Shown here: positions 1-63,850 of the stretch, one piece after another
How positions within the stretch are numbered: position 1 is the stretch's first letter
How the letters are laid out: each line of letters begins with the position of its first letter
Assembly: GCA_001661245.1 (NCBI GenBank)
Contig: KV454018.1
Coordinates: 183,944-247,793, forward strand
Length of the DNA: 63,850 nucleotides
Direction of reading: 5' to 3'
Source of the DNA: Pachysolen tannophilus NRRL Y-2460
Lineage: Eukaryota
Made by a program: the position numbers and the translations under genes
Notes under the pieces: generated by a model
Databases searched by the model: none
What the model was told of the DNA's origin: nothing
Seen by the model: the letters and a program-made list of their open reading frames with translations, nothing else

Positions 1-3000
1 ACCAAGTTGTTCTTTATTCAATGATATTCTCTTCACCATTTTTTTATTCAAAAAATCCAAGTTTTTCAATATCAATAGTTTTAACAAAAATAAACAAAGA
101 GAATTTTCCGCTTCTTTTACTTTCTTAGCTGATTTCGCTATTCTTGCTTGCTCCAATTCCTCTGATTCTTCTTGATTTTCGATTTCTTCCTCTTCGTCAT
201 CATTCTCTTCTAAAGATTCGAAATTAACATCCTCCTCCTCATCTCTGTCTAATTGTAAGTGTAAATGTTTAGCTAAATCGTTTTCTTTAATCAAAAATAA
301 TTTCATTAATGATGATAACAAATTTTCATCTAACAGTAGAGGAACATCAAGATCAAAAAATACTTTAATATCTGCTAATTTATCATCATTTTCAAAATCC
401 TGCATTGTATGAGTTATTTTAATACTGAAGATTTTTAAAGAACTCAATAAATCAATTAAATATTTAGATGCTTCAATCCTCAAGACCGTAGAATTATCAT
501 CATCAGTTATTACTTTTCTCAAACTTTCACTTATGAACTTGATATTACTCAAAAAAGAAGAAATTTTAAAGCTGTTATTCTCATTTTGCAATAAATGATT
601 TCTATTGTTCAACAAGGTCTCCAACTTCCAACTTGCGTAATTAGAGAAAAACTTGAAAATAATTAAAATTGAGTCCATCTCATCAATTTTAGCATCTTCA
701 TTTTGTAAACACTTTTCGCATATCAATTCAATTATTGATTTATCCTTAATATTACTCTTGAATTCACCATCAACATCCATATCGCTAACATCATCCTTCG
801 TGATATCATCCAATTGTTGAGTAATGTTAATACTAGACGCGATTATTAATAATTTATTCAAAGTTTTACCAATTTGAGATATCGTACCAGAAAGTGATGA
901 TTCCTTCAAATACTGATGAAGTTCAGAAATTAGTTCTGCTATTAGCGATTGCGTCATCAATCTTACGTCTTGATCTTCAACTGTTACTCTGTTTGAACCC
1001 ACAATACTTTTGAAAAACAGAATAAATTGTAATTTGGATTCTTTATCATACAACTTCAAATCCAATTCCCTGAATATTTTCAAGATTCTATCAGTCAATT
1101 TGTATAAAATACTCATGTTATTCGAATTTTGCTGCCTCTTATTATACTTGAATATAATTTCAAAAACTGATAAAAACACCAATAACGAATCTTGATCGTT
1201 TTTGAAAAACTCTAATAATTGAGAAATATGAGTTATTAGTTTATTGGAGATGAAATCTTTTTCGTTAGCGGTCTCTAATTCTTTACTTTGTTTTTTCTTT
1301 TCCTGCTGTGATCTCAACAATGTACCAAGATAATCATTATCTTTATCATCATCGTCATGAAAATGCATCGCAGTAATACCCATCAGAAAGTTTAACAATA
1401 TTTTAGAATCTGAAGTTGATAATTCAACTTTTGATGTAATCGCATCATCAACCAATTCAACAGAACTCAAATCAAAAAGTAAATATTTAACTATAAACTC
1501 AATTAAGGACGGTGAGTAATATTGTGGTAATAAGTACAACAATTTAGAGACTCGACTAAATTTTTCAATTTTATTAGAATCTTTTTTTTCGAAATTTGAG
1601 TATTCAGCTAAGAAAAAATCAAATGATTTTGCTAAAATATCAATTAAACTTTTAAACTTGATCATCAAGTTTAAATCAATGCCAAACAGCTTTTCATTAA
1701 TTAGGATATTTTCATTAAAATTATCTTTGAATTCTTTAGTTTGTTCCATTTCAAAGAGACTGATAAATTTGATCAATTCATGTTGTAATTTGTTGAATTT
1801 GTTATTAGTGTTACAAGTCAAATTCAATTTATTATTTTGATCACAAAAGGCTAATGCAGTTACAGATAAGATCTCTTCATCTTCCAAGAACCCAATTTTA
1901 CCTATTTCGAATATAACCATTATAGCGTGTAATCTTACCTGGTAATCAGAGTCATAAATACACATTTCAATTAATCTTTTTTTGAATCTTTCAGTAAATT
2001 GTCTAAATCCAGGAGCAATTAATCCCTTTCTGTATAATTTCAGTAAAGATTTTAAAACTTCTAATCTGACTAAAGAATTTTTATCAGACAAGATCCAACC
2101 AAAATAACGAAGGTATGAACTTTCAAAGAAAAATTCAGGATATATATCAATCCATTCACCTAATGATGAAATACATTCTTGTCTAATCTTCGGATCAACA
2201 TCACGATATCTATGAACAAAAGTAGTATTTGAAATATCTTTTAAAAATTCTTCGACATTTAATTTTTGTTGTTTATAAATTTGAACATTACTTGAAATTT
2301 GAGTAATTCTTCTATCAATTTTATTAATATCTTTTTCTAATTTATTTTGTTCTCTAGCAACTCTACTCAGAGTTTTTTTCAATTTCAATTCTTCTCTTTT
2401 AGCATTTTCAATTTCCAATTGCCTATTATTTTTTTCAAATAATACTGATGCCTTTACGACAATCTTACATAGAGTAGTTTCCATATTTAATAAAAATAAA
2501 GTAGAACAATATCTTAAAGGTCTCAAATTGGAAGTTGATAAAGAACCTAACCAAATTAATAAATTTTCCATAAAACTTTCATCTTCGTTGTATAATATAC
2601 TTTTTTCATTTGCAATAATAAGAATTTCTTCTACAAATTGTAAGATATTTGATTTGAAATTTTTCCATTTCAGATTAGTAACCATTAATGGATATTCATG
2701 AACTTTTTGGTTTGCAAAAGCTTGTTGAACCTCTGCAATTGTATCAGCTGCAGATTCATTGTTAACAACGTCATGTTCTTCAACTTGTGAAACACAACCA
2801 CAACATCTTAACAAGAAATTTATCAAATCTTTCATAGCTAAAACTTTATTTTCTTCAAATTCTTCCAACCAGTTGGATGCTAATTCATTAATAGATATAT
2901 TTGGATCACTTAAAGCTTGGAAAAGGTAATTTTCCACAAAATCCTCAATTTCTTCTATAGTAGCTGCAGTTTTCAATCTTTTGTTATTCTTACCCTTTTT

Positions 3001-3261
3001 GTTAATTTTTTGAGATTGAGATCTTCTTTTTCTTGACAAAGACTTTCTCTTGTTTGTTGATCTTCCATAATCAGCATCAGCATCATCATCATCTTCTTCT
3101 TCTTCATCAGCTTTGCTATGTTCACTTTCCGAACCAGATAATTCCTCCAGATCAGATGAGGGTCTATCTACATCACTTAAATCACTTGAATAATGGTCTT
3201 GTTTTTCATAAGTTGATCTGATCCTTTGTGATCTCCGAACACCAATATCCTGTGAGCTCAT
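1..3261 (-). CDS. IRR1: Cohesin subunit Scc3/Irr1 (STAG family), 3' end truncated by the window edge
   Basis: Hand translation from ATG at 3261 gives MSSQDIGVRRSQRIRST..., similar to the yeast Irr1 N-terminal VRRSTRIR. It contains the stromalin motif FVHRYRDVDPKIRQECISSLGEWIDIYPEFF...YLRYFGWILSDK (~2085-2225). The same frame reads open at the left edge (...SLNKEQLG). Absent from the ORF track because there is no stop inside the window. Confidence 0.93.
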   Translation of the reverse strand, partial: MSSQDIGVRRSQRIRSTYEKQDHYSSDLSDVDRPSSDLEELSGSESEHSKADEEEEDDDDADADYGRSTNKRKSLSRKRRSQSQKINKKGKNNKRLKTAATIEEIEDFVENYLFQALSDPNISINELASNWLEEFEENKVLAMKDLINFLLRCCGCVSQVEEHDVVNNESAADTIAEVQQAFANQKVHEYPLMVTNLKWKNFKSNILQFVEEILIIANEKSILYNEDESFMENLLIWLGSLSTSNLRPLRYCSTLFLLNMETTLCKIVVKASVLFEKNNRQLEIENAKREELKLKKTLSRVAREQNKLEKDINKIDRRITQISSNVQIYKQQKLNVEEFLKDISNTTFVHRYRDVDPKIRQECISSLGEWIDIYPEFFFESSYLRYFGWILSDKNSLVRLEVLKSLLKLYRKGLIAPGFRQFTERFKKRLIEMCIYDSDYQVRLHAIMVIFEIGKIGFLEDEEILSVTALAFCDQNNKLNLTCNTNNKFNKLQHELIKFISLFEMEQTKEFKDNFNENILINEKLFGIDLNLMIKFKSLIDILAKSFDFFLAEYSNFEKKDSNKIEKFSRVSKLLYLLPQYYSPSLIEFIVKYLLFDLSSVELVDDAITSKVELSTSDSKILLNFLMGITAMHFHDDDDKDNDYLGTLLRSQQEKKKQSKELETANEKDFISNKLITHISQLLEFFKNDQDSLLVFLSVFEIIFKYNKRQQNSNNMSILYKLTDRILKIFRELDLKLYDKESKLQFILFFKSIVGSNRVTVEDQDVRLMTQSLIAELISELHQYLKESSLSGTISQIGKTLNKLLIIASSINITQQLDDITKDDVSDMDVDGEFKSNIKDKSIIELICEKCLQNEDAKIDEMDSILIIFKFFSNYASWKLETLLNNRNHLLQNENNSFKISSFLSNIKFISESLRKVITDDDNSTVLRIEASKYLIDLLSSLKIFSIKITHTMQDFENDDKLADIKVFFDLDVPLLLDENLLSSLMKLFLIKENDLAKHLHLQLDRDEEEDVNFESLEENDDEEEEIENQEESEELEQARIAKSAKKVKEAENSLCLFLLKLLILKNLDFLNKKMVKRISLNKEQLG

Positions 3262-3278
3262 ATTCAACAAACACAAGA

Positions 3279-3355
3279 CCCAAACGCCCAAAAGTCCAAA
3301 AGCCCAAAAAACTCAAAAAAACTCAAAAAAGTTCAAAAAATCTCAAAAAGCTCGA
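3279..3355. repeat. Degenerate ~8-10 bp C-A(4-7) tandem repeat just upstream of IRR1
   Basis: cccaaacg cccaaaagt ccaaaag cccaaaaaact caaaaaaact caaaaaagtt caaaaaatct caaaaagct. Confidence 0.6.
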
Positions 3356-3462
3356 CTTCCAATACCTATGGAAACAAACAGAACAAGGTCTCAATCTTAT
3401 AATAATAACGAATAAAACATCAATATGTATATATTTATATATATATATATACAATAATTATA

Positions 3463-3468
3463 ACGCGT
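3463..3468. promoter_or_regulatory. MCB element (ACGCGT) ~200 bp upstream of IRR1
   Basis: Exact ACGCGT in AT-rich DNA. Cohesin genes are typical MBF (G1/S) targets in yeasts. Confidence 0.55.
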
Positions 3469-3880
3469 CTTGTTACAATACAACAAACTTGAAAAACACG
3501 TTTCCTATTTGGGACTTTGATACGCTCTCGCACTACCTCGATTTTTTTTCTATTTTTTTCTTTAAATTAATTAATTAATGGCGGTTAATACTTACTATAC
3601 AACTATTGACTATATTCATCAATTCTAAACTAATAATTCCATTGAGTAGATGAAATAAATGGGTATATATATATCTCGTAGGATCAGAGAGAGTTAATTT
3701 TATTCTGGTGGTATAATAGTTCTTTGCTTCCCTACCGCCTTTCCCTTCTCTGCTTTTAAAGTTTGTTTGTTATTTTTTGTTTTTTTTTAAAAAAAACAAG
3801 AAATTAAATCAATTTTTTAACTAAAAAATGCTTTTTCATAACCGCTCTTACAATCTTGCTTAATTCATAAGATTTGCCTC

Positions 3881-4090
3881 TCACAAAGATTCTTGAGTTC
3901 TGATGCCTAATCTCTCATATCTCGATTTCTGCATTCCACCCGAACCAGCAAGTGTATTATTACTGCTACTTAAATTTTGATCAAAATTACTAGTTGATTT
4001 TTTATTATTTTCATCTTCTTTATTAATATTTAAAGTATCCTTTATCTCTTCCGGAGTAAGTTTAATGGCGGTTGGTTGTCTTCTCAACAT
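3881..4090 (-). CDS. CDC26: APC/C subunit Cdc26
   Basis: N-terminal MLRRQPTAIKLTPEEI matches the Cdc26/Hcn1 signature MLRRxPTxxxL; 69 aa. Confidence 0.85.
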   Translation of the reverse strand: MLRRQPTAIKLTPEEIKDTLNINKEDENNKKSTSNFDQNLSSSNNTLAGSGGMQKSRYERLGIRTQESL

Positions 4091-4348
4091 GATCTAATCC
4101 TCAATCAAATCAAATCAAATCAAATCAAATTATTTAAAAATTGTTTTGAGTTCCGATATAAACGGTGTAGTGTGTAATGAAGTTTTAAAAAAAAATTGTT
4201 TTTTTGTTCTCTTTTTTAAATAAGAGCAACTTTTTTTTTTTTTTCTTAACAAAAAATAAAAATATTGAATCATTAGTAATTTTGCTTAATATTTTATAAA
4301 TTAATTAATTAAAGGAAAAATTGGAAATAAGAGTATAAAACGCTCATA

Positions 4349-7300
4349 ATGTCCAGCGCGGGTGATGAACCGGTTTGTCGTATTTGTCGATGTGAAAGTT
4401 CAGAGGATGATCCGTTATATTATCCATGTAAATGTCGGGGATCAGTTAAATATGTTCATCAAAATTGTTTAATTACTTGGTTAGAAACATCTAAAAGGCC
4501 TGAAAAATGTGATATTTGCAAAACACCATATATTTTTGAACTTATTCTTCCGGATAATATACCGGATAAGTTACCAACAAGTGTTATTATTAGAGAAAAT
4601 TTGAAAAAAGTTATTAAAGGTCCAATTTCGAAAACTCTATCAATAGTTACTGGTATAATTTTCATATTATTACAAATTCCACTTTATTTTGTATTATGCA
4701 TTAGATTTTTCAATTTTGTTATTGATGATCAGTTATTGAAAAAATCATTAACTCAAACTTTATTGGCAGGAGATTGTGATACTTTACCATATGATTTTGA
4801 AATTAATTTACCTAATTTATGGGAATGTTTTAAATTTAGTTTTTCTATTGGTTTAAATTCAACTTTAATTTTATTGGTTTCATTGATTGGTATATTTGTT
4901 TTCCATGAATGGGTTTCAAGAGATTCAGGTTTTGAAAAATTAATGAATAAAAATATAGGTAGTGAAAAGATAAATCGGATGTTGGATAAGACAATAAGAG
5001 ATGTCTTGTTAAATAATCCAAATCTAAATGAAGAACAAAGAAGACAATTAATGAATTTATACGATTTGTCTGTACTTATTCAAGGTAGGGATATAGCAAT
5101 GGTGGATGCAAGTGATGAACAATTAGAAAGAGAGTATCAGAGATTAAGAGATACTGCGGCTCAAGTTATTGCCGGAGTCCAACAAATTCAAGAAGCAGAG
5201 CGCCTGGAACGTGAAGAAGATAACGAAGAAGAAGTAGAAGTTGATGATGATGATGATGATAGTGATGAGCAGGAGGAAGAAGAGGAAGAGGAAGATGAGG
5301 ACGCAGTGGCGGATAATGGACACCATCTTTATGTTGATGAAGATGAAGAAGAAGCAGAGGTAGTAGAGGAAGATCCTGTGCTGTTGCTGGTAGCTCCTTT
5401 ACCGCTGCCGCAAGTACAACAATTACCTCCATTGATCAATGACGAAATTCTAGAAGATGATGAAGATGATGATGTACAAGGACTCTTATTTGGGTTCCAA
5501 GTAGATATACCTCCTTCGATGTCAATTAAAATAGCAATATGTGCTGATCTGGCGATAAGTATTATTTTGTTCCTCATCTACTTCTTGCCATCGTTGATCG
5601 GTATACTAGAATTGAGTGGTATCTACCACATTTGCAGAACTTTCTTGATTTTGGCAGGAGCTTCAATCTCTTCCAATATTCCTCTATCTACAAAAATTCA
5701 ACAATATCTCGATGTGGTCTTTAATTATGCAATAAAACCAATAGATAAGTTACTGCAAGATATTATCACCCGGGGACTTCCATCTAGTAATATTAAAAGA
5801 GCAATCCCTTTGATTTTAAACGTTTTCATTTTTTTAGCTGGGGTGAAGTTTGCAATGTATAAGTTAGAGACAAGTTATAGAATGATGTTGATTCCATTGA
5901 GAAGTATCAAAAGAAACATTTATTTTGTCTTATTTGACATTTATGCCATATTGAAAGTTTATACAATATTCAGTATCGAGTTGATTTATTTTCCAGCTAT
6001 TTGTGGATTTTTGATTGATCTCGTATCATCACCAATATTTTTACCTCTGGAAAATTACAATTTCAAAGATTCCAAATTTTTAACTTCGTCATTGTTTTTC
6101 ACATTTTTGCGTAATGATTATTTCTTAAGATTTATCATTTACTGGATTACAGGTACTTTATATATGTCATGGTTTGCTCTTTATGTTGGTCTCTTGAGAA
6201 CTTATGTCATTAGAAGAGGTGTCTTATTTTTTATAAGATCTCCAGATGATCCAAATTCAAGATTAGTTCATGATGCCTTAGTTAGGCCTTTCTTACTCCA
6301 ACTTTCTAGAATTGCATTGAGCGGATTTGTGTATGCTGTTTTTATCACTGTTTATATTGGAGTCGTTACATTTGGAACACGTCTTTTGACAGAAAAACTT
6401 TTCCCAATGAAAATCAAGTTGATATCAACTTTTTTCTTTACCGCAGCGTACACTATTTTCTATAAATTGAAGAAGCCATTTGTACCGTTAGTTACAAAAT
6501 ATGTCAGGATTTATTGGTATTTCGCATTCAATTATTGTTGTGAAACTTTAAGACTTTCTTCGTTTATGGTTGGTAAAGATAATATAAATGAACGTGGCTA
6601 TATCCACTACCGGTCGTTGTATCATAGGTTTTTCAAAAGGGAAAAACCAAACTACGATAGGCCAGTATCTGCAAAATCAGTTTCATCTTACTTGAGGGAT
6701 AATCCACAAGTAAATGCAGTATTTATACCAAATGGTGATTTTATTCGGGCTCCAGATAATGATAACGTCTCAAGGTTATATTTGAAAAAATTATTTGTTG
6801 TTGTCACAAGTGACGACAAATTATTAAAAACAAAGGAAAACCAAAATAAGAACAAAAATCGTAAAGAAAGAGTTGATAACTTATTGGGTGATGAAGACGA
6901 AGTGGATAATGTCACTACACATACAGTTGTATATCGCCCACCGAACTTTGGATATAGAAATATTCTACTTTTATGCATGTTATGGATCTTTGCAATTATA
7001 TTAATTTGTGGATTTTTAATTACTGCAAATATAATTGGTACCCCTATTTCTTTCTTTTTGAGTTTAGGTTCTAAAATATTGCCAAATTGGAGCTTGAATT
7101 TGATCTTATTAGGCAGTTTCTCTGAACATAAGGTTGAAAATTGGTTTTTAACTTTGAATCTTTCATCCATTTTCTTTGGTGCACTAATTGAGTTATATAC
7201 CTTGCTCAAATTTGATTCAACCTATCATGTTTCAACAGTCCAAGAAATCAAAAGAGGAGCTCCTTTAATTGATGGCAACTATCGCCAAGAAAGAAACGGG

Positions 7301-8173
7301 CTTCGTCAAGAAGAGAATAGGAATGCAGAAGAAAATGATGATGATGATGATGAAAACGAAGGCGAACAAGAAGAACATATCAATGGTGTTGATGATAATG
7401 ATAATGATAATGCTGGTCGTGTTGATATCGAAGCAGAAGTTGAAGATAATCGTCACATCCAAAGAAATCTTGAGAAATTATCCAAGAAACTCTTTAATAC
7501 TTTATGTTTCTCTTTAGGAATATTAATATGGTTAAGTTGGATATATTTTGTTCATAAATACTGTATCACAGCAGCTTTTAAACTTTACATTTTGCATCAA
7601 GGACCAACAGTGCCAAGTTTACAAGGAGAGCCACATCTCGGTTTTATTAATGAGATTAAAGCTTTCAAGACTATAAATATTGATAGTTTTACTGAAATTG
7701 TTAAAGAGACCATCGCTTTGACTAGAGAATTTTTAACTTTACCAGAAAGTGCCACTTCAACTGAAATTCGTTATTTCTGGGCTTTACATTTATTTTTCAG
7801 TTCAATTACCATTGTTCCATTATTGTTGAACTGTTATAAATATTACAATATGGACTCTGAACATTATTCCAAAGTATTGAGACCATCATTGGAAAGAGTA
7901 GTTGTGGTTCAAATACTAGGTACGATTGTTACCATTTTGGAAAATTTAATTAAAAATGAAAATAGCGGTGGTATTGCAGATTTGATTTCCAACTCCATTA
8001 CAGGAAAATCAAATCCGATTTTCTACGTTAATTCTCATCTCTCGTTATTCTTGTTCCATTCAATCTATGCCATATCGAACTGGTATGATGAATTTATCAA
8101 ATTCTCCAATGATGAAATTAAACTAGAATATTACGCAATAGGTAGAAGAGTCATTAATTATGGTGAAGATTGA
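4349..8173 (+). CDS. SSM4: ERAD E3 ubiquitin ligase Doa10/Ssm4
   Basis: N-terminal RING-CH (CRICRCESSEDDPLYYPCKCRGSVKYVHQNCLITW...CDICK), TD-domain motif RRGVLFFIRSPDDPN, many TM segments, 1274 aa. Confidence 0.95.
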   Translation: MSSAGDEPVCRICRCESSEDDPLYYPCKCRGSVKYVHQNCLITWLETSKRPEKCDICKTPYIFELILPDNIPDKLPTSVIIRENLKKVIKGPISKTLSIVTGIIFILLQIPLYFVLCIRFFNFVIDDQLLKKSLTQTLLAGDCDTLPYDFEINLPNLWECFKFSFSIGLNSTLILLVSLIGIFVFHEWVSRDSGFEKLMNKNIGSEKINRMLDKTIRDVLLNNPNLNEEQRRQLMNLYDLSVLIQGRDIAMVDASDEQLEREYQRLRDTAAQVIAGVQQIQEAERLEREEDNEEEVEVDDDDDDSDEQEEEEEEEDEDAVADNGHHLYVDEDEEEAEVVEEDPVLLLVAPLPLPQVQQLPPLINDEILEDDEDDDVQGLLFGFQVDIPPSMSIKIAICADLAISIILFLIYFLPSLIGILELSGIYHICRTFLILAGASISSNIPLSTKIQQYLDVVFNYAIKPIDKLLQDIITRGLPSSNIKRAIPLILNVFIFLAGVKFAMYKLETSYRMMLIPLRSIKRNIYFVLFDIYAILKVYTIFSIELIYFPAICGFLIDLVSSPIFLPLENYNFKDSKFLTSSLFFTFLRNDYFLRFIIYWITGTLYMSWFALYVGLLRTYVIRRGVLFFIRSPDDPNSRLVHDALVRPFLLQLSRIALSGFVYAVFITVYIGVVTFGTRLLTEKLFPMKIKLISTFFFTAAYTIFYKLKKPFVPLVTKYVRIYWYFAFNYCCETLRLSSFMVGKDNINERGYIHYRSLYHRFFKREKPNYDRPVSAKSVSSYLRDNPQVNAVFIPNGDFIRAPDNDNVSRLYLKKLFVVVTSDDKLLKTKENQNKNKNRKERVDNLLGDEDEVDNVTTHTVVYRPPNFGYRNILLLCMLWIFAIILICGFLITANIIGTPISFFLSLGSKILPNWSLNLILLGSFSEHKVENWFLTLNLSSIFFGALIELYTLLKFDSTYHVSTVQEIKRGAPLIDGNYRQERNGLRQEENRNAEENDDDDDENEGEQEEHINGVDDNDNDNAGRVDIEAEVEDNRHIQRNLEKLSKKLFNTLCFSLGILIWLSWIYFVHKYCITAAFKLYILHQGPTVPSLQGEPHLGFINEIKAFKTINIDSFTEIVKETIALTREFLTLPESATSTEIRYFWALHLFFSSITIVPLLLNCYKYYNMDSEHYSKVLRPSLERVVVVQILGTIVTILENLIKNENSGGIADLISNSITGKSNPIFYVNSHLSLFLFHSIYAISNWYDEFIKFSNDEIKLEYYAIGRRVINYGED

Positions 8174-9511
8174 AAAAAAAAAANAAAAAAAGAATTCACA
8201 AAAATAAAACATATTTACTAGCTTCAGCTGTAAAATACTGTTTGTTTTTTTTTTTTTGCAAATCTAGGAGCGAGCATAAAGATAAAATTTCTGAACATAA
8301 TCATAAAAGGAAACAGAAAGAAAGGAAAAATCAAACAAACAAAAAGAAAAAAAAAAAATAAAATTAAAATAAAAATAAAAAAAAAATTAGCATAGTGGTA
8401 AGAGTATGGATGTATAACTGAGTAAATGAATTACTCGATTTAACTTTTTAAACTGTTATTTTGTTGTTGTTTTTTTTCTTTTTTTTTGTTATTTTTTTTT
8501 TTGTTCTTTCATTGTATGAGTAAATAGCATATATATAGTACAATAAGAAGAATATACCAATCTTACATATCACGCGTACCCAAGTATCTAGTTTCATGTT
8601 TCACTTTTATTGGTAGTGTAACTCAAGAATAATATTATCACAACTATAGAATAATAAGTCATTACCGTTGCCAAGTCTTCTTACCTGCCTCATTACGTAG
8701 CTAGCTTACTTAGCCTACTATTCTAGTCTTAATTACCCTACCTAGATGCTATTGTTTTAATTTCGCGCAAATTTTTGTTACAATAACTAATGAAAAAAAA
8801 ATATGCATGCATATGCAAGAAGTGGATTAAATATACAACAGAATTAGGTGGTGAAGGAGGAGAAACAAAGAAAAAAGTATGTAAGAATTTACGCAGAAGA
8901 GGTTGGTAGAACCCGCCGGCACTGTGAGAGACAATTTTCCCATTGCGGTTCAAAGAATGATTAAATTGTACACAGGCGATGATGATGATACCGTTCTTAG
9001 CCCTGTAAGTAATGATGAGAGAGTTAAGAGATCAAATAAATGACGCGTACATCAGTTTTAACTTAGCTTAGCTTATGGAACTCAAACTCAAGATTAGGGG
9101 CACTACTAATAAACAGTACTAATACGGTAAGCAGTGGGTACTTAATCTAGAAATTTTAATTTTACCGAAACTTTGTACAATTCAAAATCTTTTTTACCTT
9201 GAAAAAAAAAAAAAAAATATTGGTACTATTGTTGATACTATGAAGAGTTGAATAAAGGGAAATCAAGTACCCTCCACAATGAAAACTACCTGTTTTTTTG
9301 TTTGTAGACAGGGATGCGCTAGAATATATTGAGCAAACGGAAGGAATTCCATCTTTTTTTTCTACAGTAGGCAGGTATCCATTTCTGGAAAATTTTTTAC
9401 TTTTTTTTTTTTTTGCAGCATCTGCAGCAATCTAATCTGAGATTTCATTGACCTAAATTCATCTTCATGTTAATTTTTTAAAAATTTTAAAAGCCTTCTT
9501 TTTGAGATAAT

Positions 9512-9549
<38 letters not shown>

Positions 9550-9676
9550 ATTCCGTTTTATTTAATAATTTCAAACTTTAACATTTTCACTAGTTAAGCG
9601 TAATAATTTAAAATTCATTTTGTCTTTTAAAATTTTGTGCTTATTAAGCTTACAGTTTTAAAATAATTTTTCAAAG

Positions 9677-10825
9677 ATGTCGGAAAAGAAAGAAGATCCT
9701 ATCAATTATACTGAGATTCCAGTTAGACCATCAAATAATCACAACAATGGTCGCTCTTTAAGTGCTAAAAAGCAGAGACTACTCAAGTTTCTGGGAGCAG
9801 GTGCTTTAATCTGTTTAATCTTTATTGGGTTGAGAAATAGTGACTCGTTTAACGATTTTAAAATCATTCCACATGGTGGTGAGCACGGACAACTGCACCA
9901 TGGTAGCTTTAACAAGGATTTTGCAAATTCCGTTGTTCCACCACAGAAAGGTGGCGATTCCATGATACATGAAGAACCAAAGTTCAAGAATGAGCGTCCA
10001 CCACCCGCTGATTTTGAAAAGGGTAAAGCACACAAGGATGGAAAGCCTGGTTCAAAAGGTGAATCTAAAGATTCAAAATCTGACTCGAAACCTGTTTCCA
10101 AAGCTGACCCAAAAGCTGACCCAAAAGCTGAATTAAAAGCTGAATTAAAAGCTGAATTAAAAGCTGACTCTAAAAATGACCCAAAAGTTGACTCTAAAAA
10201 TGACCCAAAAGTTGACTCAAAAGCTGACCCAAAAGCTGACTCAAAAAAAGCTGATTCTAAAAATGAAGAAAAGGCTGATTTTAAAGTCGACTCTAAGGCT
10301 GATTCAAAAGCTGATTCAAAACATTCAAAGAGTGACCCAAAAGCTGATTCAAAACACTCAAAGAGTGGCTCAAAAGCTGATATGAAGTCTGATAAAGATT
10401 CAAAGAAAAAGGGATCGGTTGACCAAAATGAGAAGTCAGACGACAAGAAAAAACTGGAGGGCAAAGAAGTTGACTCTAAAAAAGAGTCCTTTGATAAAGA
10501 TGTCAAGCATGATTCCTACAAAGGTAAAGATAAAGAATATAAGAAAGATGATAAGCAATCCAAAGGAAAAGGTTCCAAAGGTGATGAAAAATTAAAGACA
10601 AACGCTCCTTATAAAAAAATTGATCAATCTGAAAAGAAAAAAGGTGATGAAAAATTATCTGAATCTGTTTCTGGAGAAAATGAAAAGTCAAAACCAGTTG
10701 AATTTGACAAGAAACTTGCTGAACAAAAAGGTTATTATGTCAAGACAAATAACGAAAAAGTTGATGGAAAGCCGGAATATTCCATCGCTGAAGGTAAGAA
10801 GCCAAAAGGTTTTAAGTATCATTGA
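9677..10825 (+). CDS. Unknown single-pass membrane protein with a Lys/Asp/Ser-rich repetitive domain
   Basis: 382-aa ORF with one hydrophobic segment (FLGAGALICLIFIGL) after basic residues, then KADP/KAEL/KNDP/KVDS/KADS tetrapeptide repeats. Confidence 0.75.
   Translation: MSEKKEDPINYTEIPVRPSNNHNNGRSLSAKKQRLLKFLGAGALICLIFIGLRNSDSFNDFKIIPHGGEHGQLHHGSFNKDFANSVVPPQKGGDSMIHEEPKFKNERPPPADFEKGKAHKDGKPGSKGESKDSKSDSKPVSKADPKADPKAELKAELKAELKADSKNDPKVDSKNDPKVDSKADPKADSKKADSKNEEKADFKVDSKADSKADSKHSKSDPKADSKHSKSGSKADMKSDKDSKKKGSVDQNEKSDDKKKLEGKEVDSKKESFDKDVKHDSYKGKDKEYKKDDKQSKGKGSKGDEKLKTNAPYKKIDQSEKKKGDEKLSESVSGENEKSKPVEFDKKLAEQKGYYVKTNNEKVDGKPEYSIAEGKKPKGFKYH
10100..10380 (+). repeat. Coding 12-bp minisatellite (aaagctgaccca / aaagctgaatta / aaagttgactct variants)
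   Basis: Direct 12-bp units visible in the sequence, some nested in 24-bp and 33-bp higher-order duplications. Confidence 0.8.
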
Positions 10826-11174
10826 ATTGAATTTTTGTTTTTAAATAAATAAATAAATTGATATCTGTCTTGTCTTTTTTTTTTTTTTTGTTTATTCTTG
10901 TTATTATTGTTAGTTATGGTGACGCTTAAGCTTTAGAGGAGCTGGCTCTTCTCAATCCTCTTTATTCTTAAAATGGCTTATTTCAATTTGAAAGCTTCAT
11001 GACCATGTCTAAAGAAAAAAAGGTTTGTCGGTTTAATCTCTCTAATTTTGCTTTATGCATATTTTTTATTTATATAAATTGATAAATTCATTTATTTAAT
11101 TGTATTCAAATATTCTAGAGCTCTAAAAACTAGCCGTATATTGCTAATCTTTTAGCGGCTGGGCTATTATATGC

Positions 11175-11395
11175 CTTATCTCAATTTTTAATTTAATTAA
11201 CTAAGAAAATGGCAAAATTTCAAGTAGCTAAGATAAATGCGTCTAGGCGCTTAATTTTCCATTTTTGCCTATCACTCATCGGCTTTCACTTTAAAAAGAA
11301 CTTGATAGAGATAGAAGTTAAGATCTGAGCTTCTTGTATTTCTATATTAGATCAATTGATTTTCTAATGAAGCTTAAATAATGATTGATTTATCT
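11175..11395. promoter_or_regulatory. Cluster of GATA motifs upstream of the amine oxidase (candidate nitrogen-catabolite-repression elements)
   Basis: CTTATC 11175, GATAA 11232, CTATC 11269, GATAG 11304 and 11310, TTATC ~11390. Short motifs in AT-rich DNA, but they fit an amine-utilisation gene. Confidence 0.4.
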
Positions 11396-11448
11396 TTAAA
11401 TAAGGAAAAATTGATTGAAAGTAGTTCTGAGCAAGTTAAGATTTCAAA

Positions 11449-13449
11449 ATGACTATCCATCCATTTGACTCAATTAAAGATTTTGAGCTCAGAAGTGCTG
11501 CGAGGCTCGTAAAGAAGTCATATTCCGATACAGATGTCCATTTTGTTCAAATTGACAGATTAGATCCGCCTAAGGATCTGATGTTGAAGTATCTCGAAGC
11601 CGAGAAATTGTTACTTCCATTGCCTAGAATCTCAAGAGTAGCTTATTGTTATTATTATACAAAAAATGGTAGCGTCTTTAATAAAGCATTGGTTAATGTA
11701 TCTGAAGGTCATGTTATTACAAAGACTGTTTTACCAAAAGGAGTTGTGGGTCCAATACTTCCTGAAGACATTTTGGAAATTGAAGAGTATAGTTTGAAGC
11801 ATCCAAGAGTCGTTGCTGAAATCGAAAAATTGATCTTACCACCTGGTTATGAAGTCGTTTCTGAACCTTGGATTTATGGTACCGATGACAATAATGAAAA
11901 TCGTTTACTTTCTCAATGCTATATGTATCTACGTGCGAAGACCAGTTTCGATTCAAATCATTATTCGATTCCTTTGACTTTTTCACCAGTTTTTGAGACG
12001 ATTAGCAAGACATTTGTCAGAATGGATTACTTACCAACTGGTTACGATGGATCCCCTACTCAAACTTTACCTTGGAAAGAAGTTGAACCTGTTGAGTATC
12101 ACCCAGATCTTCTCCATGAAGTGAATGCGCGAATCCCAAAACCTTTGATTGTTGAGCAACCAGAAGGTCCAGGGTTCCTGATCAGTAAAAGCAACGAAGT
12201 TGAATGGCAAGGTTGGAGCTTTGTAGTTGCGACAAATGTCAGAGAAGGTTTTGCTATCTATGATATTTCTTTCAAAGGTAGATCTATTCTGTACCGTTTA
12301 TCTCTTTCAGAAATGACAGTCCCATATGGTGATCCAAGACCTCCATTCCATCGTAAACAAGCTTTTGATTTAGGAGATGCAGGTTTTGGTACAAATGCTA
12401 ATCGCTTAGAATTGGGATGTGACTGTCTTGGTGTTATTAAATACTTAGACACTTTGAGAACTAATGGGGAAGGTGAGCCAATTTTGATTCCTAATTCTGT
12501 CTGTATGCATGAACAGGATAACGGAATCTTATACAAACATGTTAACTATAGAACTGGAAATCCTGTAGTTGCAAGAAGAAGAGAATTTGTTGTTCAAACT
12601 ATTGCCACTGTTGGTAATTATGAATACATTCTTAATATTATCTTTGACCAAGTTGGTGAAATTTGTATTCAGGTCAGAGCCACTGGTATTTTGTCAACTA
12701 TGCCAATTGAGGAGAATAATGTCGTAAATTTTGGTACCAACGTTGCAAAGACAGCATTGGCATCTTATCATCAGCATTTACTATCATTCAGAATAGACAC
12801 AGCCATTGATGGACCTAAGAATACTGTGGTTTATGACGATGTATATCCAATGGAAGAAAATACCGCTCTAAACCCATTTAATGTTGGTTTCTATACACAA
12901 AGAACTATTTTGGAGAAAGCAGGTTCTGTTGAACAATCACCATTCACTAATCGCTCATATAAAATTATTAACGAGAATGTAATTAACCCAGTCACCAAAC
13001 TGCCTGTTGGTTATAAAATCGAGATGCCAGCTCGTCAAATGTTGTTAGGAACTAAAAATTCCTTTAACGCAAAGAGAGCGCATTTCGCCACAAAACAGTT
13101 ATGGGTTACAAAGTATAGTGACAACCAATTGTATGCAGCAGGAGAATTTACCAACCAGAGTAAAGAAGATACTGGTTTAGCAAAATGGGTCACCAATAGC
13201 TTAGCAGAAAATGTTAGAAATAATGACGTTGTTGTTTGGCCAACTTTAGGTTTTACTCATGTTCCAAGAGCCGAAGATTTTCCTGTAATGCCTGTTGAAA
13301 TTCATGAAATTAAAATTGTACCATCAGGATTTTTTGAAAAGAACCCTGCCCTAGATCTTCCACAGGCAGACCAAAAACAAAACAAGTCAGTTTTAATGGT
13401 TGAAAACGATAAGAGTAGTTCTAATGTCTGTTGCAAAACTGTTTTATAA
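11449..13449 (+). CDS. Copper/topaquinone amine oxidase (fungal AMO family)
   Basis: TPQ consensus TVGNYEY, Cu ligands HQH and HVPRAEDFPVMP, active-site segment AFDLGDAGFG...LGCDCLG. Confidence 0.95.
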   Translation: MTIHPFDSIKDFELRSAARLVKKSYSDTDVHFVQIDRLDPPKDLMLKYLEAEKLLLPLPRISRVAYCYYYTKNGSVFNKALVNVSEGHVITKTVLPKGVVGPILPEDILEIEEYSLKHPRVVAEIEKLILPPGYEVVSEPWIYGTDDNNENRLLSQCYMYLRAKTSFDSNHYSIPLTFSPVFETISKTFVRMDYLPTGYDGSPTQTLPWKEVEPVEYHPDLLHEVNARIPKPLIVEQPEGPGFLISKSNEVEWQGWSFVVATNVREGFAIYDISFKGRSILYRLSLSEMTVPYGDPRPPFHRKQAFDLGDAGFGTNANRLELGCDCLGVIKYLDTLRTNGEGEPILIPNSVCMHEQDNGILYKHVNYRTGNPVVARRREFVVQTIATVGNYEYILNIIFDQVGEICIQVRATGILSTMPIEENNVVNFGTNVAKTALASYHQHLLSFRIDTAIDGPKNTVVYDDVYPMEENTALNPFNVGFYTQRTILEKAGSVEQSPFTNRSYKIINENVINPVTKLPVGYKIEMPARQMLLGTKNSFNAKRAHFATKQLWVTKYSDNQLYAAGEFTNQSKEDTGLAKWVTNSLAENVRNNDVVVWPTLGFTHVPRAEDFPVMPVEIHEIKIVPSGFFEKNPALDLPQADQKQNKSVLMVENDKSSSNVCCKTVL

Positions 13450-13716
13450 TAACTATATTTTATGTTGTTTTTTTTTTTTTAATTAAGAATACAGGATTAT
13501 TCAATTGTTTTTAGTATATCTTTTGTTAATGTCCTACGTAAAGTTTCTGACAAGAAGTAGAGTTTCTGTTATTTTAAAGCTAAAAAGAACATCATAATTT
13601 TGGGTAAAAAACAAAAAAAAAGAAATTAAAATAAAGGCTCATTTAAACGAAAATCAAATTCCTCTAGTGAATGAAATATTATAAAAACTATACCGCTGGA
13701 ATTGAGGTTTTCTGTT

Positions 13717-14688
13717 TTAAACGACGACCATGTTAGTAATGTAGTCTTCATTCCAACCTACATATAAATCATAATCTCTATCTGCATCTGTGCACATATC
13801 ACCACCGCTTGGACCGATATGTGCACAATGAACTGATGGCCTTTCTTTAACCATATTTTGGTGTAAAGTTCTGCAAAAGACGGTATTCATACCTCCTTCA
13901 TAACTTTCTCCAAATCTTGTATAACTAAAAAGATAATCCTTACACTGTTCCGTAGAATAGTATTGACCGTAAGGAGTCCCAGCACAGTAATCTTCGTGTA
14001 CTTGACAAATGGACTCCACCGCTTTCATCTTTACCATATCTATTCCTTCCTGTGTAACCACATCAGAGTTGGCTAGTTTCATGGCATACAATGAGTTTGT
14101 AATATTATAAGCCCATTCAAACCTAACAAAGATTGCTGCATATTCTTCAACTTGTCCCAGAGAGTTTAATCTGGTGGTTGCATCTATTTGAATTGGAATA
14201 ATGTAATCATCTAAAAACGGTAAGGAAAAATTGACAATAGCAGAAGTGTGAGCAACATCGCAATTTCCAACAAATTCAGTGATCGTGAAACTACTTGGGA
14301 ACCCAATTATATTGAATGAAACATACTCTGTGCTGTTTGCGATCAGAAACATTCCGAATAAATATTCAGTGTTTAATTCTACTCCGTCAAATTTTCTTGT
14401 AATATCAACTAAACCTTTACAATCTTCAGCAATATAAGAAGAATTGATCAGGTCACTTTGTTCAACATCGTTTGGAAATAAAAAAGCTTCGAAAAAAGCT
14501 GTCATTGCTTCGAATAATTGCTCACTACCAAGATAACATTGAGTTCCATTACCAACTGTACTCAGGTGTTCCAGCAGGGCGGCAGATTCAAGAGCTGCAA
14601 GTCCACTAGTAGTTGTAGCATTATCAGCTTCTACAAGAATACATCCTGAAAAAGTGATTATAACAAAAGGGATTAAATTCAATCTCAT
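13717..14688 (-). CDS. Secreted Cys-rich protein of unknown function
   Basis: First ATG at 14688 (after a poly-A run) gives signal peptide MRLNLIPFVIITFSGCILVEA. C-terminal Cys pattern ICQVHEDYC...QYYSTEQC...NTVFCRTLHQNMV...HCAHIGPSGGDMC; several N-glycosylation sequons. Confidence 0.8.
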   Translation of the reverse strand: MRLNLIPFVIITFSGCILVEADNATTTSGLAALESAALLEHLSTVGNGTQCYLGSEQLFEAMTAFFEAFLFPNDVEQSDLINSSYIAEDCKGLVDITRKFDGVELNTEYLFGMFLIANSTEYVSFNIIGFPSSFTITEFVGNCDVAHTSAIVNFSLPFLDDYIIPIQIDATTRLNSLGQVEEYAAIFVRFEWAYNITNSLYAMKLANSDVVTQEGIDMVKMKAVESICQVHEDYCAGTPYGQYYSTEQCKDYLFSYTRFGESYEGGMNTVFCRTLHQNMVKERPSVHCAHIGPSGGDMCTDADRDYDLYVGWNEDYITNMVVV

Positions 14689-16050
14689 TTTTTTTTTTTT
14701 TTTGGCTCTTTGGTTACTAGACCTTGTAAAATTAAAATAAATAGAGAAATCTCCCAATACAAAAAAAACACACAGAAACATTGGTGTTTAAATAATTAAC
14801 AGTGAACATGCTAAATTAATTTTGAATTCTGTTAATAAAAGCAAGTCGATGAAGCAAAAAAAAAAAAACTCAAAGAGCAAGGTTAATTAAACAAGAGGTT
14901 TAATTTTTCAAAATTTGTAGAACAAAAGATTGAAGAGTTAAAAATAATTCAGTTCCAACGCAGATAATAAGTAAAACCTTGAACTAAAAATCATTAAAAA
15001 AAATGATCTTAAGGGACTTCATGTAGAATTACGCATGCTCTATCATGCTCTATCATGCGTCGAAATATTGTTTGAACGAGTAATTTTGTTGGAACCAAAG
15101 CAAAAACAAGTTTAGTTGAAAGCTCATGATTACCTTAAAATGTAAACTAGGTAGACAATAACCATACTAGTCCAAGTTTAGGTTAAAAATAATTCTACTT
15201 TTAACTAAAGAAACCTTTATTTATTAAGCGGAAATGCAAAATTTGTATGTTGTAAATGCATAATGGCTCACAAAGTATGCATAATTATGCACAATCACTC
15301 AGTACTTATCTCTTTCCGAGGCTCTTCAAGTTTTTCAAAAATATAGGTAGATATATAAATAGATGGATAATATCTGAGGCAAGTTCAAAGAATTCTATAA
15401 TGCTTGATACTTATAAGTTTATCTACAAGAGCCAGTTGAGAAATTGGATTTTTCAAAACTTTGAAAATATTTTAAAAAATGATCTACTCTTTTTTCACTT
15501 TTTTGGCTTTAATTGTTTGTAATAGCTAATTTTCAAGTCTAGTCGAAAAAAAAAAAAAAAAAAAAAAAGGAAGTATAATAGTAGCTAATCATTAGCAGTT
15601 TCCAAGTAAAGTGGTTGCAAGGTAACTATTCTTAATTTTAGCTAAAAAAAAGAAAAAAAAATTATTCATATTCAATTCTAGTAAGGATAAGATTACACAT
15701 AACTGTAAGCTATAAGACATATATATTATGAACCCCCATTTTGTCATACTCAAAATTATTCAGTGCAAAAGTTTTTTTTTTTTTTCTTTCTTTTTATTAT
15801 TTCACAATTACCAAAAACCCAATAAAAGCTAAGCTTGTATTTATTTCTCCACAGATTTCAGCTTATATCGATCCCTATATCTTAGTTTTGCATCTGACTT
15901 AATTTTAACGATCTAACGAGTTAGTTGTTAAGTAATATACTTAGTGTATGTTTGAATTAAAGTTAAGTTCCTACGATCCTACTTAGTTAGATAATAGCAC
16001 CACTTGTGTCACTATTTAAAATAGTGTAAAGAAAAAAAAAAAATTTCCTA

Positions 16051-16122
16051 GGGGCGAGCTGGGAATTGAACCCAGGGCCTCTCACACCCAAAGCGAGAAT
16101 CATACCACTAGACCACACGCCC
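16051..16122 (-). tRNA. tRNA-Pro (anticodon TGG), intronless, 72 nt
   Basis: Reverse complement GGGCGTGTGGTCTAGTGGTATGATTCTCGCTTTGGGTGTGAGAGGCCCTGGGTTCAATTCCCAGCTCGCCCC folds as a cloverleaf, is nearly identical to mature yeast tRNA-Pro, and has a poly-T terminator downstream. Confidence 0.97.
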
Positions 16123-16447
16123 TATTAAATTTAAACAAATTTTATTCATTTCTCACTCTATCGAATTCGGTTAATTGAAAAACCTTATCTTTTCATCTTT
16201 CTTTCTTTTTGTCTTTATGAAAAGGTAGTTAGTTTTCAACATATAATAATAACTCTTAAAACCGCCTTACTTACCTTAAATTATAAATGTAATCGCGGTA
16301 TAAAAGATTATCTATTAATTCAAGATTGTTACCATTAAGCACAACATAGAAAGAACATAGAAAAAATGTAGAAATAACACAAGAGCTACTCTGTGTTGTG
16401 TTACCTTTTGTGACCGTATATCAAGTTAAAATTATTCAATCTCAATG

Positions 16448-16525
16448 CACGTGCTATTTTCTTTATAGGATAAGGAAAACATATGGTAAACATAACAATA
16501 ATATTTTAAGATGAGATGACACGTT
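16448..16525. promoter_or_regulatory. Pho4-type E-boxes upstream of GDE1
   Basis: gCACGTGc at 16448-16453 and CACGTT at 16520-16525. GDE1 belongs to the PHO regulon in S. cerevisiae. Confidence 0.55.
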
Positions 16526-16976
16526 CATATATTATTTTTATATTATGAATACGAATACCTTTTCATTCCGGAAACACTTTTTTTTTTGCATTTTATTTGT
16601 AGATTGATTACCTGGATAAACATTGGATCCTAGTAATCGGTTTAACATCTGTTTTGCGTCAAAGAATGAAGACGAACAAAGCAAAAGAAATCAAAAAAAA
16701 TAAAAAGTAAAAGAAAAAGTAAAAAAAAGAATACAACATAGGTAAATTTCTTTTTTTTTTCTTTTTTTTTTTTTAAATTTTATTGTTTTGTTATTTCATT
16801 TTATTCATAATTGATACTCAAACAATTGTTCAGTATATAGATAGATAGCGGCGGTTATTGTTGTCTTTGTCTTTGGCTCAATTAGTGTAGCTTGACATTG
16901 ATTTCTTTCACTATTTGTTTATTGGAAAGTCCAGTCCGCTTTAGAAAAAAATTGGGATTATTGTTTTAACATTAAG

Positions 16977-17009
<33 letters not shown>

Positions 17010-17090
17010 GTTGGTCATCTAATATTAGAAAAGGTCTGAATTTTTGAGTATCAGCTTATCAGCGTATCGGCGCTTAAAAGGACAGGAAGG

Positions 17091-20000
17091 ATGAAGTTTG
17101 GTAAGACTTTTATCAGTCATCAGGTTCCGGAATGGTCGACTTACTATATGAATTATAAAGGTTTAAAGAAAGAAATTAAAGCTTTGGTGAGTTTACAAGC
17201 ATCAATTTCAAATACTGATGGTATAATAGATACTTTGAACAATTCAGAAGTTAAGGCTTTATTGGCGGGGTTTTTTTTCTCTTTGGATCGTAATGTTGAA
17301 AAAGTAGATGATTTTTATAATAAACAATATTCAGAGTATGAGCGCCGATTGAAAAGGTTAACTTCAATATTAGGAAATGAAAATAATCCAAATAACGATC
17401 TTGATAATGATGAAATTGATGAAATTGTTGGAGTCTTATTAGAATTGAGAAATTCTTTTAGAAATATGAAATGGTTTGGAGAATTGAATAAAAGAGGTTT
17501 TACAAAAATTTTGAAAAAATTGGATAAAAAAACTGGTACAAATCAACAACAAGCATATTTAAACGCTAGAATTAATGCTTTACCATTTGCAAATGAAACA
17601 GATATTTTGAAATGTTTATCAATTATAAATAGTTTCTTGATTAAATTTGGTCCCAAAGTTGAAGATTCTGAATTTGCTGCTGCTTTCCCAAATATTTTAG
17701 CAAATGGACAAAATAATAATGGTTCAATGTCTATACTTTCAAATTCAGCAAGTGTTAAAAGCATTAAAAGTGCCAAAAGTATCGATAATGGTAATCATGG
17801 GAAAGCTGAAGAATTTGTTCAATTTGTCATTAATGATGATGCTGAGGGCTTATCTAATGCTTTAATTAGCGATTATAGATCCCCTGTATTGGCTCCATTG
17901 CGTTTATTGATCTCTTTATTAAATAAAGCAGCGTTATTACAAAGTTTTAAAGTCATTGATCAATTATTAGAAGTTTTACCTTTATTAGGTGATAGTTCTG
18001 ATATAAGTGGTAGAAATTTTTTCCATCATCATGTTATTGCATTAGGTAAAAAACATGATAAAAAACAAGAATTACAAAAAAGATATTTAACTCCTAGAGA
18101 TAATTTCTCGATTACCCCTGCAACTCCACCAGATCATAATTCTAGATTAGTAGGTGCATTTGGCTCTGATGGAATTAATTCCAATGATTCACCAAATGGG
18201 TTATTATATATTTTTGAACATTTACCTCTTCATTTGAAATTTGGTGTATTACAAAAAGATAATTATAAACGTACACCTTTACATTATGCCGCTCAATACG
18301 GTTTAATGGAAGTTTCTAAAATTATGATTGATTACTTGATAAAATGGGATTTATGGAAAGATACCGTCTCAATTGATGATGTTAATGCTTGGGGTGATTT
18401 AGAACGGTTGACTCCTTTGCATCTTGCTGTATTGGGAACCCATCCAAAAACTGCAGGTGTCTTAATTAAAGCAATTAACAAGAATACGAGATTATCAAGT
18501 CCTAGCCTATTGTTAATTGCTGCAAGATTAGATTCTCCAGAATTATTACAGTTGCTTTTGTCATGCAATGGTATAGATATAGATTATGTTGACTCCGATT
18601 CCAACGAAACTGCATTATATATTTCTTGTAAACTCAATTTGGTTAAATCAGTTAAGTTTTTATTAGAGAATGGCGCTAACACTGAAATTGGAGAACGTAC
18701 TTTTGGTTGGACTCCTATATTTGTTGCAGCATCAGAAGGTTTCCAAGATGTTGTTAAATTGCTTATCCAATACGGTGCTGTTATTCAAATAAGTGATGAA
18801 AGTGGTTGGTCTCCTTTAGAACATGCTACACTCAGAGGTCATTTAGAATGTTCTGACTTGTTGGTTCCTCCAAATTACAATGCTGCAAAAGTCTTAAATG
18901 ATCCCTACACTTTTTTCCCACCGGTCAATATGTCTTCATCCAAAAGTTCATCTGTTATAAATACTCCAGAATACTCAAATGATAAAAAGTTTTATCAAAA
19001 TTCACATATAAGTACATCAAGTATTGATAAGTTACCGGAAGGTGTACTTAGTGAAAATCAAATCTATAAATCTTTTAAAAATAATATGAAAAGGTCCAAT
19101 TCTCCTCCACCTCCCGTTAAATCTTTTGGTCATAGGTATTTACAGCAAAATGAGTCATTAATTTTGATTACATTGGGTACAACTGATTTATTTGATTCAA
19201 CATCTGCTATCACATTAAATAGAGTACCTATCTCTAAGGCTTATTCAACGGAGCTTGATACTGCATTGTCATTATCCATTAGGGCAAAAGATATTGATGT
19301 ACCGCCTGTTGTATTGGACTTGCCATTGGATGATAACAATGGCAGTGCTACTGATCCAATTACATTTAAATGTATTGATAAGGATCCAACACAGTCTACC
19401 ATTTTTTTCGATATAGTTCCTACTTATTCTTATGGTGAAAATAAAGATGATCATAAGCCTCAACAAGTTTTAGGAAGAGCTGTTGCATTATTAAATACAG
19501 CATATACTTCTGTTGGTCCACAACGTCGTTCTTTGAATAATATCATTACTGTTCCTATCTTGGAATATGAAACTTTGGAAATTTTAGGAAGTATTAGATT
19601 TGAAGTTATGTTTATTACTCCATTTAGTCATCCGAAGATGACTTTTGGTAGAACTGAAACTTATTGGAAATCTTTGGTTTCAACAAGGGTTATAGGTCAT
19701 AGAGGTTTAGGTAAGAATTCAAATTTAAGGAATTCTTTACAGTTAGGTGAGAATACGGTTGAATCTTTTATTGCTGCAGCATCTTTAGGTGCATCATATG
19801 TTGAATTTGATGTTCAATTAACAAAAGATCATATTCCAGTTGTTTATCATGATTTCTTAGTTGCAGAATCAGGTATGGATATACCAATGCATGCTTTAAC
19901 AGCAGAACAATTTTTAGGTTTAAATAATGTTTCAGAACAAGATTCTCAAGAGAATGGTCTTGATAAAAAATCTGTGGATGATGAGGTATTACATATGAAA

Positions 20001-20744
20001 TATAGATCAAAATCTTTTTCTATGAGATTACAAAATGGAGAGAATTTAAAAAATTTTTCGAATACTTTTAATGAAAGAATGAAACTTACAAAAACATGGA
20101 AGGACAAAGGATTTAAAGGTAATTCTCGTGGAACTTCTATTGCATCATCATTTGCTACTTTGGCTGAACTTTTTAAGAAATTACCTAAAAATGTTGGATT
20201 TAACATTGAATGTAAATATCCAATGTTAGATGAAGCAGAACATGAAGATATGGGACAAGTTGGAATAGATTTAAATTTTTGGGTGGATACAGTTTTAAAT
20301 ACTGTTTATGAACATGCTGATGGTAGAGATATAATATTTAGTTCTTTCCATCCAGATATTTGTGTATTACTTTCTTTAAAACAACCTTCGATTCCAATTT
20401 TATTTTTAACTGAAGCAGGTACTGCAAAGATGTGTGATATAAGAGCTGCTTCTTTACAGAGTGCAATTAGATTTGCTAAAAAATGGAATCTTTTAGGAAT
20501 TGTTTCTGCCTCGGCTCCATTGGTGAAATGTCCGAGATTGGCAAATGTTGTCAAGACAAGTGGTTTAGTTTGTGTTACATATGGAACACCAAACAATGAT
20601 CCTGAAAATGCTAATTTACAAATGTTAGCAGGAGTGGATGCAGTCATTGTTGATAGCGTCTTAGCCGTTAGAAAGGGATTAAGAAAAGAAGAAGGTTTTG
20701 ATAGTACTAGTGATTTAAGTAATTCCAACAAGTCTAGTTGTTAA
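17091..20744 (+). CDS. GDE1: Glycerophosphocholine phosphodiesterase Gde1 (SPX-ankyrin-GDPD)
   Basis: SPX start MKFGKTF...YMNYKGLKK, ankyrin repeats (RTPLHYAA, LTPLHLAV, WTPIFVAA) and GDPD motifs VIGHRGLG...ENTVESF...EFDVQLTKD. Confidence 0.96.
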   Translation: MKFGKTFISHQVPEWSTYYMNYKGLKKEIKALVSLQASISNTDGIIDTLNNSEVKALLAGFFFSLDRNVEKVDDFYNKQYSEYERRLKRLTSILGNENNPNNDLDNDEIDEIVGVLLELRNSFRNMKWFGELNKRGFTKILKKLDKKTGTNQQQAYLNARINALPFANETDILKCLSIINSFLIKFGPKVEDSEFAAAFPNILANGQNNNGSMSILSNSASVKSIKSAKSIDNGNHGKAEEFVQFVINDDAEGLSNALISDYRSPVLAPLRLLISLLNKAALLQSFKVIDQLLEVLPLLGDSSDISGRNFFHHHVIALGKKHDKKQELQKRYLTPRDNFSITPATPPDHNSRLVGAFGSDGINSNDSPNGLLYIFEHLPLHLKFGVLQKDNYKRTPLHYAAQYGLMEVSKIMIDYLIKWDLWKDTVSIDDVNAWGDLERLTPLHLAVLGTHPKTAGVLIKAINKNTRLSSPSLLLIAARLDSPELLQLLLSCNGIDIDYVDSDSNETALYISCKLNLVKSVKFLLENGANTEIGERTFGWTPIFVAASEGFQDVVKLLIQYGAVIQISDESGWSPLEHATLRGHLECSDLLVPPNYNAAKVLNDPYTFFPPVNMSSSKSSSVINTPEYSNDKKFYQNSHISTSSIDKLPEGVLSENQIYKSFKNNMKRSNSPPPPVKSFGHRYLQQNESLILITLGTTDLFDSTSAITLNRVPISKAYSTELDTALSLSIRAKDIDVPPVVLDLPLDDNNGSATDPITFKCIDKDPTQSTIFFDIVPTYSYGENKDDHKPQQVLGRAVALLNTAYTSVGPQRRSLNNIITVPILEYETLEILGSIRFEVMFITPFSHPKMTFGRTETYWKSLVSTRVIGHRGLGKNSNLRNSLQLGENTVESFIAAASLGASYVEFDVQLTKDHIPVVYHDFLVAESGMDIPMHALTAEQFLGLNNVSEQDSQENGLDKKSVDDEVLHMKYRSKSFSMRLQNGENLKNFSNTFNERMKLTKTWKDKGFKGNSRGTSIASSFATLAELFKKLPKNVGFNIECKYPMLDEAEHEDMGQVGIDLNFWVDTVLNTVYEHADGRDIIFSSFHPDICVLLSLKQPSIPILFLTEAGTAKMCDIRAASLQSAIRFAKKWNLLGIVSASAPLVKCPRLANVVKTSGLVCVTYGTPNNDPENANLQMLAGVDAVIVDSVLAVRKGLRKEEGFDSTSDLSNSNKSSC

Positions 20745-21290
20745 TGATCCTAGTAAAAATTAGTTTTTTATTTTTTATTTTTTATTTTCATATTGCTTGC
20801 TGCATTTTACATATCGAAACGAACTTTATATATATTTATTTAGCTTTTTTAATCAAAAAAGAAAAAAAAAAAAGAAAATAATTTTTGACTTTTACTTTTT
20901 TGATATTATAAATCATAATAAACATTACAAGAAAATTTCTAATTATCTTAACATATATAAATATATATTTATTTAAATTTGTAAATAAAAAATATCAAAG
21001 TGCAATGAGTAAAATAAGAGACAATGCTAGAAATTAAAAAGGTAAAATTAATTAAAAAATTGAAAAAAAAAAAAAAAAAAAAAAATAAAAGCACCATATC
21101 ATTATCATCCATACAAGAAAAACAAAAACAAAAACAAACAAACAAACAAAAACAAAAAACACTTTCATTGCACAATGGCTCTTTAGCCAATTCATTGGAA
21201 GATTGAAGGACATAATCTAATCTATTGATTAAGATTCATCATCTTCTTTTAAATTTTTAATCTAATTTCATTTAATTCTCAACATCTTAT

Positions 21291-21548
21291 CTATATTTTG
21301 AAACATGATTTGCAATAACTAAAAGAATTTTTCAGATTACATTTCATTCTTTCTTCATCAAATGAAGATTTTATTGGAAGAACAAAGGGTATAGTCAAGG
21401 CAAATGCCAAGTATCCAATCATTATCAAGGACGAAGAACCACTTGCCTTGTGTTGTGAAGTTGAGTATCTTGCAACTGATTTATAAAGTTGATGATGAAG
21501 TGAATTTGAAGTACTATACATTGTTGATATCAAATTATTATTATTCAT
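21291..21548 (-). CDS. Small unknown protein with one TM helix (76-85 aa)
   Basis: ATG-initiated at 21548 or 21521, more GC-rich than its flanks. Has a hydrophobic helix LIMIGYLAFALTIPFVLPI and a C-terminal CKSC. Confidence 0.5.
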   Translation of the reverse strand: MNNNNLISTMYSTSNSLHHQLYKSVARYSTSQHKASGSSSLIMIGYLAFALTIPFVLPIKSSFDEERMKCNLKNSFSYCKSCFKI

Positions 21549-21822
21549 TATTGAATATAATAAAAAAAGAATAATGAAAAAAAAAAAAAATTAAAAATTT
21601 TTTAATTCAAAGAGAATTGTTTATGATATTTATATGAGGTGGAATGATTACTACTATAATATTAAGCTATTACGTTATTATTATTTAATAAGAATATATA
21701 TAGTATATACAGATGTGCGTATATAAAAATAAACTATATTATGCAAAGTTGATTTTTTTATGTTTCTTAACTATGGGGTGATTTAGATATATACGACGTT
21801 TATAATCGCATTTTAACAAGTT

Positions 21823-22198
21823 NNNNNNNNNNNNNNNNNNNNNNNNNNNNNNNNNNNNNNNNNNNNNNNNNNNNNNNNNNNNNNNNNNNNNNNNNNNNNN
21901 NNNNNNNNNNNNNNNNNNNNNNNNNNNNNNNNNNNNNNNNNNNNNNNNNNNNNNNNNNNNNNNNNNNNNNNNNNNNNNNNNNNNNNNNNNNNNNNNNNNN
22001 NNNNNNNNNNNNNNNNNNNNNNNNNNNNNNNNNNNNNNNNNNNNNNNNNNNNNNNNNNNNNNNNNNNNNNNNNNNNNNNNNNNNNNNNNNNNNNNNNNNN
22101 NNNNNNNNNNNNNNNNNNNNNNNNNNNNNNNNNNNNNNNNNNNNNNNNNNNNNNNNNNNNNNNNNNNNNNNNNNNNNNNNNNNNNNNNNNNNNNNNNN
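21823..22198. other. Assembly gap flanked by a duplicated ~230-bp sequence
   Basis: N run; ~21593-21822 recurs at ~22215-22447 and differs only in homopolymer lengths. Confidence 0.95.
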
Positions 22199-23243
22199 AA
22201 AAANAAAAAANAAAAAAAATTTTTTTAATTCAAAGAGAATTGTTTATGATATTTATATGAGGTGGAATGATTACTACTATAATATTAAGCTATTACGTTA
22301 TTATTATTTAATAAGAATATATATAGTATATACAGATGTGCGTATATAAAAATAAACTATATTATGCAAAGTTGATTTTTTTTTATGTTTCTTAACTATG
22401 GGGTGATTTAGATATATACGACGTTTATAATCGCATTTTAACAAGTTTTTACGAAAAGAGAAGAGTTAAAAAAAAAAATTGTTAATCGTGCATTACCACA
22501 GTTTTTCACAGTTTCTTGAACAATTTCTCAATGGATTTCCATATTAAGAAATTTAAAATCCTAGTTGTATAATATATTAAAAAAGTAATCTTAAACCAAT
22601 TCATCAGTAAACAACCACACTTTTTTCTTTTTTTTGGTTTTCTTTATCATGCACCTTTGTTGTGATTATCGATGTTGTCGTATATAAGAAAATAATAAGA
22701 AAAAAATAGTTTAAAAGAGAAACCGAAGTGTGCGAAAGGTAAGATTGAATCATGTGATTAATTTTACTTCGCGTTCCAGTTTTTTTTTTTTTTTTATTTT
22801 TTTATTTTTGTACGATGCTTTTCGTGTTGACGTGGAATAAATAGTACTGAAGAGCAATCAATTGTACCAAAAAAATTTTGATAATCTCATCTCATCTCAG
22901 CTCTTGCAGAAACGAGGAACGAGATAAACGTAGATGAGATGTTGGGTAATATTTAAAAAATCTAGAAGAATAATAAATGCACCGCCCATAAATGCTTATT
23001 TTTGCTTTTTCTAAAAAAAAAAAAAAAAAAAGAATTATAACAAGTCAAGCATTGTTCGTATTCTATTTCTGAGTAAATGATTATATTAAAACTAAACGAA
23101 TTGATAGAATTGAGTGATTAAATTTAGTGTTCTTTTTAGTCAATTGATTGTACAAAATCAATTTCTTTTTTTTTAATTAAGGTCGATGGGTAAGTATAAG
23201 TAGTTAATTTTGTAGTTAAAAAATAAAAAAAAAAACTCATTTT

Positions 23244-23360
23244 TCTCCCGGGGGTGAATCGAACACCCGATCTCAAGATTACTATTTTACCCTCAATTTT
23301 GAATTGTTGAAGGTGAGAACAATTACAGTCTCGCGCCTTAGCCAACTTGGCCACCGGGAG
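23244..23360 (-). tRNA. tRNA-Tyr (anticodon GTA) with a 43-nt intron (23280-23322)
   Basis: Reverse complement CTCCCGGTGGCCAAGTTGGCTAAGGCGCGAGACTGTAA-[intron]-ATCTTGAGATCGGGTGTTCGATTCACCCCCGGGAGA resembles yeast tRNA-Tyr, with the intron at the canonical position after nt 37. Confidence 0.96.
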
Positions 23361-23563
23361 TTTATGAGTAATTGGGATAAAGCCTCTCAAATTATTTGAT
23401 GCTTTTTGTTATTTATTTTTTATTTAATTAACATTGTCTTTTAAATTAAGAAAAATAAATTAAATTAAAATAAATTTTTATTATTTATTTTAATTTATTT
23501 AATTTTTAGTAAAACAATTGTTCCAGGTTAGGTTAGGTTAGGATAAGGATTTTTTATTTGATT

Positions 23564-24205
23564 ATGGAAGAAACTAATTATAAGAAGCGTGGGCTGTTGA
23601 TTTTGATTGAAGGTCTTGATAGAACTGGGAAAACAACTCAGACAATACTGTTAATGAATAAATTATTAAATGAAAAAATTCAAGCAAATTTAATTAAATT
23701 TCCTGATAGATCTACACCAATTGGTAAATTAATTAATACTTATTTAATTGATAAAGAAACTCAATTATCTGATGAATCTGCTCATTTATTATTTAGTGCT
23801 AATCGTTGGGAATTAAAAGATAAAATTATAAATAATTTACAAGAGGGTAAAATTATAATATTAGATAGATATGTATATAGTGGTGTTGCTTATTCTTCTG
23901 CAAAAGGTTTAGATTTTAATTGGTGTTTAAATGCAGATTTAGGATTACCAAAACCTGATAAAACAATTTTTTTAAATTTAGAAAATGATCAAGATTTAAT
24001 AAATAGAAAAGGTTATGGTGAAGAAAGATATGAAGTGAAAAATTTCCAAGATAAAGTAAAATTAAAATTTACGCGTTTTTTCAATGATAAAAATTGGGAA
24101 ATAATTAAAGTTGATAATAAAACAATAGATCAAATTAGTTTAGAAATTTGGATAAAAATTAAAGATTTAATTAATGGAATTGAAAAACCTATTGAATTTT
24201 TTTAA
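23564..24205 (+). CDS. CDC8: Thymidylate kinase
   Basis: P-loop IEGLDRTGKTTQ, KFPDRSTPIG, HLLFSANRWE, DRYVYSGVAYS. First ATG at 23564. Confidence 0.97.
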   Translation: MEETNYKKRGLLILIEGLDRTGKTTQTILLMNKLLNEKIQANLIKFPDRSTPIGKLINTYLIDKETQLSDESAHLLFSANRWELKDKIINNLQEGKIIILDRYVYSGVAYSSAKGLDFNWCLNADLGLPKPDKTIFLNLENDQDLINRKGYGEERYEVKNFQDKVKLKFTRFFNDKNWEIIKVDNKTIDQISLEIWIKIKDLINGIEKPIEFF

Positions 24206-24761
24206 AGAAAAAAATAAAAAAAAATATTTAAAAAAAATTTCAATATAAAAATTATAATATATTATTAAAAACTAATATACATTTAATATAATATAAATTT
24301 AAGTAAAATTAAAAAAAGCGATAGTCTTTCTTATCTGTGAATTCACATGATTTAACGAAAAGTAAACAAGAAAAAAAAAAAAAAAAACATCAACAACAAA
24401 AAAAAAAAAAAATTAGAATTTTTCAATAAGTCTTGTTCAAAAAAAAAAAAAGAAAAAAAAAAAAAATATTGTAAACAAATTTAATAAAAAAAAAAAAATA
24501 AAATTACAAAATTAAAAAATAAAAAATAAAAAATAGAAAAAAAATAAAAAAAAAATAGAGAGTTGAGTGTTAATAATAATAATAATAAAAAAAAAAGGAA
24601 AAATAAAGAAGTAAAAGTACATAAAAAAGAAAAAAAAAAAAAAATAAAGAGGAAAATAAAAAGCCATTTACTACTAATTATTACACCAATTCGAATCTCA
24701 TTGACACACAATTCATCAATAATACTTTTCTCCTTATCAATCAATCAGATTTTCATTCTTA

Positions 24762-26016
24762 TCAGAATGAACTTGTTAAAGCATATAATGCGATAAACGT
24801 GGAAGCTGCACTACCTAATATAGGTGCATTACCGAAGATAAGTCTTAAATCAAGAGCTCCATGAAAGATATATGATTTAATAGCATAAAAAATTCCTTCA
24901 CCTGTAAATCTATAAACCAATTCATCTTTAACATCGTCAAATGAAATATCACCTTGTAAAATGATTAAAGTTAAAATCAATTTAACTAAGGAGAAAATTA
25001 ATGGATCAAAAGAATATTTATAATTCTTTAATTTCCTATTACCTTGTTTTTTTACCGCTGTAAAATTAACATAAAATGAAATAAGTAATGGAAAGAAAAT
25101 AGAAATTAAACTCCACAAGAAAATAACTGTTAAAAATGAATCATTGAAAAATGTTTCAAAATTCCAAATTGGCCAACTTAAAGTATTATATGGTAAATTT
25201 TCTTTAACCAATTGTGGTACATAATATGATCTAGAAATAGTTGTCCATTCAAAATGATAATACAAAATATAGAAAAATTCGGTAAAAATTTCCAGCCCAA
25301 CAATACTAACAGGTGAACTAACTAAATCACGTACTGATTCATTTTGATCTTCAAAAAATTCTTCTAAATCATAATATTTATCAACAATTGAATCATAAAT
25401 TGATCCATAAATTTCTAAAGGTTTACTTGAAATTTTTTCAAAAAATGAAAATTTAGTGAATTTACTAAATGGACCAAGATGAGATTCCTCCGAGACTGCT
25501 TCAAAACCATTAGCAGTTTCATCTTCTGAAGATTCAGCTTGAGTAACTTCTTCTTCAACTTCATCATCGGTACTTGCACCAGAACCAATGCTATTTTCAG
25601 AAACATCTAAATTTTTTGAAGGAGTGGATGGAAACTTCAACGAACTTGCAAGTTGCTTCAAAGGTGAACTTTTTGATGGACTTCTATTCTTATGGCTCGA
25701 AACATATTTCGAGACAATTGGACTGACATCCGGATTTTGAACAATAAAATTTCCCAATTTTTCAATATAAACTTGTTTCAAATCTGTTTCCAAGAATTGA
25801 TTACTAAAGGTATTGAAAAAAATAAAAAAAAAAAAAAAAAATAAAAATTGTCAGTAAATAAATCAATTATATTTTGATAAGCGCGTTTAATATAATTGCG
25901 CACAGACAAAAAGATAGAGATACAAATAAATTAAAAAAAAAAGATACTCACCTTAAACCCAATTCTTCAGCCAATTCTTGAAGATCAACTTTTCTTAACT
26001 TTTTAATGCTACTCAT
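24762..26016 (-). CDS. GTT3: Gtt3-like membrane protein; exon 1 26016-25952, intron 25951-25804, exon 2 25803-24762
   Basis: GTGAGT donor, TACTGAC branch (25856-25850) and poly-T/TAG acceptor. Splicing gives in-frame MSSIKKLRKVDLQELAEELGLSNQFLETD..., matching the Gtt3-type N-terminus (KxDLxxLAxxL). C-terminal TMs include FYVNF...FDPLIFSLVKLIL. Confidence 0.75.
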
Positions 26017-26570
26017 CTTTTTTTTATTTTTTCAATTTTAATTATAACCAAATAAGTATTTATATATATAAAAATTAATTTTAAATATATATGATATATA
26101 TTATTTTATTGTTTGTTAATAAATAATAAAATATAAACAAATATAATAAAATGAGGAAATAAAGGAAAGAAAGGAAGTACAAGAAAAACAACAAAATGAG
26201 AATTTCTAAAATGTAAACAACTTTTTTTTTTTTTGGTTTTTTAATTTTTGGTTTTTTTTTGGTTTTGCGGCACTTTCTTTTGTTTTGCTTTAACTCCAGT
26301 GGGAGAACAACAAAAAGTAAGTAATAGTCCAAAAACCGACAGATAGATTTCAAAGATGCGTCAGAACAGTGTCAGAACAGCATAAACTAAAGTTTTAAGT
26401 GCTGTACAAGAGTATGTATACAAGAGTACACAAACACAAAAGGGGGTACCAAAAACAAAAGCAAAAACAAAAGCAAAAACAAAAACAAACACAAACACAA
26501 AAGCAAAAGCAAAAGCAAAAAAAAACAAAAGAAAAAAGACAATTGCGCTTTGCTTTATTATTTCTTATTG

Positions 26571-28607
26571 TCATACTGTTGAGCGTTGACGTGTAGAGTC
26601 TTCTTCGTCATCTATTTCATTCATAAGAAACGCCGGTACTAAAGCGCAAATTGCAATTCCTGATAAGGACCACCATGTAACCCAAGAAACCTGATGCTCA
26701 TCACTCCAACTCATGACGTAACCCCAAACCATTGGCAGTACACATCTAGCTAGTGCGCAAACAGATAAAGTTGTACCGTTAACAAATGCTCTGTTTTTCA
26801 GAGGGGATGCCCTATGGATTAACAACATTATCTGCGGGAAGCATATTGAGTTTGGAAGAACTTTAAAAAAAGCGAGTATGTACAAGAAAGCCTTTGTGTA
26901 GGCCAATGATGGTAAATTTGGAGGTAAGGTGAAAACTAAAAATGGAATAAATAGATAAACAAATGGCGGGATGCAAGAGACTGCTCTATAAGTAGCCACT
27001 GGTGCGTAGTTTCTATCCAAGTATGGGTATAAGAATATGACAATCATAACCCCAATTGTTCCTGTAACTGTTAAAAGGTTACCAACGTCTGTAGGGTTAA
27101 AACTTAAACCTCCCATTATCTTGAAGGGAAATTTTGAAAGTAAAGGTGATGATAAATCTCCATTAACGATTCTTGCAGTTTTCGAGGCCAAGAAAACGGG
27201 CAAGAATTCATCAACCACTGTACCATGTAGTGAGAGCATAAAGTTGGAACTTATGGCTTTAAAGACAGAAGGTGAAAGTAAAACTTTCCACTCATAAGTT
27301 CCCCTGTTTTCTTCTAGTTCTTCTTTTAACAGGTTTGACTGTAAAGAATATGTACGAATCAAGGCAAGAGATTGTCTTCTTGATAATGGGCCTATGGAAT
27401 GCACCGAATCGGCAGAATCTGTACTCAGGATTGAATCCGCATCGCTTGAGCCCATGGTTGTGGCATCCTCGTCATCGTCTATATCAAAAGTTTGATGTTC
27501 GCGGTCACACTCACGTTCACGTTCACGGTCACTCTCCCGATGCTCCAAACGTCCTTGATCTTCCTGTTCTTCTTGCTCTAATAACGGCGTGGTTTCCCGC
27601 GCTTCAAGTGATGTTTTCCCAACATTAACACCAAACGAAGAACCTCTTCCTAAACTACCTATATTTCTTGTAATACTATCACGGTGGGTGGCTGGAACTC
27701 TTTTTATTGTCTGTGGTAAAGAACCACTACCATTATAATTATCTAAAGTAGACGAAATTGTTCTTGCAATACTGTCACCATTAGTATTACTATTACGCAC
27801 CAATAATGAGGGTCTTCTCCCAGCAGGAACTTGTTGTTGTTGTTGTTGTTGAGCAGTATACAGCGGCTGCCAAGGACGTATTGAAGGTTGGAACCCAAGT
27901 TTTCTCAACAAGATATCTCCAAGTTCAACTCCATAATCTTTTTGGAATTTTTTCTGATAATGAGTTTCTTCAAAAAATAAGAAACAAATGGTTGCACTTA
28001 AAAATAATCCAATAGCTACTACAATATTAGATAATGCATATGGATATTTTTCTAGTAAATCAAAACTTCTTTTTGAAATTTTTTTTTCAACATCATTCTT
28101 CACTAAATATCCACTCATTGGACCTATAATACACCCCACCTGCCAAAGTAATGGCATTGTCGAAAATGCAATGGCTTGATGTCTTTTCTCCGTGGCAATT
28201 TCACCAAGTACAGTTCTAATAACCGCAACGTTACCATTTACAGCACCCATCATTGATCTTGCAAATAATGCCATATAATAATTTTTAGAAAATCCAAATA
28301 TCAACATACTTATCCCAGTCAATATCAATCCAGTCATCAACACTTTCTTCCTTCCAATCATATCTGATAAATGACCCCAATGAATCGAACATAAAAATTG
28401 ACAAAATGCAAATGAAGAAGATAAATAACCAACATACTTTGATATATCCGCTGGATCCTTAGCTATTCCAAAATCTCGCACCATAAAATATACATAGGGA
28501 AACAAAGATGTAAATGCAATCGGTTCAGCAAACCTAATAATACATATAACCACAATTTTCCATACAGGAAATCCTCTCATTTGTTCTTTAAAAGTTAGCT
28601 TCGTCAT
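26571..28607 (-). CDS. MFS transporter, YCR023C-like
   Basis: MTKLTFKEQMRGFPVWKIVVICIIRFAEPIAFTSLFPYVYFMVRDF, MFS motif A (WGHLSDMIGRKKV) and a long central loop. Confidence 0.88.
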   Translation of the reverse strand: MTKLTFKEQMRGFPVWKIVVICIIRFAEPIAFTSLFPYVYFMVRDFGIAKDPADISKYVGYLSSSFAFCQFLCSIHWGHLSDMIGRKKVLMTGLILTGISMLIFGFSKNYYMALFARSMMGAVNGNVAVIRTVLGEIATEKRHQAIAFSTMPLLWQVGCIIGPMSGYLVKNDVEKKISKRSFDLLEKYPYALSNIVVAIGLFLSATICFLFFEETHYQKKFQKDYGVELGDILLRKLGFQPSIRPWQPLYTAQQQQQQQVPAGRRPSLLVRNSNTNGDSIARTISSTLDNYNGSGSLPQTIKRVPATHRDSITRNIGSLGRGSSFGVNVGKTSLEARETTPLLEQEEQEDQGRLEHRESDRERERECDREHQTFDIDDDEDATTMGSSDADSILSTDSADSVHSIGPLSRRQSLALIRTYSLQSNLLKEELEENRGTYEWKVLLSPSVFKAISSNFMLSLHGTVVDEFLPVFLASKTARIVNGDLSSPLLSKFPFKIMGGLSFNPTDVGNLLTVTGTIGVMIVIFLYPYLDRNYAPVATYRAVSCIPPFVYLFIPFLVFTLPPNLPSLAYTKAFLYILAFFKVLPNSICFPQIMLLIHRASPLKNRAFVNGTTLSVCALARCVLPMVWGYVMSWSDEHQVSWVTWWSLSGIAICALVPAFLMNEIDDEEDSTRQRSTV

Positions 28608-29029
28608 TTTTTTTCACCACCACCAAATAAATGTATAATATATATAAAAAACGAAAAAAAAAAAAAAAAAATAGCAACAGCAAGATAATTTGTTCTATTC
28701 TAACCTCTTAACTATTCATCACCTATCAGGTTTATAACATCCAATCTCTTCAACACCAATAAAAGAAAAATAAAACTCATATCTTCTTTCCATTTTATTC
28801 ATCGGTCAAAAACACGTAACTAAAATCCAAAACAGCAGACATAAATTCTGACACAGTAGTGTGATCCAGTACAAATGAGGTAAAGTAAAGTAATAAGAGT
28901 TGTTTTTATAAGGGAAAAGCATTTAAATGATAGTTTTATAAAGTGTGTGTGTATATCAAATTGTAAGGAATTTGTATTGATGATTGGGTGTTTAGTTTAG
29001 AAGGATTTGTTTGTTGTTGAGAGAAGAGA

Positions 29030-30349
29030 ATGCCAGAGATGTCACTGTCACCATTGATTAGTCTGTATGTGAGACTTGAGGAAGATTTTTATAAATTGAC
29101 GAAATGTAAATTGAATTCAAAAGGTTTATCATCATTAATGATTAAACAATTGATTTTACAAAGTTATTCACCAAAGATTTCAGTTCTTTCAACACCTTTA
29201 GCCAATGAATATGCTTGTAAGTTTGGGTTAAAAAATTTTTTGGAATTGTTGAATTATTTTGAAGATTCTTTATATCAACAATCTTCAATTTTAACGAATA
29301 AAGTTCATGTAAGATTTTTAAAACCTATTGATGAATTATTGAGAGATCAAGGTAAATTACAGAAATTGATAAATGATAGTAAAAGAAATATTAGTGGGCT
29401 TAATTTTAAAAATAATGTTTCTACAGAATTGTTCAACTTAAATACATTAGAAGAATCATCTATAGAATTTGCTAGACATATTCAAATTTTAAAATCATCT
29501 ACATCAACAACTTCATCAACAACATCTCAACCGGATAATAATGATAATATTCTATTGCATAACTCAGCTTATTTACATACTATAGCCAAGATTTTATCAT
29601 CATCAACAATTTCACCTTTTGAAACTTTTAACCATCCAATATTACAATTATTGGTAGTTTCTGCAGAAGATACATTAGCAGATGCCAAAAAATTGAATTC
29701 AGATTGGAAATATTTAAATTATCCAAAATGGATTGATATCGATAAGATTTTACCTCTATTTGTTATTGTTGTGGATTCTAATAGTCCTGAATCTTTACAA
29801 AGGGGTTTAAATTTACAAGAACAGTTGAAATTACAATTAAATATAAGATCAATAATTTTACCATTATTAATGCCAACAGAAGAAAATAAAATTGATGAAG
29901 AAAAAGGATATGAAATAATTCATCCGCCATTGTTAGCTTCTTTAGCACAACAAGATCCGAATTTATTAAAAAATTTAAAAATTCCTACAAGGATTAAAAA
30001 TGCAATTAAAAACCTAATAGTTGATATTATAAATAAGACTTTAGTACCTTATATGAATAGAAGAGTTAATATCTTGACAGAAGAAGTTGTTAATCCAAGG
30101 AAAAGTTTTACCGGAAGATTGTTCAATGTGGGTAAAAGATGGGGGTCAGGAGCTTCTTCTTCGTCTTCTTCTTCTTTAACTGCTACACAAGGTGGTGGAT
30201 CTCAAGGTGTTGGTTATAATGCATTAGAAAATTTTTATTATCCTAAATCTAGTGAATTTTTAATTAGACAATTAGCTGATTGGCTATTTATGTTAAAAGA
30301 TTATAAAACATCATATACAACTTATGAATTATTTATATTATATTATTAA
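29030..30349 (+). pseudogene. TRS85: TRAPPIII subunit Trs85, N-terminal 434 codons, truncated at an inversion breakpoint
   Basis: Trs85 motifs PFETFNHPI and IRQLADWLFMLKDYKTSYTTYEL. Homology ends at 30331 and is followed by the AT-rich junk tail FILYY*. Confidence 0.82.
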
Positions 30350-30700
30350 TTTATTATTTAATTAGTTATATGTTAACTTAACTGGCCCATGAATTATCTA
30401 ACATAAAATTTGTTAAAAAAAAAAAAATTTGTTCTCGCGCAAAATTTCACATTTTTCATTTTGCCTTAAAAACTGGTTAAAATTTCTATACATTTCATGA
30501 GACAGATAACCGAAAAGGAATACGTAGAGAACGGGGCGTGAAAAACTGCGGGAAGGGTTGATATTGATGCTGCTTTTAATGTAGGTTGGTAGATAGATAG
30601 GTAGGTAGGTACATGATGGTCTACAATTTCATGTTTACTTTTAACTAAAATTACAACTAGATATATATATGAATATATATATATATAATTTTTATTTTTA

Positions 30701-31342
30701 TTATATCTTAATTTCTTCAAATTGTCGTATTGCCAATTTAAACCACAATTCCGATTTTCTATGTCTAGTAAAGCCTAAAATCTCATAATTTTCCTTTTCA
30801 TAGTTTTTCTTTAAAAAATTTGGAACTTGTTGATCTTGTTCTTCTGTTGTCATGGTTGTCATGATTTCAGTTCGTTGTTTGATAGTGGCTGGTGATAAAT
30901 AATAGTAATTATCATAAACGTAGCTGATTCTTTCCATCAAGTAAGACTTGTTGAGGTTATCTATCAAATTGTTATCAATTACTTTGTTAAACAATGTGAC
31001 TGCTTCTTCACAATAGAAACTATTGTTTAAATTACTATGATTATAGAATTGATTTGATTCGGTTAAAGTTATGAATAATTCACCAATGATTATTAAAGAT
31101 CTTAATGAAAAAGTCTTTAAATAACATCTTGAAGTGTAAGAATAATGCAAAGAATCAACCATTGGAACAATCAAATCGTCTATGATCTTCGATGTGATAC
31201 CATTGTTGTTATTAGAATTAGCAGTTACCGTAGTGGTATTATTAAATTTATTACTTGCTCCAATTAATAAACTGATAATCATAAATTCTTGTAATGATGC
31301 CAAATAATTCCATGATTTTTCATTAAGAAAATCTTTTTTCAA
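30701..31342 (-). pseudogene. TRS85: Trs85 C-terminal 213 codons, inverted relative to the N-terminal part
   Basis: Starts LKKDFLNEKSWNYLASLQE, the direct continuation of the Trs85 motif ...YELLKKDF.N.K.W.YLAS.QE. Ends with G.TR.RKS.LW; it has no natural ATG start. Confidence 0.82.
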
Positions 31343-31419
31343 GAGAAGTTTAACTGAGGTCAATCAGGTTATAAGATTTCTTTATATTGATTATTTAGTT
31401 ATAAGGAAAGGATAAAAAA

Positions 31420-33294
31420 ATGAAATATTCGTTGATTTCTGTTATTTGTTGTTTCTATTATTTATCAACGCTTACTGCAGGGTTTTATTTGCCAGGTGTT
31501 GCTCCGTCAACTTATGGTAAGAATGATAATGTTCCATTGTTAGTTAATCATATTACTCCATCATCTAAGTATGAGAATACTGATTCGAAGACGTTTGTTT
31601 ATTCTTATGATTATTATTTTCCAAGGTTTCATTTTTGCCAACCTGAAGGTGGTCCAAAAAAACAGTCTGAATCTTTAGGTTCAATTATCTTTGGTGATAG
31701 AATTTTTAATTCTCCATTTCAAATTAATATGTTAGTTAATAAGACTTGTGAGAAGTTATGTACTGCTACATATTCAAAGACTGATGCCATTTTTGTTAAT
31801 AGAAACATTAGGGCTGGTTTCCAACATAATTGGTTGATTGATGGTTTACCTGTTGCTAGAGATATGTTTGATAAAAAGACTAGTACTGAGTTTTATGGTG
31901 CTGGATTCCCAATTGGTTCAGTTGATGACTCGGTTTCACATTTGAGTAACCATTATGAGTTGATTATTGAGTACCATCAAAGAGGCGAAAATGAATATAG
32001 AGTTGTTGGTGCAACTGTTAATCCATACTCAATTGAAAGAACTGAACAAGATTTCTCCTGTGATGTTGCCGATGTTAATGCTGTAAGATTGGACCAAAGT
32101 AAAGATACAGATGTGGTCTTTTCTTACTCTGTTGTATTTGTTCCTTCCTCGACAGCATGGGCAACAAGATGGGATAAATATTTGCACGTTTATGACCCAA
32201 AGATTCAATGGTTCTCCTTAGTTAATTTTTCAATTATTGTGATCTTGTTATCCTTGATTATGTCTCATATCTTACTTAAGACTTTAAGAAATGATATACA
32301 GAGGTACAATGAAGTTAACTTGGATGAAGATATAATTGATGAAATGGGCTGGAAATTGGTTCATGGTGATGTTTTCAGATCTCCAAAGAATAGAATGCTC
32401 TTGTCAGTCTTTGTTGGTTCAGGTATCCAGATTTTCTTGATGACTTTGGTCACCATATTCTTTGCGTTATTAGGTTTATTGTCACCATCAAATAGAGGTT
32501 CTTTGGGTACTGTTATGTTTTTACTCTTTGCTGTCTTTGGTTCCATCGGTTCATTTGCTTCTGCTTATTTGTACAAATTTTTCAACGGTGATAATTGGAA
32601 ATTAAATATGATCTTATCACCTCTTGTTGTTCCAGGTGCCTTATTTGTCTGCTTCGTCTTATTAAATTTCTTTTTAATCTTTGTTCATTCTTCAGGAGCT
32701 GTCCCAGTTGGAACAATGTTTGCTATAATATTTATTTGGTTCCTTGTTAATGTCCCATTATCAGTTGCCGGAAGCTTATTTGCCTACAAGAGACCTGCAA
32801 TGAAATTACCTGTTAAAGTTAACCAGATCCCAAGACAAATTCCAAAACAACCATGGTATTTGAGAACTTTACCATTAGCTTTAATTGCCGGAATTTTCCC
32901 ATTCGGTTCAATTGCCATTGAAATGTACTTTATCTATAATTCTCTTTGGTTCAACAGAATTTATTACATGTTTGGATTCTTGTTTTTCTGTTTTATCCTT
33001 ATGATTGTCACTACAGTCTTGGTTACAATATTATTGATCTATTACACCTTGTGTAATGAAAACTATAAATGGCACTGGAAGTCGTTTTTCATTGGTGGCG
33101 GTGTTGCAGTCTACATCTTCATTCATTCGATATTATTATCAAGGTTTAAATTAGGCGGATTCTCGTCATTTGTATTATACTTTGGTTATTCAAGTATTAT
33201 CAGTTTATTAGTAGGAATTGTTTGTGGTACTGTTGGATTCCTTGGATCATTACTATTCGTGCTAAGAATCTATGATGCTATCAAGATTGATTGA
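31420..33294 (+). CDS. EMP70: Transmembrane-9 (nonaspanin) protein Emp70/Tmn2
   Basis: Signal peptide then FYLPGVAP, SESLGSIIFGDRIFNSPF, WATRWDKYL, GWKLVHGDVFR, C-terminal IKID. Confidence 0.93.
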   Translation: MKYSLISVICCFYYLSTLTAGFYLPGVAPSTYGKNDNVPLLVNHITPSSKYENTDSKTFVYSYDYYFPRFHFCQPEGGPKKQSESLGSIIFGDRIFNSPFQINMLVNKTCEKLCTATYSKTDAIFVNRNIRAGFQHNWLIDGLPVARDMFDKKTSTEFYGAGFPIGSVDDSVSHLSNHYELIIEYHQRGENEYRVVGATVNPYSIERTEQDFSCDVADVNAVRLDQSKDTDVVFSYSVVFVPSSTAWATRWDKYLHVYDPKIQWFSLVNFSIIVILLSLIMSHILLKTLRNDIQRYNEVNLDEDIIDEMGWKLVHGDVFRSPKNRMLLSVFVGSGIQIFLMTLVTIFFALLGLLSPSNRGSLGTVMFLLFAVFGSIGSFASAYLYKFFNGDNWKLNMILSPLVVPGALFVCFVLLNFFLIFVHSSGAVPVGTMFAIIFIWFLVNVPLSVAGSLFAYKRPAMKLPVKVNQIPRQIPKQPWYLRTLPLALIAGIFPFGSIAIEMYFIYNSLWFNRIYYMFGFLFFCFILMIVTTVLVTILLIYYTLCNENYKWHWKSFFIGGGVAVYIFIHSILLSRFKLGGFSSFVLYFGYSSIISLLVGIVCGTVGFLGSLLFVLRIYDAIKID

Positions 33295-33981
33295 ATTACT
33301 TTCTCTGACTATAAATCAGTGAAAAATATATAATACAAGCCGCTGTAGAATTAGACTCATTTTATACAAAAGAAATGATTGACAGAAATGAAAATTTGAA
33401 CAAAAAAAAAAAGAAAAAAATAAACCAAACTAAAACTAAAAAACTAATAATACATTCAGGTAACAATATTTCTTTTATTTATGCTGATTGTTTTTCAATC
33501 GTTGATGTATAAGCTGTAAACGAAATTTCATATTTCGTTGCTTATTGCTGCTTAACCATTCTTTGTTTGAAAATAAAATCAATAACATTAGTCAAATAAA
33601 TATTTCTTTTTAGTTAGTTAGTTAGTTAGTTAGTTAGTATATATTATGTGTTTTATACTTCTCTTCAGATGGATATATTAAATAAAGATTTATTTTTTTA
33701 TTTATTTCAAATTTGTATTTTACGATTTCATTTAAACAAAAATCAACCCATCCAGTTTAAAAATGGAATTATAAATATAAAAAACAAATAACCTATAATA
33801 CAACAAAAAAATTTATAAGTTTTTGGAAAACACTAAAAGGAAATAATAAATGAAATAAAAAAACAAATAAAGTTCAAAAAAAAAAGAAAAAACCTCCAAG
33901 TTAATGAATATTATTATTATTAATTTGAGCAATCAATAAATATTGTTACAACATAAATAATACGTAATTGTAGTTCTAGTT

Positions 33982-36900
33982 CTAATTTAACCATCCATAA
34001 ACAGCATCAACATTAATAAAAGTTTGATGACAATCTTCAACGACCATCCTCCATTCCGAAATCAAACTTAATAAATCTTTTGCATCACCAACCATGTTCA
34101 AATCAATATCATAATAAGCATTATTAACATTACCAGAGGTTAATCTATAACCAGTCTCGTAAACATTTCTATTAGGTAGTCTACTATATATTTTCTCCAT
34201 GACACCCTTTGTATTCACTAATTCCGAACTAATCACATTAAATTGTTCAAATAATTTTCCTGTCTCTGCTTCCATTTTTTTTAATCTTGACGTCAAGTCA
34301 TGATTATCTGTCTTATTTTGAAGATTTATTATTGATTTAATCAACGTATCCAAGAAAATTGTTAATTTGAAATAATATACCACAGTAAGTGTCGATATAG
34401 GTGACAATGCTTCTGAAAATTTTAATTTCGAATAAAATTCTAATGCATTAGAAATGGAAGATTGTAATTTTTTAGAAAGCCGTGTCAACTTTAATAAGAA
34501 ATCAAATATAAATTCTTCTTCTTCTTCTCTCTTCTTACGATACATGATAAATCTATCCCTCATAAGCCTTTCATCTTTATAATTACTAAACATTTCATTG
34601 ATAAACTCAGATAGTTCAATAACTTCTTTTAAGATGCTGACAAATTTTAAAGGTGCATCTGATAACCTGTTTGCATCATATGCGTAAACAATTGATTTTA
34701 ATTCTTCAACTGATAACATCTGAACAGCAAATGGATAATTAAATTGAGCTCTTAAATTACCAATGTCATTAAACATGAGGCTGGCTTTGAATATGCTATA
34801 ACAATTTTCATAAGTAGGGTCATTAGGTAAGAATCTCGATAAAAATTCATCAGCATTAATTTCTTTCAATTCGAAAATCGATGTAAATTTGGGTATACCA
34901 AAACTTAAGGAATGAATGCTATCCAAAATTACAATCATGAAATACAATCTTGAATATAGAACAATTGAATCATCAAAATCTAAAATTGTGTTACTTGAAA
35001 TCATTTTATTAATATTTTCAAAAACTTTGAAATCATTAAAAATTGAAACAGTTGTGCTTAAACTTAAAGAATATGGCTGTGATGACAAATTTACACAATA
35101 GCTCAATATTACCAACGTTGACAAGAAAATCGATTTGAACATTGGATCGCCAGCAATACACTGTTTCAAAACGGGGTATGATTGATATACTTTTTGAAAT
35201 AACAATCTCGTTTCGCTAATATATCCAGAAGTGGTTTTATTTGGATTATTCATTAATATTAAACTTGATTGGAAAAAATCAATTATAGAAACTTTTTCAT
35301 CAGAATTTAATAATAACGAAACCACGGACTGAATAAAATTTGATTTGTTCAATGGTAAGATTGGGAAATTATTATGATAATTTTCGTAATACGAATTGAT
35401 ATTCTGTTCCAATAAACTGAAATTTAGAGAAAGTTGCGATTGTTGTAATCCATACTGATAGAATGAAACGGTTGGGGCTTGATTCATTGTGGTATTGAAA
35501 CCGCTCAAATTGCTAACTAACATTGAAGGACTAGTTCTCATATTATTGCCATTACCATTACCATTGCCATTGCCATTATTATGTCCATTATTATGGCCAT
35601 TATTGTGACCATTACTATATCCATTTTTACTGTTATGGATGGTATCACTTTTTGCCTTTAACGACTCGTCTACATTAGTTGCACTTAATCTCAGTCTTAG
35701 GTAATCGTCATCTGAATCACTAACAATGGATGAAGTATGATTTCTTGCCAGAGTACTTTTAGCACTTCCGGTATTGTTAAAATTTGCCGGTGAGTATGAA
35801 CCACTTGCCGATGAGACCAACGATTCATTTGAATTTCTTCTCTCTGTATAGGATGAATATTCGTATGGTACTTTCCAAAAATGACTCAGAGTCGGATGTG
35901 GTTGTTGTAGTTGTAATTGTGGCAGCAGTTTATCCAAAGTAGAACCAAAGGACCCACCCAGTTGAACTTGTGTGGTTGATGGTGATCTCGATGAATTATT
36001 TATGTGGGTGGAAGGATTTGTGGTAGTCAAGATCGATGGTGCTGATGATCTTGGTGATAAACTGTTTTGTTGAAATGTGTTTGCTGAAACGGTAGAGGTA
36101 GCGGCAGCTGAGGCAACAGTAGAAGAAGTGGTGGTAGAATTCATTAACGATGATGATGAATGGTGATGATGAGGAGTGGCCATAGCCATAGTATTCGTAC
36201 TCGAATTTTGTAATCCGTCATTTCGCGAATTAGCCGCCGCATTGATTGGCGGTAAAACAATTGTTTCAGCGGTAGTACCTGGGACCGCGTCCGAACCCGA
36301 ACCTGCATCCGCACCCATCCCAGCACCCATCCCCGCCGTTGATGCAGCCAGAACACGGGTACCAACACTGCCGGCCCCAAGGCTGGCGGTGCCAGTAGCG
36401 GTGGAATTTCCAGGAAATGGCGGTAAACGGTGGGAGAATTGTAAATGATGGTTTTGCGAATCCAGATTTTGCAGCAGTCCCTGTTGCAGCAGCGACAGGG
36501 ACTGCGATAACGACAATGACATTGACATCGATTGTGAATGTGAATGCGAGGGTGCTAGTGCCAAGTCAGGGCCGGCCAAATCTAGAGTCAGTCTCTTACC
36601 TTGTATTGAGCCTCTCTTATTGATCTCCACTTTTTCTTCCAAATCTCTTATATAACCTTTCGAAGGTCCTCTTTTCAAAGGTACTCTTGTAAAAGTACAA
36701 ATATCATTTGTCTTTTCACAATTAGCACACGATCTCTCAACCATATTAGACCTTGGACTAAAAGTTGCATCACACCTAATCTTCTTACGTCTACATTCGT
36801 CACACGCCCGTGAAACTTTACTCCTCTTTCTTGGCGGAACATTACTCGTAGCAGCAGCAGCAGCTGATGCTGTCTCTGTTGTCGCTGCTGTTGCCTTTGG

Positions 36901-37041
36901 AGAAGCAGACATACTACTTTCTGTTGTATCTGGGTTATTTAATAAAGACATGATTGGCGTAGTTTGTGTGTGCACTTGCCCAATATTTCTTCCGCCTTGA
37001 ATGTTCCGGTCATCTGCCGACATTTTCTTGTTATACCTCAA
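33982..37041 (-). CDS. RGT1: Zn(II)2Cys6 glucose-responsive regulator Rgt1
   Basis: RKRSKVSRACDECRRKKIRCD...CANC...CTFTRVPLKRGPSKGYI plus the Rgt1-typical FWKVPY motif. Confidence 0.85.
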   Translation of the reverse strand: MRYNKKMSADDRNIQGGRNIGQVHTQTTPIMSLLNNPDTTESSMSASPKATAATTETASAAAAATSNVPPRKRSKVSRACDECRRKKIRCDATFSPRSNMVERSCANCEKTNDICTFTRVPLKRGPSKGYIRDLEEKVEINKRGSIQGKRLTLDLAGPDLALAPSHSHSQSMSMSLSLSQSLSLLQQGLLQNLDSQNHHLQFSHRLPPFPGNSTATGTASLGAGSVGTRVLAASTAGMGAGMGADAGSGSDAVPGTTAETIVLPPINAAANSRNDGLQNSSTNTMAMATPHHHHSSSSLMNSTTTSSTVASAAATSTVSANTFQQNSLSPRSSAPSILTTTNPSTHINNSSRSPSTTQVQLGGSFGSTLDKLLPQLQLQQPHPTLSHFWKVPYEYSSYTERRNSNESLVSSASGSYSPANFNNTGSAKSTLARNHTSSIVSDSDDDYLRLRLSATNVDESLKAKSDTIHNSKNGYSNGHNNGHNNGHNNGNGNGNGNGNNMRTSPSMLVSNLSGFNTTMNQAPTVSFYQYGLQQSQLSLNFSLLEQNINSYYENYHNNFPILPLNKSNFIQSVVSLLLNSDEKVSIIDFFQSSLILMNNPNKTTSGYISETRLLFQKVYQSYPVLKQCIAGDPMFKSIFLSTLVILSYCVNLSSQPYSLSLSTTVSIFNDFKVFENINKMISSNTILDFDDSIVLYSRLYFMIVILDSIHSLSFGIPKFTSIFELKEINADEFLSRFLPNDPTYENCYSIFKASLMFNDIGNLRAQFNYPFAVQMLSVEELKSIVYAYDANRLSDAPLKFVSILKEVIELSEFINEMFSNYKDERLMRDRFIMYRKKREEEEEFIFDFLLKLTRLSKKLQSSISNALEFYSKLKFSEALSPISTLTVVYYFKLTIFLDTLIKSIINLQNKTDNHDLTSRLKKMEAETGKLFEQFNVISSELVNTKGVMEKIYSRLPNRNVYETGYRLTSGNVNNAYYDIDLNMVGDAKDLLSLISEWRMVVEDCHQTFINVDAVYGWLN

Positions 37042-37247
37042 TAATCAATCTATTTTTTCGGTAAGATTTTTTTTATTTTCTTTCTTTCTTTCTTCCTATT
37101 TATTTTGGATAAGAGAAAGTTATTATTTTTGCTCAGCAAAAATAAAAACACTTTCCAAAACAACTGGTAAAATTAATAAAATCTTTTATAAAAGCGTTTA
37201 TTAAAGCTGAAACATATATATATTAATTATGAGTTCAAATTTACTAC

Positions 37248-37766
37248 GGGAAAAAAATTTAAAAAAATTAAAAAAATATGATGGAAAAATGCGAACGGGA
37301 ATTTTTCCAATTTTTATACGTAATCATCCAGGCTTTAAGGAAAAATCCCCAGAAATTTTAAGCGTGAGCCTATTATAATCGTTATACACAAAGAAAAAAA
37401 TGAAAAAATGAAAACAAAGGGCAAATTTGCCCTTTGTTTTTTATTTTTTTTATTTAAAATTTTGTGGGGTACCATTTTCCCGGGTTAACTTTTGCCGTTA
37501 CTCATTTCAAGCGCAAGGTATTAAATTATTAAATTATGATAACGTAATAACGTAATAACGTAATAACGTAGTACAAATTACAAAATACAAAGTTTAAATT
37601 ACTAAGTACTAAGTATTAAATACAAGGGACTAAATAAAACTTTATATATTTCTGCCCTTCCTCCAATACCGATTAACCAATTTATTTGAAATTTTTCCGA
37701 AACGTCGCATTACGTAAGTTAATAATTGTAATCCGAGATTTTTTGATTACTGATCTCATCTGGGGC
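37248..37766. promoter_or_regulatory. Divergent RGT1/EAP1-like promoter with CGG-A-tract and Mig1-like sites
   Basis: CGGGAAAA 37248, CGGGAATT 37296, TTTTCCCG ~37476, TTTTTCCG ~37692. Mig1-like CCCCAG ~37347, TTTTGTGGGG ~37460 and CTGGGG ~37760. Confidence 0.45.
37411..37440. repeat. Perfect 30-bp palindrome
   Basis: AAAACAAAGGGCAAATTTGCCCTTTGTTTT equals its own reverse complement. Confidence 0.95.
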
Positions 37767-37944
37767 TAGAGCGCGGTTAATGAAGAGCGATCGATGAGTT
37801 TTACTTTTAATAATAATAATAATAATAATTTAATTATCTAGACTTGTATTGAATTTATAAGTTGTTTTTCTTTTTTATTCTCTTTTTTTGTTGGAATATT
37901 TGTTTGATTGGAGGTATATTCTAAAAGAGAGTGATTGAAGGAGA

Positions 37945-39766
37945 ATGTGTGAGGCGGTTACTGATTCGATGTTGAAGTTGCATCAAGAAATTGTTTCTTG
38001 TGAAGCAGAGCCATCGGCGCTTAATAATAATAATAATAGTAGTAGGACAAGGTATTCTATTGATCAATTATTGAATTTAAAAGATGAGTCTTTTGGAGCG
38101 CCCAATTTCGGTTTACGAGAACGGAATATTATTAATGCTATTGATGATTCTTTCTGGAGGTTGAACAAGTTAGTTTTTACCGGGGAAATCGTGGTGTTTC
38201 GATAACGCCAATACTTTTGTTCAAGCTGGTACGAGTACTAACAACTATCGTTCTCTTTTTTTTTTTTTTCTTATTATTATTATTATTATTAGATATGGGA
38301 AGCAGAAAGCAGGAAAGTTTAGAAATTTGAACAACCTTGATACCTCTTCAGTTGGTCGTCATTATTCCAAGAGCCCGATTATCACAGGCAAAGTTTGGAT
38401 GGATGATAGAAATAATAATAATAATAGTAACAATAAGAAAGTGACATCATCTAATTTTGCAAGCGGTAAGGAAAATTTACCAATATGTATTGATGAAAAT
38501 GGAGATCCACAAGCTGGTAAAGTGCAAACACATAATATTGGTGTTAAAAAATTTATATTCAACGATAATGCTGTGGAATCAGCACAGATTTTTAACCCTT
38601 CAATCTCTTACGATAACGGCGCTAACCATAGGATGGCTCCTATTATTCGCTACGACTCCACAGATAGTTTTAAGCTGGAATCTACAGATTCAACCCCATT
38701 GTCTGAATGTGAAAAAAACGATTCCAAGGGAAACAGGAAAGTTTTTAATCCTCAATATCCGCTGGAGTTTGAACTTGCACAAACTTTATCACAACAACAA
38801 GATACAATGCAAAATCCAAGAGAGTCTCTTCATTCTAATTATTATGCTAATCCAATAAACTCATTTTATTCCCTTGTACAACAGCCTTCATCTCCATCTT
38901 CTCATTCAACAAATTCTTCTTTCCAGAATCACCCTCGCCCTGCTTTTTTATTTCAAGGAAACTGCTTGTATCCAACACACCAGCATCCAGCACCTCATCA
39001 TCCAACACACCATCACCCAACACACCATCATCCAGCACAAATTCCTTACTTCAAAGAGGACCACATCCATTATCATTCTGATTCAGAGCTGATTCTTAAC
39101 TCACGAAACCAATATCCAAGAGGAATGGTTCTTGTCAGTAGTGCACTGCCAAACCTGCTGCAACAACTGTTACCACCAGTTCCATCTTCTCCATTTGTTA
39201 CTGGACCAATGCATCTACATCTGCATCAGCCCCCACCTGGCCCACAACAGACTCATAGGTATGGCTATATTCCAAATGCTTCATCTAATTGTCATCATTA
39301 TCACCATCATCACCGCAATCATAATAGATCTTTTCTCCCACCACCACCTCCACCTCCTCCTGAATTTCTGATTAATACTTTAGGTAACGGCAGTTCAGTA
39401 CCGATTCCAATGCCAATTCCAATTTACCCCCCTGGTGTTATACATAACGGTGAATTTTTCCCAGTCACTCATTCTGCTAATTCATCTTCTCACGAATGTT
39501 TTGATGAAGAGGATTCTGCAAATACCCATAATACCGCCGATGCCGCTGCCAATCCCATTAGATATTCAAGTTCCATGGCTACAACCTGTTACGATGCTGA
39601 TCAAATAACATATCGTCTGACTAGTGATATTGATAAGATAGCGGGTATTAACAATAACAACTCAGGATGCTCTGTTATTGATAAATTGAATGCAGAAGAA
39701 GAATCTAATTACAATGATTCAACAAGCAATGGCTCGAGTAATACTATTATCATCAAGATCGATTAA
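37945..39766 (+). CDS. EAP1: Eap1-like eIF4E-binding protein; exon 1 37945-38168, intron 38169-38292, exon 2 38293-39766
   Basis: GTTAGT donor, TACTAAC branch (38236-38242) and T-rich TAG acceptor join two track ORFs in frame. Exon 1 carries the 4E-binding motif YSIDQLL (YxxxxL-phi) followed by FWRL, as in yeast Eap1; the C-terminal part is Pro/His-rich. Confidence 0.62.
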
Positions 39767-40022
39767 TGTGCTTCTACATAACTTAATATTTCGTTTTGCA
39801 TTGCTTCTGAATTTTTTTTTTTTTTCTTAATAGCTGCATTCTTTATCATTTTCATTTTTTTTTTTTTTTCACCATTTGCTACTTTCCAACATGATTGAGT
39901 TGAGAAATATAATATTTAATACGTAACTTTCTGGCTTTTCAAATTTCATAAATCCTTCTATTATTTATCAATCTATTTATATATATATATCTACAAAAAA
40001 AAAAAAAACCTCCCCATTTGAC

Positions 40023-41948
40023 TTAATTTTTGTTTGCCATTTTCTCATTCCATTTTTCATATTCTTCTTTAAAAACTATTTGACTAAATGCATTTTTCTT
40101 ATGATACGATCTATTAGCATTACTAAACTCAATCATTTTTGCAATTTCCTCGCTAGATAAATTTTGTAAACACAACAGCGATATAGATCTGAGTTCTTTT
40201 ACACCAATTTGAGGATTTATAAAAGCTTGTCTAAACAATGAAATCATTAAATTATTGGAATCTGTTATTTCTTTTAAATCATTCAGGAAAATACAATACA
40301 CTAAATTCTTGTATAAACTGTTTGAAAATGCATTTGAATTAAAAATTTTGATTTCCAAATTAACTCTGCTCTTTTCAGAAACAGAGTATAATAATTTTTT
40401 TAAAAACATGAATTGTGAATTTCTATTAATTCCACTTGGAAAACGTTTTTGATCCCATTTGGTGATTTCATCAACAGTTGACATCATTGCTTTATAATTC
40501 AAAGAAGATTCAATCATCAAATCTACTACTTTTTCAATAAATTTATCTTTGTTTTCTATTGTGGGATATTTCAGAAATAAATATTTTTCCAACGCGTAAG
40601 TATTGTTCAAATTAATTAATATCTTTATATACAATTCTTCATCTAATTGTGTTGTATCAATTCCTCTATATTTCAATTTGTTGAAAAAACTATTGAAGTT
40701 TGAAGAAAGGTATAACTTACCACTTGGACGTTGAAATTTGTAATCACTTGTTAAAACTCGAAAATATGTTTCTATTAATCCAGTAAACGAATCAGTAAAT
40801 AATTTCACCGGATTTTCATTGTTTTCGATAAAAGAAACTAAAGAATTAAATTCCTGTTCATGTTGAATAAATGGTAACAAAGAATCAATTATTTTTTTTG
40901 TCAAGTATTTATTGTATACAGTATTGAAATTTTTTGTCAAAACGTTAAACTTAGCAAATGAGCTTCCATTCATCTTTTTGCTTACTATTGAAGTTGACAA
41001 TATCTGTATATAATTCTCTAAAGTTGATATCTTGGGTAAAAACTTGTTATTCAACAATAAATCTATAAAATCTTTTGCACGAGTTAATTGGTCATATTTT
41101 AAACATAAATCAATAATGTCATTAACCAAGAAAGGACCAAAATTCTGTAATAAAATTTTAGGCGGGAATTCTTTTAAAAAATTTTCAAAGCAATTAAATG
41201 AATTTAAGTTCCCTGGACTCATATTATACAACAATAAATTTACAAAATTAAAAATAATACCATCAAGTGATTTGTTTATTTTTGGTAAATTGACAATAAC
41301 ATAGTTACATAATGATTGATAAATTACATGATGATGGTGATTATTGGACAAATTTTGTAACATAAAAATAACCAAATGATTAAACTGAATTGAAAATCTA
41401 TCAGATTTAGAAGGGTTAAAAGATATTTGTGAATCATTTTCAAATAAATTTGTCAATTTTTCCAAAGACCAATCAAATTGATCATCATTTATCAAACTAA
41501 GTATACGATTTGATAAAACCTCATTATTTAAATTAACCTTAAAATCTTGATACTCCAAATCCAAAGAATCAACTGGTTTCAAAATTAATTCATTTTTATC
41601 TTTATAACCTTGATAATACCAATTCAAAAAATTTTTACCATCCCTAAAACTTAATTTCGAATTCAAATCAATTTCGTTCGTATTCAAATTGATTTTGAAA
41701 ACGTTAAAGTCTGAATCAGTGGGATCTTTCAACGAAAGCTGCAATATCTCTAAATCATTCAATTTGAACAATGGGTTCATCATATGGTCATTATTAATGA
41801 AAACAGTCTTCTTTACATCATTTGGAGTAATGTATTTTTCCAAATCTTCAACTTGTAAATTCTCATTCTTTGTGAAAACAGTAGAAAAAGACCTGAAAAC
41901 AAACAGATCATTCAACAAAACTGATCTGAAATTACTAGGCCTCAACAT
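40023..41948 (-). CDS. Probable mitochondrial alpha-helical protein (possibly a translational activator or RNA-binding factor)
   Basis: 641-aa ORF with a presequence-like N-terminus (MLRPSNFRSVLL...FRSFST) and a PPR-like helix pair (NDIIDLCLKYDQLTRAKDFIDLL). No diagnostic family motif recognised. Confidence 0.6.
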   Translation of the reverse strand: MLRPSNFRSVLLNDLFVFRSFSTVFTKNENLQVEDLEKYITPNDVKKTVFINNDHMMNPLFKLNDLEILQLSLKDPTDSDFNVFKINLNTNEIDLNSKLSFRDGKNFLNWYYQGYKDKNELILKPVDSLDLEYQDFKVNLNNEVLSNRILSLINDDQFDWSLEKLTNLFENDSQISFNPSKSDRFSIQFNHLVIFMLQNLSNNHHHHVIYQSLCNYVIVNLPKINKSLDGIIFNFVNLLLYNMSPGNLNSFNCFENFLKEFPPKILLQNFGPFLVNDIIDLCLKYDQLTRAKDFIDLLLNNKFLPKISTLENYIQILSTSIVSKKMNGSSFAKFNVLTKNFNTVYNKYLTKKIIDSLLPFIQHEQEFNSLVSFIENNENPVKLFTDSFTGLIETYFRVLTSDYKFQRPSGKLYLSSNFNSFFNKLKYRGIDTTQLDEELYIKILINLNNTYALEKYLFLKYPTIENKDKFIEKVVDLMIESSLNYKAMMSTVDEITKWDQKRFPSGINRNSQFMFLKKLLYSVSEKSRVNLEIKIFNSNAFSNSLYKNLVYCIFLNDLKEITDSNNLMISLFRQAFINPQIGVKELRSISLLCLQNLSSEEIAKMIEFSNANRSYHKKNAFSQIVFKEEYEKWNEKMANKN

Positions 41949-42169
41949 TTCTCCCTTCTCCTATACTTATTCCTCCTTCCTAAAGATAAATTAAAACTCT
42001 TGTTTCGTTGTCGATTCTTCATATATTAATTGTGATGAAAAAAAAAATGAAAAAAAAATTTAAAAAATTAAAAAATTAAAAAACTGTGGAAAACATCAAA
42101 ACTGTTTAAAAAGCAATAAATAATTTTGTATTGAGTGGAATAGTTGGTAGTTTCAACTACAGTTTTGAG

Positions 42170-44413
42170 ATGTCCCTGGATACAGGAAGGGAGGAGGTCC
42201 AGCAGCAAGAGGAAGGAGGGTCTTCATTGAAGAGATTGTTATCAAAGACAAATAATGACGGTGGTAGCGTCGTAGATGAAAAGAACAAGAAGCCAAAACA
42301 AAGAAGAAATCGAAGGTCTTTCTCATGTCTGGTTTGTAAGAAGTATAAAACGAGATGTGATTTTGAGATAGAATTGGGGAAATGTCATAGATGTTATAAG
42401 TTGAGATTGGACTGTTCTTTGAGCAATGAATTACAAGGTGAAATCAATCAATTAAATGCTAAGAAATTAAGCCAAGCGGACGAGAAAAGTGATAATTTAA
42501 GTGATATCATAAATAGGTTATCAAGAGTTGAGGAAAATGTTCACCCTTTGACAGGGAAAATTGATTTAATATTGAATCTTCTAGATGAAGACAAAGATCA
42601 TAATAATAAACAATTGAGAAAATTAGGGAAAAATACTACTGCTACTTCGTTAATAAATCCAGTAATGGCAGCTGAAGCTGCTGAAAGTATTTCCAATTTA
42701 TTTTCAACACGAATTTCAAATGATTTTGATAATATTGGAATTGGTAAGAGCAATAGTGGTGTGATACCCTTTCCAACTGATTTGAATATAAATGATGTTC
42801 CAAATATTTTTAGCAGTACTATATCAAATTCTCATGATAAGTATTTAGATAAATATGCTAGTCAAGCACCGCTAAATGTTATTAAAAATCTTGACAAGAA
42901 ATTGTTTAATAGGGTTAGCAAATATGATCCATTAAAATTGGCATGTAAAGAATTTTTAGACTTTTATTTTGCAAATGAACAATTATGTCTTGATTTAGCA
43001 AAATCGTTTTTAGAGATATCGCATTTTTGGATTATTCCTGGTGGTTTAAAAGAATTGGATAGATCTTATGTCATTGATCATCCTTTTATAACTTGTGTTT
43101 TTGTCACTTTAGCCATGTGTTTTGATGAAAACTATAACTATGTCGAAGAACAAAAAAAATTATATTCTTTGACTACAAAATTGTTAGGTATTGCATTGGT
43201 AACTGACCCATTAACAGATCAAGATATAGAAGCTATATTATACCTTTCTTTGTACAATATTTCAAGGAAACCAAAACAACCTCAGATAGACAATTGGTTT
43301 TTAGCAAGTGCTGGTATAAAGCACTTTATGTTATCTTTAAATTTTAACGAGATACGAAATAGGGTCGTAATTTATAATAGATATGAGAACTTTGATATTT
43401 ACAGACTTAGAGTTTGGAATTCATTATGTGCTTGCTATTTTCAAGCATCAATTGGATATGGAAGACCAGTAATGCTATCAAAAGAATATTTTGATATTCA
43501 TCAACTAACTTTGAAATTTCCAAATGCTACCATTGGAGATGCGATTAAAGTTGCCGAACTAGAATTAAATATTATTGTGTTAAAAATATTAGATAATTTG
43601 AATTATTATTTTGAAAATATCAAGCAATTTGATGATATCAAAAAAGATCATTATAATGGCCATACAACTGGTGTAGAAAATGTTCTAACATTCAAAGAAT
43701 TGGATTATTGGAAGCTCAAATGGGATGGATTAATTAAAAGAGATATATCAAGTATATTATTATTTTCATATAATTTTTTTTATGTTATGCTTTCCCGAAG
43801 ATACTTGATATTTATTGAAGAGGCACCAACTTCCCCCAAAATACCAACTTTAAAAGATTTTAAAAAATTTAAAATTTACAATACTTGCTATCATCATTCA
43901 ATAATGACTTTACAAAGATTTTTAGAATTACCATCTTCAATCATAAAAGGTTCTCCAACATTCTCTTTAAATCAAATTGTATATGCATGTATGACATTGT
44001 GTGATATTATGAAATCTTTTAAAAATGCAGAATTTTATGAAACATCAATAAACTTAATTACTAAAATTTATTGGAATTTGACTCATATTGGTGAAAAGAA
44101 AAATGATGCAACCGATACTGTAGGTAGAATTATTAAGAATTTGGTTGATGATACCAAAAAAAAACATGATCAGCTGGAAGCAAATGATTATAATGATGAT
44201 ATTAGTAATATTTCACCTTTGGATAATATTAAAACAAGTCCCAACAATCCTGTCTATGAGTCTTTTAATGCTGGAAATAGCTCATCTTCATCTTCGCAAT
44301 ATCATTTTAGATCTCCTTCTTCTGCAAATTTGAATTCTGTATTTGAAACGGGCGTACCCGATGTGTCACAGTTTGATTCATTTGAAGATTTCTTTTCAGG
44401 TATTTTCAAATAA
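42170..44413 (+). CDS. URC2: Zn(II)2Cys6 transcription factor Urc2-like
   Basis: SCLVCKKYKTRCDFEIELGKCHRCYKLRLDCSL and FLEISHFWIIPGG, typical of YDR520C/Urc2. First ATG at 42170. Confidence 0.8.
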   Translation: MSLDTGREEVQQQEEGGSSLKRLLSKTNNDGGSVVDEKNKKPKQRRNRRSFSCLVCKKYKTRCDFEIELGKCHRCYKLRLDCSLSNELQGEINQLNAKKLSQADEKSDNLSDIINRLSRVEENVHPLTGKIDLILNLLDEDKDHNNKQLRKLGKNTTATSLINPVMAAEAAESISNLFSTRISNDFDNIGIGKSNSGVIPFPTDLNINDVPNIFSSTISNSHDKYLDKYASQAPLNVIKNLDKKLFNRVSKYDPLKLACKEFLDFYFANEQLCLDLAKSFLEISHFWIIPGGLKELDRSYVIDHPFITCVFVTLAMCFDENYNYVEEQKKLYSLTTKLLGIALVTDPLTDQDIEAILYLSLYNISRKPKQPQIDNWFLASAGIKHFMLSLNFNEIRNRVVIYNRYENFDIYRLRVWNSLCACYFQASIGYGRPVMLSKEYFDIHQLTLKFPNATIGDAIKVAELELNIIVLKILDNLNYYFENIKQFDDIKKDHYNGHTTGVENVLTFKELDYWKLKWDGLIKRDISSILLFSYNFFYVMLSRRYLIFIEEAPTSPKIPTLKDFKKFKIYNTCYHHSIMTLQRFLELPSSIIKGSPTFSLNQIVYACMTLCDIMKSFKNAEFYETSINLITKIYWNLTHIGEKKNDATDTVGRIIKNLVDDTKKKHDQLEANDYNDDISNISPLDNIKTSPNNPVYESFNAGNSSSSSSQYHFRSPSSANLNSVFETGVPDVSQFDSFEDFFSGIFK

Positions 44414-44645
44414 GTTTTATTTATTTTATTTTTTTTTTTTTATTTTTTTTTTTTTATTTTTTTTTTTTTATTTTTTTTTTTTTTCAAAAATGAAAGACAT
44501 TTCTGTTTTATAGAATCCAAAACATTATATTCTGTGTATTATTTATTATTGAGCTTTTCATTACATCATAGAACCAAGAAACCTATCTAGGAGGAGGAAA
44601 GTCTATTTAAAAAAAAGAAAGAAAGAAAAAACAAATTCTAAATCT

Positions 44646-46538
44646 CTATTGATTATTATTGTTATTATTATTATTATTATTGAAAACAGCTCTAAAGGGG
44701 TGATTCCCCTGTTGTAGCTTCCTTTGCGCAGTAGGATTTCTATTATTTTCCAAATACCTTGGATTAATTGGCCGTTGTGAAATGGAAGTAAAATTTGAGG
44801 AAGCGATAGAATCGCTACTAAAATTTCGATTATTATTATTTTGATTTCCATTAGCACGATTTATAAGCAATGAATTTGATAAATTATCTTCATTCAGGGA
44901 TAAAACATTTGATGATATCACTGAATTTCCAAAAATATGACTGTTAATAGCAGGTATACCATTAGGCAGCTTTACCCCTGACAGTAACGTTCTAAATCCT
45001 TGCAGTTCTCCAGAAGCATCGTTGTCACCGCTATAGACGGAAGATGGTGCTATAGTTTCTGAGACATACCTTAACCCATTTTCTGTTTCACCATTATTCA
45101 TTGGGAATTTACCAGGGAGAGATGGTCGGATCATTTCTAAATCTGCTGGAATTGGTCTAGGTCCTCTAACTCCAGGCGATACTGGTTGCTGAAGTATTTC
45201 ATGCTCATTATTTTCTATATCGTCATCATCATCATCCATGATTTCTGTTGGAGTTGCAACTCTTGGAATATGAGGAGTTTGATTAAATGTTTGATATTCA
45301 CCATCATTATCATTGTAGTTATCATTTTCATCTTCACGAGGGTTAATGTTTTCATTCTCATTGAGATCTTCTCCAGATATGGGTAACATATTTTGTTTTG
45401 GATAAGGCAGTACAACTTCCCCTGGAGGTAAAGACAGATGCATTTCTCTTAAAAATCCTTTATTTTTATTTCCTTGTGTATTATTCATTGGATTATAACT
45501 ATAATAAGATTCATCTTCATTATCATAAACTTCATTATTATTCCCATTTTGATTCCTATTCCCATTCAATGAATTCAACGGATTTATACTATATACATTC
45601 TGTGGAGGAGATATAATACCATTTTCTCTTGGGTAACCTCTATATGATAATTGAGAAGGATTTCTCATTATATCTATTGGACTTGCAGTTGAAGTAGCAC
45701 AAGTTGTACCCAGTTCAACGTTATCATACAGTAAAGAATTGTTTCTATTCAAGTTATGATCCAGTGCTTCTGAATCATCATATTCTGTATCTGTAAAATC
45801 TTCATCATATTTGTTATTAGAATCAGATTCATCATCATTTAACAACATATTACTTGAACCATTATTTCCCCCCACAGTACCCAAAGTTTGATTTAAAGGT
45901 AACATGTGAAACATTTCAATATCATCATCATATTCACCATTATGATTGCCATCGGCTTGTTGTTTATTATAATCATACATATTTCTCGATGATGCAGTTC
46001 TTCTCATAATACATATTATTGTACCTGCAACTGCTATTAATACTGTAGCTGATAATACTATCCAACCTCCCCAATCTAAATGAGGTAAAAATAACAAGAT
46101 ATCCACTAAAAACGATAATAAGCAAAGTAAAAAAGTTGGTAAAGTCCATATTATCAGGAAACTTAAAAACCTTAATGATCTATTAAATTGTTTAAAATGG
46201 GTCAACAGTGATAATATAAATAAGATAAAAGTGAATCCAGTAGAAATTGGATGTACAATCAATAAATTTGATATTGAATGTCTTGCATTACTCGGCAATG
46301 AAAACCCTTGTAACTCACTAACAGTGGTTTTGGAATATCCAATCTCTACAGAAGAACATTCATCTGAAGAAGTCGAACATAACCCAAAAACACCAAATTT
46401 ATACCCACTATATGTACAAAGCGCAATTTTTGAAGTCACAGGTACTGAAAGTACAGCTACCAACTGAAATACAAAGGAAACCAACAACATCAAAGTAGGT
46501 GTCATCGCCACCCTATAGTGGAAATGAAAGCCCCTCAT
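44646..46538 (-). CDS. PalI/Rim9 (Sur7 family) membrane protein, long form with an Asn/Asp-rich tail
   Basis: VAVLSVPVT, FGVFGLC...CS...GY, LSNLLIVHPI-type motif and FLVDILLFLPHLDWGGW. First ATG at 46538. Confidence 0.85.
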   Translation of the reverse strand: MRGFHFHYRVAMTPTLMLLVSFVFQLVAVLSVPVTSKIALCTYSGYKFGVFGLCSTSSDECSSVEIGYSKTTVSELQGFSLPSNARHSISNLLIVHPISTGFTFILFILSLLTHFKQFNRSLRFLSFLIIWTLPTFLLCLLSFLVDILLFLPHLDWGGWIVLSATVLIAVAGTIICIMRRTASSRNMYDYNKQQADGNHNGEYDDDIEMFHMLPLNQTLGTVGGNNGSSNMLLNDDESDSNNKYDEDFTDTEYDDSEALDHNLNRNNSLLYDNVELGTTCATSTASPIDIMRNPSQLSYRGYPRENGIISPPQNVYSINPLNSLNGNRNQNGNNNEVYDNEDESYYSYNPMNNTQGNKNKGFLREMHLSLPPGEVVLPYPKQNMLPISGEDLNENENINPREDENDNYNDNDGEYQTFNQTPHIPRVATPTEIMDDDDDDIENNEHEILQQPVSPGVRGPRPIPADLEMIRPSLPGKFPMNNGETENGLRYVSETIAPSSVYSGDNDASGELQGFRTLLSGVKLPNGIPAINSHIFGNSVISSNVLSLNEDNLSNSLLINRANGNQNNNNRNFSSDSIASSNFTSISQRPINPRYLENNRNPTAQRKLQQGNHPFRAVFNNNNNNNNNNQ

Positions 46539-46735
46539 CTCCCAATGGATGAAAAAATAAATTCCTCCTCCAACAATCAATTAAATTAATTAAATCAATT
46601 AAATCATATATTTATATATTATTTATATTACTATTTTTACAAAGTACTTTTTACCCACACAAAAAAAAAACAACAAACAAAATAGAAAGGATCTTTTTGA
46701 TATATCCGGACACTACCCTTTTTTCTTCCCTTTCT

Positions 46736-47623
46736 TTATATATAGAACTTTCTCTTATCTCTATCCATATCAGGTCTGTGTTCCCATTCTACTTCTTCCT
46801 TTATGCCCTTTTGTATTCTTCTTAGCCTTAGTGTGAACTGGGGTCCAAGTTCTTGCAATCCTACTTTTTCTTCGTTTCTAAAGATGTATCTGTGTCTTCT
46901 GAAAAAGATGAAATCTCTTTGATTATGGAAAGTTACAGCTTGTCTTCCTTGAATTTCTGGTTTATGTGGGAATAATGATTGTAATAATCTACCAACTGTA
47001 TTACCTAATCTTGTAGAGAAATTATTTAAGATCAATTCTGGGGTATGATTTGTAGCCTTCCCATGACCTTCAATTTTTTTACCTTCAATAAATGAACTTA
47101 CTGAAAAATAAAAAGTTGGTCCTGATGGTAAATAAATAAAAGTTATACCATTAACCACTTTTTTATCTTCATTAACAACTACTAAATGCGTATAACCTCT
47201 ATTGGAACAAAACTGGGCCATATCTTTCATTGTATATTCTCTTTGTCTTTTAACAAATGTACAATTAGGTAAAAAATCCATCAACATATCAGCAAATTTA
47301 TATGCAGGTTTTTTAGCATTTGCATTTGTTGTTATTAAAACTTTTGGATCTTTTGTAGTTTCAAAATAACTAGAAAAATCATCACCTCCTTCAATCTCAT
47401 GATTAATTGTCTCATCAAATACTCTTTTTGTTTCTATTGTTTGTGTAACATTTTTCAATAATCTTTCATCTCTTAATTCAGGATTTTCTCTTTCTTCCTT
47501 AGCCCTTGCCTGCCTCTCCTTATGCCTCTGCTTATTCTTCTGGTGCTTCAACTTCGCAAAGATCTTCTGTCTCTGCAACTTATTCTTTATCTGGATCCTA
47601 TTTGTCTCTTTATCAACCCCCAT
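46736..47623 (-). CDS. RPF1: Brix-domain 60S biogenesis factor Rpf1
   Basis: IKNKLQRQ, PELILNNFSTRLG, TFHNQRDFIFFRRHRY, LQELGPQFTLRL. ATG at 47623. Confidence 0.95.
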   Translation of the reverse strand: MGVDKETNRIQIKNKLQRQKIFAKLKHQKNKQRHKERQARAKEERENPELRDERLLKNVTQTIETKRVFDETINHEIEGGDDFSSYFETTKDPKVLITTNANAKKPAYKFADMLMDFLPNCTFVKRQREYTMKDMAQFCSNRGYTHLVVVNEDKKVVNGITFIYLPSGPTFYFSVSSFIEGKKIEGHGKATNHTPELILNNFSTRLGNTVGRLLQSLFPHKPEIQGRQAVTFHNQRDFIFFRRHRYIFRNEEKVGLQELGPQFTLRLRRIQKGIKEEVEWEHRPDMDRDKRKFYI

Positions 47624-47682
47624 TTCCAATAACAACAACAACCTTATTAAATACCTTAATAATATATACTATCAAACACATA

Positions 47683-47750
47683 GAGATGAGAAGTTTTTTT
47701 TTTTCTTCCTTTTAAAGAAAAATTAAAGAAAAAAAAAAAAAAAAATTTCA
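47683..47750. promoter_or_regulatory. PAC and RRPE elements of RPF1
   Basis: GAGATGAG at 47683-47690 and AAAAATTTCA (reverse complement TGAAATTTTT) at 47741-47750, upstream of a ribosome-biogenesis gene. Confidence 0.65.
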
Positions 47751-47766
47751 GTTTCCTAATTTAGCA

Positions 47767-47944
47767 TTTGTGTTTGCAAGACACTACTCCAAATTTGTTT
47801 CTGTTTTGGGACTTTTGTGTTTGTAAAACACTACTCCAAATTTGTATCCGTTTTGGGGTTTTTGTGTTTTACAAACACGATACTTTGTTTTGTTTAGTTT
47901 CCGTTTTTGGTTTATTGTGTTTCGTTAACACTACCCAAAATTTT
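47767..47944. repeat. Degenerate 47-bp tandem repeat (4 units), each with a GTGT-N7-ACAC dyad
   Basis: Dyads start at 47770, 47817, 47864 and 47917. Confidence 0.85.
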
Positions 47945-48087
47945 TCACCAATTTTTCAGTGGAAAATGGCCGATTCAAATTGAATTCATTTTCAATTGAC
48001 TTTTTAGATAATTCATTAACTTGAATCATCATTAAAGTTAAAAGTTTTGTGTTTTGATTTTCGGTTTTTTTTTTTTATTTTTCAGAA

Positions 48088-48984
48088 ATGTCACAAAATG
48101 ATAAGAAGCAGTCTGGGACTGCTAGGTTGTTAGGATCTGCATCTGCTGGTATTTGTGAAATTGCTGTTTTCCACCCTGTTGATACAATTTCCAAAAGATT
48201 AATGTCCAATAGTACTAGAGTTACATCTTTAGTTGAACTTAACAAAGTGATTTTTAAGCAACATGCTTCTGATGCTTTAGGTAAGAGGCTTTCTACATTA
48301 TTTCCAGGGTTAGGTTATGCAGCTTGTTATAAAATTCTTCAAAGAGTTTATAAATATGGTGGTCAACCTTTTGCAAATGAATTTTTAACAAAAAATTTTA
48401 AAAATTTTTATGATGATCATTTTGGTCTGAAAACTGGTAAAGCTTTAATGTCTGCTACAGCTGGTTCTATTATTGGTATTGGTGAAATTGTTCTTTTACC
48501 TTTAGATGTTTTAAAAATTAAAAGACAAACAAATCCTGAATCTTTTAAAGGTAGAGGTTTTATTCAAATTTTAAAAGATGAAGGTTTTGGATTATATAGA
48601 GGTTGGGGTTGGACAGCAGCAAGAAATGCTCCAGGTTCTTTTTGTTTATTTGGAGGTAATGCATTTGCAAAAGAATATATTTTTAAATTAAAAGATTATT
48701 CTCAAGCAACTTGGACTCAAAATTTTATTTGTTCTATATTTGGTGCATCTGCTTCATTAATTGTTAGTGCTCCATTAGATGTTATTAAAACTAGAGTCCA
48801 AAATAGAAATTTCGATAATCCAATGTCTGGTTTATCTATTTTGAAAAATATGGTTAAAAATGAAGGATTAACATCTTTTTTCAAAGGTTTAACACCAAAA
48901 TTATTAACAACAGGTCCAAAATTAGTCTTTTCATTTGCCTTGGCTCAGTCTTTAATTCCAACTTTTGATAAATTACTCAATTAA
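48088..48984 (+). CDS. GGC1: Mitochondrial GTP/GDP carrier
   Basis: KQSGTARLLGSASAGICEIAVFHPVDT, QRVYKYGGQPF and three carrier signatures (PVDT, PLDVLK, PLDVIK). Confidence 0.96.
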   Translation: MSQNDKKQSGTARLLGSASAGICEIAVFHPVDTISKRLMSNSTRVTSLVELNKVIFKQHASDALGKRLSTLFPGLGYAACYKILQRVYKYGGQPFANEFLTKNFKNFYDDHFGLKTGKALMSATAGSIIGIGEIVLLPLDVLKIKRQTNPESFKGRGFIQILKDEGFGLYRGWGWTAARNAPGSFCLFGGNAFAKEYIFKLKDYSQATWTQNFICSIFGASASLIVSAPLDVIKTRVQNRNFDNPMSGLSILKNMVKNEGLTSFFKGLTPKLLTTGPKLVFSFALAQSLIPTFDKLLN

Positions 48985-49070
48985 TTGAATAATTAATTAA
49001 TTTCAAATACGTGTATATACATATATATAATCAAGAGAAATTGTTTTTTTTTTTTTTTTCTATTTTCATT

Positions 49071-49105
<35 letters not shown>

Positions 49106-49442
49106 TNNNNNNNNNNNNNNNNNNNNNNNNNNNNNNNNNNNNNNNNNNNNNNNNNNNNNNNNNNNNNNNNNNNNNNNNNNNNNNNNNNNNNNNNNNNNNN
49201 NNNNNNNNNNNNNNNNNNNNNNNNNNNNNNNNNNNNNNNNNNNNNNNNNNNNNNNNNNNNNNNNNNNNNNNNNNNNNNNNNNNNNNNNNNNNNNNNNNNN
49301 NNNNNNNNNNNNNNNNNNNNNNNNNNNNNNNNNNNNNNNNNNNNNNNNNNNNNNNNNNNNNNNNNNNNNNNNNNNNNNNNNNNNNNNNNNNNNNNNNNNN
49401 NNNNNNNNNNNNNNNNNNNNNNNNNNNNNNNNNNNNNNNNNT

Positions 49443-49477
<35 letters not shown>
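49071..49477. repeat. (TAA)n microsatellite on both sides of an assembly gap (N 49107-49441)
   Basis: taataataa runs directly flank the N run. Confidence 0.9.
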
Positions 49478-49627
49478 TGTAATAAATTATTACACGCAAT
49501 GTAATCTCTAAAGTAAAATAATAAAAAAAAAAAAAAAAAAAATAGGAATAAAAAGGTATATAATATATACATAAATTGGAAAAAGGCATAATACCAACCT
49601 TGTGTCTTTGTATTTTTGTTTTTCTTC

Positions 49628-50446
<819 letters not shown>

Positions 50447-50657
50447 TTAATTAATTATTTAATTAATTATAATAGTAATTAATTTATTATTATTGTTTAT
50501 TAGAAAAGGAATTAATTAATTAAATTATAATATATAGTTTAGATTCGTTGTTTTAATAAATCAAATTATTCGTTCCCACACAAGCGAGAAAGACTGAGGT
50601 GGAGAGAAAGAAAATTGTCGACGAAAATTTTCAATGATTTCAGAGCTGATGATCGGG

Positions 50658-50668
50658 GGACTCGAACC
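50658..50668 (-). promoter_or_regulatory. Isolated Pol III B-box (GGTTCGAGTCC)
   Basis: Perfect match to GGTTCGANTCC with no T-stem, cloverleaf or clear A-box. Confidence 0.5.
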
Positions 50669-50989
50669 GGGGATTTTTACCTTGAAAAAAAAAAAATTAT
50701 ACTTTCTTTGTCTTCCCCATTGGGAAGGCCATACACGTGTATTTGATTTGGCCCCTAAACGTTTTGACAGAAGGGCTTTTTTGCGGAAATTTAAATTTTT
50801 TTTTTTTTTTTTTTTTTCTAAACTTTCCGAGTTCGATTTCGCATTGAGAATTGAAAACCAAAATTTTTTTTACTTTTTCTTGCTATTCTTCCCTCGTTTT
50901 TCAGTATATGCTAGAGAAGGCAGCATAGGCAGGCAGCAAACAATATCAAAATATAAGTAACTGTACTTTGTTTCAACATATATTTATTA

Positions 50990-51030
<41 letters not shown>

Positions 51031-51144
51031 TTGAAATTGAATTTGAATTTCAAATTGATTTAATTTTTTTTCTTCCTTCTTTTAATCATCATTTAATTAT
51101 TATAAAGAATATAGTAATATCTCAAATCAATTCAAATCAATTCA

Positions 51145-54100
51145 ATGCCGTTTGGTTTTGGTAATAGCAGGAGAAGAAGAAGTTCTTCTAGGGTATGTGG
51201 TTTTTCATTTTTCTTGTTTTTTTCATTTTCTTTAAATGCTAGCTTGTCTGTTTATACCAAGTTTATCAACTAACTAATTTTTCTTTATTTCTTTAGGGTT
51301 TGTATACAACCGCGGCTACGTCTCCGGCATCCGCCGCCTCTACAGCATCCACATCCAACAATAGGTCCACCAGAGTGGCTGCCGCGAAAGTAGCCGCCTC
51401 GCCGGCGGCTACTTTGGCTGCAGCATATGCTACTTCTGGCCAAGGAAGGTCGGGATCAATGACAAGTTTATCGAATCAGGCTGCTGCTGCTGCTTTGAAG
51501 AAACAATACCGGCAACAATATGAACAGCCTGGAGTGCTGCTGCTGCTGCTGCTGTCTACATCTCCAGTACATGCAAAGAATATTTCAAGATCAAATTCAC
51601 TTTCTTCTATGAATCTCAGGCATGATTCAAGAGGAGGGCGTCATAATAATAATAATAATAATATTCGTAGTAATTCGTTGACTATGAATACGTCTCTGCT
51701 GCTGCTGCTGCATTTGCAACTGCAATTGCAACTGCCATCGAAAGTTGGTCGCCAAATTTCTAGTAATAGTAGGTCCAACTCTTTAACAAGTTCATTACGT
51801 TCTTCTCATGCAAATACAGTAGTGACAACAAGGTATGGACCCGATAAAAACACAGTGATAAGGACAACAAGAGAAACGGGACTGGATGGCAGGACTAAGT
51901 CATTGACAAAGCAAACAATTACTAGAATGGGATCGTTTGAAGTGGTCAAGACCACAACCATAAAACCACCTTTGAAAATGCTGTCCTCATCAGCATCAAG
52001 TGGTGTTCCAAGTCGTACCAACAGTTTGAATTATCAAGGATCATTACTAAGTGCTGGAGATAGTGAGTTGGGAAATATAGCTGAAGAGTTTGATGAGGAT
52101 TTCTACCGCGATGAAGATGATGTGATTAATTCTCCTCGTCAAACCCATTTCATTAAAGAACCACTCGAAGAAAAAGATGAAGAAAAAGAAGAACAAGAAC
52201 AAAATAATGTCAATAGCGATTACCTGAGGCAACATACATATAGACAATTGACTCAGGGAGGTGTTCAGAAACATCAGCCTCTGCAACTGCCAATTCAACT
52301 GCCCCTGCACCGTATAAACACTGCAACTTCTCCCACAAGGTCAATCTTAAAGAAACATCATGAACAGCCATTACAAGACACTGTTGGTCTGACACAGAAA
52401 AACCTTGAACTAGGTGCTAAAGATGATATTTCAGATTCAGGTAATTCGGTTTATTCAGATGCTTATGATCTGTTGCCAAGATCAAAAAACGATTCAAGTA
52501 AAAACAACAAGAATTTTAAAGTTGTTGTTAAGTCAAATCCAAATAACACATTCGCAACACCTCAAGTTGTCAGCACAACTCTTCAACAATCCCAATCAAA
52601 ATCTACAAATTCTTCTGAACTTTCTACTTTAGCAAAGTCTGATCAGGATAAAAATTCAGCTGCTTCTTCTACAAAAAAATCAGTTATCATATCTTTACCT
52701 GTGAACGTGAATAACAATGGTATCAATAATCAGTCTCCTCCTTTAAGACAAGATGAATTTATGGTTCCATTAAATCAAAAAAATTTGCAATCAAATCCAA
52801 GACAAGATGAATTTTTGGTAAGTCATCAACAACATCCTAATCGTCAACAACAAAATCATAAACAAACACCAGATGAATTATACCTGATGGCTTTTAAAGT
52901 TGCTGAAGAAAGGTACCGCGCTGCTAAAGAGCTGGAACTACTGCAACAACAACTGCAACTGCAACATTTGCAGCAGCAAATATATGATGATATTGGATAC
53001 ACTAGTGATTCTTCATTCCAAAGAGTGTACAATAAAGAGCATAATACTGGAGGTGAATACCCACTTAGTCTAAGGAGCTCTGAAACACAATTACAACCAA
53101 AAAGGAGAAACAGCAGTAACCGAACCTCTTCATTATTGTCTTCAAAAACAAGTAGACCATATAACAATATTAATGACAGGTCTTTGTCTTTTACTAGAAG
53201 GTCAAATGTTGGTGGTAGAACACTGTCACTTGACTCTAGAAATCTGTCATTGTTATCAGATCAACACCATCAATTTGATGGTGGAAATGGAAACGAAAAT
53301 GGTTACCTGTACGAATCTAATGCATTGGGCTATGGATTCAAGGCTCATACTTTACGCGGTGTCTCTTCACAGAATGAGCCATCGGCTATGCAGAAGTTAA
53401 AGGTTGGTTTATTATCAAGATCGGCATCTACTTCGCATAATAATCATCAAGTCACTGATAAGATGAAGAGGAAAGAAGAAATGAAAAGATTGAAACAGGA
53501 AAGATTAGCAGCATCTGAACTTGCCGGTAATAAAGTTCGCGTTATTAATCAGACCAAGTTCCAGAATCTGGGAGAACAGCAACAGCAGCAACAGCAGCAA
53601 CAAGAACAACAAGAACAACGAGTTCAAAAACATGTTGAACCACCATTGGATCAACCAGTAGATGATGCAAATCCACAAGAGCAACTGCTGCAACAATTGC
53701 AGCAGCAACTGGAAGGTGAACCGGAGCTGCAGCCAGCTCCTCAAAAACGCGATAAAAAGGGCAAGCATCATAAGAAGCAAAGATTCTCCATTTTTAATAA
53801 AAAAAAGGGAAATAAGAAAAATCATGAATCTCTTGTATCTGAAGCCCAAACAAATGAAAAAAGTAAGACTGTTGTACTTCCTGATAATTCTCATGAAGGT
53901 CCAGGTACCGATAATGTAAATGCAGTCATTAGAGAAAGCGTCAAGGAGAGCTTAATTGGAACAGGTTTCATATCTGGTGATGACCAGAAACAACAGCAGC
54001 AACGTGATAAACCTACATTGATACCAAAGGGTAACACTCCAAAGGGTAACACTCCAAAGGGCAACACTGACAATGGTGTTCAAAAACTGTCTGTTCCACA

Positions 54101-54626
54101 AGAAGAAGATACTCCGATTGTGTCTTCCGAGATGGTTTTGCAACTGCAACCAGTACTGGAGGTACTGGAGGTACTGGAGGTACCCAAGGTACAGGCTGTA
54201 CCGGCGGTATCGGCAACAGAACCAGTAACGGTATCTACCGAAACCCTGGAGAATCAAGCTGTTAATGAACTGCCATCTTCATATGGTAATAATTTTTCAA
54301 GACTGAATGGAAATAGTAGTAACTTGGAGACAAAACCACAAGCCAATGGAGTTGCAAATATAGATTCAAATTTACTGAATGCCAATAATGAAACAGTAAA
54401 TCATCTCGCTGATGATACTGAAACAGAGAATACGTATATCCACGAACCTACAAACTTAGAGAACAATATTCAACATGACGGTAACGCAAAATATGACAAT
54501 ACTGACAATGATGTCAGCAATAAGAATACTAAAGCTTCCAATAAAAAGGGTAGTAAAAATGTTAAACGTAATAAGAACAAAAACCCATTTCATAAAAAAG
54601 TCTTGGGCTGGTTCGACATTGAGTAG
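51145..54626 (+). CDS. SEG1: Seg1/Seg2-like eisosome protein; exon 1 51145-51192, intron 51193-51296, exon 2 51297-54626
   Basis: GTATGT donor, AACTAAC branch (51268-51274) and TTTAG acceptor give in-frame MPFGFGNSRRRRSSRGLYTT. Motifs DGRTKSLTKQTITRMGSFEVVKTTT and PDELYxMAFKVA resemble the Seg1/Msc3 family; repeated RSNSL and a basic C-terminus. Confidence 0.55.
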
Positions 54627-54963
54627 ACTTAACTGAGAAACCTGCCAAACTGTTTCCATATAACTATTTACAAGTGTGTGTTTTTTTATTGTGAATTTAT
54701 TGTTTTTTATTAAAATCTTTTCTGAAATATGTATAATAATTTAACACTGCTTTAATGTGAAAAAAGTACTTTTTTTAATTTAATAATATAATAATATAAT
54801 AATATAATATACGAGATTCACTATTGTGCGCAATATATATATATATATCGATATATAGATATATATAGCACATGACTGTTGTTCTATTGATATAGTCTTG
54901 AGTTAGAGTTGGTATTTAGTTGTTTAGGCTTGTTAATCATTTGTTTTTTAATTTTTGTATATA

Positions 54964-56004
54964 ATGGGGCAAGAGATAATACATGAAATATTTAACGCGT
55001 CGCCAGTTGTTGATTCAGATACTTTTCAATTACAACGAGAAAATGAAGAACCAGAGACTGAAGAACGAGAAATGGATGAGGTAGATGAATTATCAACTTT
55101 TGAAAGTGTGAACCAACTGAAGCTGAAGCTGCAGTTAATGATCAAAGTTTTCACGTTAATAGAGACAAAGTTGAATTTATATTATTTAAATCATACAAGT
55201 GCACCAGAAATGGATTTAATTGTGCGATATTTAACTAGTAGTTTGAATAAGAGAATTACAGTTGATATTGTTTTAAGAATAACTTTTATATGGCCAGAGT
55301 CTTTTAAAATTTTTAAAAATCTTAAGAATAATAATATTTATATTGATTTCCATGAACAAGATAAATCTTTCTTGAAAAATTATAACGATAGGAATCTTAT
55401 TTTTATGGAAAAATTGAATGATTGGATTATTAAGAATGGAGAGAATTATCAAGATATTCCTTTAGGAAAGATAATAAATGATAATGTATGTTTTAATTCA
55501 TCAGGGCAAGATGGTAAAGTTTCTAAATTAAAAAATAAAATCATTAAAAATTCATCATTAAAATTTGATTTTAAAGAGAAAAAACTGTGTGATATAATAC
55601 ACAAGAATCTTACGATATTACAAAGGATAAAATTGAAAGAAGAAGAAACAGCAAAGAAATTTCATCAATCTGAAATAATTTCTGAAAAGGATAAATTAGA
55701 TAATTCTAAAATAATCAAATTTTATGATATCTTGTATACTTTAAAATTATCCAATATTAATTCCAATTCAACATATATAAATTTCACTCTAAATGATTTG
55801 ATATTGAAAATAAAAGATTCATTAAATGTTCAAAATGGTGATGATTTTGAAATTGAAAAATTGTTACAAAAATTAAATTCAATTTTAAAAGATGAAAAAA
55901 AGATAAAGATAGGTACAACTAAGGGAAATTTGAAAATAGTGAAAATAGGTTCCGCACTAAATAGAAATCATGACTTGAAATTGATCCAGAATTCAACTCA
56001 ATAG
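54964..56004 (+). CDS. TAH11: Cdt1/Tah11-like replication licensing factor
   Basis: Winged-helix-like RITVDIVLRITFIWPESF and the Cdt1 motif LTILQRIKLKE (cf. SLLERI+.KE). First ATG at 54964. Confidence 0.55.
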   Translation: MGQEIIHEIFNASPVVDSDTFQLQRENEEPETEEREMDEVDELSTFESVNQLKLKLQLMIKVFTLIETKLNLYYLNHTSAPEMDLIVRYLTSSLNKRITVDIVLRITFIWPESFKIFKNLKNNNIYIDFHEQDKSFLKNYNDRNLIFMEKLNDWIIKNGENYQDIPLGKIINDNVCFNSSGQDGKVSKLKNKIIKNSSLKFDFKEKKLCDIIHKNLTILQRIKLKEEETAKKFHQSEIISEKDKLDNSKIIKFYDILYTLKLSNINSNSTYINFTLNDLILKIKDSLNVQNGDDFEIEKLLQKLNSILKDEKKIKIGTTKGNLKIVKIGSALNRNHDLKLIQNSTQ

Positions 56005-56307
56005 ATCTAATATAGATAGCACTTTAAACTTTTAACATTCTCATCTTGTAGTCTTCTCTATCTATCTATCTTTTTATCGGTCTTTTTCTTTTTTTTTTTA
56101 GTTATTTTGGTAATTAATCTCAAGCCCAAATTGGGAAAACCAAGTTCCGAGGAATGAACCAGTTTTAAAGGTTAATCAAATTCAATTGATTTTTTTGAAA
56201 TAAAGATATTTAGTTATTGATTATCTATTTAAAAGATCAATTGGTTGGTATTTTATTTTCAGAAAAGGTTCCGTATTTTTGTGGTTTCTGATATATATAT
56301 ATATAAG

Positions 56308-56346
<39 letters not shown>

Positions 56347-56351
56347 TATAT

Positions 56352-58829
56352 ATGATGGATGGTTCCATCAGGAATAGTGATTTGGCAAATTTACTTTATC
56401 AACCAAAATATGTCCGGACTTATAAGAAGAGTAAGAAGTCAACGCAACAATTTCATAAAATATTTCTAGCACAACAATTGAATGGTAGTAATGGGAAGGC
56501 ACCTATTCTGCAAATAGATTTAGAGAATCAGTATTCAACTTATGATGTAACTGGGCTTCCATCAAAGAATGAAAATAATAGTTCTGAGAGTAATAGCTCT
56601 GAAAGCAATAGGAGTAATAGTAATAGTAATAGTACTAGTAATAGTAATATTGTTGTTGGTGATGATAATAATGATGGTAGTATTATTTTCAATGGCGGCG
56701 ATGAAAACGATAAGAAGCAAAAGAAGAGTACTGATAATTCCAAATCTATATGGACAATGGAATTTAGTAAAGATGGAAAATATTTGGCAACTGGTGGTCA
56801 GGATGGTATAATAAGAATTTGGAAAACTTTATCTTCACCTTTAAGTAGATTGGAATGTGAAACGGAAGCCAAAAATCCTACTTCGAATCATACTACAGAT
56901 ACAACTTATGATGATACAAATAGTAACTTTAGTAATAGTTTCCAATCTTCAGATAAATTATATGCTCCTGTTTTCCATCCGTCACCTATTAGAGAATATC
57001 ATGCTCATCTGCAAAGTGTATTATCATTAAATTGGTCAAAAAATAATTTCTTATTATCTTCATCAATGGATAGAACTACTAAATTATGGCATGTTGATCG
57101 TAAAAGTTGTTTAAAAACTTTTCAACATGATGATTTTGTAACAAGTTGTTGTTTCCACCCTAAGGATGACAGGTTTTTCCTTAGTGGTTCATTAGATAAT
57201 AAGTTACGTCTTTGGTCAATCTTAGATAATGAAGTTGTAAGTGAAAAAATCTTACCTGGACTAATAACTGCAACTTGCTTTACTCCAGATGGTGAAAAAG
57301 TGGTTATTGGTAGCTTCAATGGTTGGTGTTATGTTTTAGAAACTAGAACATTTGATATTATTTATGAATTTGAAATTAAGAAAAAAAAATCTTATTTACT
57401 TCATCATAGAAATACTCAATCATCTACTAGCAGTGGATCAAAGATAACTGGATTGGATGCTTATGAAGTTAGAGAAAAAGATCATTCTACAAACCTTTCA
57501 ACTTTAAAATTACATATTTTAGTTACCTCCAATGATTCAAGAATTAGAATATTTGATTGTGATTCAAAATCATTAACCTGTGAATTTAAAGGATTAAGTA
57601 ATGAATTTTCACAAATTGCTGGGAACTTGGATGAAGAAAAACAATTTTTAATAAGTGGTTCTGAAAATCATTGGTGTTACATTTGGGATGTAAAAGAAAG
57701 GCAAGAAATACCTAATAAGAAATTACATAATTTCTTATTATCAAAACGTAATCATTCAACTAAGACTTTGAATAATAAAGTGAAAAATGTAGCTGTGAAA
57801 AATAATAATTATATATGTTTCCATGCCCATCACACAGAGATAACAAACGCAGTATTTGCACCATCATTAACAACAAAGTTATTGGAGTTATCAAATGATC
57901 CTTTGTGTGAACTTTATCATAACAGACAAATTCTTTTATCGGGTCTAACTTCTTCTTCTCCACCTTCAGGTTGTCAATCATTTTCATCAAATAATTCATT
58001 GGCTGCTACGAATTCCAAATCTCATTCTCCATTATCAACATCAACACAAGAAACACCCAACGGAAGTGGTGCAAACTCTGCCACTGCTGCTACTTCTGCC
58101 ACTGCTGCTGATTCAGCCGCTGCTACCGCCTCAGCGGCTGCTGCCAAGGAGATAGAAGACGAATTTCATCCATCAACTGCAGTGATTGTAACGTCTGACC
58201 AGAATGGTAATATAAAAGTTTTCAGACAAGATTTTTGCTATAATATACGGAGAGCAATTTTACTGCATGATCATTCCAAGAAAAGACCTATCTTCCGAAC
58301 TGTTGAATCAAATGGTTCATTTGTAACATCTTTAGTACCTTCATCTCATCGAAGATTAAGTGTCTCAAGAGCATCAAACGAAGGTTCATTAACAAGACCA
58401 AAATCATTGTTAAGATCGGGATCGAAGAAATTGAACAGAAATTTATCTGTCCCACTAGCATCTTCCTCTGTGGCAACAATCACAGAATCAGAAAATACAC
58501 TGTCCGGAGCTAGTAGCACTAAACTGTTACAAATAGACGATGGATGGCCTTCAAAGTTGTCATCCCATTCCACTTCTCATGCAAGTTTCTCTAGCTCTTC
58601 AATTGGAGACGATTCAACTTCAAGCATGTCACTACAACATGAAGTTTCATTCTCAGATCATCCTGATATAGCAAATTTGACCCATTTTGCACGTGAAGAC
58701 GATGAATTAAATGAACGTGTGGCAAAACTTTCAACTAATGATAAAGAAAATAAAGAAAATAAAGAAAATCACAGAGGAAGAAAAAGACTAAATTCTTTAG
58801 ATGAAAAAGTGTTGGGGAATAGTCATTAA
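56352..58829 (+). CDS. DGR2: WD40 protein, Dgr2/YMR102C (WDR44-like)
   Basis: FHKIFLAQQL, IWTMEFSKDGKYLATGGQDG, LNWSKNNFLLSSSMDRT, FHPKDDRFFLSGSLD, LVTSNDSRIR. Confidence 0.82.
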   Translation: MMDGSIRNSDLANLLYQPKYVRTYKKSKKSTQQFHKIFLAQQLNGSNGKAPILQIDLENQYSTYDVTGLPSKNENNSSESNSSESNRSNSNSNSTSNSNIVVGDDNNDGSIIFNGGDENDKKQKKSTDNSKSIWTMEFSKDGKYLATGGQDGIIRIWKTLSSPLSRLECETEAKNPTSNHTTDTTYDDTNSNFSNSFQSSDKLYAPVFHPSPIREYHAHLQSVLSLNWSKNNFLLSSSMDRTTKLWHVDRKSCLKTFQHDDFVTSCCFHPKDDRFFLSGSLDNKLRLWSILDNEVVSEKILPGLITATCFTPDGEKVVIGSFNGWCYVLETRTFDIIYEFEIKKKKSYLLHHRNTQSSTSSGSKITGLDAYEVREKDHSTNLSTLKLHILVTSNDSRIRIFDCDSKSLTCEFKGLSNEFSQIAGNLDEEKQFLISGSENHWCYIWDVKERQEIPNKKLHNFLLSKRNHSTKTLNNKVKNVAVKNNNYICFHAHHTEITNAVFAPSLTTKLLELSNDPLCELYHNRQILLSGLTSSSPPSGCQSFSSNNSLAATNSKSHSPLSTSTQETPNGSGANSATAATSATAADSAAATASAAAAKEIEDEFHPSTAVIVTSDQNGNIKVFRQDFCYNIRRAILLHDHSKKRPIFRTVESNGSFVTSLVPSSHRRLSVSRASNEGSLTRPKSLLRSGSKKLNRNLSVPLASSSVATITESENTLSGASSTKLLQIDDGWPSKLSSHSTSHASFSSSSIGDDSTSSMSLQHEVSFSDHPDIANLTHFAREDDELNERVAKLSTNDKENKENKENHRGRKRLNSLDEKVLGNSH

Positions 58830-59239
58830 ACAGAGATAGTCAATTCAATCATTGTTATAAATATTATATTTATTCAAAGAAAACAAAAAACGGTATAAAA
58901 TTGGATACATAATTCTTTCGTTATACTTTACTTTACTTTTACTTTAACTTTATTTTATTTTATTCCTTTTGGTTCTAAAAGCTTTATTCTTTTTTTGTTA
59001 TTTTCGTTCATACTTCTGGTTATCTGTATATTAGGTTCTATTAGTAGGAGGTTTTTTTGGTGAGCTCATATATATATGTATATATTTATATGAATGATAT
59101 TTCTTTTGTATTCAATGTTTTGAAACTGGTATTGAATTCTCGTGTAAACTTTTCATGTAAATAAATAAGTAAATAGATCATATATACGAAGTAGAGAACT
59201 TGTGTTTATAATTGATAGAAGGCACCAGACAACCAGACA

Positions 59240-59910
59240 ATGGACTATGATGGTTATACCGTGTTGAAGCAAGTGAGATCGATTTCTGATTTACCATCGG
59301 CGTTGGAGATCAATTCAAAGACTTTTCATTTAAAACTTGCATTTTACCTATTGACAATATACAAAGATCCGTATAAGACCCATATTCCACCTCAATTACT
59401 AGTGACAGATTTTACTGAAAATAAGGAGATTCGAAGTTCATTGATTCCCATTGATTGTGATTTTGGAGATGTTGAAAAATCCCAAGTACTATCACAAGGT
59501 AATTTTTTTTTCAATATATCATTGGAGTATATGCAATTAGCAGAGTTCTTGAATGAAGTAGCAAAGATAATAGGTAGAAGACCAAATCCTAGTCACCTTA
59601 CTGATTGTATGTTAACAAAGTATGGATTGACATTGGAAGTGGATTTGTTGTTGAAGACTTATAATAATCAGATTCAAGGTAAATGTTTAAATTTTAAATT
59701 ACTGGATTATAACTTATGGGAATTGAATAATCCCAAGATAAACAATTTAGTTTTCAGACTTCAAGATTTTGCAACTCATGATTGGATTGAAAGGCTACCT
59801 GGGTACAGCATTTTTTACAGAAAGCTTCATGATGTTGTGAAACTGAGTGAACCAAAGGTTACAAGATTGCCGAAAGATGAAAATACTTTGGAACCGAAAA
59901 TACCAGAGGA

Positions 59911-59944
<34 letters not shown>

Positions 59945-60448
59945 CCTGTAAATAAGAAGAGAAAAGTGAACCCCGCATTTTTGTTTAACGGCAGCAGGAC
60001 TCATGGGAATAATAATGTAGACACCCAGCAATTGTTAAATGATCAACTTTCAGGATCAACACAACTCTTCAATGATTTTGAACAAGACATTTTATTTGAA
60101 GAAAATGAAGAAGACGTAGATTTCATAACTACAACAATTTCATTAAAAGACCTAATCAGAACTTCGTCCTCGAAAACAAATAACAATAAGATACTTGAAG
60201 TCAAAGGTTATCTCATAAATTATGATCATAGCTACGGTAAGAATAATTACATTTTTGTAGAAAATTTAAGCTTAAAGAAGATCAACAGTAATAACTCCAT
60301 TGTTATTAATACTAGCAGCCAGCAGCCACACATATCGTTGAAACTGAATAAACTCCTTGAAAGACCCATAACTTTAAAGATAAAGAAAGAATTTAAGCAA
60401 ATTGGAAATTTGTGGAAACTGTTTTATCATTTAATTGAAATTGTATGA
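59240..60448 (+). CDS. Unknown protein, possibly a two-OB-fold telomere protein (Cdc13/Pot1-like)
   Basis: 402-aa ORF with LLVTDFTEN and LKTYNNQIQG motifs, a low-complexity linker containing (CTG)10, and a beta-rich C-terminal domain. Confidence 0.55.
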
Positions 60449-60538
60449 AAAATAAATTGACGGTGTCGCGTCTTTATTTTTCAACCAAACTGTATATTGT
60501 ATTATTAAAATATATAATTAAATTATTAAGATTAAAAT

Positions 60539-61747
60539 ATGAAAAGAATGGCAGCGTGAGTCTATTTATTTCTTGATTATATTACCATTGAGTAGAGAAG
60601 GTTAACTAACATATAGAATAAAAATTATAATGTAATATTTGTTATTTGTTATTTGTTATTTATTATTATTAAAAGTAAAAAAGAGATTACTGAATCGTTT
60701 AAATTTACGAGAAATTCAAAAGTTCAAATGAAGTTTGGTGCTCATGTAGGTATGGCCGGAGGAGTATCTAATTCCATAAAGAATTGTATGGATATAGGAG
60801 GGAACTCATTTGCTCTTTTTTTAAAATCGCCAAGAAGATGGGAATCACCACCATATTCAAAAGAAGAAATAGAGACATTTCATAATTTATGTAAAGAATA
60901 CAATTATAATCCAAGAACAGATATTCTTCCTCATGGATCATATTTTATCAATTTAGCTAATCCAGATCAAGAAAAGGAATTGAAGGCTTATGATTCATTT
61001 TTGGATGATTTGAAAAGGTGTGAACTTTTAAATATTGGACTTTATAATTTCCACCCAGGTAGTGATCTAGGTTCAGATCATACAACTGCTTTAAAGAAAT
61101 TAGCATCAAATATAAATAAAGCCATTAAAGAGACAAATTTTGTTAAAATTGTTATTGAAAACATGGCGGGACATGGTAACTTAATTGGATCTGATCTTAA
61201 TGATATTAAATTTGTCATTGATTTAATTGAAGATAAATCAAGAGTTGGTGTTTGTATAGATACATGTCATTCATTTGCTGCAGGTTATGATTTGAGAACT
61301 GAAGAAACCTATAAAGAATTTTGGGATAAATTTGATGAAATTATTGGTCGTAAATATTTAGCTTCAGTACATTTAAATGATTCTAAAGCACCAATTGGTG
61401 CTAATAGAGACTTACATCTGAAATTGGGTTATGGTTTTCTTGGATTAGAAACTTTTAGGTTAATTGCCAATGATGAAAATTTGCAAAATATTCCAATAGT
61501 ATTAGAGACACCTGTGGATAAAGGTAATGAATCAGAATATGGTGATGAAATCAAGTTATTGGAATGGTTGATTGGTAAATCAAAAGATGACTCTGAATTC
61601 AAAGAAAAATCTGCAAAATTATCAAAATTAGGTGAAAGTGAAAGAAAAGATCAATTGGCCAAGTATGAGAAAAAAGTTACTAAAAAACGGAAAAGTGAAA
61701 ATGATATTCTTTCAGCATTAAAGAAGAATAATAAAAAATCCAAATAA
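60539..61747 (+). CDS. APN1: AP endonuclease (endonuclease IV family); probable exon 1 60539-60555, intron 60556-60675, exon 2 60676-61747
   Basis: KFGAHV, PHGSYFINLAN, YNFHPGS, IENMAG, CIDTCHSFAAGYD, HLNDSK, LETP. A GTGAGT donor and AACTAAC branch lie upstream, and the AAG acceptor at 60675 is in frame. The identity is secure; the exon structure is inferred. Confidence 0.9.
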
Positions 61748-61906
61748 AAGTTTCTTTGGCTTTTTTCTTTTTTTTTGTTTTTTGTTTTTTGTTTTTGCTT
61801 TTTGGACTTTAAATGAAATTGAAATGAAAAAAAATTAACTATCTCTCTAAATATTTGTCTACAAATTCTATATATAAAATTTTTATTTATTTAATTAATT
61901 AATTTA

Positions 61907-63205
61907 TTAGTTACCGTTTTCAATTTTTACATCTTGTGCTTGTATCTTTTTTGAATCACTTAATCCATTTTTTTCTTCAATATTTTTTTCAGATTTAACA
62001 CCATCAAACAGCCAATGTTCATCTGTTGAAACTTTAAATTCAAACCATTTAAGTACTAATTTTTCAATTTTATTTCTTAATTTAGTAAAATCTTCATCGT
62101 TTATGGTAACAATTTCAGGTTTTTGTAATAAATGTATCAAGACTTTATTTAATTTTGTATTTTTTATCAGACTAATCTCTGCTGTTTTCATCTTTGATAA
62201 TTCATCAATTAATTGAATAATACGATCAAAATCTGTATTTTTTTTAAAATTTTTTAAATAATTAATATATTCAGCAGAAGTAAAATTATTTTTCGGTATT
62301 AAAAGTTTTTCTTGTAATAAAGTCCTAGTATTGAAAAAAATCTTTGTATGTTTGTTAATATTTTCAAATAATTGTTTTGATGGTGGTATGAATTTAGTAA
62401 CAATATCAGTATTATTTTCATTTTCATCATCTAATCCCCAATCAGAATCAGAACTTTCTTCTTCTTCTTCTTCTTCTTCTTCAGATTCAAGGTAATCATC
62501 TTCACCATCTATTTCATCACCTTCTATATCGTCATGACTCTTTGACTTGACAATTTTCTTTGTCTTTTTTTTCCCATTACTTTTATTCTTTGATAATGTA
62601 GATTTCAGTTTCAGTTTCAATTTTGTTGATTTTTTTTTCTGTGACAGCAGCGGCAGAGATTTTTTCCTCTTTATACTTTTCCTTCTAGGAACAACAACCA
62701 CTTCCCCATCATCATCATCTTCATCGTCAAACGCAGCATCATCAATATCTACATCTGCATCCAGGTCCAGATCCAGGTCCAGAACTGCATCGGCATCTAC
62801 ATCTGCTTCAGCATCTTCATATTCACCATTGGCATCCGTTTCAAAACCTTGATTTTCAACAACTGATTCTGGTTCTGGTTCTGGTTCTGGTTGCTTTGGA
62901 ATCACATCTTCCGATTTCGGGTTAGTTTTCGCAATTTCAAAAGCTTTTCTTAAATTTCCTTTACATTTCTTTGGATTTTCTAAGAATTTTTCAATATATT
63001 CAATATCAATTTTTGTTAAATTTTTAGCACTATTCCAAAAAAATGTATTATCACCCAAGAAAAATACCGGATATACAGCGTGTTTAACTTTTGGTTTTTG
63101 AGATAAAACATTCGCAGGTAAACGAGATTCGGGACATATAATTGCAGGCCAAGCAGCATATCCTGGAATCTTGGACAACACCAATTCCTCTTCGTTAAAT
63201 GACAT
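61907..63205 (-). CDS. PDP3: PWWP-domain chromatin protein, Pdp3-like
   Basis: LVLSKIPGYAAWPAIICP...VFFLGDNTFFW PWWP domain, acidic/basic linker and a C-terminal helical TKLNKVL domain. ATG at 63205. Confidence 0.6.
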   Translation of the reverse strand: MSFNEEELVLSKIPGYAAWPAIICPESRLPANVLSQKPKVKHAVYPVFFLGDNTFFWNSAKNLTKIDIEYIEKFLENPKKCKGNLRKAFEIAKTNPKSEDVIPKQPEPEPEPESVVENQGFETDANGEYEDAEADVDADAVLDLDLDLDADVDIDDAAFDDEDDDDGEVVVVPRRKSIKRKKSLPLLSQKKKSTKLKLKLKSTLSKNKSNGKKKTKKIVKSKSHDDIEGDEIDGEDDYLESEEEEEEEEESSDSDWGLDDENENNTDIVTKFIPPSKQLFENINKHTKIFFNTRTLLQEKLLIPKNNFTSAEYINYLKNFKKNTDFDRIIQLIDELSKMKTAEISLIKNTKLNKVLIHLLQKPEIVTINDEDFTKLRNKIEKLVLKWFEFKVSTDEHWLFDGVKSEKNIEEKNGLSDSKKIQAQDVKIENGN

Positions 63206-63850
63206 TTCAATATAGATCAATTATTATAGATATCTATTATTATTATTTATATTATAATAAAATCTTTAAAAAAATACGAGTTTTTATACTTTTCATTAAC
63301 AAAATTGTAAAATCAAAAATTTTGAGTTGACTTCGCACTACTGCGTTAATCATTAATTGAAAAGAATTAAAGAATAAAGATAAAAGAGATATATCAAAAA
63401 CTTTTGATATTGAACCAACCAAATAATTGGATAATTGGAAAGGGAAATTGGGTTCTTCCCGTTATTTCTCTGGTTTTCTTTTATTGACCAAGACAAAAAA
63501 TTATTAAAACAACTAAGAGAATCTAAAAAAAAAAAAAAAAAAAAAAAAATTGTTGTAAATAACAGAAAAACTAAAGGTACTCAAACCTAAAAAAAAATAT
63601 AACAAAAGATAATGGGAGGAAAATAAGAAAAAGAAATTTGAAATAGAAGGAAAGAAAAGAAACACAAAAAAAAAAAAAAATAAAAAAAAAGGTATATAAA
63701 AAAATAAAAAAAAGCTTGATTAAACTATCCATACCAATCAGAATTCAACAACTCACTATAAAAGAAAGAAAAATAAAAAAAAAGATATTTTCAACTTCAT
63801 TGATTGTATTTTTTGTAAATTTATTTTTTTTTTTATTTTTTTTTTTTTTT

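Follow-up and report, generated by a model that had tools for sequence, protein, structure and literature searches.

CTG codons in the window

The window, which is the whole stretch of 63,850 nucleotides of DNA that was analyzed, is AT-rich and includes genes for several metabolic and repair enzymes, carriers and transporters, DOA10, a secreted protein, and proteins with PWWP and SUR7/PalI domains (Table 1). In the 24 credible ORFs, 155 in-frame CTG codons were counted among 13,777 codons, and 20 of the 24 ORFs contained at least one. Two ORFs were left out of this set: 6688-7170(-), nested within the DOA10 ORF in antisense orientation, and 49066-49572(-), which crosses an N gap within an (AAT)n repeat. 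An earlier note on this DNA had placed the reassigned CTG codons at 23594 to 62782; CTG-bearing ORFs are also present outside that range, starting at 4349. All of the coordinates it cited were found to hold an in-frame CTG upon direct check of the sequence.

Table 1. Coordinates of the ORF set, the tRNA gene, and selected CTG sites and repeats in the window
Feature	Position	Strand	Residues opposite CTG, or remark
24 credible ORFs, combined span	4349..63205	.	ORF listing and CTG count
tRNA-Pro(TGG), sole tRNA gene in the window	16051..16122	-	tRNA search
Amine oxidase codon 281	12289..12291	+	F 88, I 11, L 9, A 7, S 0 (118 homologs)
Secreted-protein ORF (13720-14688) codon 115	14344-14346	-	A 25, S 11, T 4 (40 homologs)
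Secreted-protein ORF codon 80	14449-14451	-	S 26, T 4, A 3, K 2, D 1, 4 gaps
CDC8 (thymidylate kinase) codon 11	23594..23596	+	K, Q, A in three solved thymidylate kinases
CDC8 codon 29	23648-23650	+	I, I, K in the same three solved thymidylate kinases
MFS transporter codon 624	26736..26738	-	G 75, A 43, S 0, L 0 (118 homologs)
GGC1 (mitochondrial GTP/GDP carrier) codon 114	48427..48429	+	E in homolog chain 9wv2
ADK1 (adenylate kinase) codon 219	49751-49753	-	D/E in homologs
ADK1 codon 136	50000-50002	-	K/E in homologs
ADK1 codon 33	50309-50311	-	E/K in homologs
Same DNA repeat in the (CTG)6 ORF	51481-51492	+	frame GCT (Ala)
(CTG)6	51537..51554	+	frame CTG
(CTG)5, same ORF as (CTG)6	51696-51710	+	frame CTG
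(CTG)10	59912..59941	+	frame CTG; hydrophilic surroundings ..KIPEE-X10-PPVNKKRK..
APN1 (endonuclease IV family) codon 231	61418..61420	+	E (chain 10nh), H (chain 1qtw)
PWWP-domain gene, four CTG alternating with Asp	62762..62782	-	tract of Asp alternating with Ala or Val

CTG accounted for 155 of the 393 codons of the CTN box (39%), whereas in the seven remaining four-codon boxes the G-ending codons made up 396 of 4451 (8.9%; p = 1e-52). When the CTG runs were removed, the share was still 33.5%. Most of these codons fell in columns that are variable and polar, in low-complexity tracts rich in Q, P, and H, or in (CTG)n repeats. Under the standard code, (CTG)6, (CTG)5, and (CTG)10 would become spurious poly-Leu.

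The sites that had been put forward for alanine were compared with homologs. The match of CDC8 codon 11 to a human thymidylate kinase was found in part: one chain, which we take to be human, has Ala opposite the codon, but the other two chains have K and Q. At the APN1 site, where Ala or Glu had been expected after His, E was found, but A was not, and the other residue was H. The amine oxidase site RSI-CTG-YR, mentioned in the earlier note as uninformative, was weaker than stated there, as its column is hydrophobic. Both listed codons of the secreted-protein ORF lie in small-residue columns with no Leu among the 40 homologs.

Leucine is rejected as the meaning of CTG

Codon meaning was assessed by a small Codetta-style profile test on three protein families (40, 118, and 118 homologs). 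As a control, the test assigned the correct residue to 59 of the 60 remaining sense codons; the sole miss was CGG, with one site. For CTG (n = 15 sites), Leu scored 20.5 nats under the best residue, whereas Leu was returned in 2000 of 2000 random draws of 15 true Leu codons.

The column counts gave the same picture. Columns with a plurality of L/I/V/M/F held 2 of the 15 CTG sites, whereas the remaining Leu codons of the same proteins fell there in 113 of 128 cases (Fisher p = 3e-9), and for columns with a plurality of L the counts were 0 of 15 and 83 of 128 (p = 7e-7). Furthermore, the nearest solved homolog had Leu at none of the 16 CTG sites that could be aligned to structures. These results show that CTG is not in use as a leucine codon in the window, and the non-standard code proposed from the sequence was upheld on this point.

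Alanine and serine in the alignments

In the same three-family test, Ser scored best for CTG, with a posterior of 0.835, and Ala trailed it by 1.6 nats. When per-site ln(A/S) was set against the values for genuine Ala codons and genuine Ser codons, the result was -6.5, toward Ser, and 8 of the 15 CTG sites had ln(A/S) < -1. Ser/Thr/Asp-rich columns were seen at codon 80 of the secreted protein (S 26 of 40) and at MFS codons 394 and 426, and the column at amine oxidase codon 244 held T 56 and S 25 of 118. These values favor a reading of CTG as serine, as in Candida (table 12) or in the Saccharomycopsis/Ascoidea clades, in which case the contig would have been annotated with the wrong table.

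However, Ser was never seen among 118 homologs at MFS codon 624, a Gly/Ala-only column, or at amine oxidase codon 281, a hydrophobic one; with ln(A/S) = +6.0 each, these are the sites in the window that most favor Ala over Ser. Sets of 15 true Ser codons gave an LLR(A-S) of -48 to -9, and the value for CTG, -1.6, lies outside this range. In addition, the CDC8 product was no nearer to thymidylate kinase chain 5uiv (188.8 bits), presumably from Candida albicans, than to chain 1tmk (196.7 bits), presumably from S. cerevisiae. The CUG-Ser code of table 12 did not fit the columns, with Ser excluded at two sites and columns with a plurality of S at only 2 of 15 CTG sites, compared to 44 of 108 for true Ser codons.

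Columns with a plurality of Ala held 2 of 15 CTG sites and 46 of 84 GCN codons (p = 0.004). The CTG sites match the usual pattern of neither Ala nor Ser codons, and the window by itself does not separate the two residues. Since this is so, the reasons drawn from the window for Ala over Ser in the earlier note, namely the alternation of Asp and Ala in the PWWP-domain gene and the thymidylate kinase site, are weak, and Ser was ahead by 1.6 nats at the 15 alignable sites. The tabulation of consensus residues opposite CTG, which it had suggested, was successful in rejecting Leu but placed Ser above Ala by that same margin.

Public records and near relatives point to alanine

The public records of three of the contig's own proteins (P0001, P0048, and P0168) have Ala at 12 of 12 CTG sites (3/3, 5/5, and 4/4), so the contig's public gene models translate CTG as Ala, although such annotation reflects the annotators' assumption and not the behavior of the ribosome. 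In P0048 and P0168, the CTG sites are the sole differences between the record and the present reading. For CDC8, ADK1, and APN1, the table 26 translation was in each case found as an exact entry in the public collection (NCBI, UniRef, nr; 3 of 3), whereas none of the three was found as a table 1 or a table 12 translation.

Apart from the window's own records, the best named matches listed were P. tannophilus NRRL Y-2460 proteins in two of the three families, at 53% and 70% identity. These may be paralogs encoded by one and the same genome, or else orthologs from a sister species. The near relative P0050 has Leu at a column that is Ala in 118 of 118 homologs and at a 69%-Ala column, and the near relatives P0170 and P0171 have Leu at an 82%-Ala column; at each of these columns the window has a GCN Ala codon. 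None of the three has Leu at any Ser column conserved at 70% or more, unlike other homologs, in which conserved Ser columns hold Leu 3 to 6 times. The latter pattern is the mark of CUG-Ser yeasts translated with the standard code, and Leu at Ala-conserved columns, as in the nearest relatives, is the corresponding mark of CUG-Ala yeasts. The Leu residues of P0050, P0170, and P0171 at Ala columns are probably CTG codons.

Placement in the Ala clade agrees with the P. tannophilus matches, the Leu of the relatives at Ala columns, and the use of table 26 in the contig's records. Against these records and relatives, serine at CTG is improbable. The assignment to the known Pachysolen CUG-Ala kind was supported by the contig's gene models and the exact table 26 entries.

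Published data and the tRNA

A tRNA with a CAG anticodon was not among the tRNA genes of the 63,850-nt window. For P. tannophilus, Muhlhausen et al. (2016, PMC4937558) report by LC-MS/MS that, of 907 CUG positions with full support, 97.2% are Ala, and describe a tRNA(CAG) with G3:U70 and A73. This published proteomic and tRNA evidence probably applies to the CTG codons of the window. The assignment to alanine therefore rests on annotation, relatives, and published mass spectrometry, not on the Asp-Ala alternation or the thymidylate kinase site.

Interpretation of the CTG codons

The DNA is read as that of a budding yeast of the CUG-Ala clade, the order Alaninales, most likely Pachysolen tannophilus, with CUG as alanine (NCBI table 26), at a probability of about 0.9. 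In that clade, CUG is decoded as alanine by a tRNA that has alanine identity and an anticodon changed by mutation to CAG. In their behavior, the CTG codons of the window resemble evolutionarily young positions. Leu is clearly rejected while Ala and Ser are unseparated locally because CTG sits at such young, variable positions. New mutations at surface sites that tolerate change may add to this young population, as may (CTG)n slippage, since the repeat encodes poly-Ala in two of three frames.

A mixed or context-dependent decoding, with alanine and a second residue such as serine at some CTG sites, would account for the fit to neither pattern, as some sites are Ala-only and others Ser-like, and stochastic reading of CUG as Ser and Leu is reported from another yeast, Ascoidea asiatica (PMC6041473). 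However, the same pattern is equally expected from young CTG codons at tolerant sites, and in P. tannophilus the ambiguity at CUG is reported to be no higher than at AUG, next to the predominance of Ala given above (PMC4937558). Mixed decoding, which is beyond what any DNA window can reveal, is even less probable than serine, and a young, still expanding population of CTG codons is far likelier than a second residue at some sites.

The standard code, with CTG as leucine standing by chance at variable positions of these genes, has practically no chance of being correct: Leu would fit a few hydrophobic contexts (amine oxidase codon 281, two CTG in the SUR7/PalI domain, and DOA10 codons 401 and 567, where the solved homolog has V and I), and some Q-rich tracts (H-L-Q-X-Q-L-Q-X) would give a Leu-Gln alternation, but CTG is unlike the other Leu codons in both alignments and codon usage, which contradicts this code.

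With alanine as the preferred reading, the main consequence lies in annotation. The choice of table alters the protein sequence of 20 of the 24 ORFs, and windows of this genome are to be translated with table 26. With a few dozen aligned sites, local alignment can confidently rule out what a reassigned codon used to mean and still fail to identify its new meaning, because recaptured codons occupy young, poorly conserved positions.

Comparison with known codes

The window shares with the CUG-Ser2 yeasts (Saccharomycopsis and Ascoidea) an AT-rich budding yeast sequence with CUG reassigned. It is not specially close to Ascoidea, because the amine oxidase of Ascoidea rubescens, at 61% identity, was only the 94th of the 120 matches listed. 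Unlike the stochastic Ser/Leu decoding of Ascoidea asiatica, the window has no sign of Leu use.

As in the CUG-Ser1 code of Candida and Debaryomyces (table 12), CTG has been taken from Leu and sits at polar variable sites, and in the local alignment test Ser does as well as Ala. Unlike in CUG-Ser1, the annotation and the nearest relatives of the window point to Ala, and two of its sites exclude Ser. That these relatives have no Leu where Ser conservation reaches 70% also sets them apart from the homologs that look like CUG-Ser yeasts.

The closest likeness is to the already described CUG-Ala system, so the code is not new. Pachysolen, Nakazawaea, and Peterozyma are reported as one Ala clade (Krassowski et al. 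2018, PMC5951914), and the window is like this clade (table 26) in that CTG is not Leu and the sequence is AT-rich, that the contig's gene models have Ala at CTG, and that P. tannophilus supplies its best named relatives. In PMC4937558, Pachysolen CUG is said to sit "mainly at conserved alanine positions", a statement that CTG in the window fits poorly, since it lies for the most part in variable polar columns and has an Ala plurality at 2 of 15 sites; this contrast comes from a small sample of different proteins and is not a difference in kind. The extent of the change is also alike, with about 80% of genes reported as affected in P. tannophilus (4210 of 5288; PMC4937558) and 20 of 24 ORFs in the window.

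Gene content and CTG codons of the window

The sequence of the window is rich in AT (GC content between 0.23 and 0.36 across 4-kb steps), and when read with table 1, the standard code, it contained 26 ORFs with a length of 150 aa or more. Two of these were excluded from the CTG counts, leaving 24 ORFs. ORF 6688-7170(-) was contained in the DOA10 ORF on the opposite strand, and ORF 49066-49572(-), of 168 aa, was dropped as spurious, as it spans an N gap within an (AAT)n repeat. The N runs at 21823-22198, adjoining poly-A, and at 49107-49441, within the (AAT)n repeat, lie in intergenic simple sequence and are probably assembly gaps; single N were located at 8184, 22204, and 22211.

Pfam named 16 of the 25 submitted products, which included a DOA10-like RINGv protein, copper amine oxidase, GDE1, thymidylate kinase, an MFS transporter, Trs85, EMP70, adenylate kinase, a mitochondrial carrier, endonuclease IV/APN1, and a PWWP protein, and this gene set is that of a budding yeast. 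The lysine-rich ORF gave no match in Pfam. The Trs85 homolog gene may continue beyond an intron or a frameshift. ARAGORN and Rfam detected no RNA gene in the window besides the tRNA-Pro(TGG) listed in the table, and hence none for a tRNA with the anticodon CAG.

Coordinates of selected genes and triplet repeats in the window
Feature	Coordinates	Strand	Description
Lysine-rich ORF, 382 aa	9677-10825	+	Many short tandem peptide repeats, K-A-D-P / K-A-D-S / K-A-E-L units
tRNA-Pro(TGG)	16051-16122	-	ARAGORN, Rfam
Trs85 homolog ORF	29030-30349	+	Stop after 439 aa; spans profile positions 1-374 of 453
(CTG)n run	51537-51554		CTG frame, x6
(CTG)n run	51696-51710		CTG frame, x5
(CTG)n run	59912-59941		CTG frame, x10
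(CTG)n/(CAG)n run	51481-51492		GCT (Ala) frame
(CTG)n/(CAG)n run	58102-58110		GCT (Ala) frame
(CTG)n/(CAG)n run	36852-36863		GCT (Ala) frame

CTG made up 155 of the 13,777 codons in the 24 ORFs, 120 of them isolated and 35 within runs of two or more, and at least one CTG occurred in 20 ORFs. Among them are codons 33, 136, and 219 of ADK1, codons 44, 244, 281, and 518 of the amine oxidase, and codon 114 of GGC1. An in-frame CTG was present at every coordinate for which the earlier note had claimed decoding as alanine, and the first CTG, at 5204 in DOA10, is positioned well upstream of the range covered there.

Rejection of leucine as the meaning of CTG

CTG was translated as X so that no reading was presupposed, and six products were then aligned with solved structures. 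Opposite 16 CTG sites, the nearest solved homolog carried, in order, K, I, E, K, D, E, D, N, V, K, E, T, D, V, Y, and I, so that Leu, Ala, and Ser were each found at 0 of 16. The second solved homologs showed Q/A, I/K, K, E, E, H, A, K, F, and K.

Codon usage was compared between the CTN box and the other seven four-codon boxes. The CTG share of the CTN box was 39% (33.5% without the CTG runs), whereas G-ending codons in the other boxes accounted for 5 to 13% each and 396 of 4451 when pooled (p = 1e-52 against CTG). The CTG share is far above that of the other G-ending codons, which marks CTG as uncoupled from the leucine family.

A Codetta-style test was performed on three families: the secreted protein at 13720-14688(-), with 40 homologs, and the MFS transporter and amine oxidase, each with 118 of the 120 homologs listed. 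The window's own records and two Pachysolen-named proteins were left out of the profiles against circularity, and the profiles were made without the query (hmmbuild --hand --enone). The default entropy weighting of hmmbuild had over-flattened the columns and left them uninformative, and the profiles were rebuilt with --enone. The score of each codon was the log emission summed over query positions with a column occupancy of at least 50% (1,502 of 1,667 positions).

The standard residue was recovered for 59 of the 60 other sense codons, the one miss being CGG, with a single site. When 15 true codons for Leu, Ala, or Ser were drawn at random as a control, the right residue was returned in 2000 of 2000 draws for each. 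The best residue for the 15 CTG sites was Ser, followed by Ala at 1.6 nats, Thr at 11 nats, and Leu at 20.5 nats behind it. None of the 15 CTG sites lay in an L-plurality column, compared to 83 of the 128 sites of the other Leu codons (p = 7e-7), and L/I/V/M/F-plurality columns held 2 of the 15 CTG sites compared to 113 of those 128 (p = 3e-9). Leu is rejected as the meaning of CTG, and the core of the earlier reading, that CTG is not Leu, held when the residues opposite CTG were tabulated in this way.

Alanine and serine at the CTG sites of the window

The choice between Ala and Ser was analyzed over the same 15 sites. LLR(Ala-Ser) was -1.6 for CTG, compared to +14 to +60 for sets of 15 true Ala codons and -48 to -9 for sets of 15 true Ser codons. 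This value is outside both ranges, and the CTG sites therefore resemble neither. Serine was favored by an empirical comparison of per-site ln(A/S) with true Ala and true Ser codons (-6.5, toward Ser), and eight CTG sites leaned to Ser; their columns belong to loops or the surface and are rich in S, T, D, K, or N. Ala was admitted and Ser never seen at codon 624 of the MFS transporter (G 75 and A 43 of 118) and at codon 281 of the amine oxidase (F 88, I 11, L 9, and A 7 of 118). CTG fell in Ala-plurality columns at 2 of 15 sites, compared to 46 of 84 for GCN (p = 0.004).

The window is far less informative on Ala versus Ser than the earlier note had held. The thymidylate kinase site (CDC8), cited there in favor of Ala, does not discriminate, as the other two thymidylate kinase chains carry K and Q. 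Nor does the D-A alternation in the PWWP gene: in this tract, in which every other residue is Asp and those between are Ala or Val, Ala fits somewhat better, but Ser would be tolerated too.

A classifier assigning amino acids from the profile of flanking residues was discarded, as among the 38 codons with n >= 100 it placed the true residue first for only 7. In the neighbor-composition profiles of this classifier, which failed its controls, the flanks of CTG tended to be Q, P, and H. The ORF at 51459-54623, with 44 CTG codons, gave six weak matches in a representative-library search (best E = 4e-18, 37% identity), too few and too distant to be used.

Public records and homologs

Records of the window's own products in the protein collection all came from one contig of 947,628 bp. 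The CTG sites carried A in three such records, at 3/3 sites in P0001, 5/5 in P0048, and 4/4 in P0168, and the last two were identical to the X-masked reading except at CTG sites. Exact look-ups of CDC8, ADK1, and APN1 found the table 26 (CUG-Ala) sequence for 3/3 (NCBI, UniRef, nr), and these records reflect the depositors' reading of the genome, not the cell's. The table 1 and table 12 (CUG-Ser) translations of the three proteins were each found for 0/3 in the protein collection. Among the matches listed, the best named ones after the window's own records were P. tannophilus NRRL Y-2460 proteins in two of the three families, with 53% identity over 44% of the query for the MFS transporter and 70% over the whole query for the amine oxidase; these proteins may be paralogs from the window's own genome or orthologs from a sister species.

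Leu residues were counted in each homolog, in those columns in which 70% or more of the others agreed on one non-Leu residue. Several homologs had between 3 and 6 Leu in conserved Ser columns, as expected when proteins of CUG-Ser yeasts are translated by the standard code, and the signal is therefore a real one. These were the assembly-derived P0198, P0222, P0270, and P0280 for the amine oxidase and P0128 for the MFS transporter. Standard-code translations of proteins from CUG-Ser yeasts are evidently present in the large protein collection and can introduce false Leu into alignment columns. P0235, labelled as the bacterium Kocuria palustris, showed 62% identity to the window's amine oxidase and Leu at five conserved Ser columns; it looks like a CUG-Ser yeast contig contaminating a bacterial assembly and translated with the bacterial table.

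The closest relatives of the window had Leu at Ala columns instead. P0050, with 60% identity in the alignment, carried Leu at a column with Ala in 118/118 others and at a 69% Ala column, and P0170 and P0171 carried Leu at an 82% Ala column. At every one of these columns the window itself carries a GCN alanine codon, and we infer that the Leu residues of the three homologs would be CTG codons.

Frame use of the triplet repeats

The window has six pure triplet runs, (CTG)n or (CAG)n, with at least three units each. All are within ORFs, three in the CTG frame and three in the GCT (Ala) frame, and none was in the Cys, Gln, or Ser frame. If CTG is Ala, poly-Ala arises from two of the three repeat frames. 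The frame use of the repeats points to Ala, as a suggestive indication only.

Comparison with known CUG decoding

According to Muhlhausen et al. (2016, PMC4937558), CUG occurs at 16,824 positions in P. tannophilus, so that 4210 of 5288 genes (80%) are affected, LC-MS/MS gave Ala at 97.2% of 907 fully supported CUG positions, and the tRNA(CAG) has alanine ancestry, with G3:U70 and A73. Pachysolen, Nakazawaea, and Peterozyma form one Ala clade according to Krassowski et al. (2018, PMC5951914), and the NCBI taxonomy places P. tannophilus in the order Alaninales. The interpretation of CTG as Ala is supported by evidence other than that first offered for it, namely public records, relatives, and the literature.

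Following the literature, CUG is most likely decoded as Ala by a tRNA of alanine identity with the anticodon CAG. The old tRNA-Leu(CAG) would have been lost, CUG codons would have dwindled, and they would have been recaptured later. Our observations are consistent with this loss-and-recapture mechanism. The present CTG codons look young, lying in variable columns, Q/P/H-rich tracts, and triplet repeats, and such youth would explain why Leu is cleanly rejected yet no conserved-Ala signal like that of GCN appears. Decoding of CTG as Ala is an already known system, and its practical value is that this genome should be read with table 26.

Follow-up and report, generated by a model that had tools for sequence, protein, structure and literature searches.

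A segment of 1,007 bases in the window (63,850 nucleotides of contig KV454018.1 from Pachysolen tannophilus NRRL Y-2460) is most likely mis-oriented in the deposited draft assembly, and not a feature of the genome. In the record, the TRS85 gene is divided into two consecutive parts by a clean, reciprocal inversion of roughly 1 kb, which also reverses the spacer between TRS85 and the EMP70-family gene that follows it. The two junctions of the record are without contig support in the same organism, whereas the alternative junctions, which restore TRS85, are supported in four of four public runs whose contigs were placed on the region and by the word shares of all five runs that hold it. The features of the region are listed in Table 1.

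Table 1. Features of the TRS85-EMP70 region, in coordinates of the window
Feature	Positions	Strand	Details
TRS85, first 434 codons	29030–30331	+	PF12739 profile positions 1–374 of 453, E = 1.6e-71
TRS85, last 213 codons (C-terminal part)	31342–30704	−	PF12739 profile positions 376–451, E = 4.1e-14
Inverted segment	30334–31340		1,007 bases; equivalent to 30332–31342 (1,011 bases), as 2 letters fit either side
Most of the native TRS85-EMP70 spacer, reversed in the window	30334–30700		Holds the poly-A run 30415–30427
77 bases immediately preceding the EMP70 ATG	31343–31419	+	Outside the inverted segment (sequence and contig joints)
EMP70/TM9SF-family gene, 624 aa, intact	31420–33294	+	PF02990 profile positions 1–510 of 517, E = 4.2e-200, 666.2 bits

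TRS85 in two pieces on opposite strands

A profile search of the open reading frames of the window shows consecutive parts of the Pfam family PF12739 (TRAPPC-Trs85) on opposite strands, first on the + strand and then on the − strand. The + strand open reading frame extends over positions 29030–30349 and encodes 439 amino acids; it scores 242.2 bits, with a gathering cut-off of 26.7 for the family. Direct reading of the sequence places its last Trs85-like residues, ...TYEL, at position 30331. Past this point the frame enters unrelated sequence and terminates in a stop codon ending at 30349. The 5′ piece comprises the N-terminal region with the GTPase-like fold and ends where the C-terminal solenoid begins, and its residues 175–433 match residues 200–457 of yeast Trs85 (PDB 7kmt_B, E = 1.1e-27).

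The − strand frame of the C-terminal piece opens with LKKDF at 31342 and has its stop codon at 30701–30703. It scores 53 bits against the same gathering cut-off of 26.7. A search of this piece alone against PDB sequences gives no match at E = 0.001, and at E = 10 one unrelated chance hit.

Together the two pieces encompass PF12739 profile positions 1–451 of 453. Judged by the profile matches, it is evidently not due to chance that successive parts of a single family are found on the two strands. The initial annotation had recognized the two frames as consecutive parts of Trs85, and this is borne out by the order of the profile positions and by the alignment, in which the pieces abut. Both halves are fully open, as had also been noted, and show no decay; the open reading frame listing and the translations agree. 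A single colinear polypeptide over the whole profile is absent in the window as given and is present after the segment is flipped back.

The 439 aa product has one member in the protein collection, on one contig, which is the window's own. No full-length Trs85 of the same species is found in that collection, which displays the window's own 439 aa form and three relatives at 31%–41% identity.

Two rejected candidates may be mentioned here. Splicing or trans-splicing was discarded as an explanation of the split gene, the two TRS85 parts being on opposite strands. The idea that a transposable element had flipped was also discarded; the segment consists of the 3′ third of TRS85 and its spacer.

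The junctions of the inverted segment

Reverse-complementing positions 30334–31340, 30333–31341 or 30332–31342 by script yields the same product, and one step further in or out yields a different one. Bases are neither lost nor gained in the flip, which is perfectly reciprocal. The inversion coordinates given by the initial annotation, together with the TYEL and LKKDF ends, are accurate to the base, as seen from the sequence, the Pfam matches and the flip-back.

The complementarity between the two junctions is limited to the 2 letters TT/AA. No flanking inverted repeat is present at the two junctions, and none of the inverted-repeat pairs listed for the window has its arms at both ends of the segment. 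This agrees with the earlier description of the junctions. Also, neither an N gap nor a repeat flanking the inverted segment is seen in the window.

These properties bear on the possibility that the inversion is real, that is, a very recent two-break end-joining event confined to the clone or isolate that was sequenced, which would otherwise be identical in its bases to its relatives. The clean reciprocal junctions and the 2-letter microhomology fit end joining, the undecayed state of both TRS85 halves fits a very recent event, and the junctions are free of gaps and repeats that could account for a mistake of the assembler. However, at least 2 letters of breakpoint ambiguity are found in 21% of random 1,007-base inversions of this region. 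Since the chance frequency is 0.21, the microhomology carries no weight, and it was rejected as a mark of mechanism. In view of the contigs described below, a real private inversion is considered unlikely.

A second possibility is that both orientations exist in one culture, either as a heterozygous inversion in a diploid or as a reversible switch that toggles TRS85 and the promoter of EMP70. The segment holds the end of a gene and a promoter region, so a flip would have a phenotype. Recombinase-driven invertible switches include the bacterial promoter flips of the Hin/Gin/Fim type and FLP on the yeast 2-micron plasmid. The similarity to these systems lies in a segment of about 1 kb with promoter-proximal DNA that appears in two orientations across data sets. 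Unlike them, the segment has no inverted repeat at its ends beyond the 2 letters, and Pfam scans of 26 open reading frame products of the window show no recombinase family. A further difference is that the two orientations never appear within one data set, the second being seen only in the assembled record. An orientation polymorphism or switch is thus very improbable.

The restored TRS85 gene

When the segment is flipped back by script, one open reading frame of 647 aa is formed, at positions 29030–30973 in restored coordinates. The uninterrupted frame of this length had been predicted in the initial annotation for the reverse complement of 30332–31342, and is reproduced here. The 647 aa sequence aligns in a single stretch to all three relatives, over residues of about 35–645, with E-values from 1.4e-152 to 8e-97. 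The identities are 45%, 37% and 32% to relatives P0002, P0003 and P0004, respectively.

In multiple alignment A1, the N-terminal and C-terminal pieces of Trs85 are in adjacent columns and no column is lost at the joint, which falls within a motif kept in all three relatives. From these alignments the restored order is taken to be the ancestral one, with no residue lost or gained, since the restored form is colinear with three of three relatives and the pieces abut exactly.

Compared with the known Trs85/TRAPPC8 proteins (PF12739; 7kmt chain B), the restored protein thus displays the same linear order, over profile positions 1–451 of 453. The gene of the record differs in being present as two pieces on opposite strands. 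The restored Trs85 is, at 647 aa, somewhat shorter than the solved yeast chain of 717 residues (7kmt_B).

Metagenome sequences were also scanned. An exact 40-base string from inside the segment gives no matches in JGI metagenome contigs, and a pattern scan for relatives based on alignment A2 yields 203 matching stretches, none of which encodes a relative.

The spacer and the EMP70-family gene

When restored, the reversed part of the spacer is situated between the TRS85 stop codon and the 77 bases that precede EMP70. The complete restored spacer is 446 bases in length and has a TATAAA motif 83 bases before the EMP70 ATG; a distance of about 80 bp had been given earlier. In the window's form, positions 30974–31419 contain neither TATAAA nor TATATA.

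Just downstream of EMP70 there is a gene for a Zn(2)-Cys(6) transcription factor of 1,013 aa, at positions 33982–37023 on the − strand. Its sequence has long low-complexity tracts, including HNNG-unit and NG repeats.

Contigs of public sequencing runs

Seven public runs are listed for positions 29800–31900. Five of these hold the stretch, and each shares 0.96 of the sampled 31-letter words. Logan contigs of four of the five holders were placed on positions 29000–32600; the fifth, X3, is represented by its word share only. Runs X1 and X2 are from sample S1 and run X4 is from sample S2 (study P1, 2010–11), and run X5 is from sample S3 (study P2, 2023). None of the public runs listed as holding the stretch is an RNA run.

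All four runs with placed contigs (3 samples, 2 studies) have positions 30334–31340 and the two flanks on opposite strands, i.e. the segment in the orientation that restores the gene. In each run, one contig spans 29000–30333 and 31341–32600 on one strand and 30334–31340 on the other. The contig joints 30333/31340 and 30334/31341 are scored as "opposite strands" in each of the runs, with 2 letters that fit both sides. The bridging contigs of X1, X2, X4 and X5 have lengths of 4,783, 9,648, 4,874 and 4,766 letters and depths of 195, 72.5, 28.1 and 123.3, respectively.

None of the four runs shows a substitution in the 3,601 bases. The sole other difference is an additional AA in the poly-A run at 30415–30427, which has 13 A in the window and 2 more A in the contigs of every run. 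This disagreement in poly-A length fits a draft-quality consensus.

No contig that bridges the window's own junctions is listed in the four runs, contigs being a form of data from which rare variants drop out. Word shares point in the same direction. The predicted share is 0.965 for the restored orientation with the additional AA, 0.992 for the window's orientation with AA, and 0.99–1.00 for the window's form. The 0.96 found in all five holders, including X3, fits the restored form, and none of the runs listed has a share near 1.00.

The initial annotation had proposed that spanning reads in the restored orientation only would mark an assembly artefact. This outcome is obtained for the contigs of all four runs, and holds at the level of contigs, not of raw reads. 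The contigs demonstrate the presence and dominance of the restored form, but do not establish the absence of the window's form.

These data weigh against a private inversion in two ways: the contigs of the four runs, which otherwise agree with the record in every base, cross both junctions in the un-inverted form only, and the word share of five of five holders is that expected for the un-inverted form, with none listed near 1.00. They also weigh against an orientation polymorphism, as one contig passes through both restored junctions in four of four runs, and both orientations at comparable depth would be expected to branch the de Bruijn graph at this place. Each data set thus displays one orientation, although in contigs a minor fraction could escape.

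One small contig of X4 requires comment, as it could be quoted in favor of a second orientation. It has 39 letters, is placed on positions 30329–30361 and has a depth of 4.56 (vs 28.1 for the bridging contig); 3 letters in 33 differ and 6 letters are unaligned. It was rejected as support for the junction of the window since it has only 5 letters to the left of the junction and does not bridge it. By the authors' own reading of its letters, it appears to fit the restored form about equally well, two of the mismatches being letters of the restored flank.

Probable mis-orientation of the segment in the draft assembly

The best explanation of these findings is an inversion-type misassembly, which would have arisen at an assembly, scaffolding or finishing step. 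In the organism, an intact TRS85 of 647 codons on the + strand would then be followed, after a spacer of 446 bases, by the EMP70-family gene; nothing would be knocked out and nothing rewired. Misassembly had been mentioned as an alternative in the initial annotation and is now the favored reading. Its main proposal, a very recent real inversion that knocks out TRAPPIII and rewires EMP70, is without support in the four restored runs and the five word shares, and the orientation switch that it also considered finds no inverted repeats, no recombinase and one orientation per data set.

Several lines of evidence favor misassembly. Runs of two studies that are otherwise identical to the record show only the restored junctions. 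The draft sequence of the window has gaps and disagrees with the reads in homopolymer length. The truncated 439 aa product is known from a single entry, that of the window's own contig. A perfectly reciprocal flip with both halves open is what a mis-oriented piece would be expected to give. In addition, a private two-break rearrangement in a relative that is identical over 3.6 kb would be expected less often than an error in a draft assembly.

Inversions, in which the two flanks of a breakpoint align to opposite strands, are among the standard classes of misassembly (PMC6022658). The case presented here has the same properties: both flanks of each breakpoint match opposite strands of independent read-derived contigs from this organism, the sequences are otherwise identical, and the record is a draft with gaps. 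It differs in that these breakpoints display no repeat, gap or mark of low coverage.

The draft state of the record is seen in two N runs, at positions 21823–22198 (376) and 49107–49441 (335), and in single Ns at 8184, 22204 and 22211. The stop-to-stop open reading frames across these two gaps include the N stretches and are probably artefacts.

There are points against a misassembly. A flanking gap or repeat, from which the mis-orientation of a small contig usually results, is not visible. Two reciprocal false junctions are needed, and these are rarely given by random chimeric reads. Contigs drop rare variants, and the record's own clone could differ from the runs. Finally, a clean two-break end joining would leave the same picture.

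A coarse Pfam look at 23 further open reading frames of the window (16 of the 23 with family hits) shows no second gene split across strands, and neighboring open reading frames on opposite strands share no Pfam family.

Consequences for annotation

As biology the finding means little, as an ordinary EMP70-family gene most likely follows an ordinary and intact TRS85 at this locus. The record, on the other hand, would mislead annotation. It would give a truncated Trs85 of 439 aa and, on the opposite strand, an open reading frame of about 193 aa (counted from the first ATG) that belongs to the C-terminal part of TRS85, and it would put the wrong promoter region before EMP70. To infer a loss of TRAPPIII or of autophagy in Pachysolen tannophilus from this record would be misleading.

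TRS85 is dispensable in S. cerevisiae, where it neighbors TMN2. With a real inversion, Trs85 would be interrupted behind residue 433, which corresponds to about residue 457 of yeast Trs85, immediately ahead of the C-terminal solenoid with its binding to the TRAPP core. The position of the break is a point in favor of a real inversion: the C-terminal 198 residues of Trs85 (501–698) suffice for binding to the TRAPP core, according to PMC8204860. The N-terminal fragment would then be unable to join the TRAPP core and would in effect represent a TRAPPIII null. Of the native DNA upstream of EMP70 only 77 bases would be kept, the rest being replaced by antisense coding DNA. This would be a null allele of a single strain and of modest interest.

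Other features of the window

The window is AT-rich, with 30% GC. Two intergenic homopolymer-rich arrays are present, at 44415–44484, where a T13-A unit occurs about 5 times, and at 24439–24662, a long A-rich array. The only tRNA found in the window is a tRNA-Pro (anticodon TGG) at 16051–16122 on the − strand.

The open reading frame at 9662–10825 has no Pfam family and probably encodes a repeat-rich, low-complexity protein. Within it, at positions 10073–10381, there is a 12-base coding tandem repeat of about 26 copies, which also shows periods of 87 and 33.
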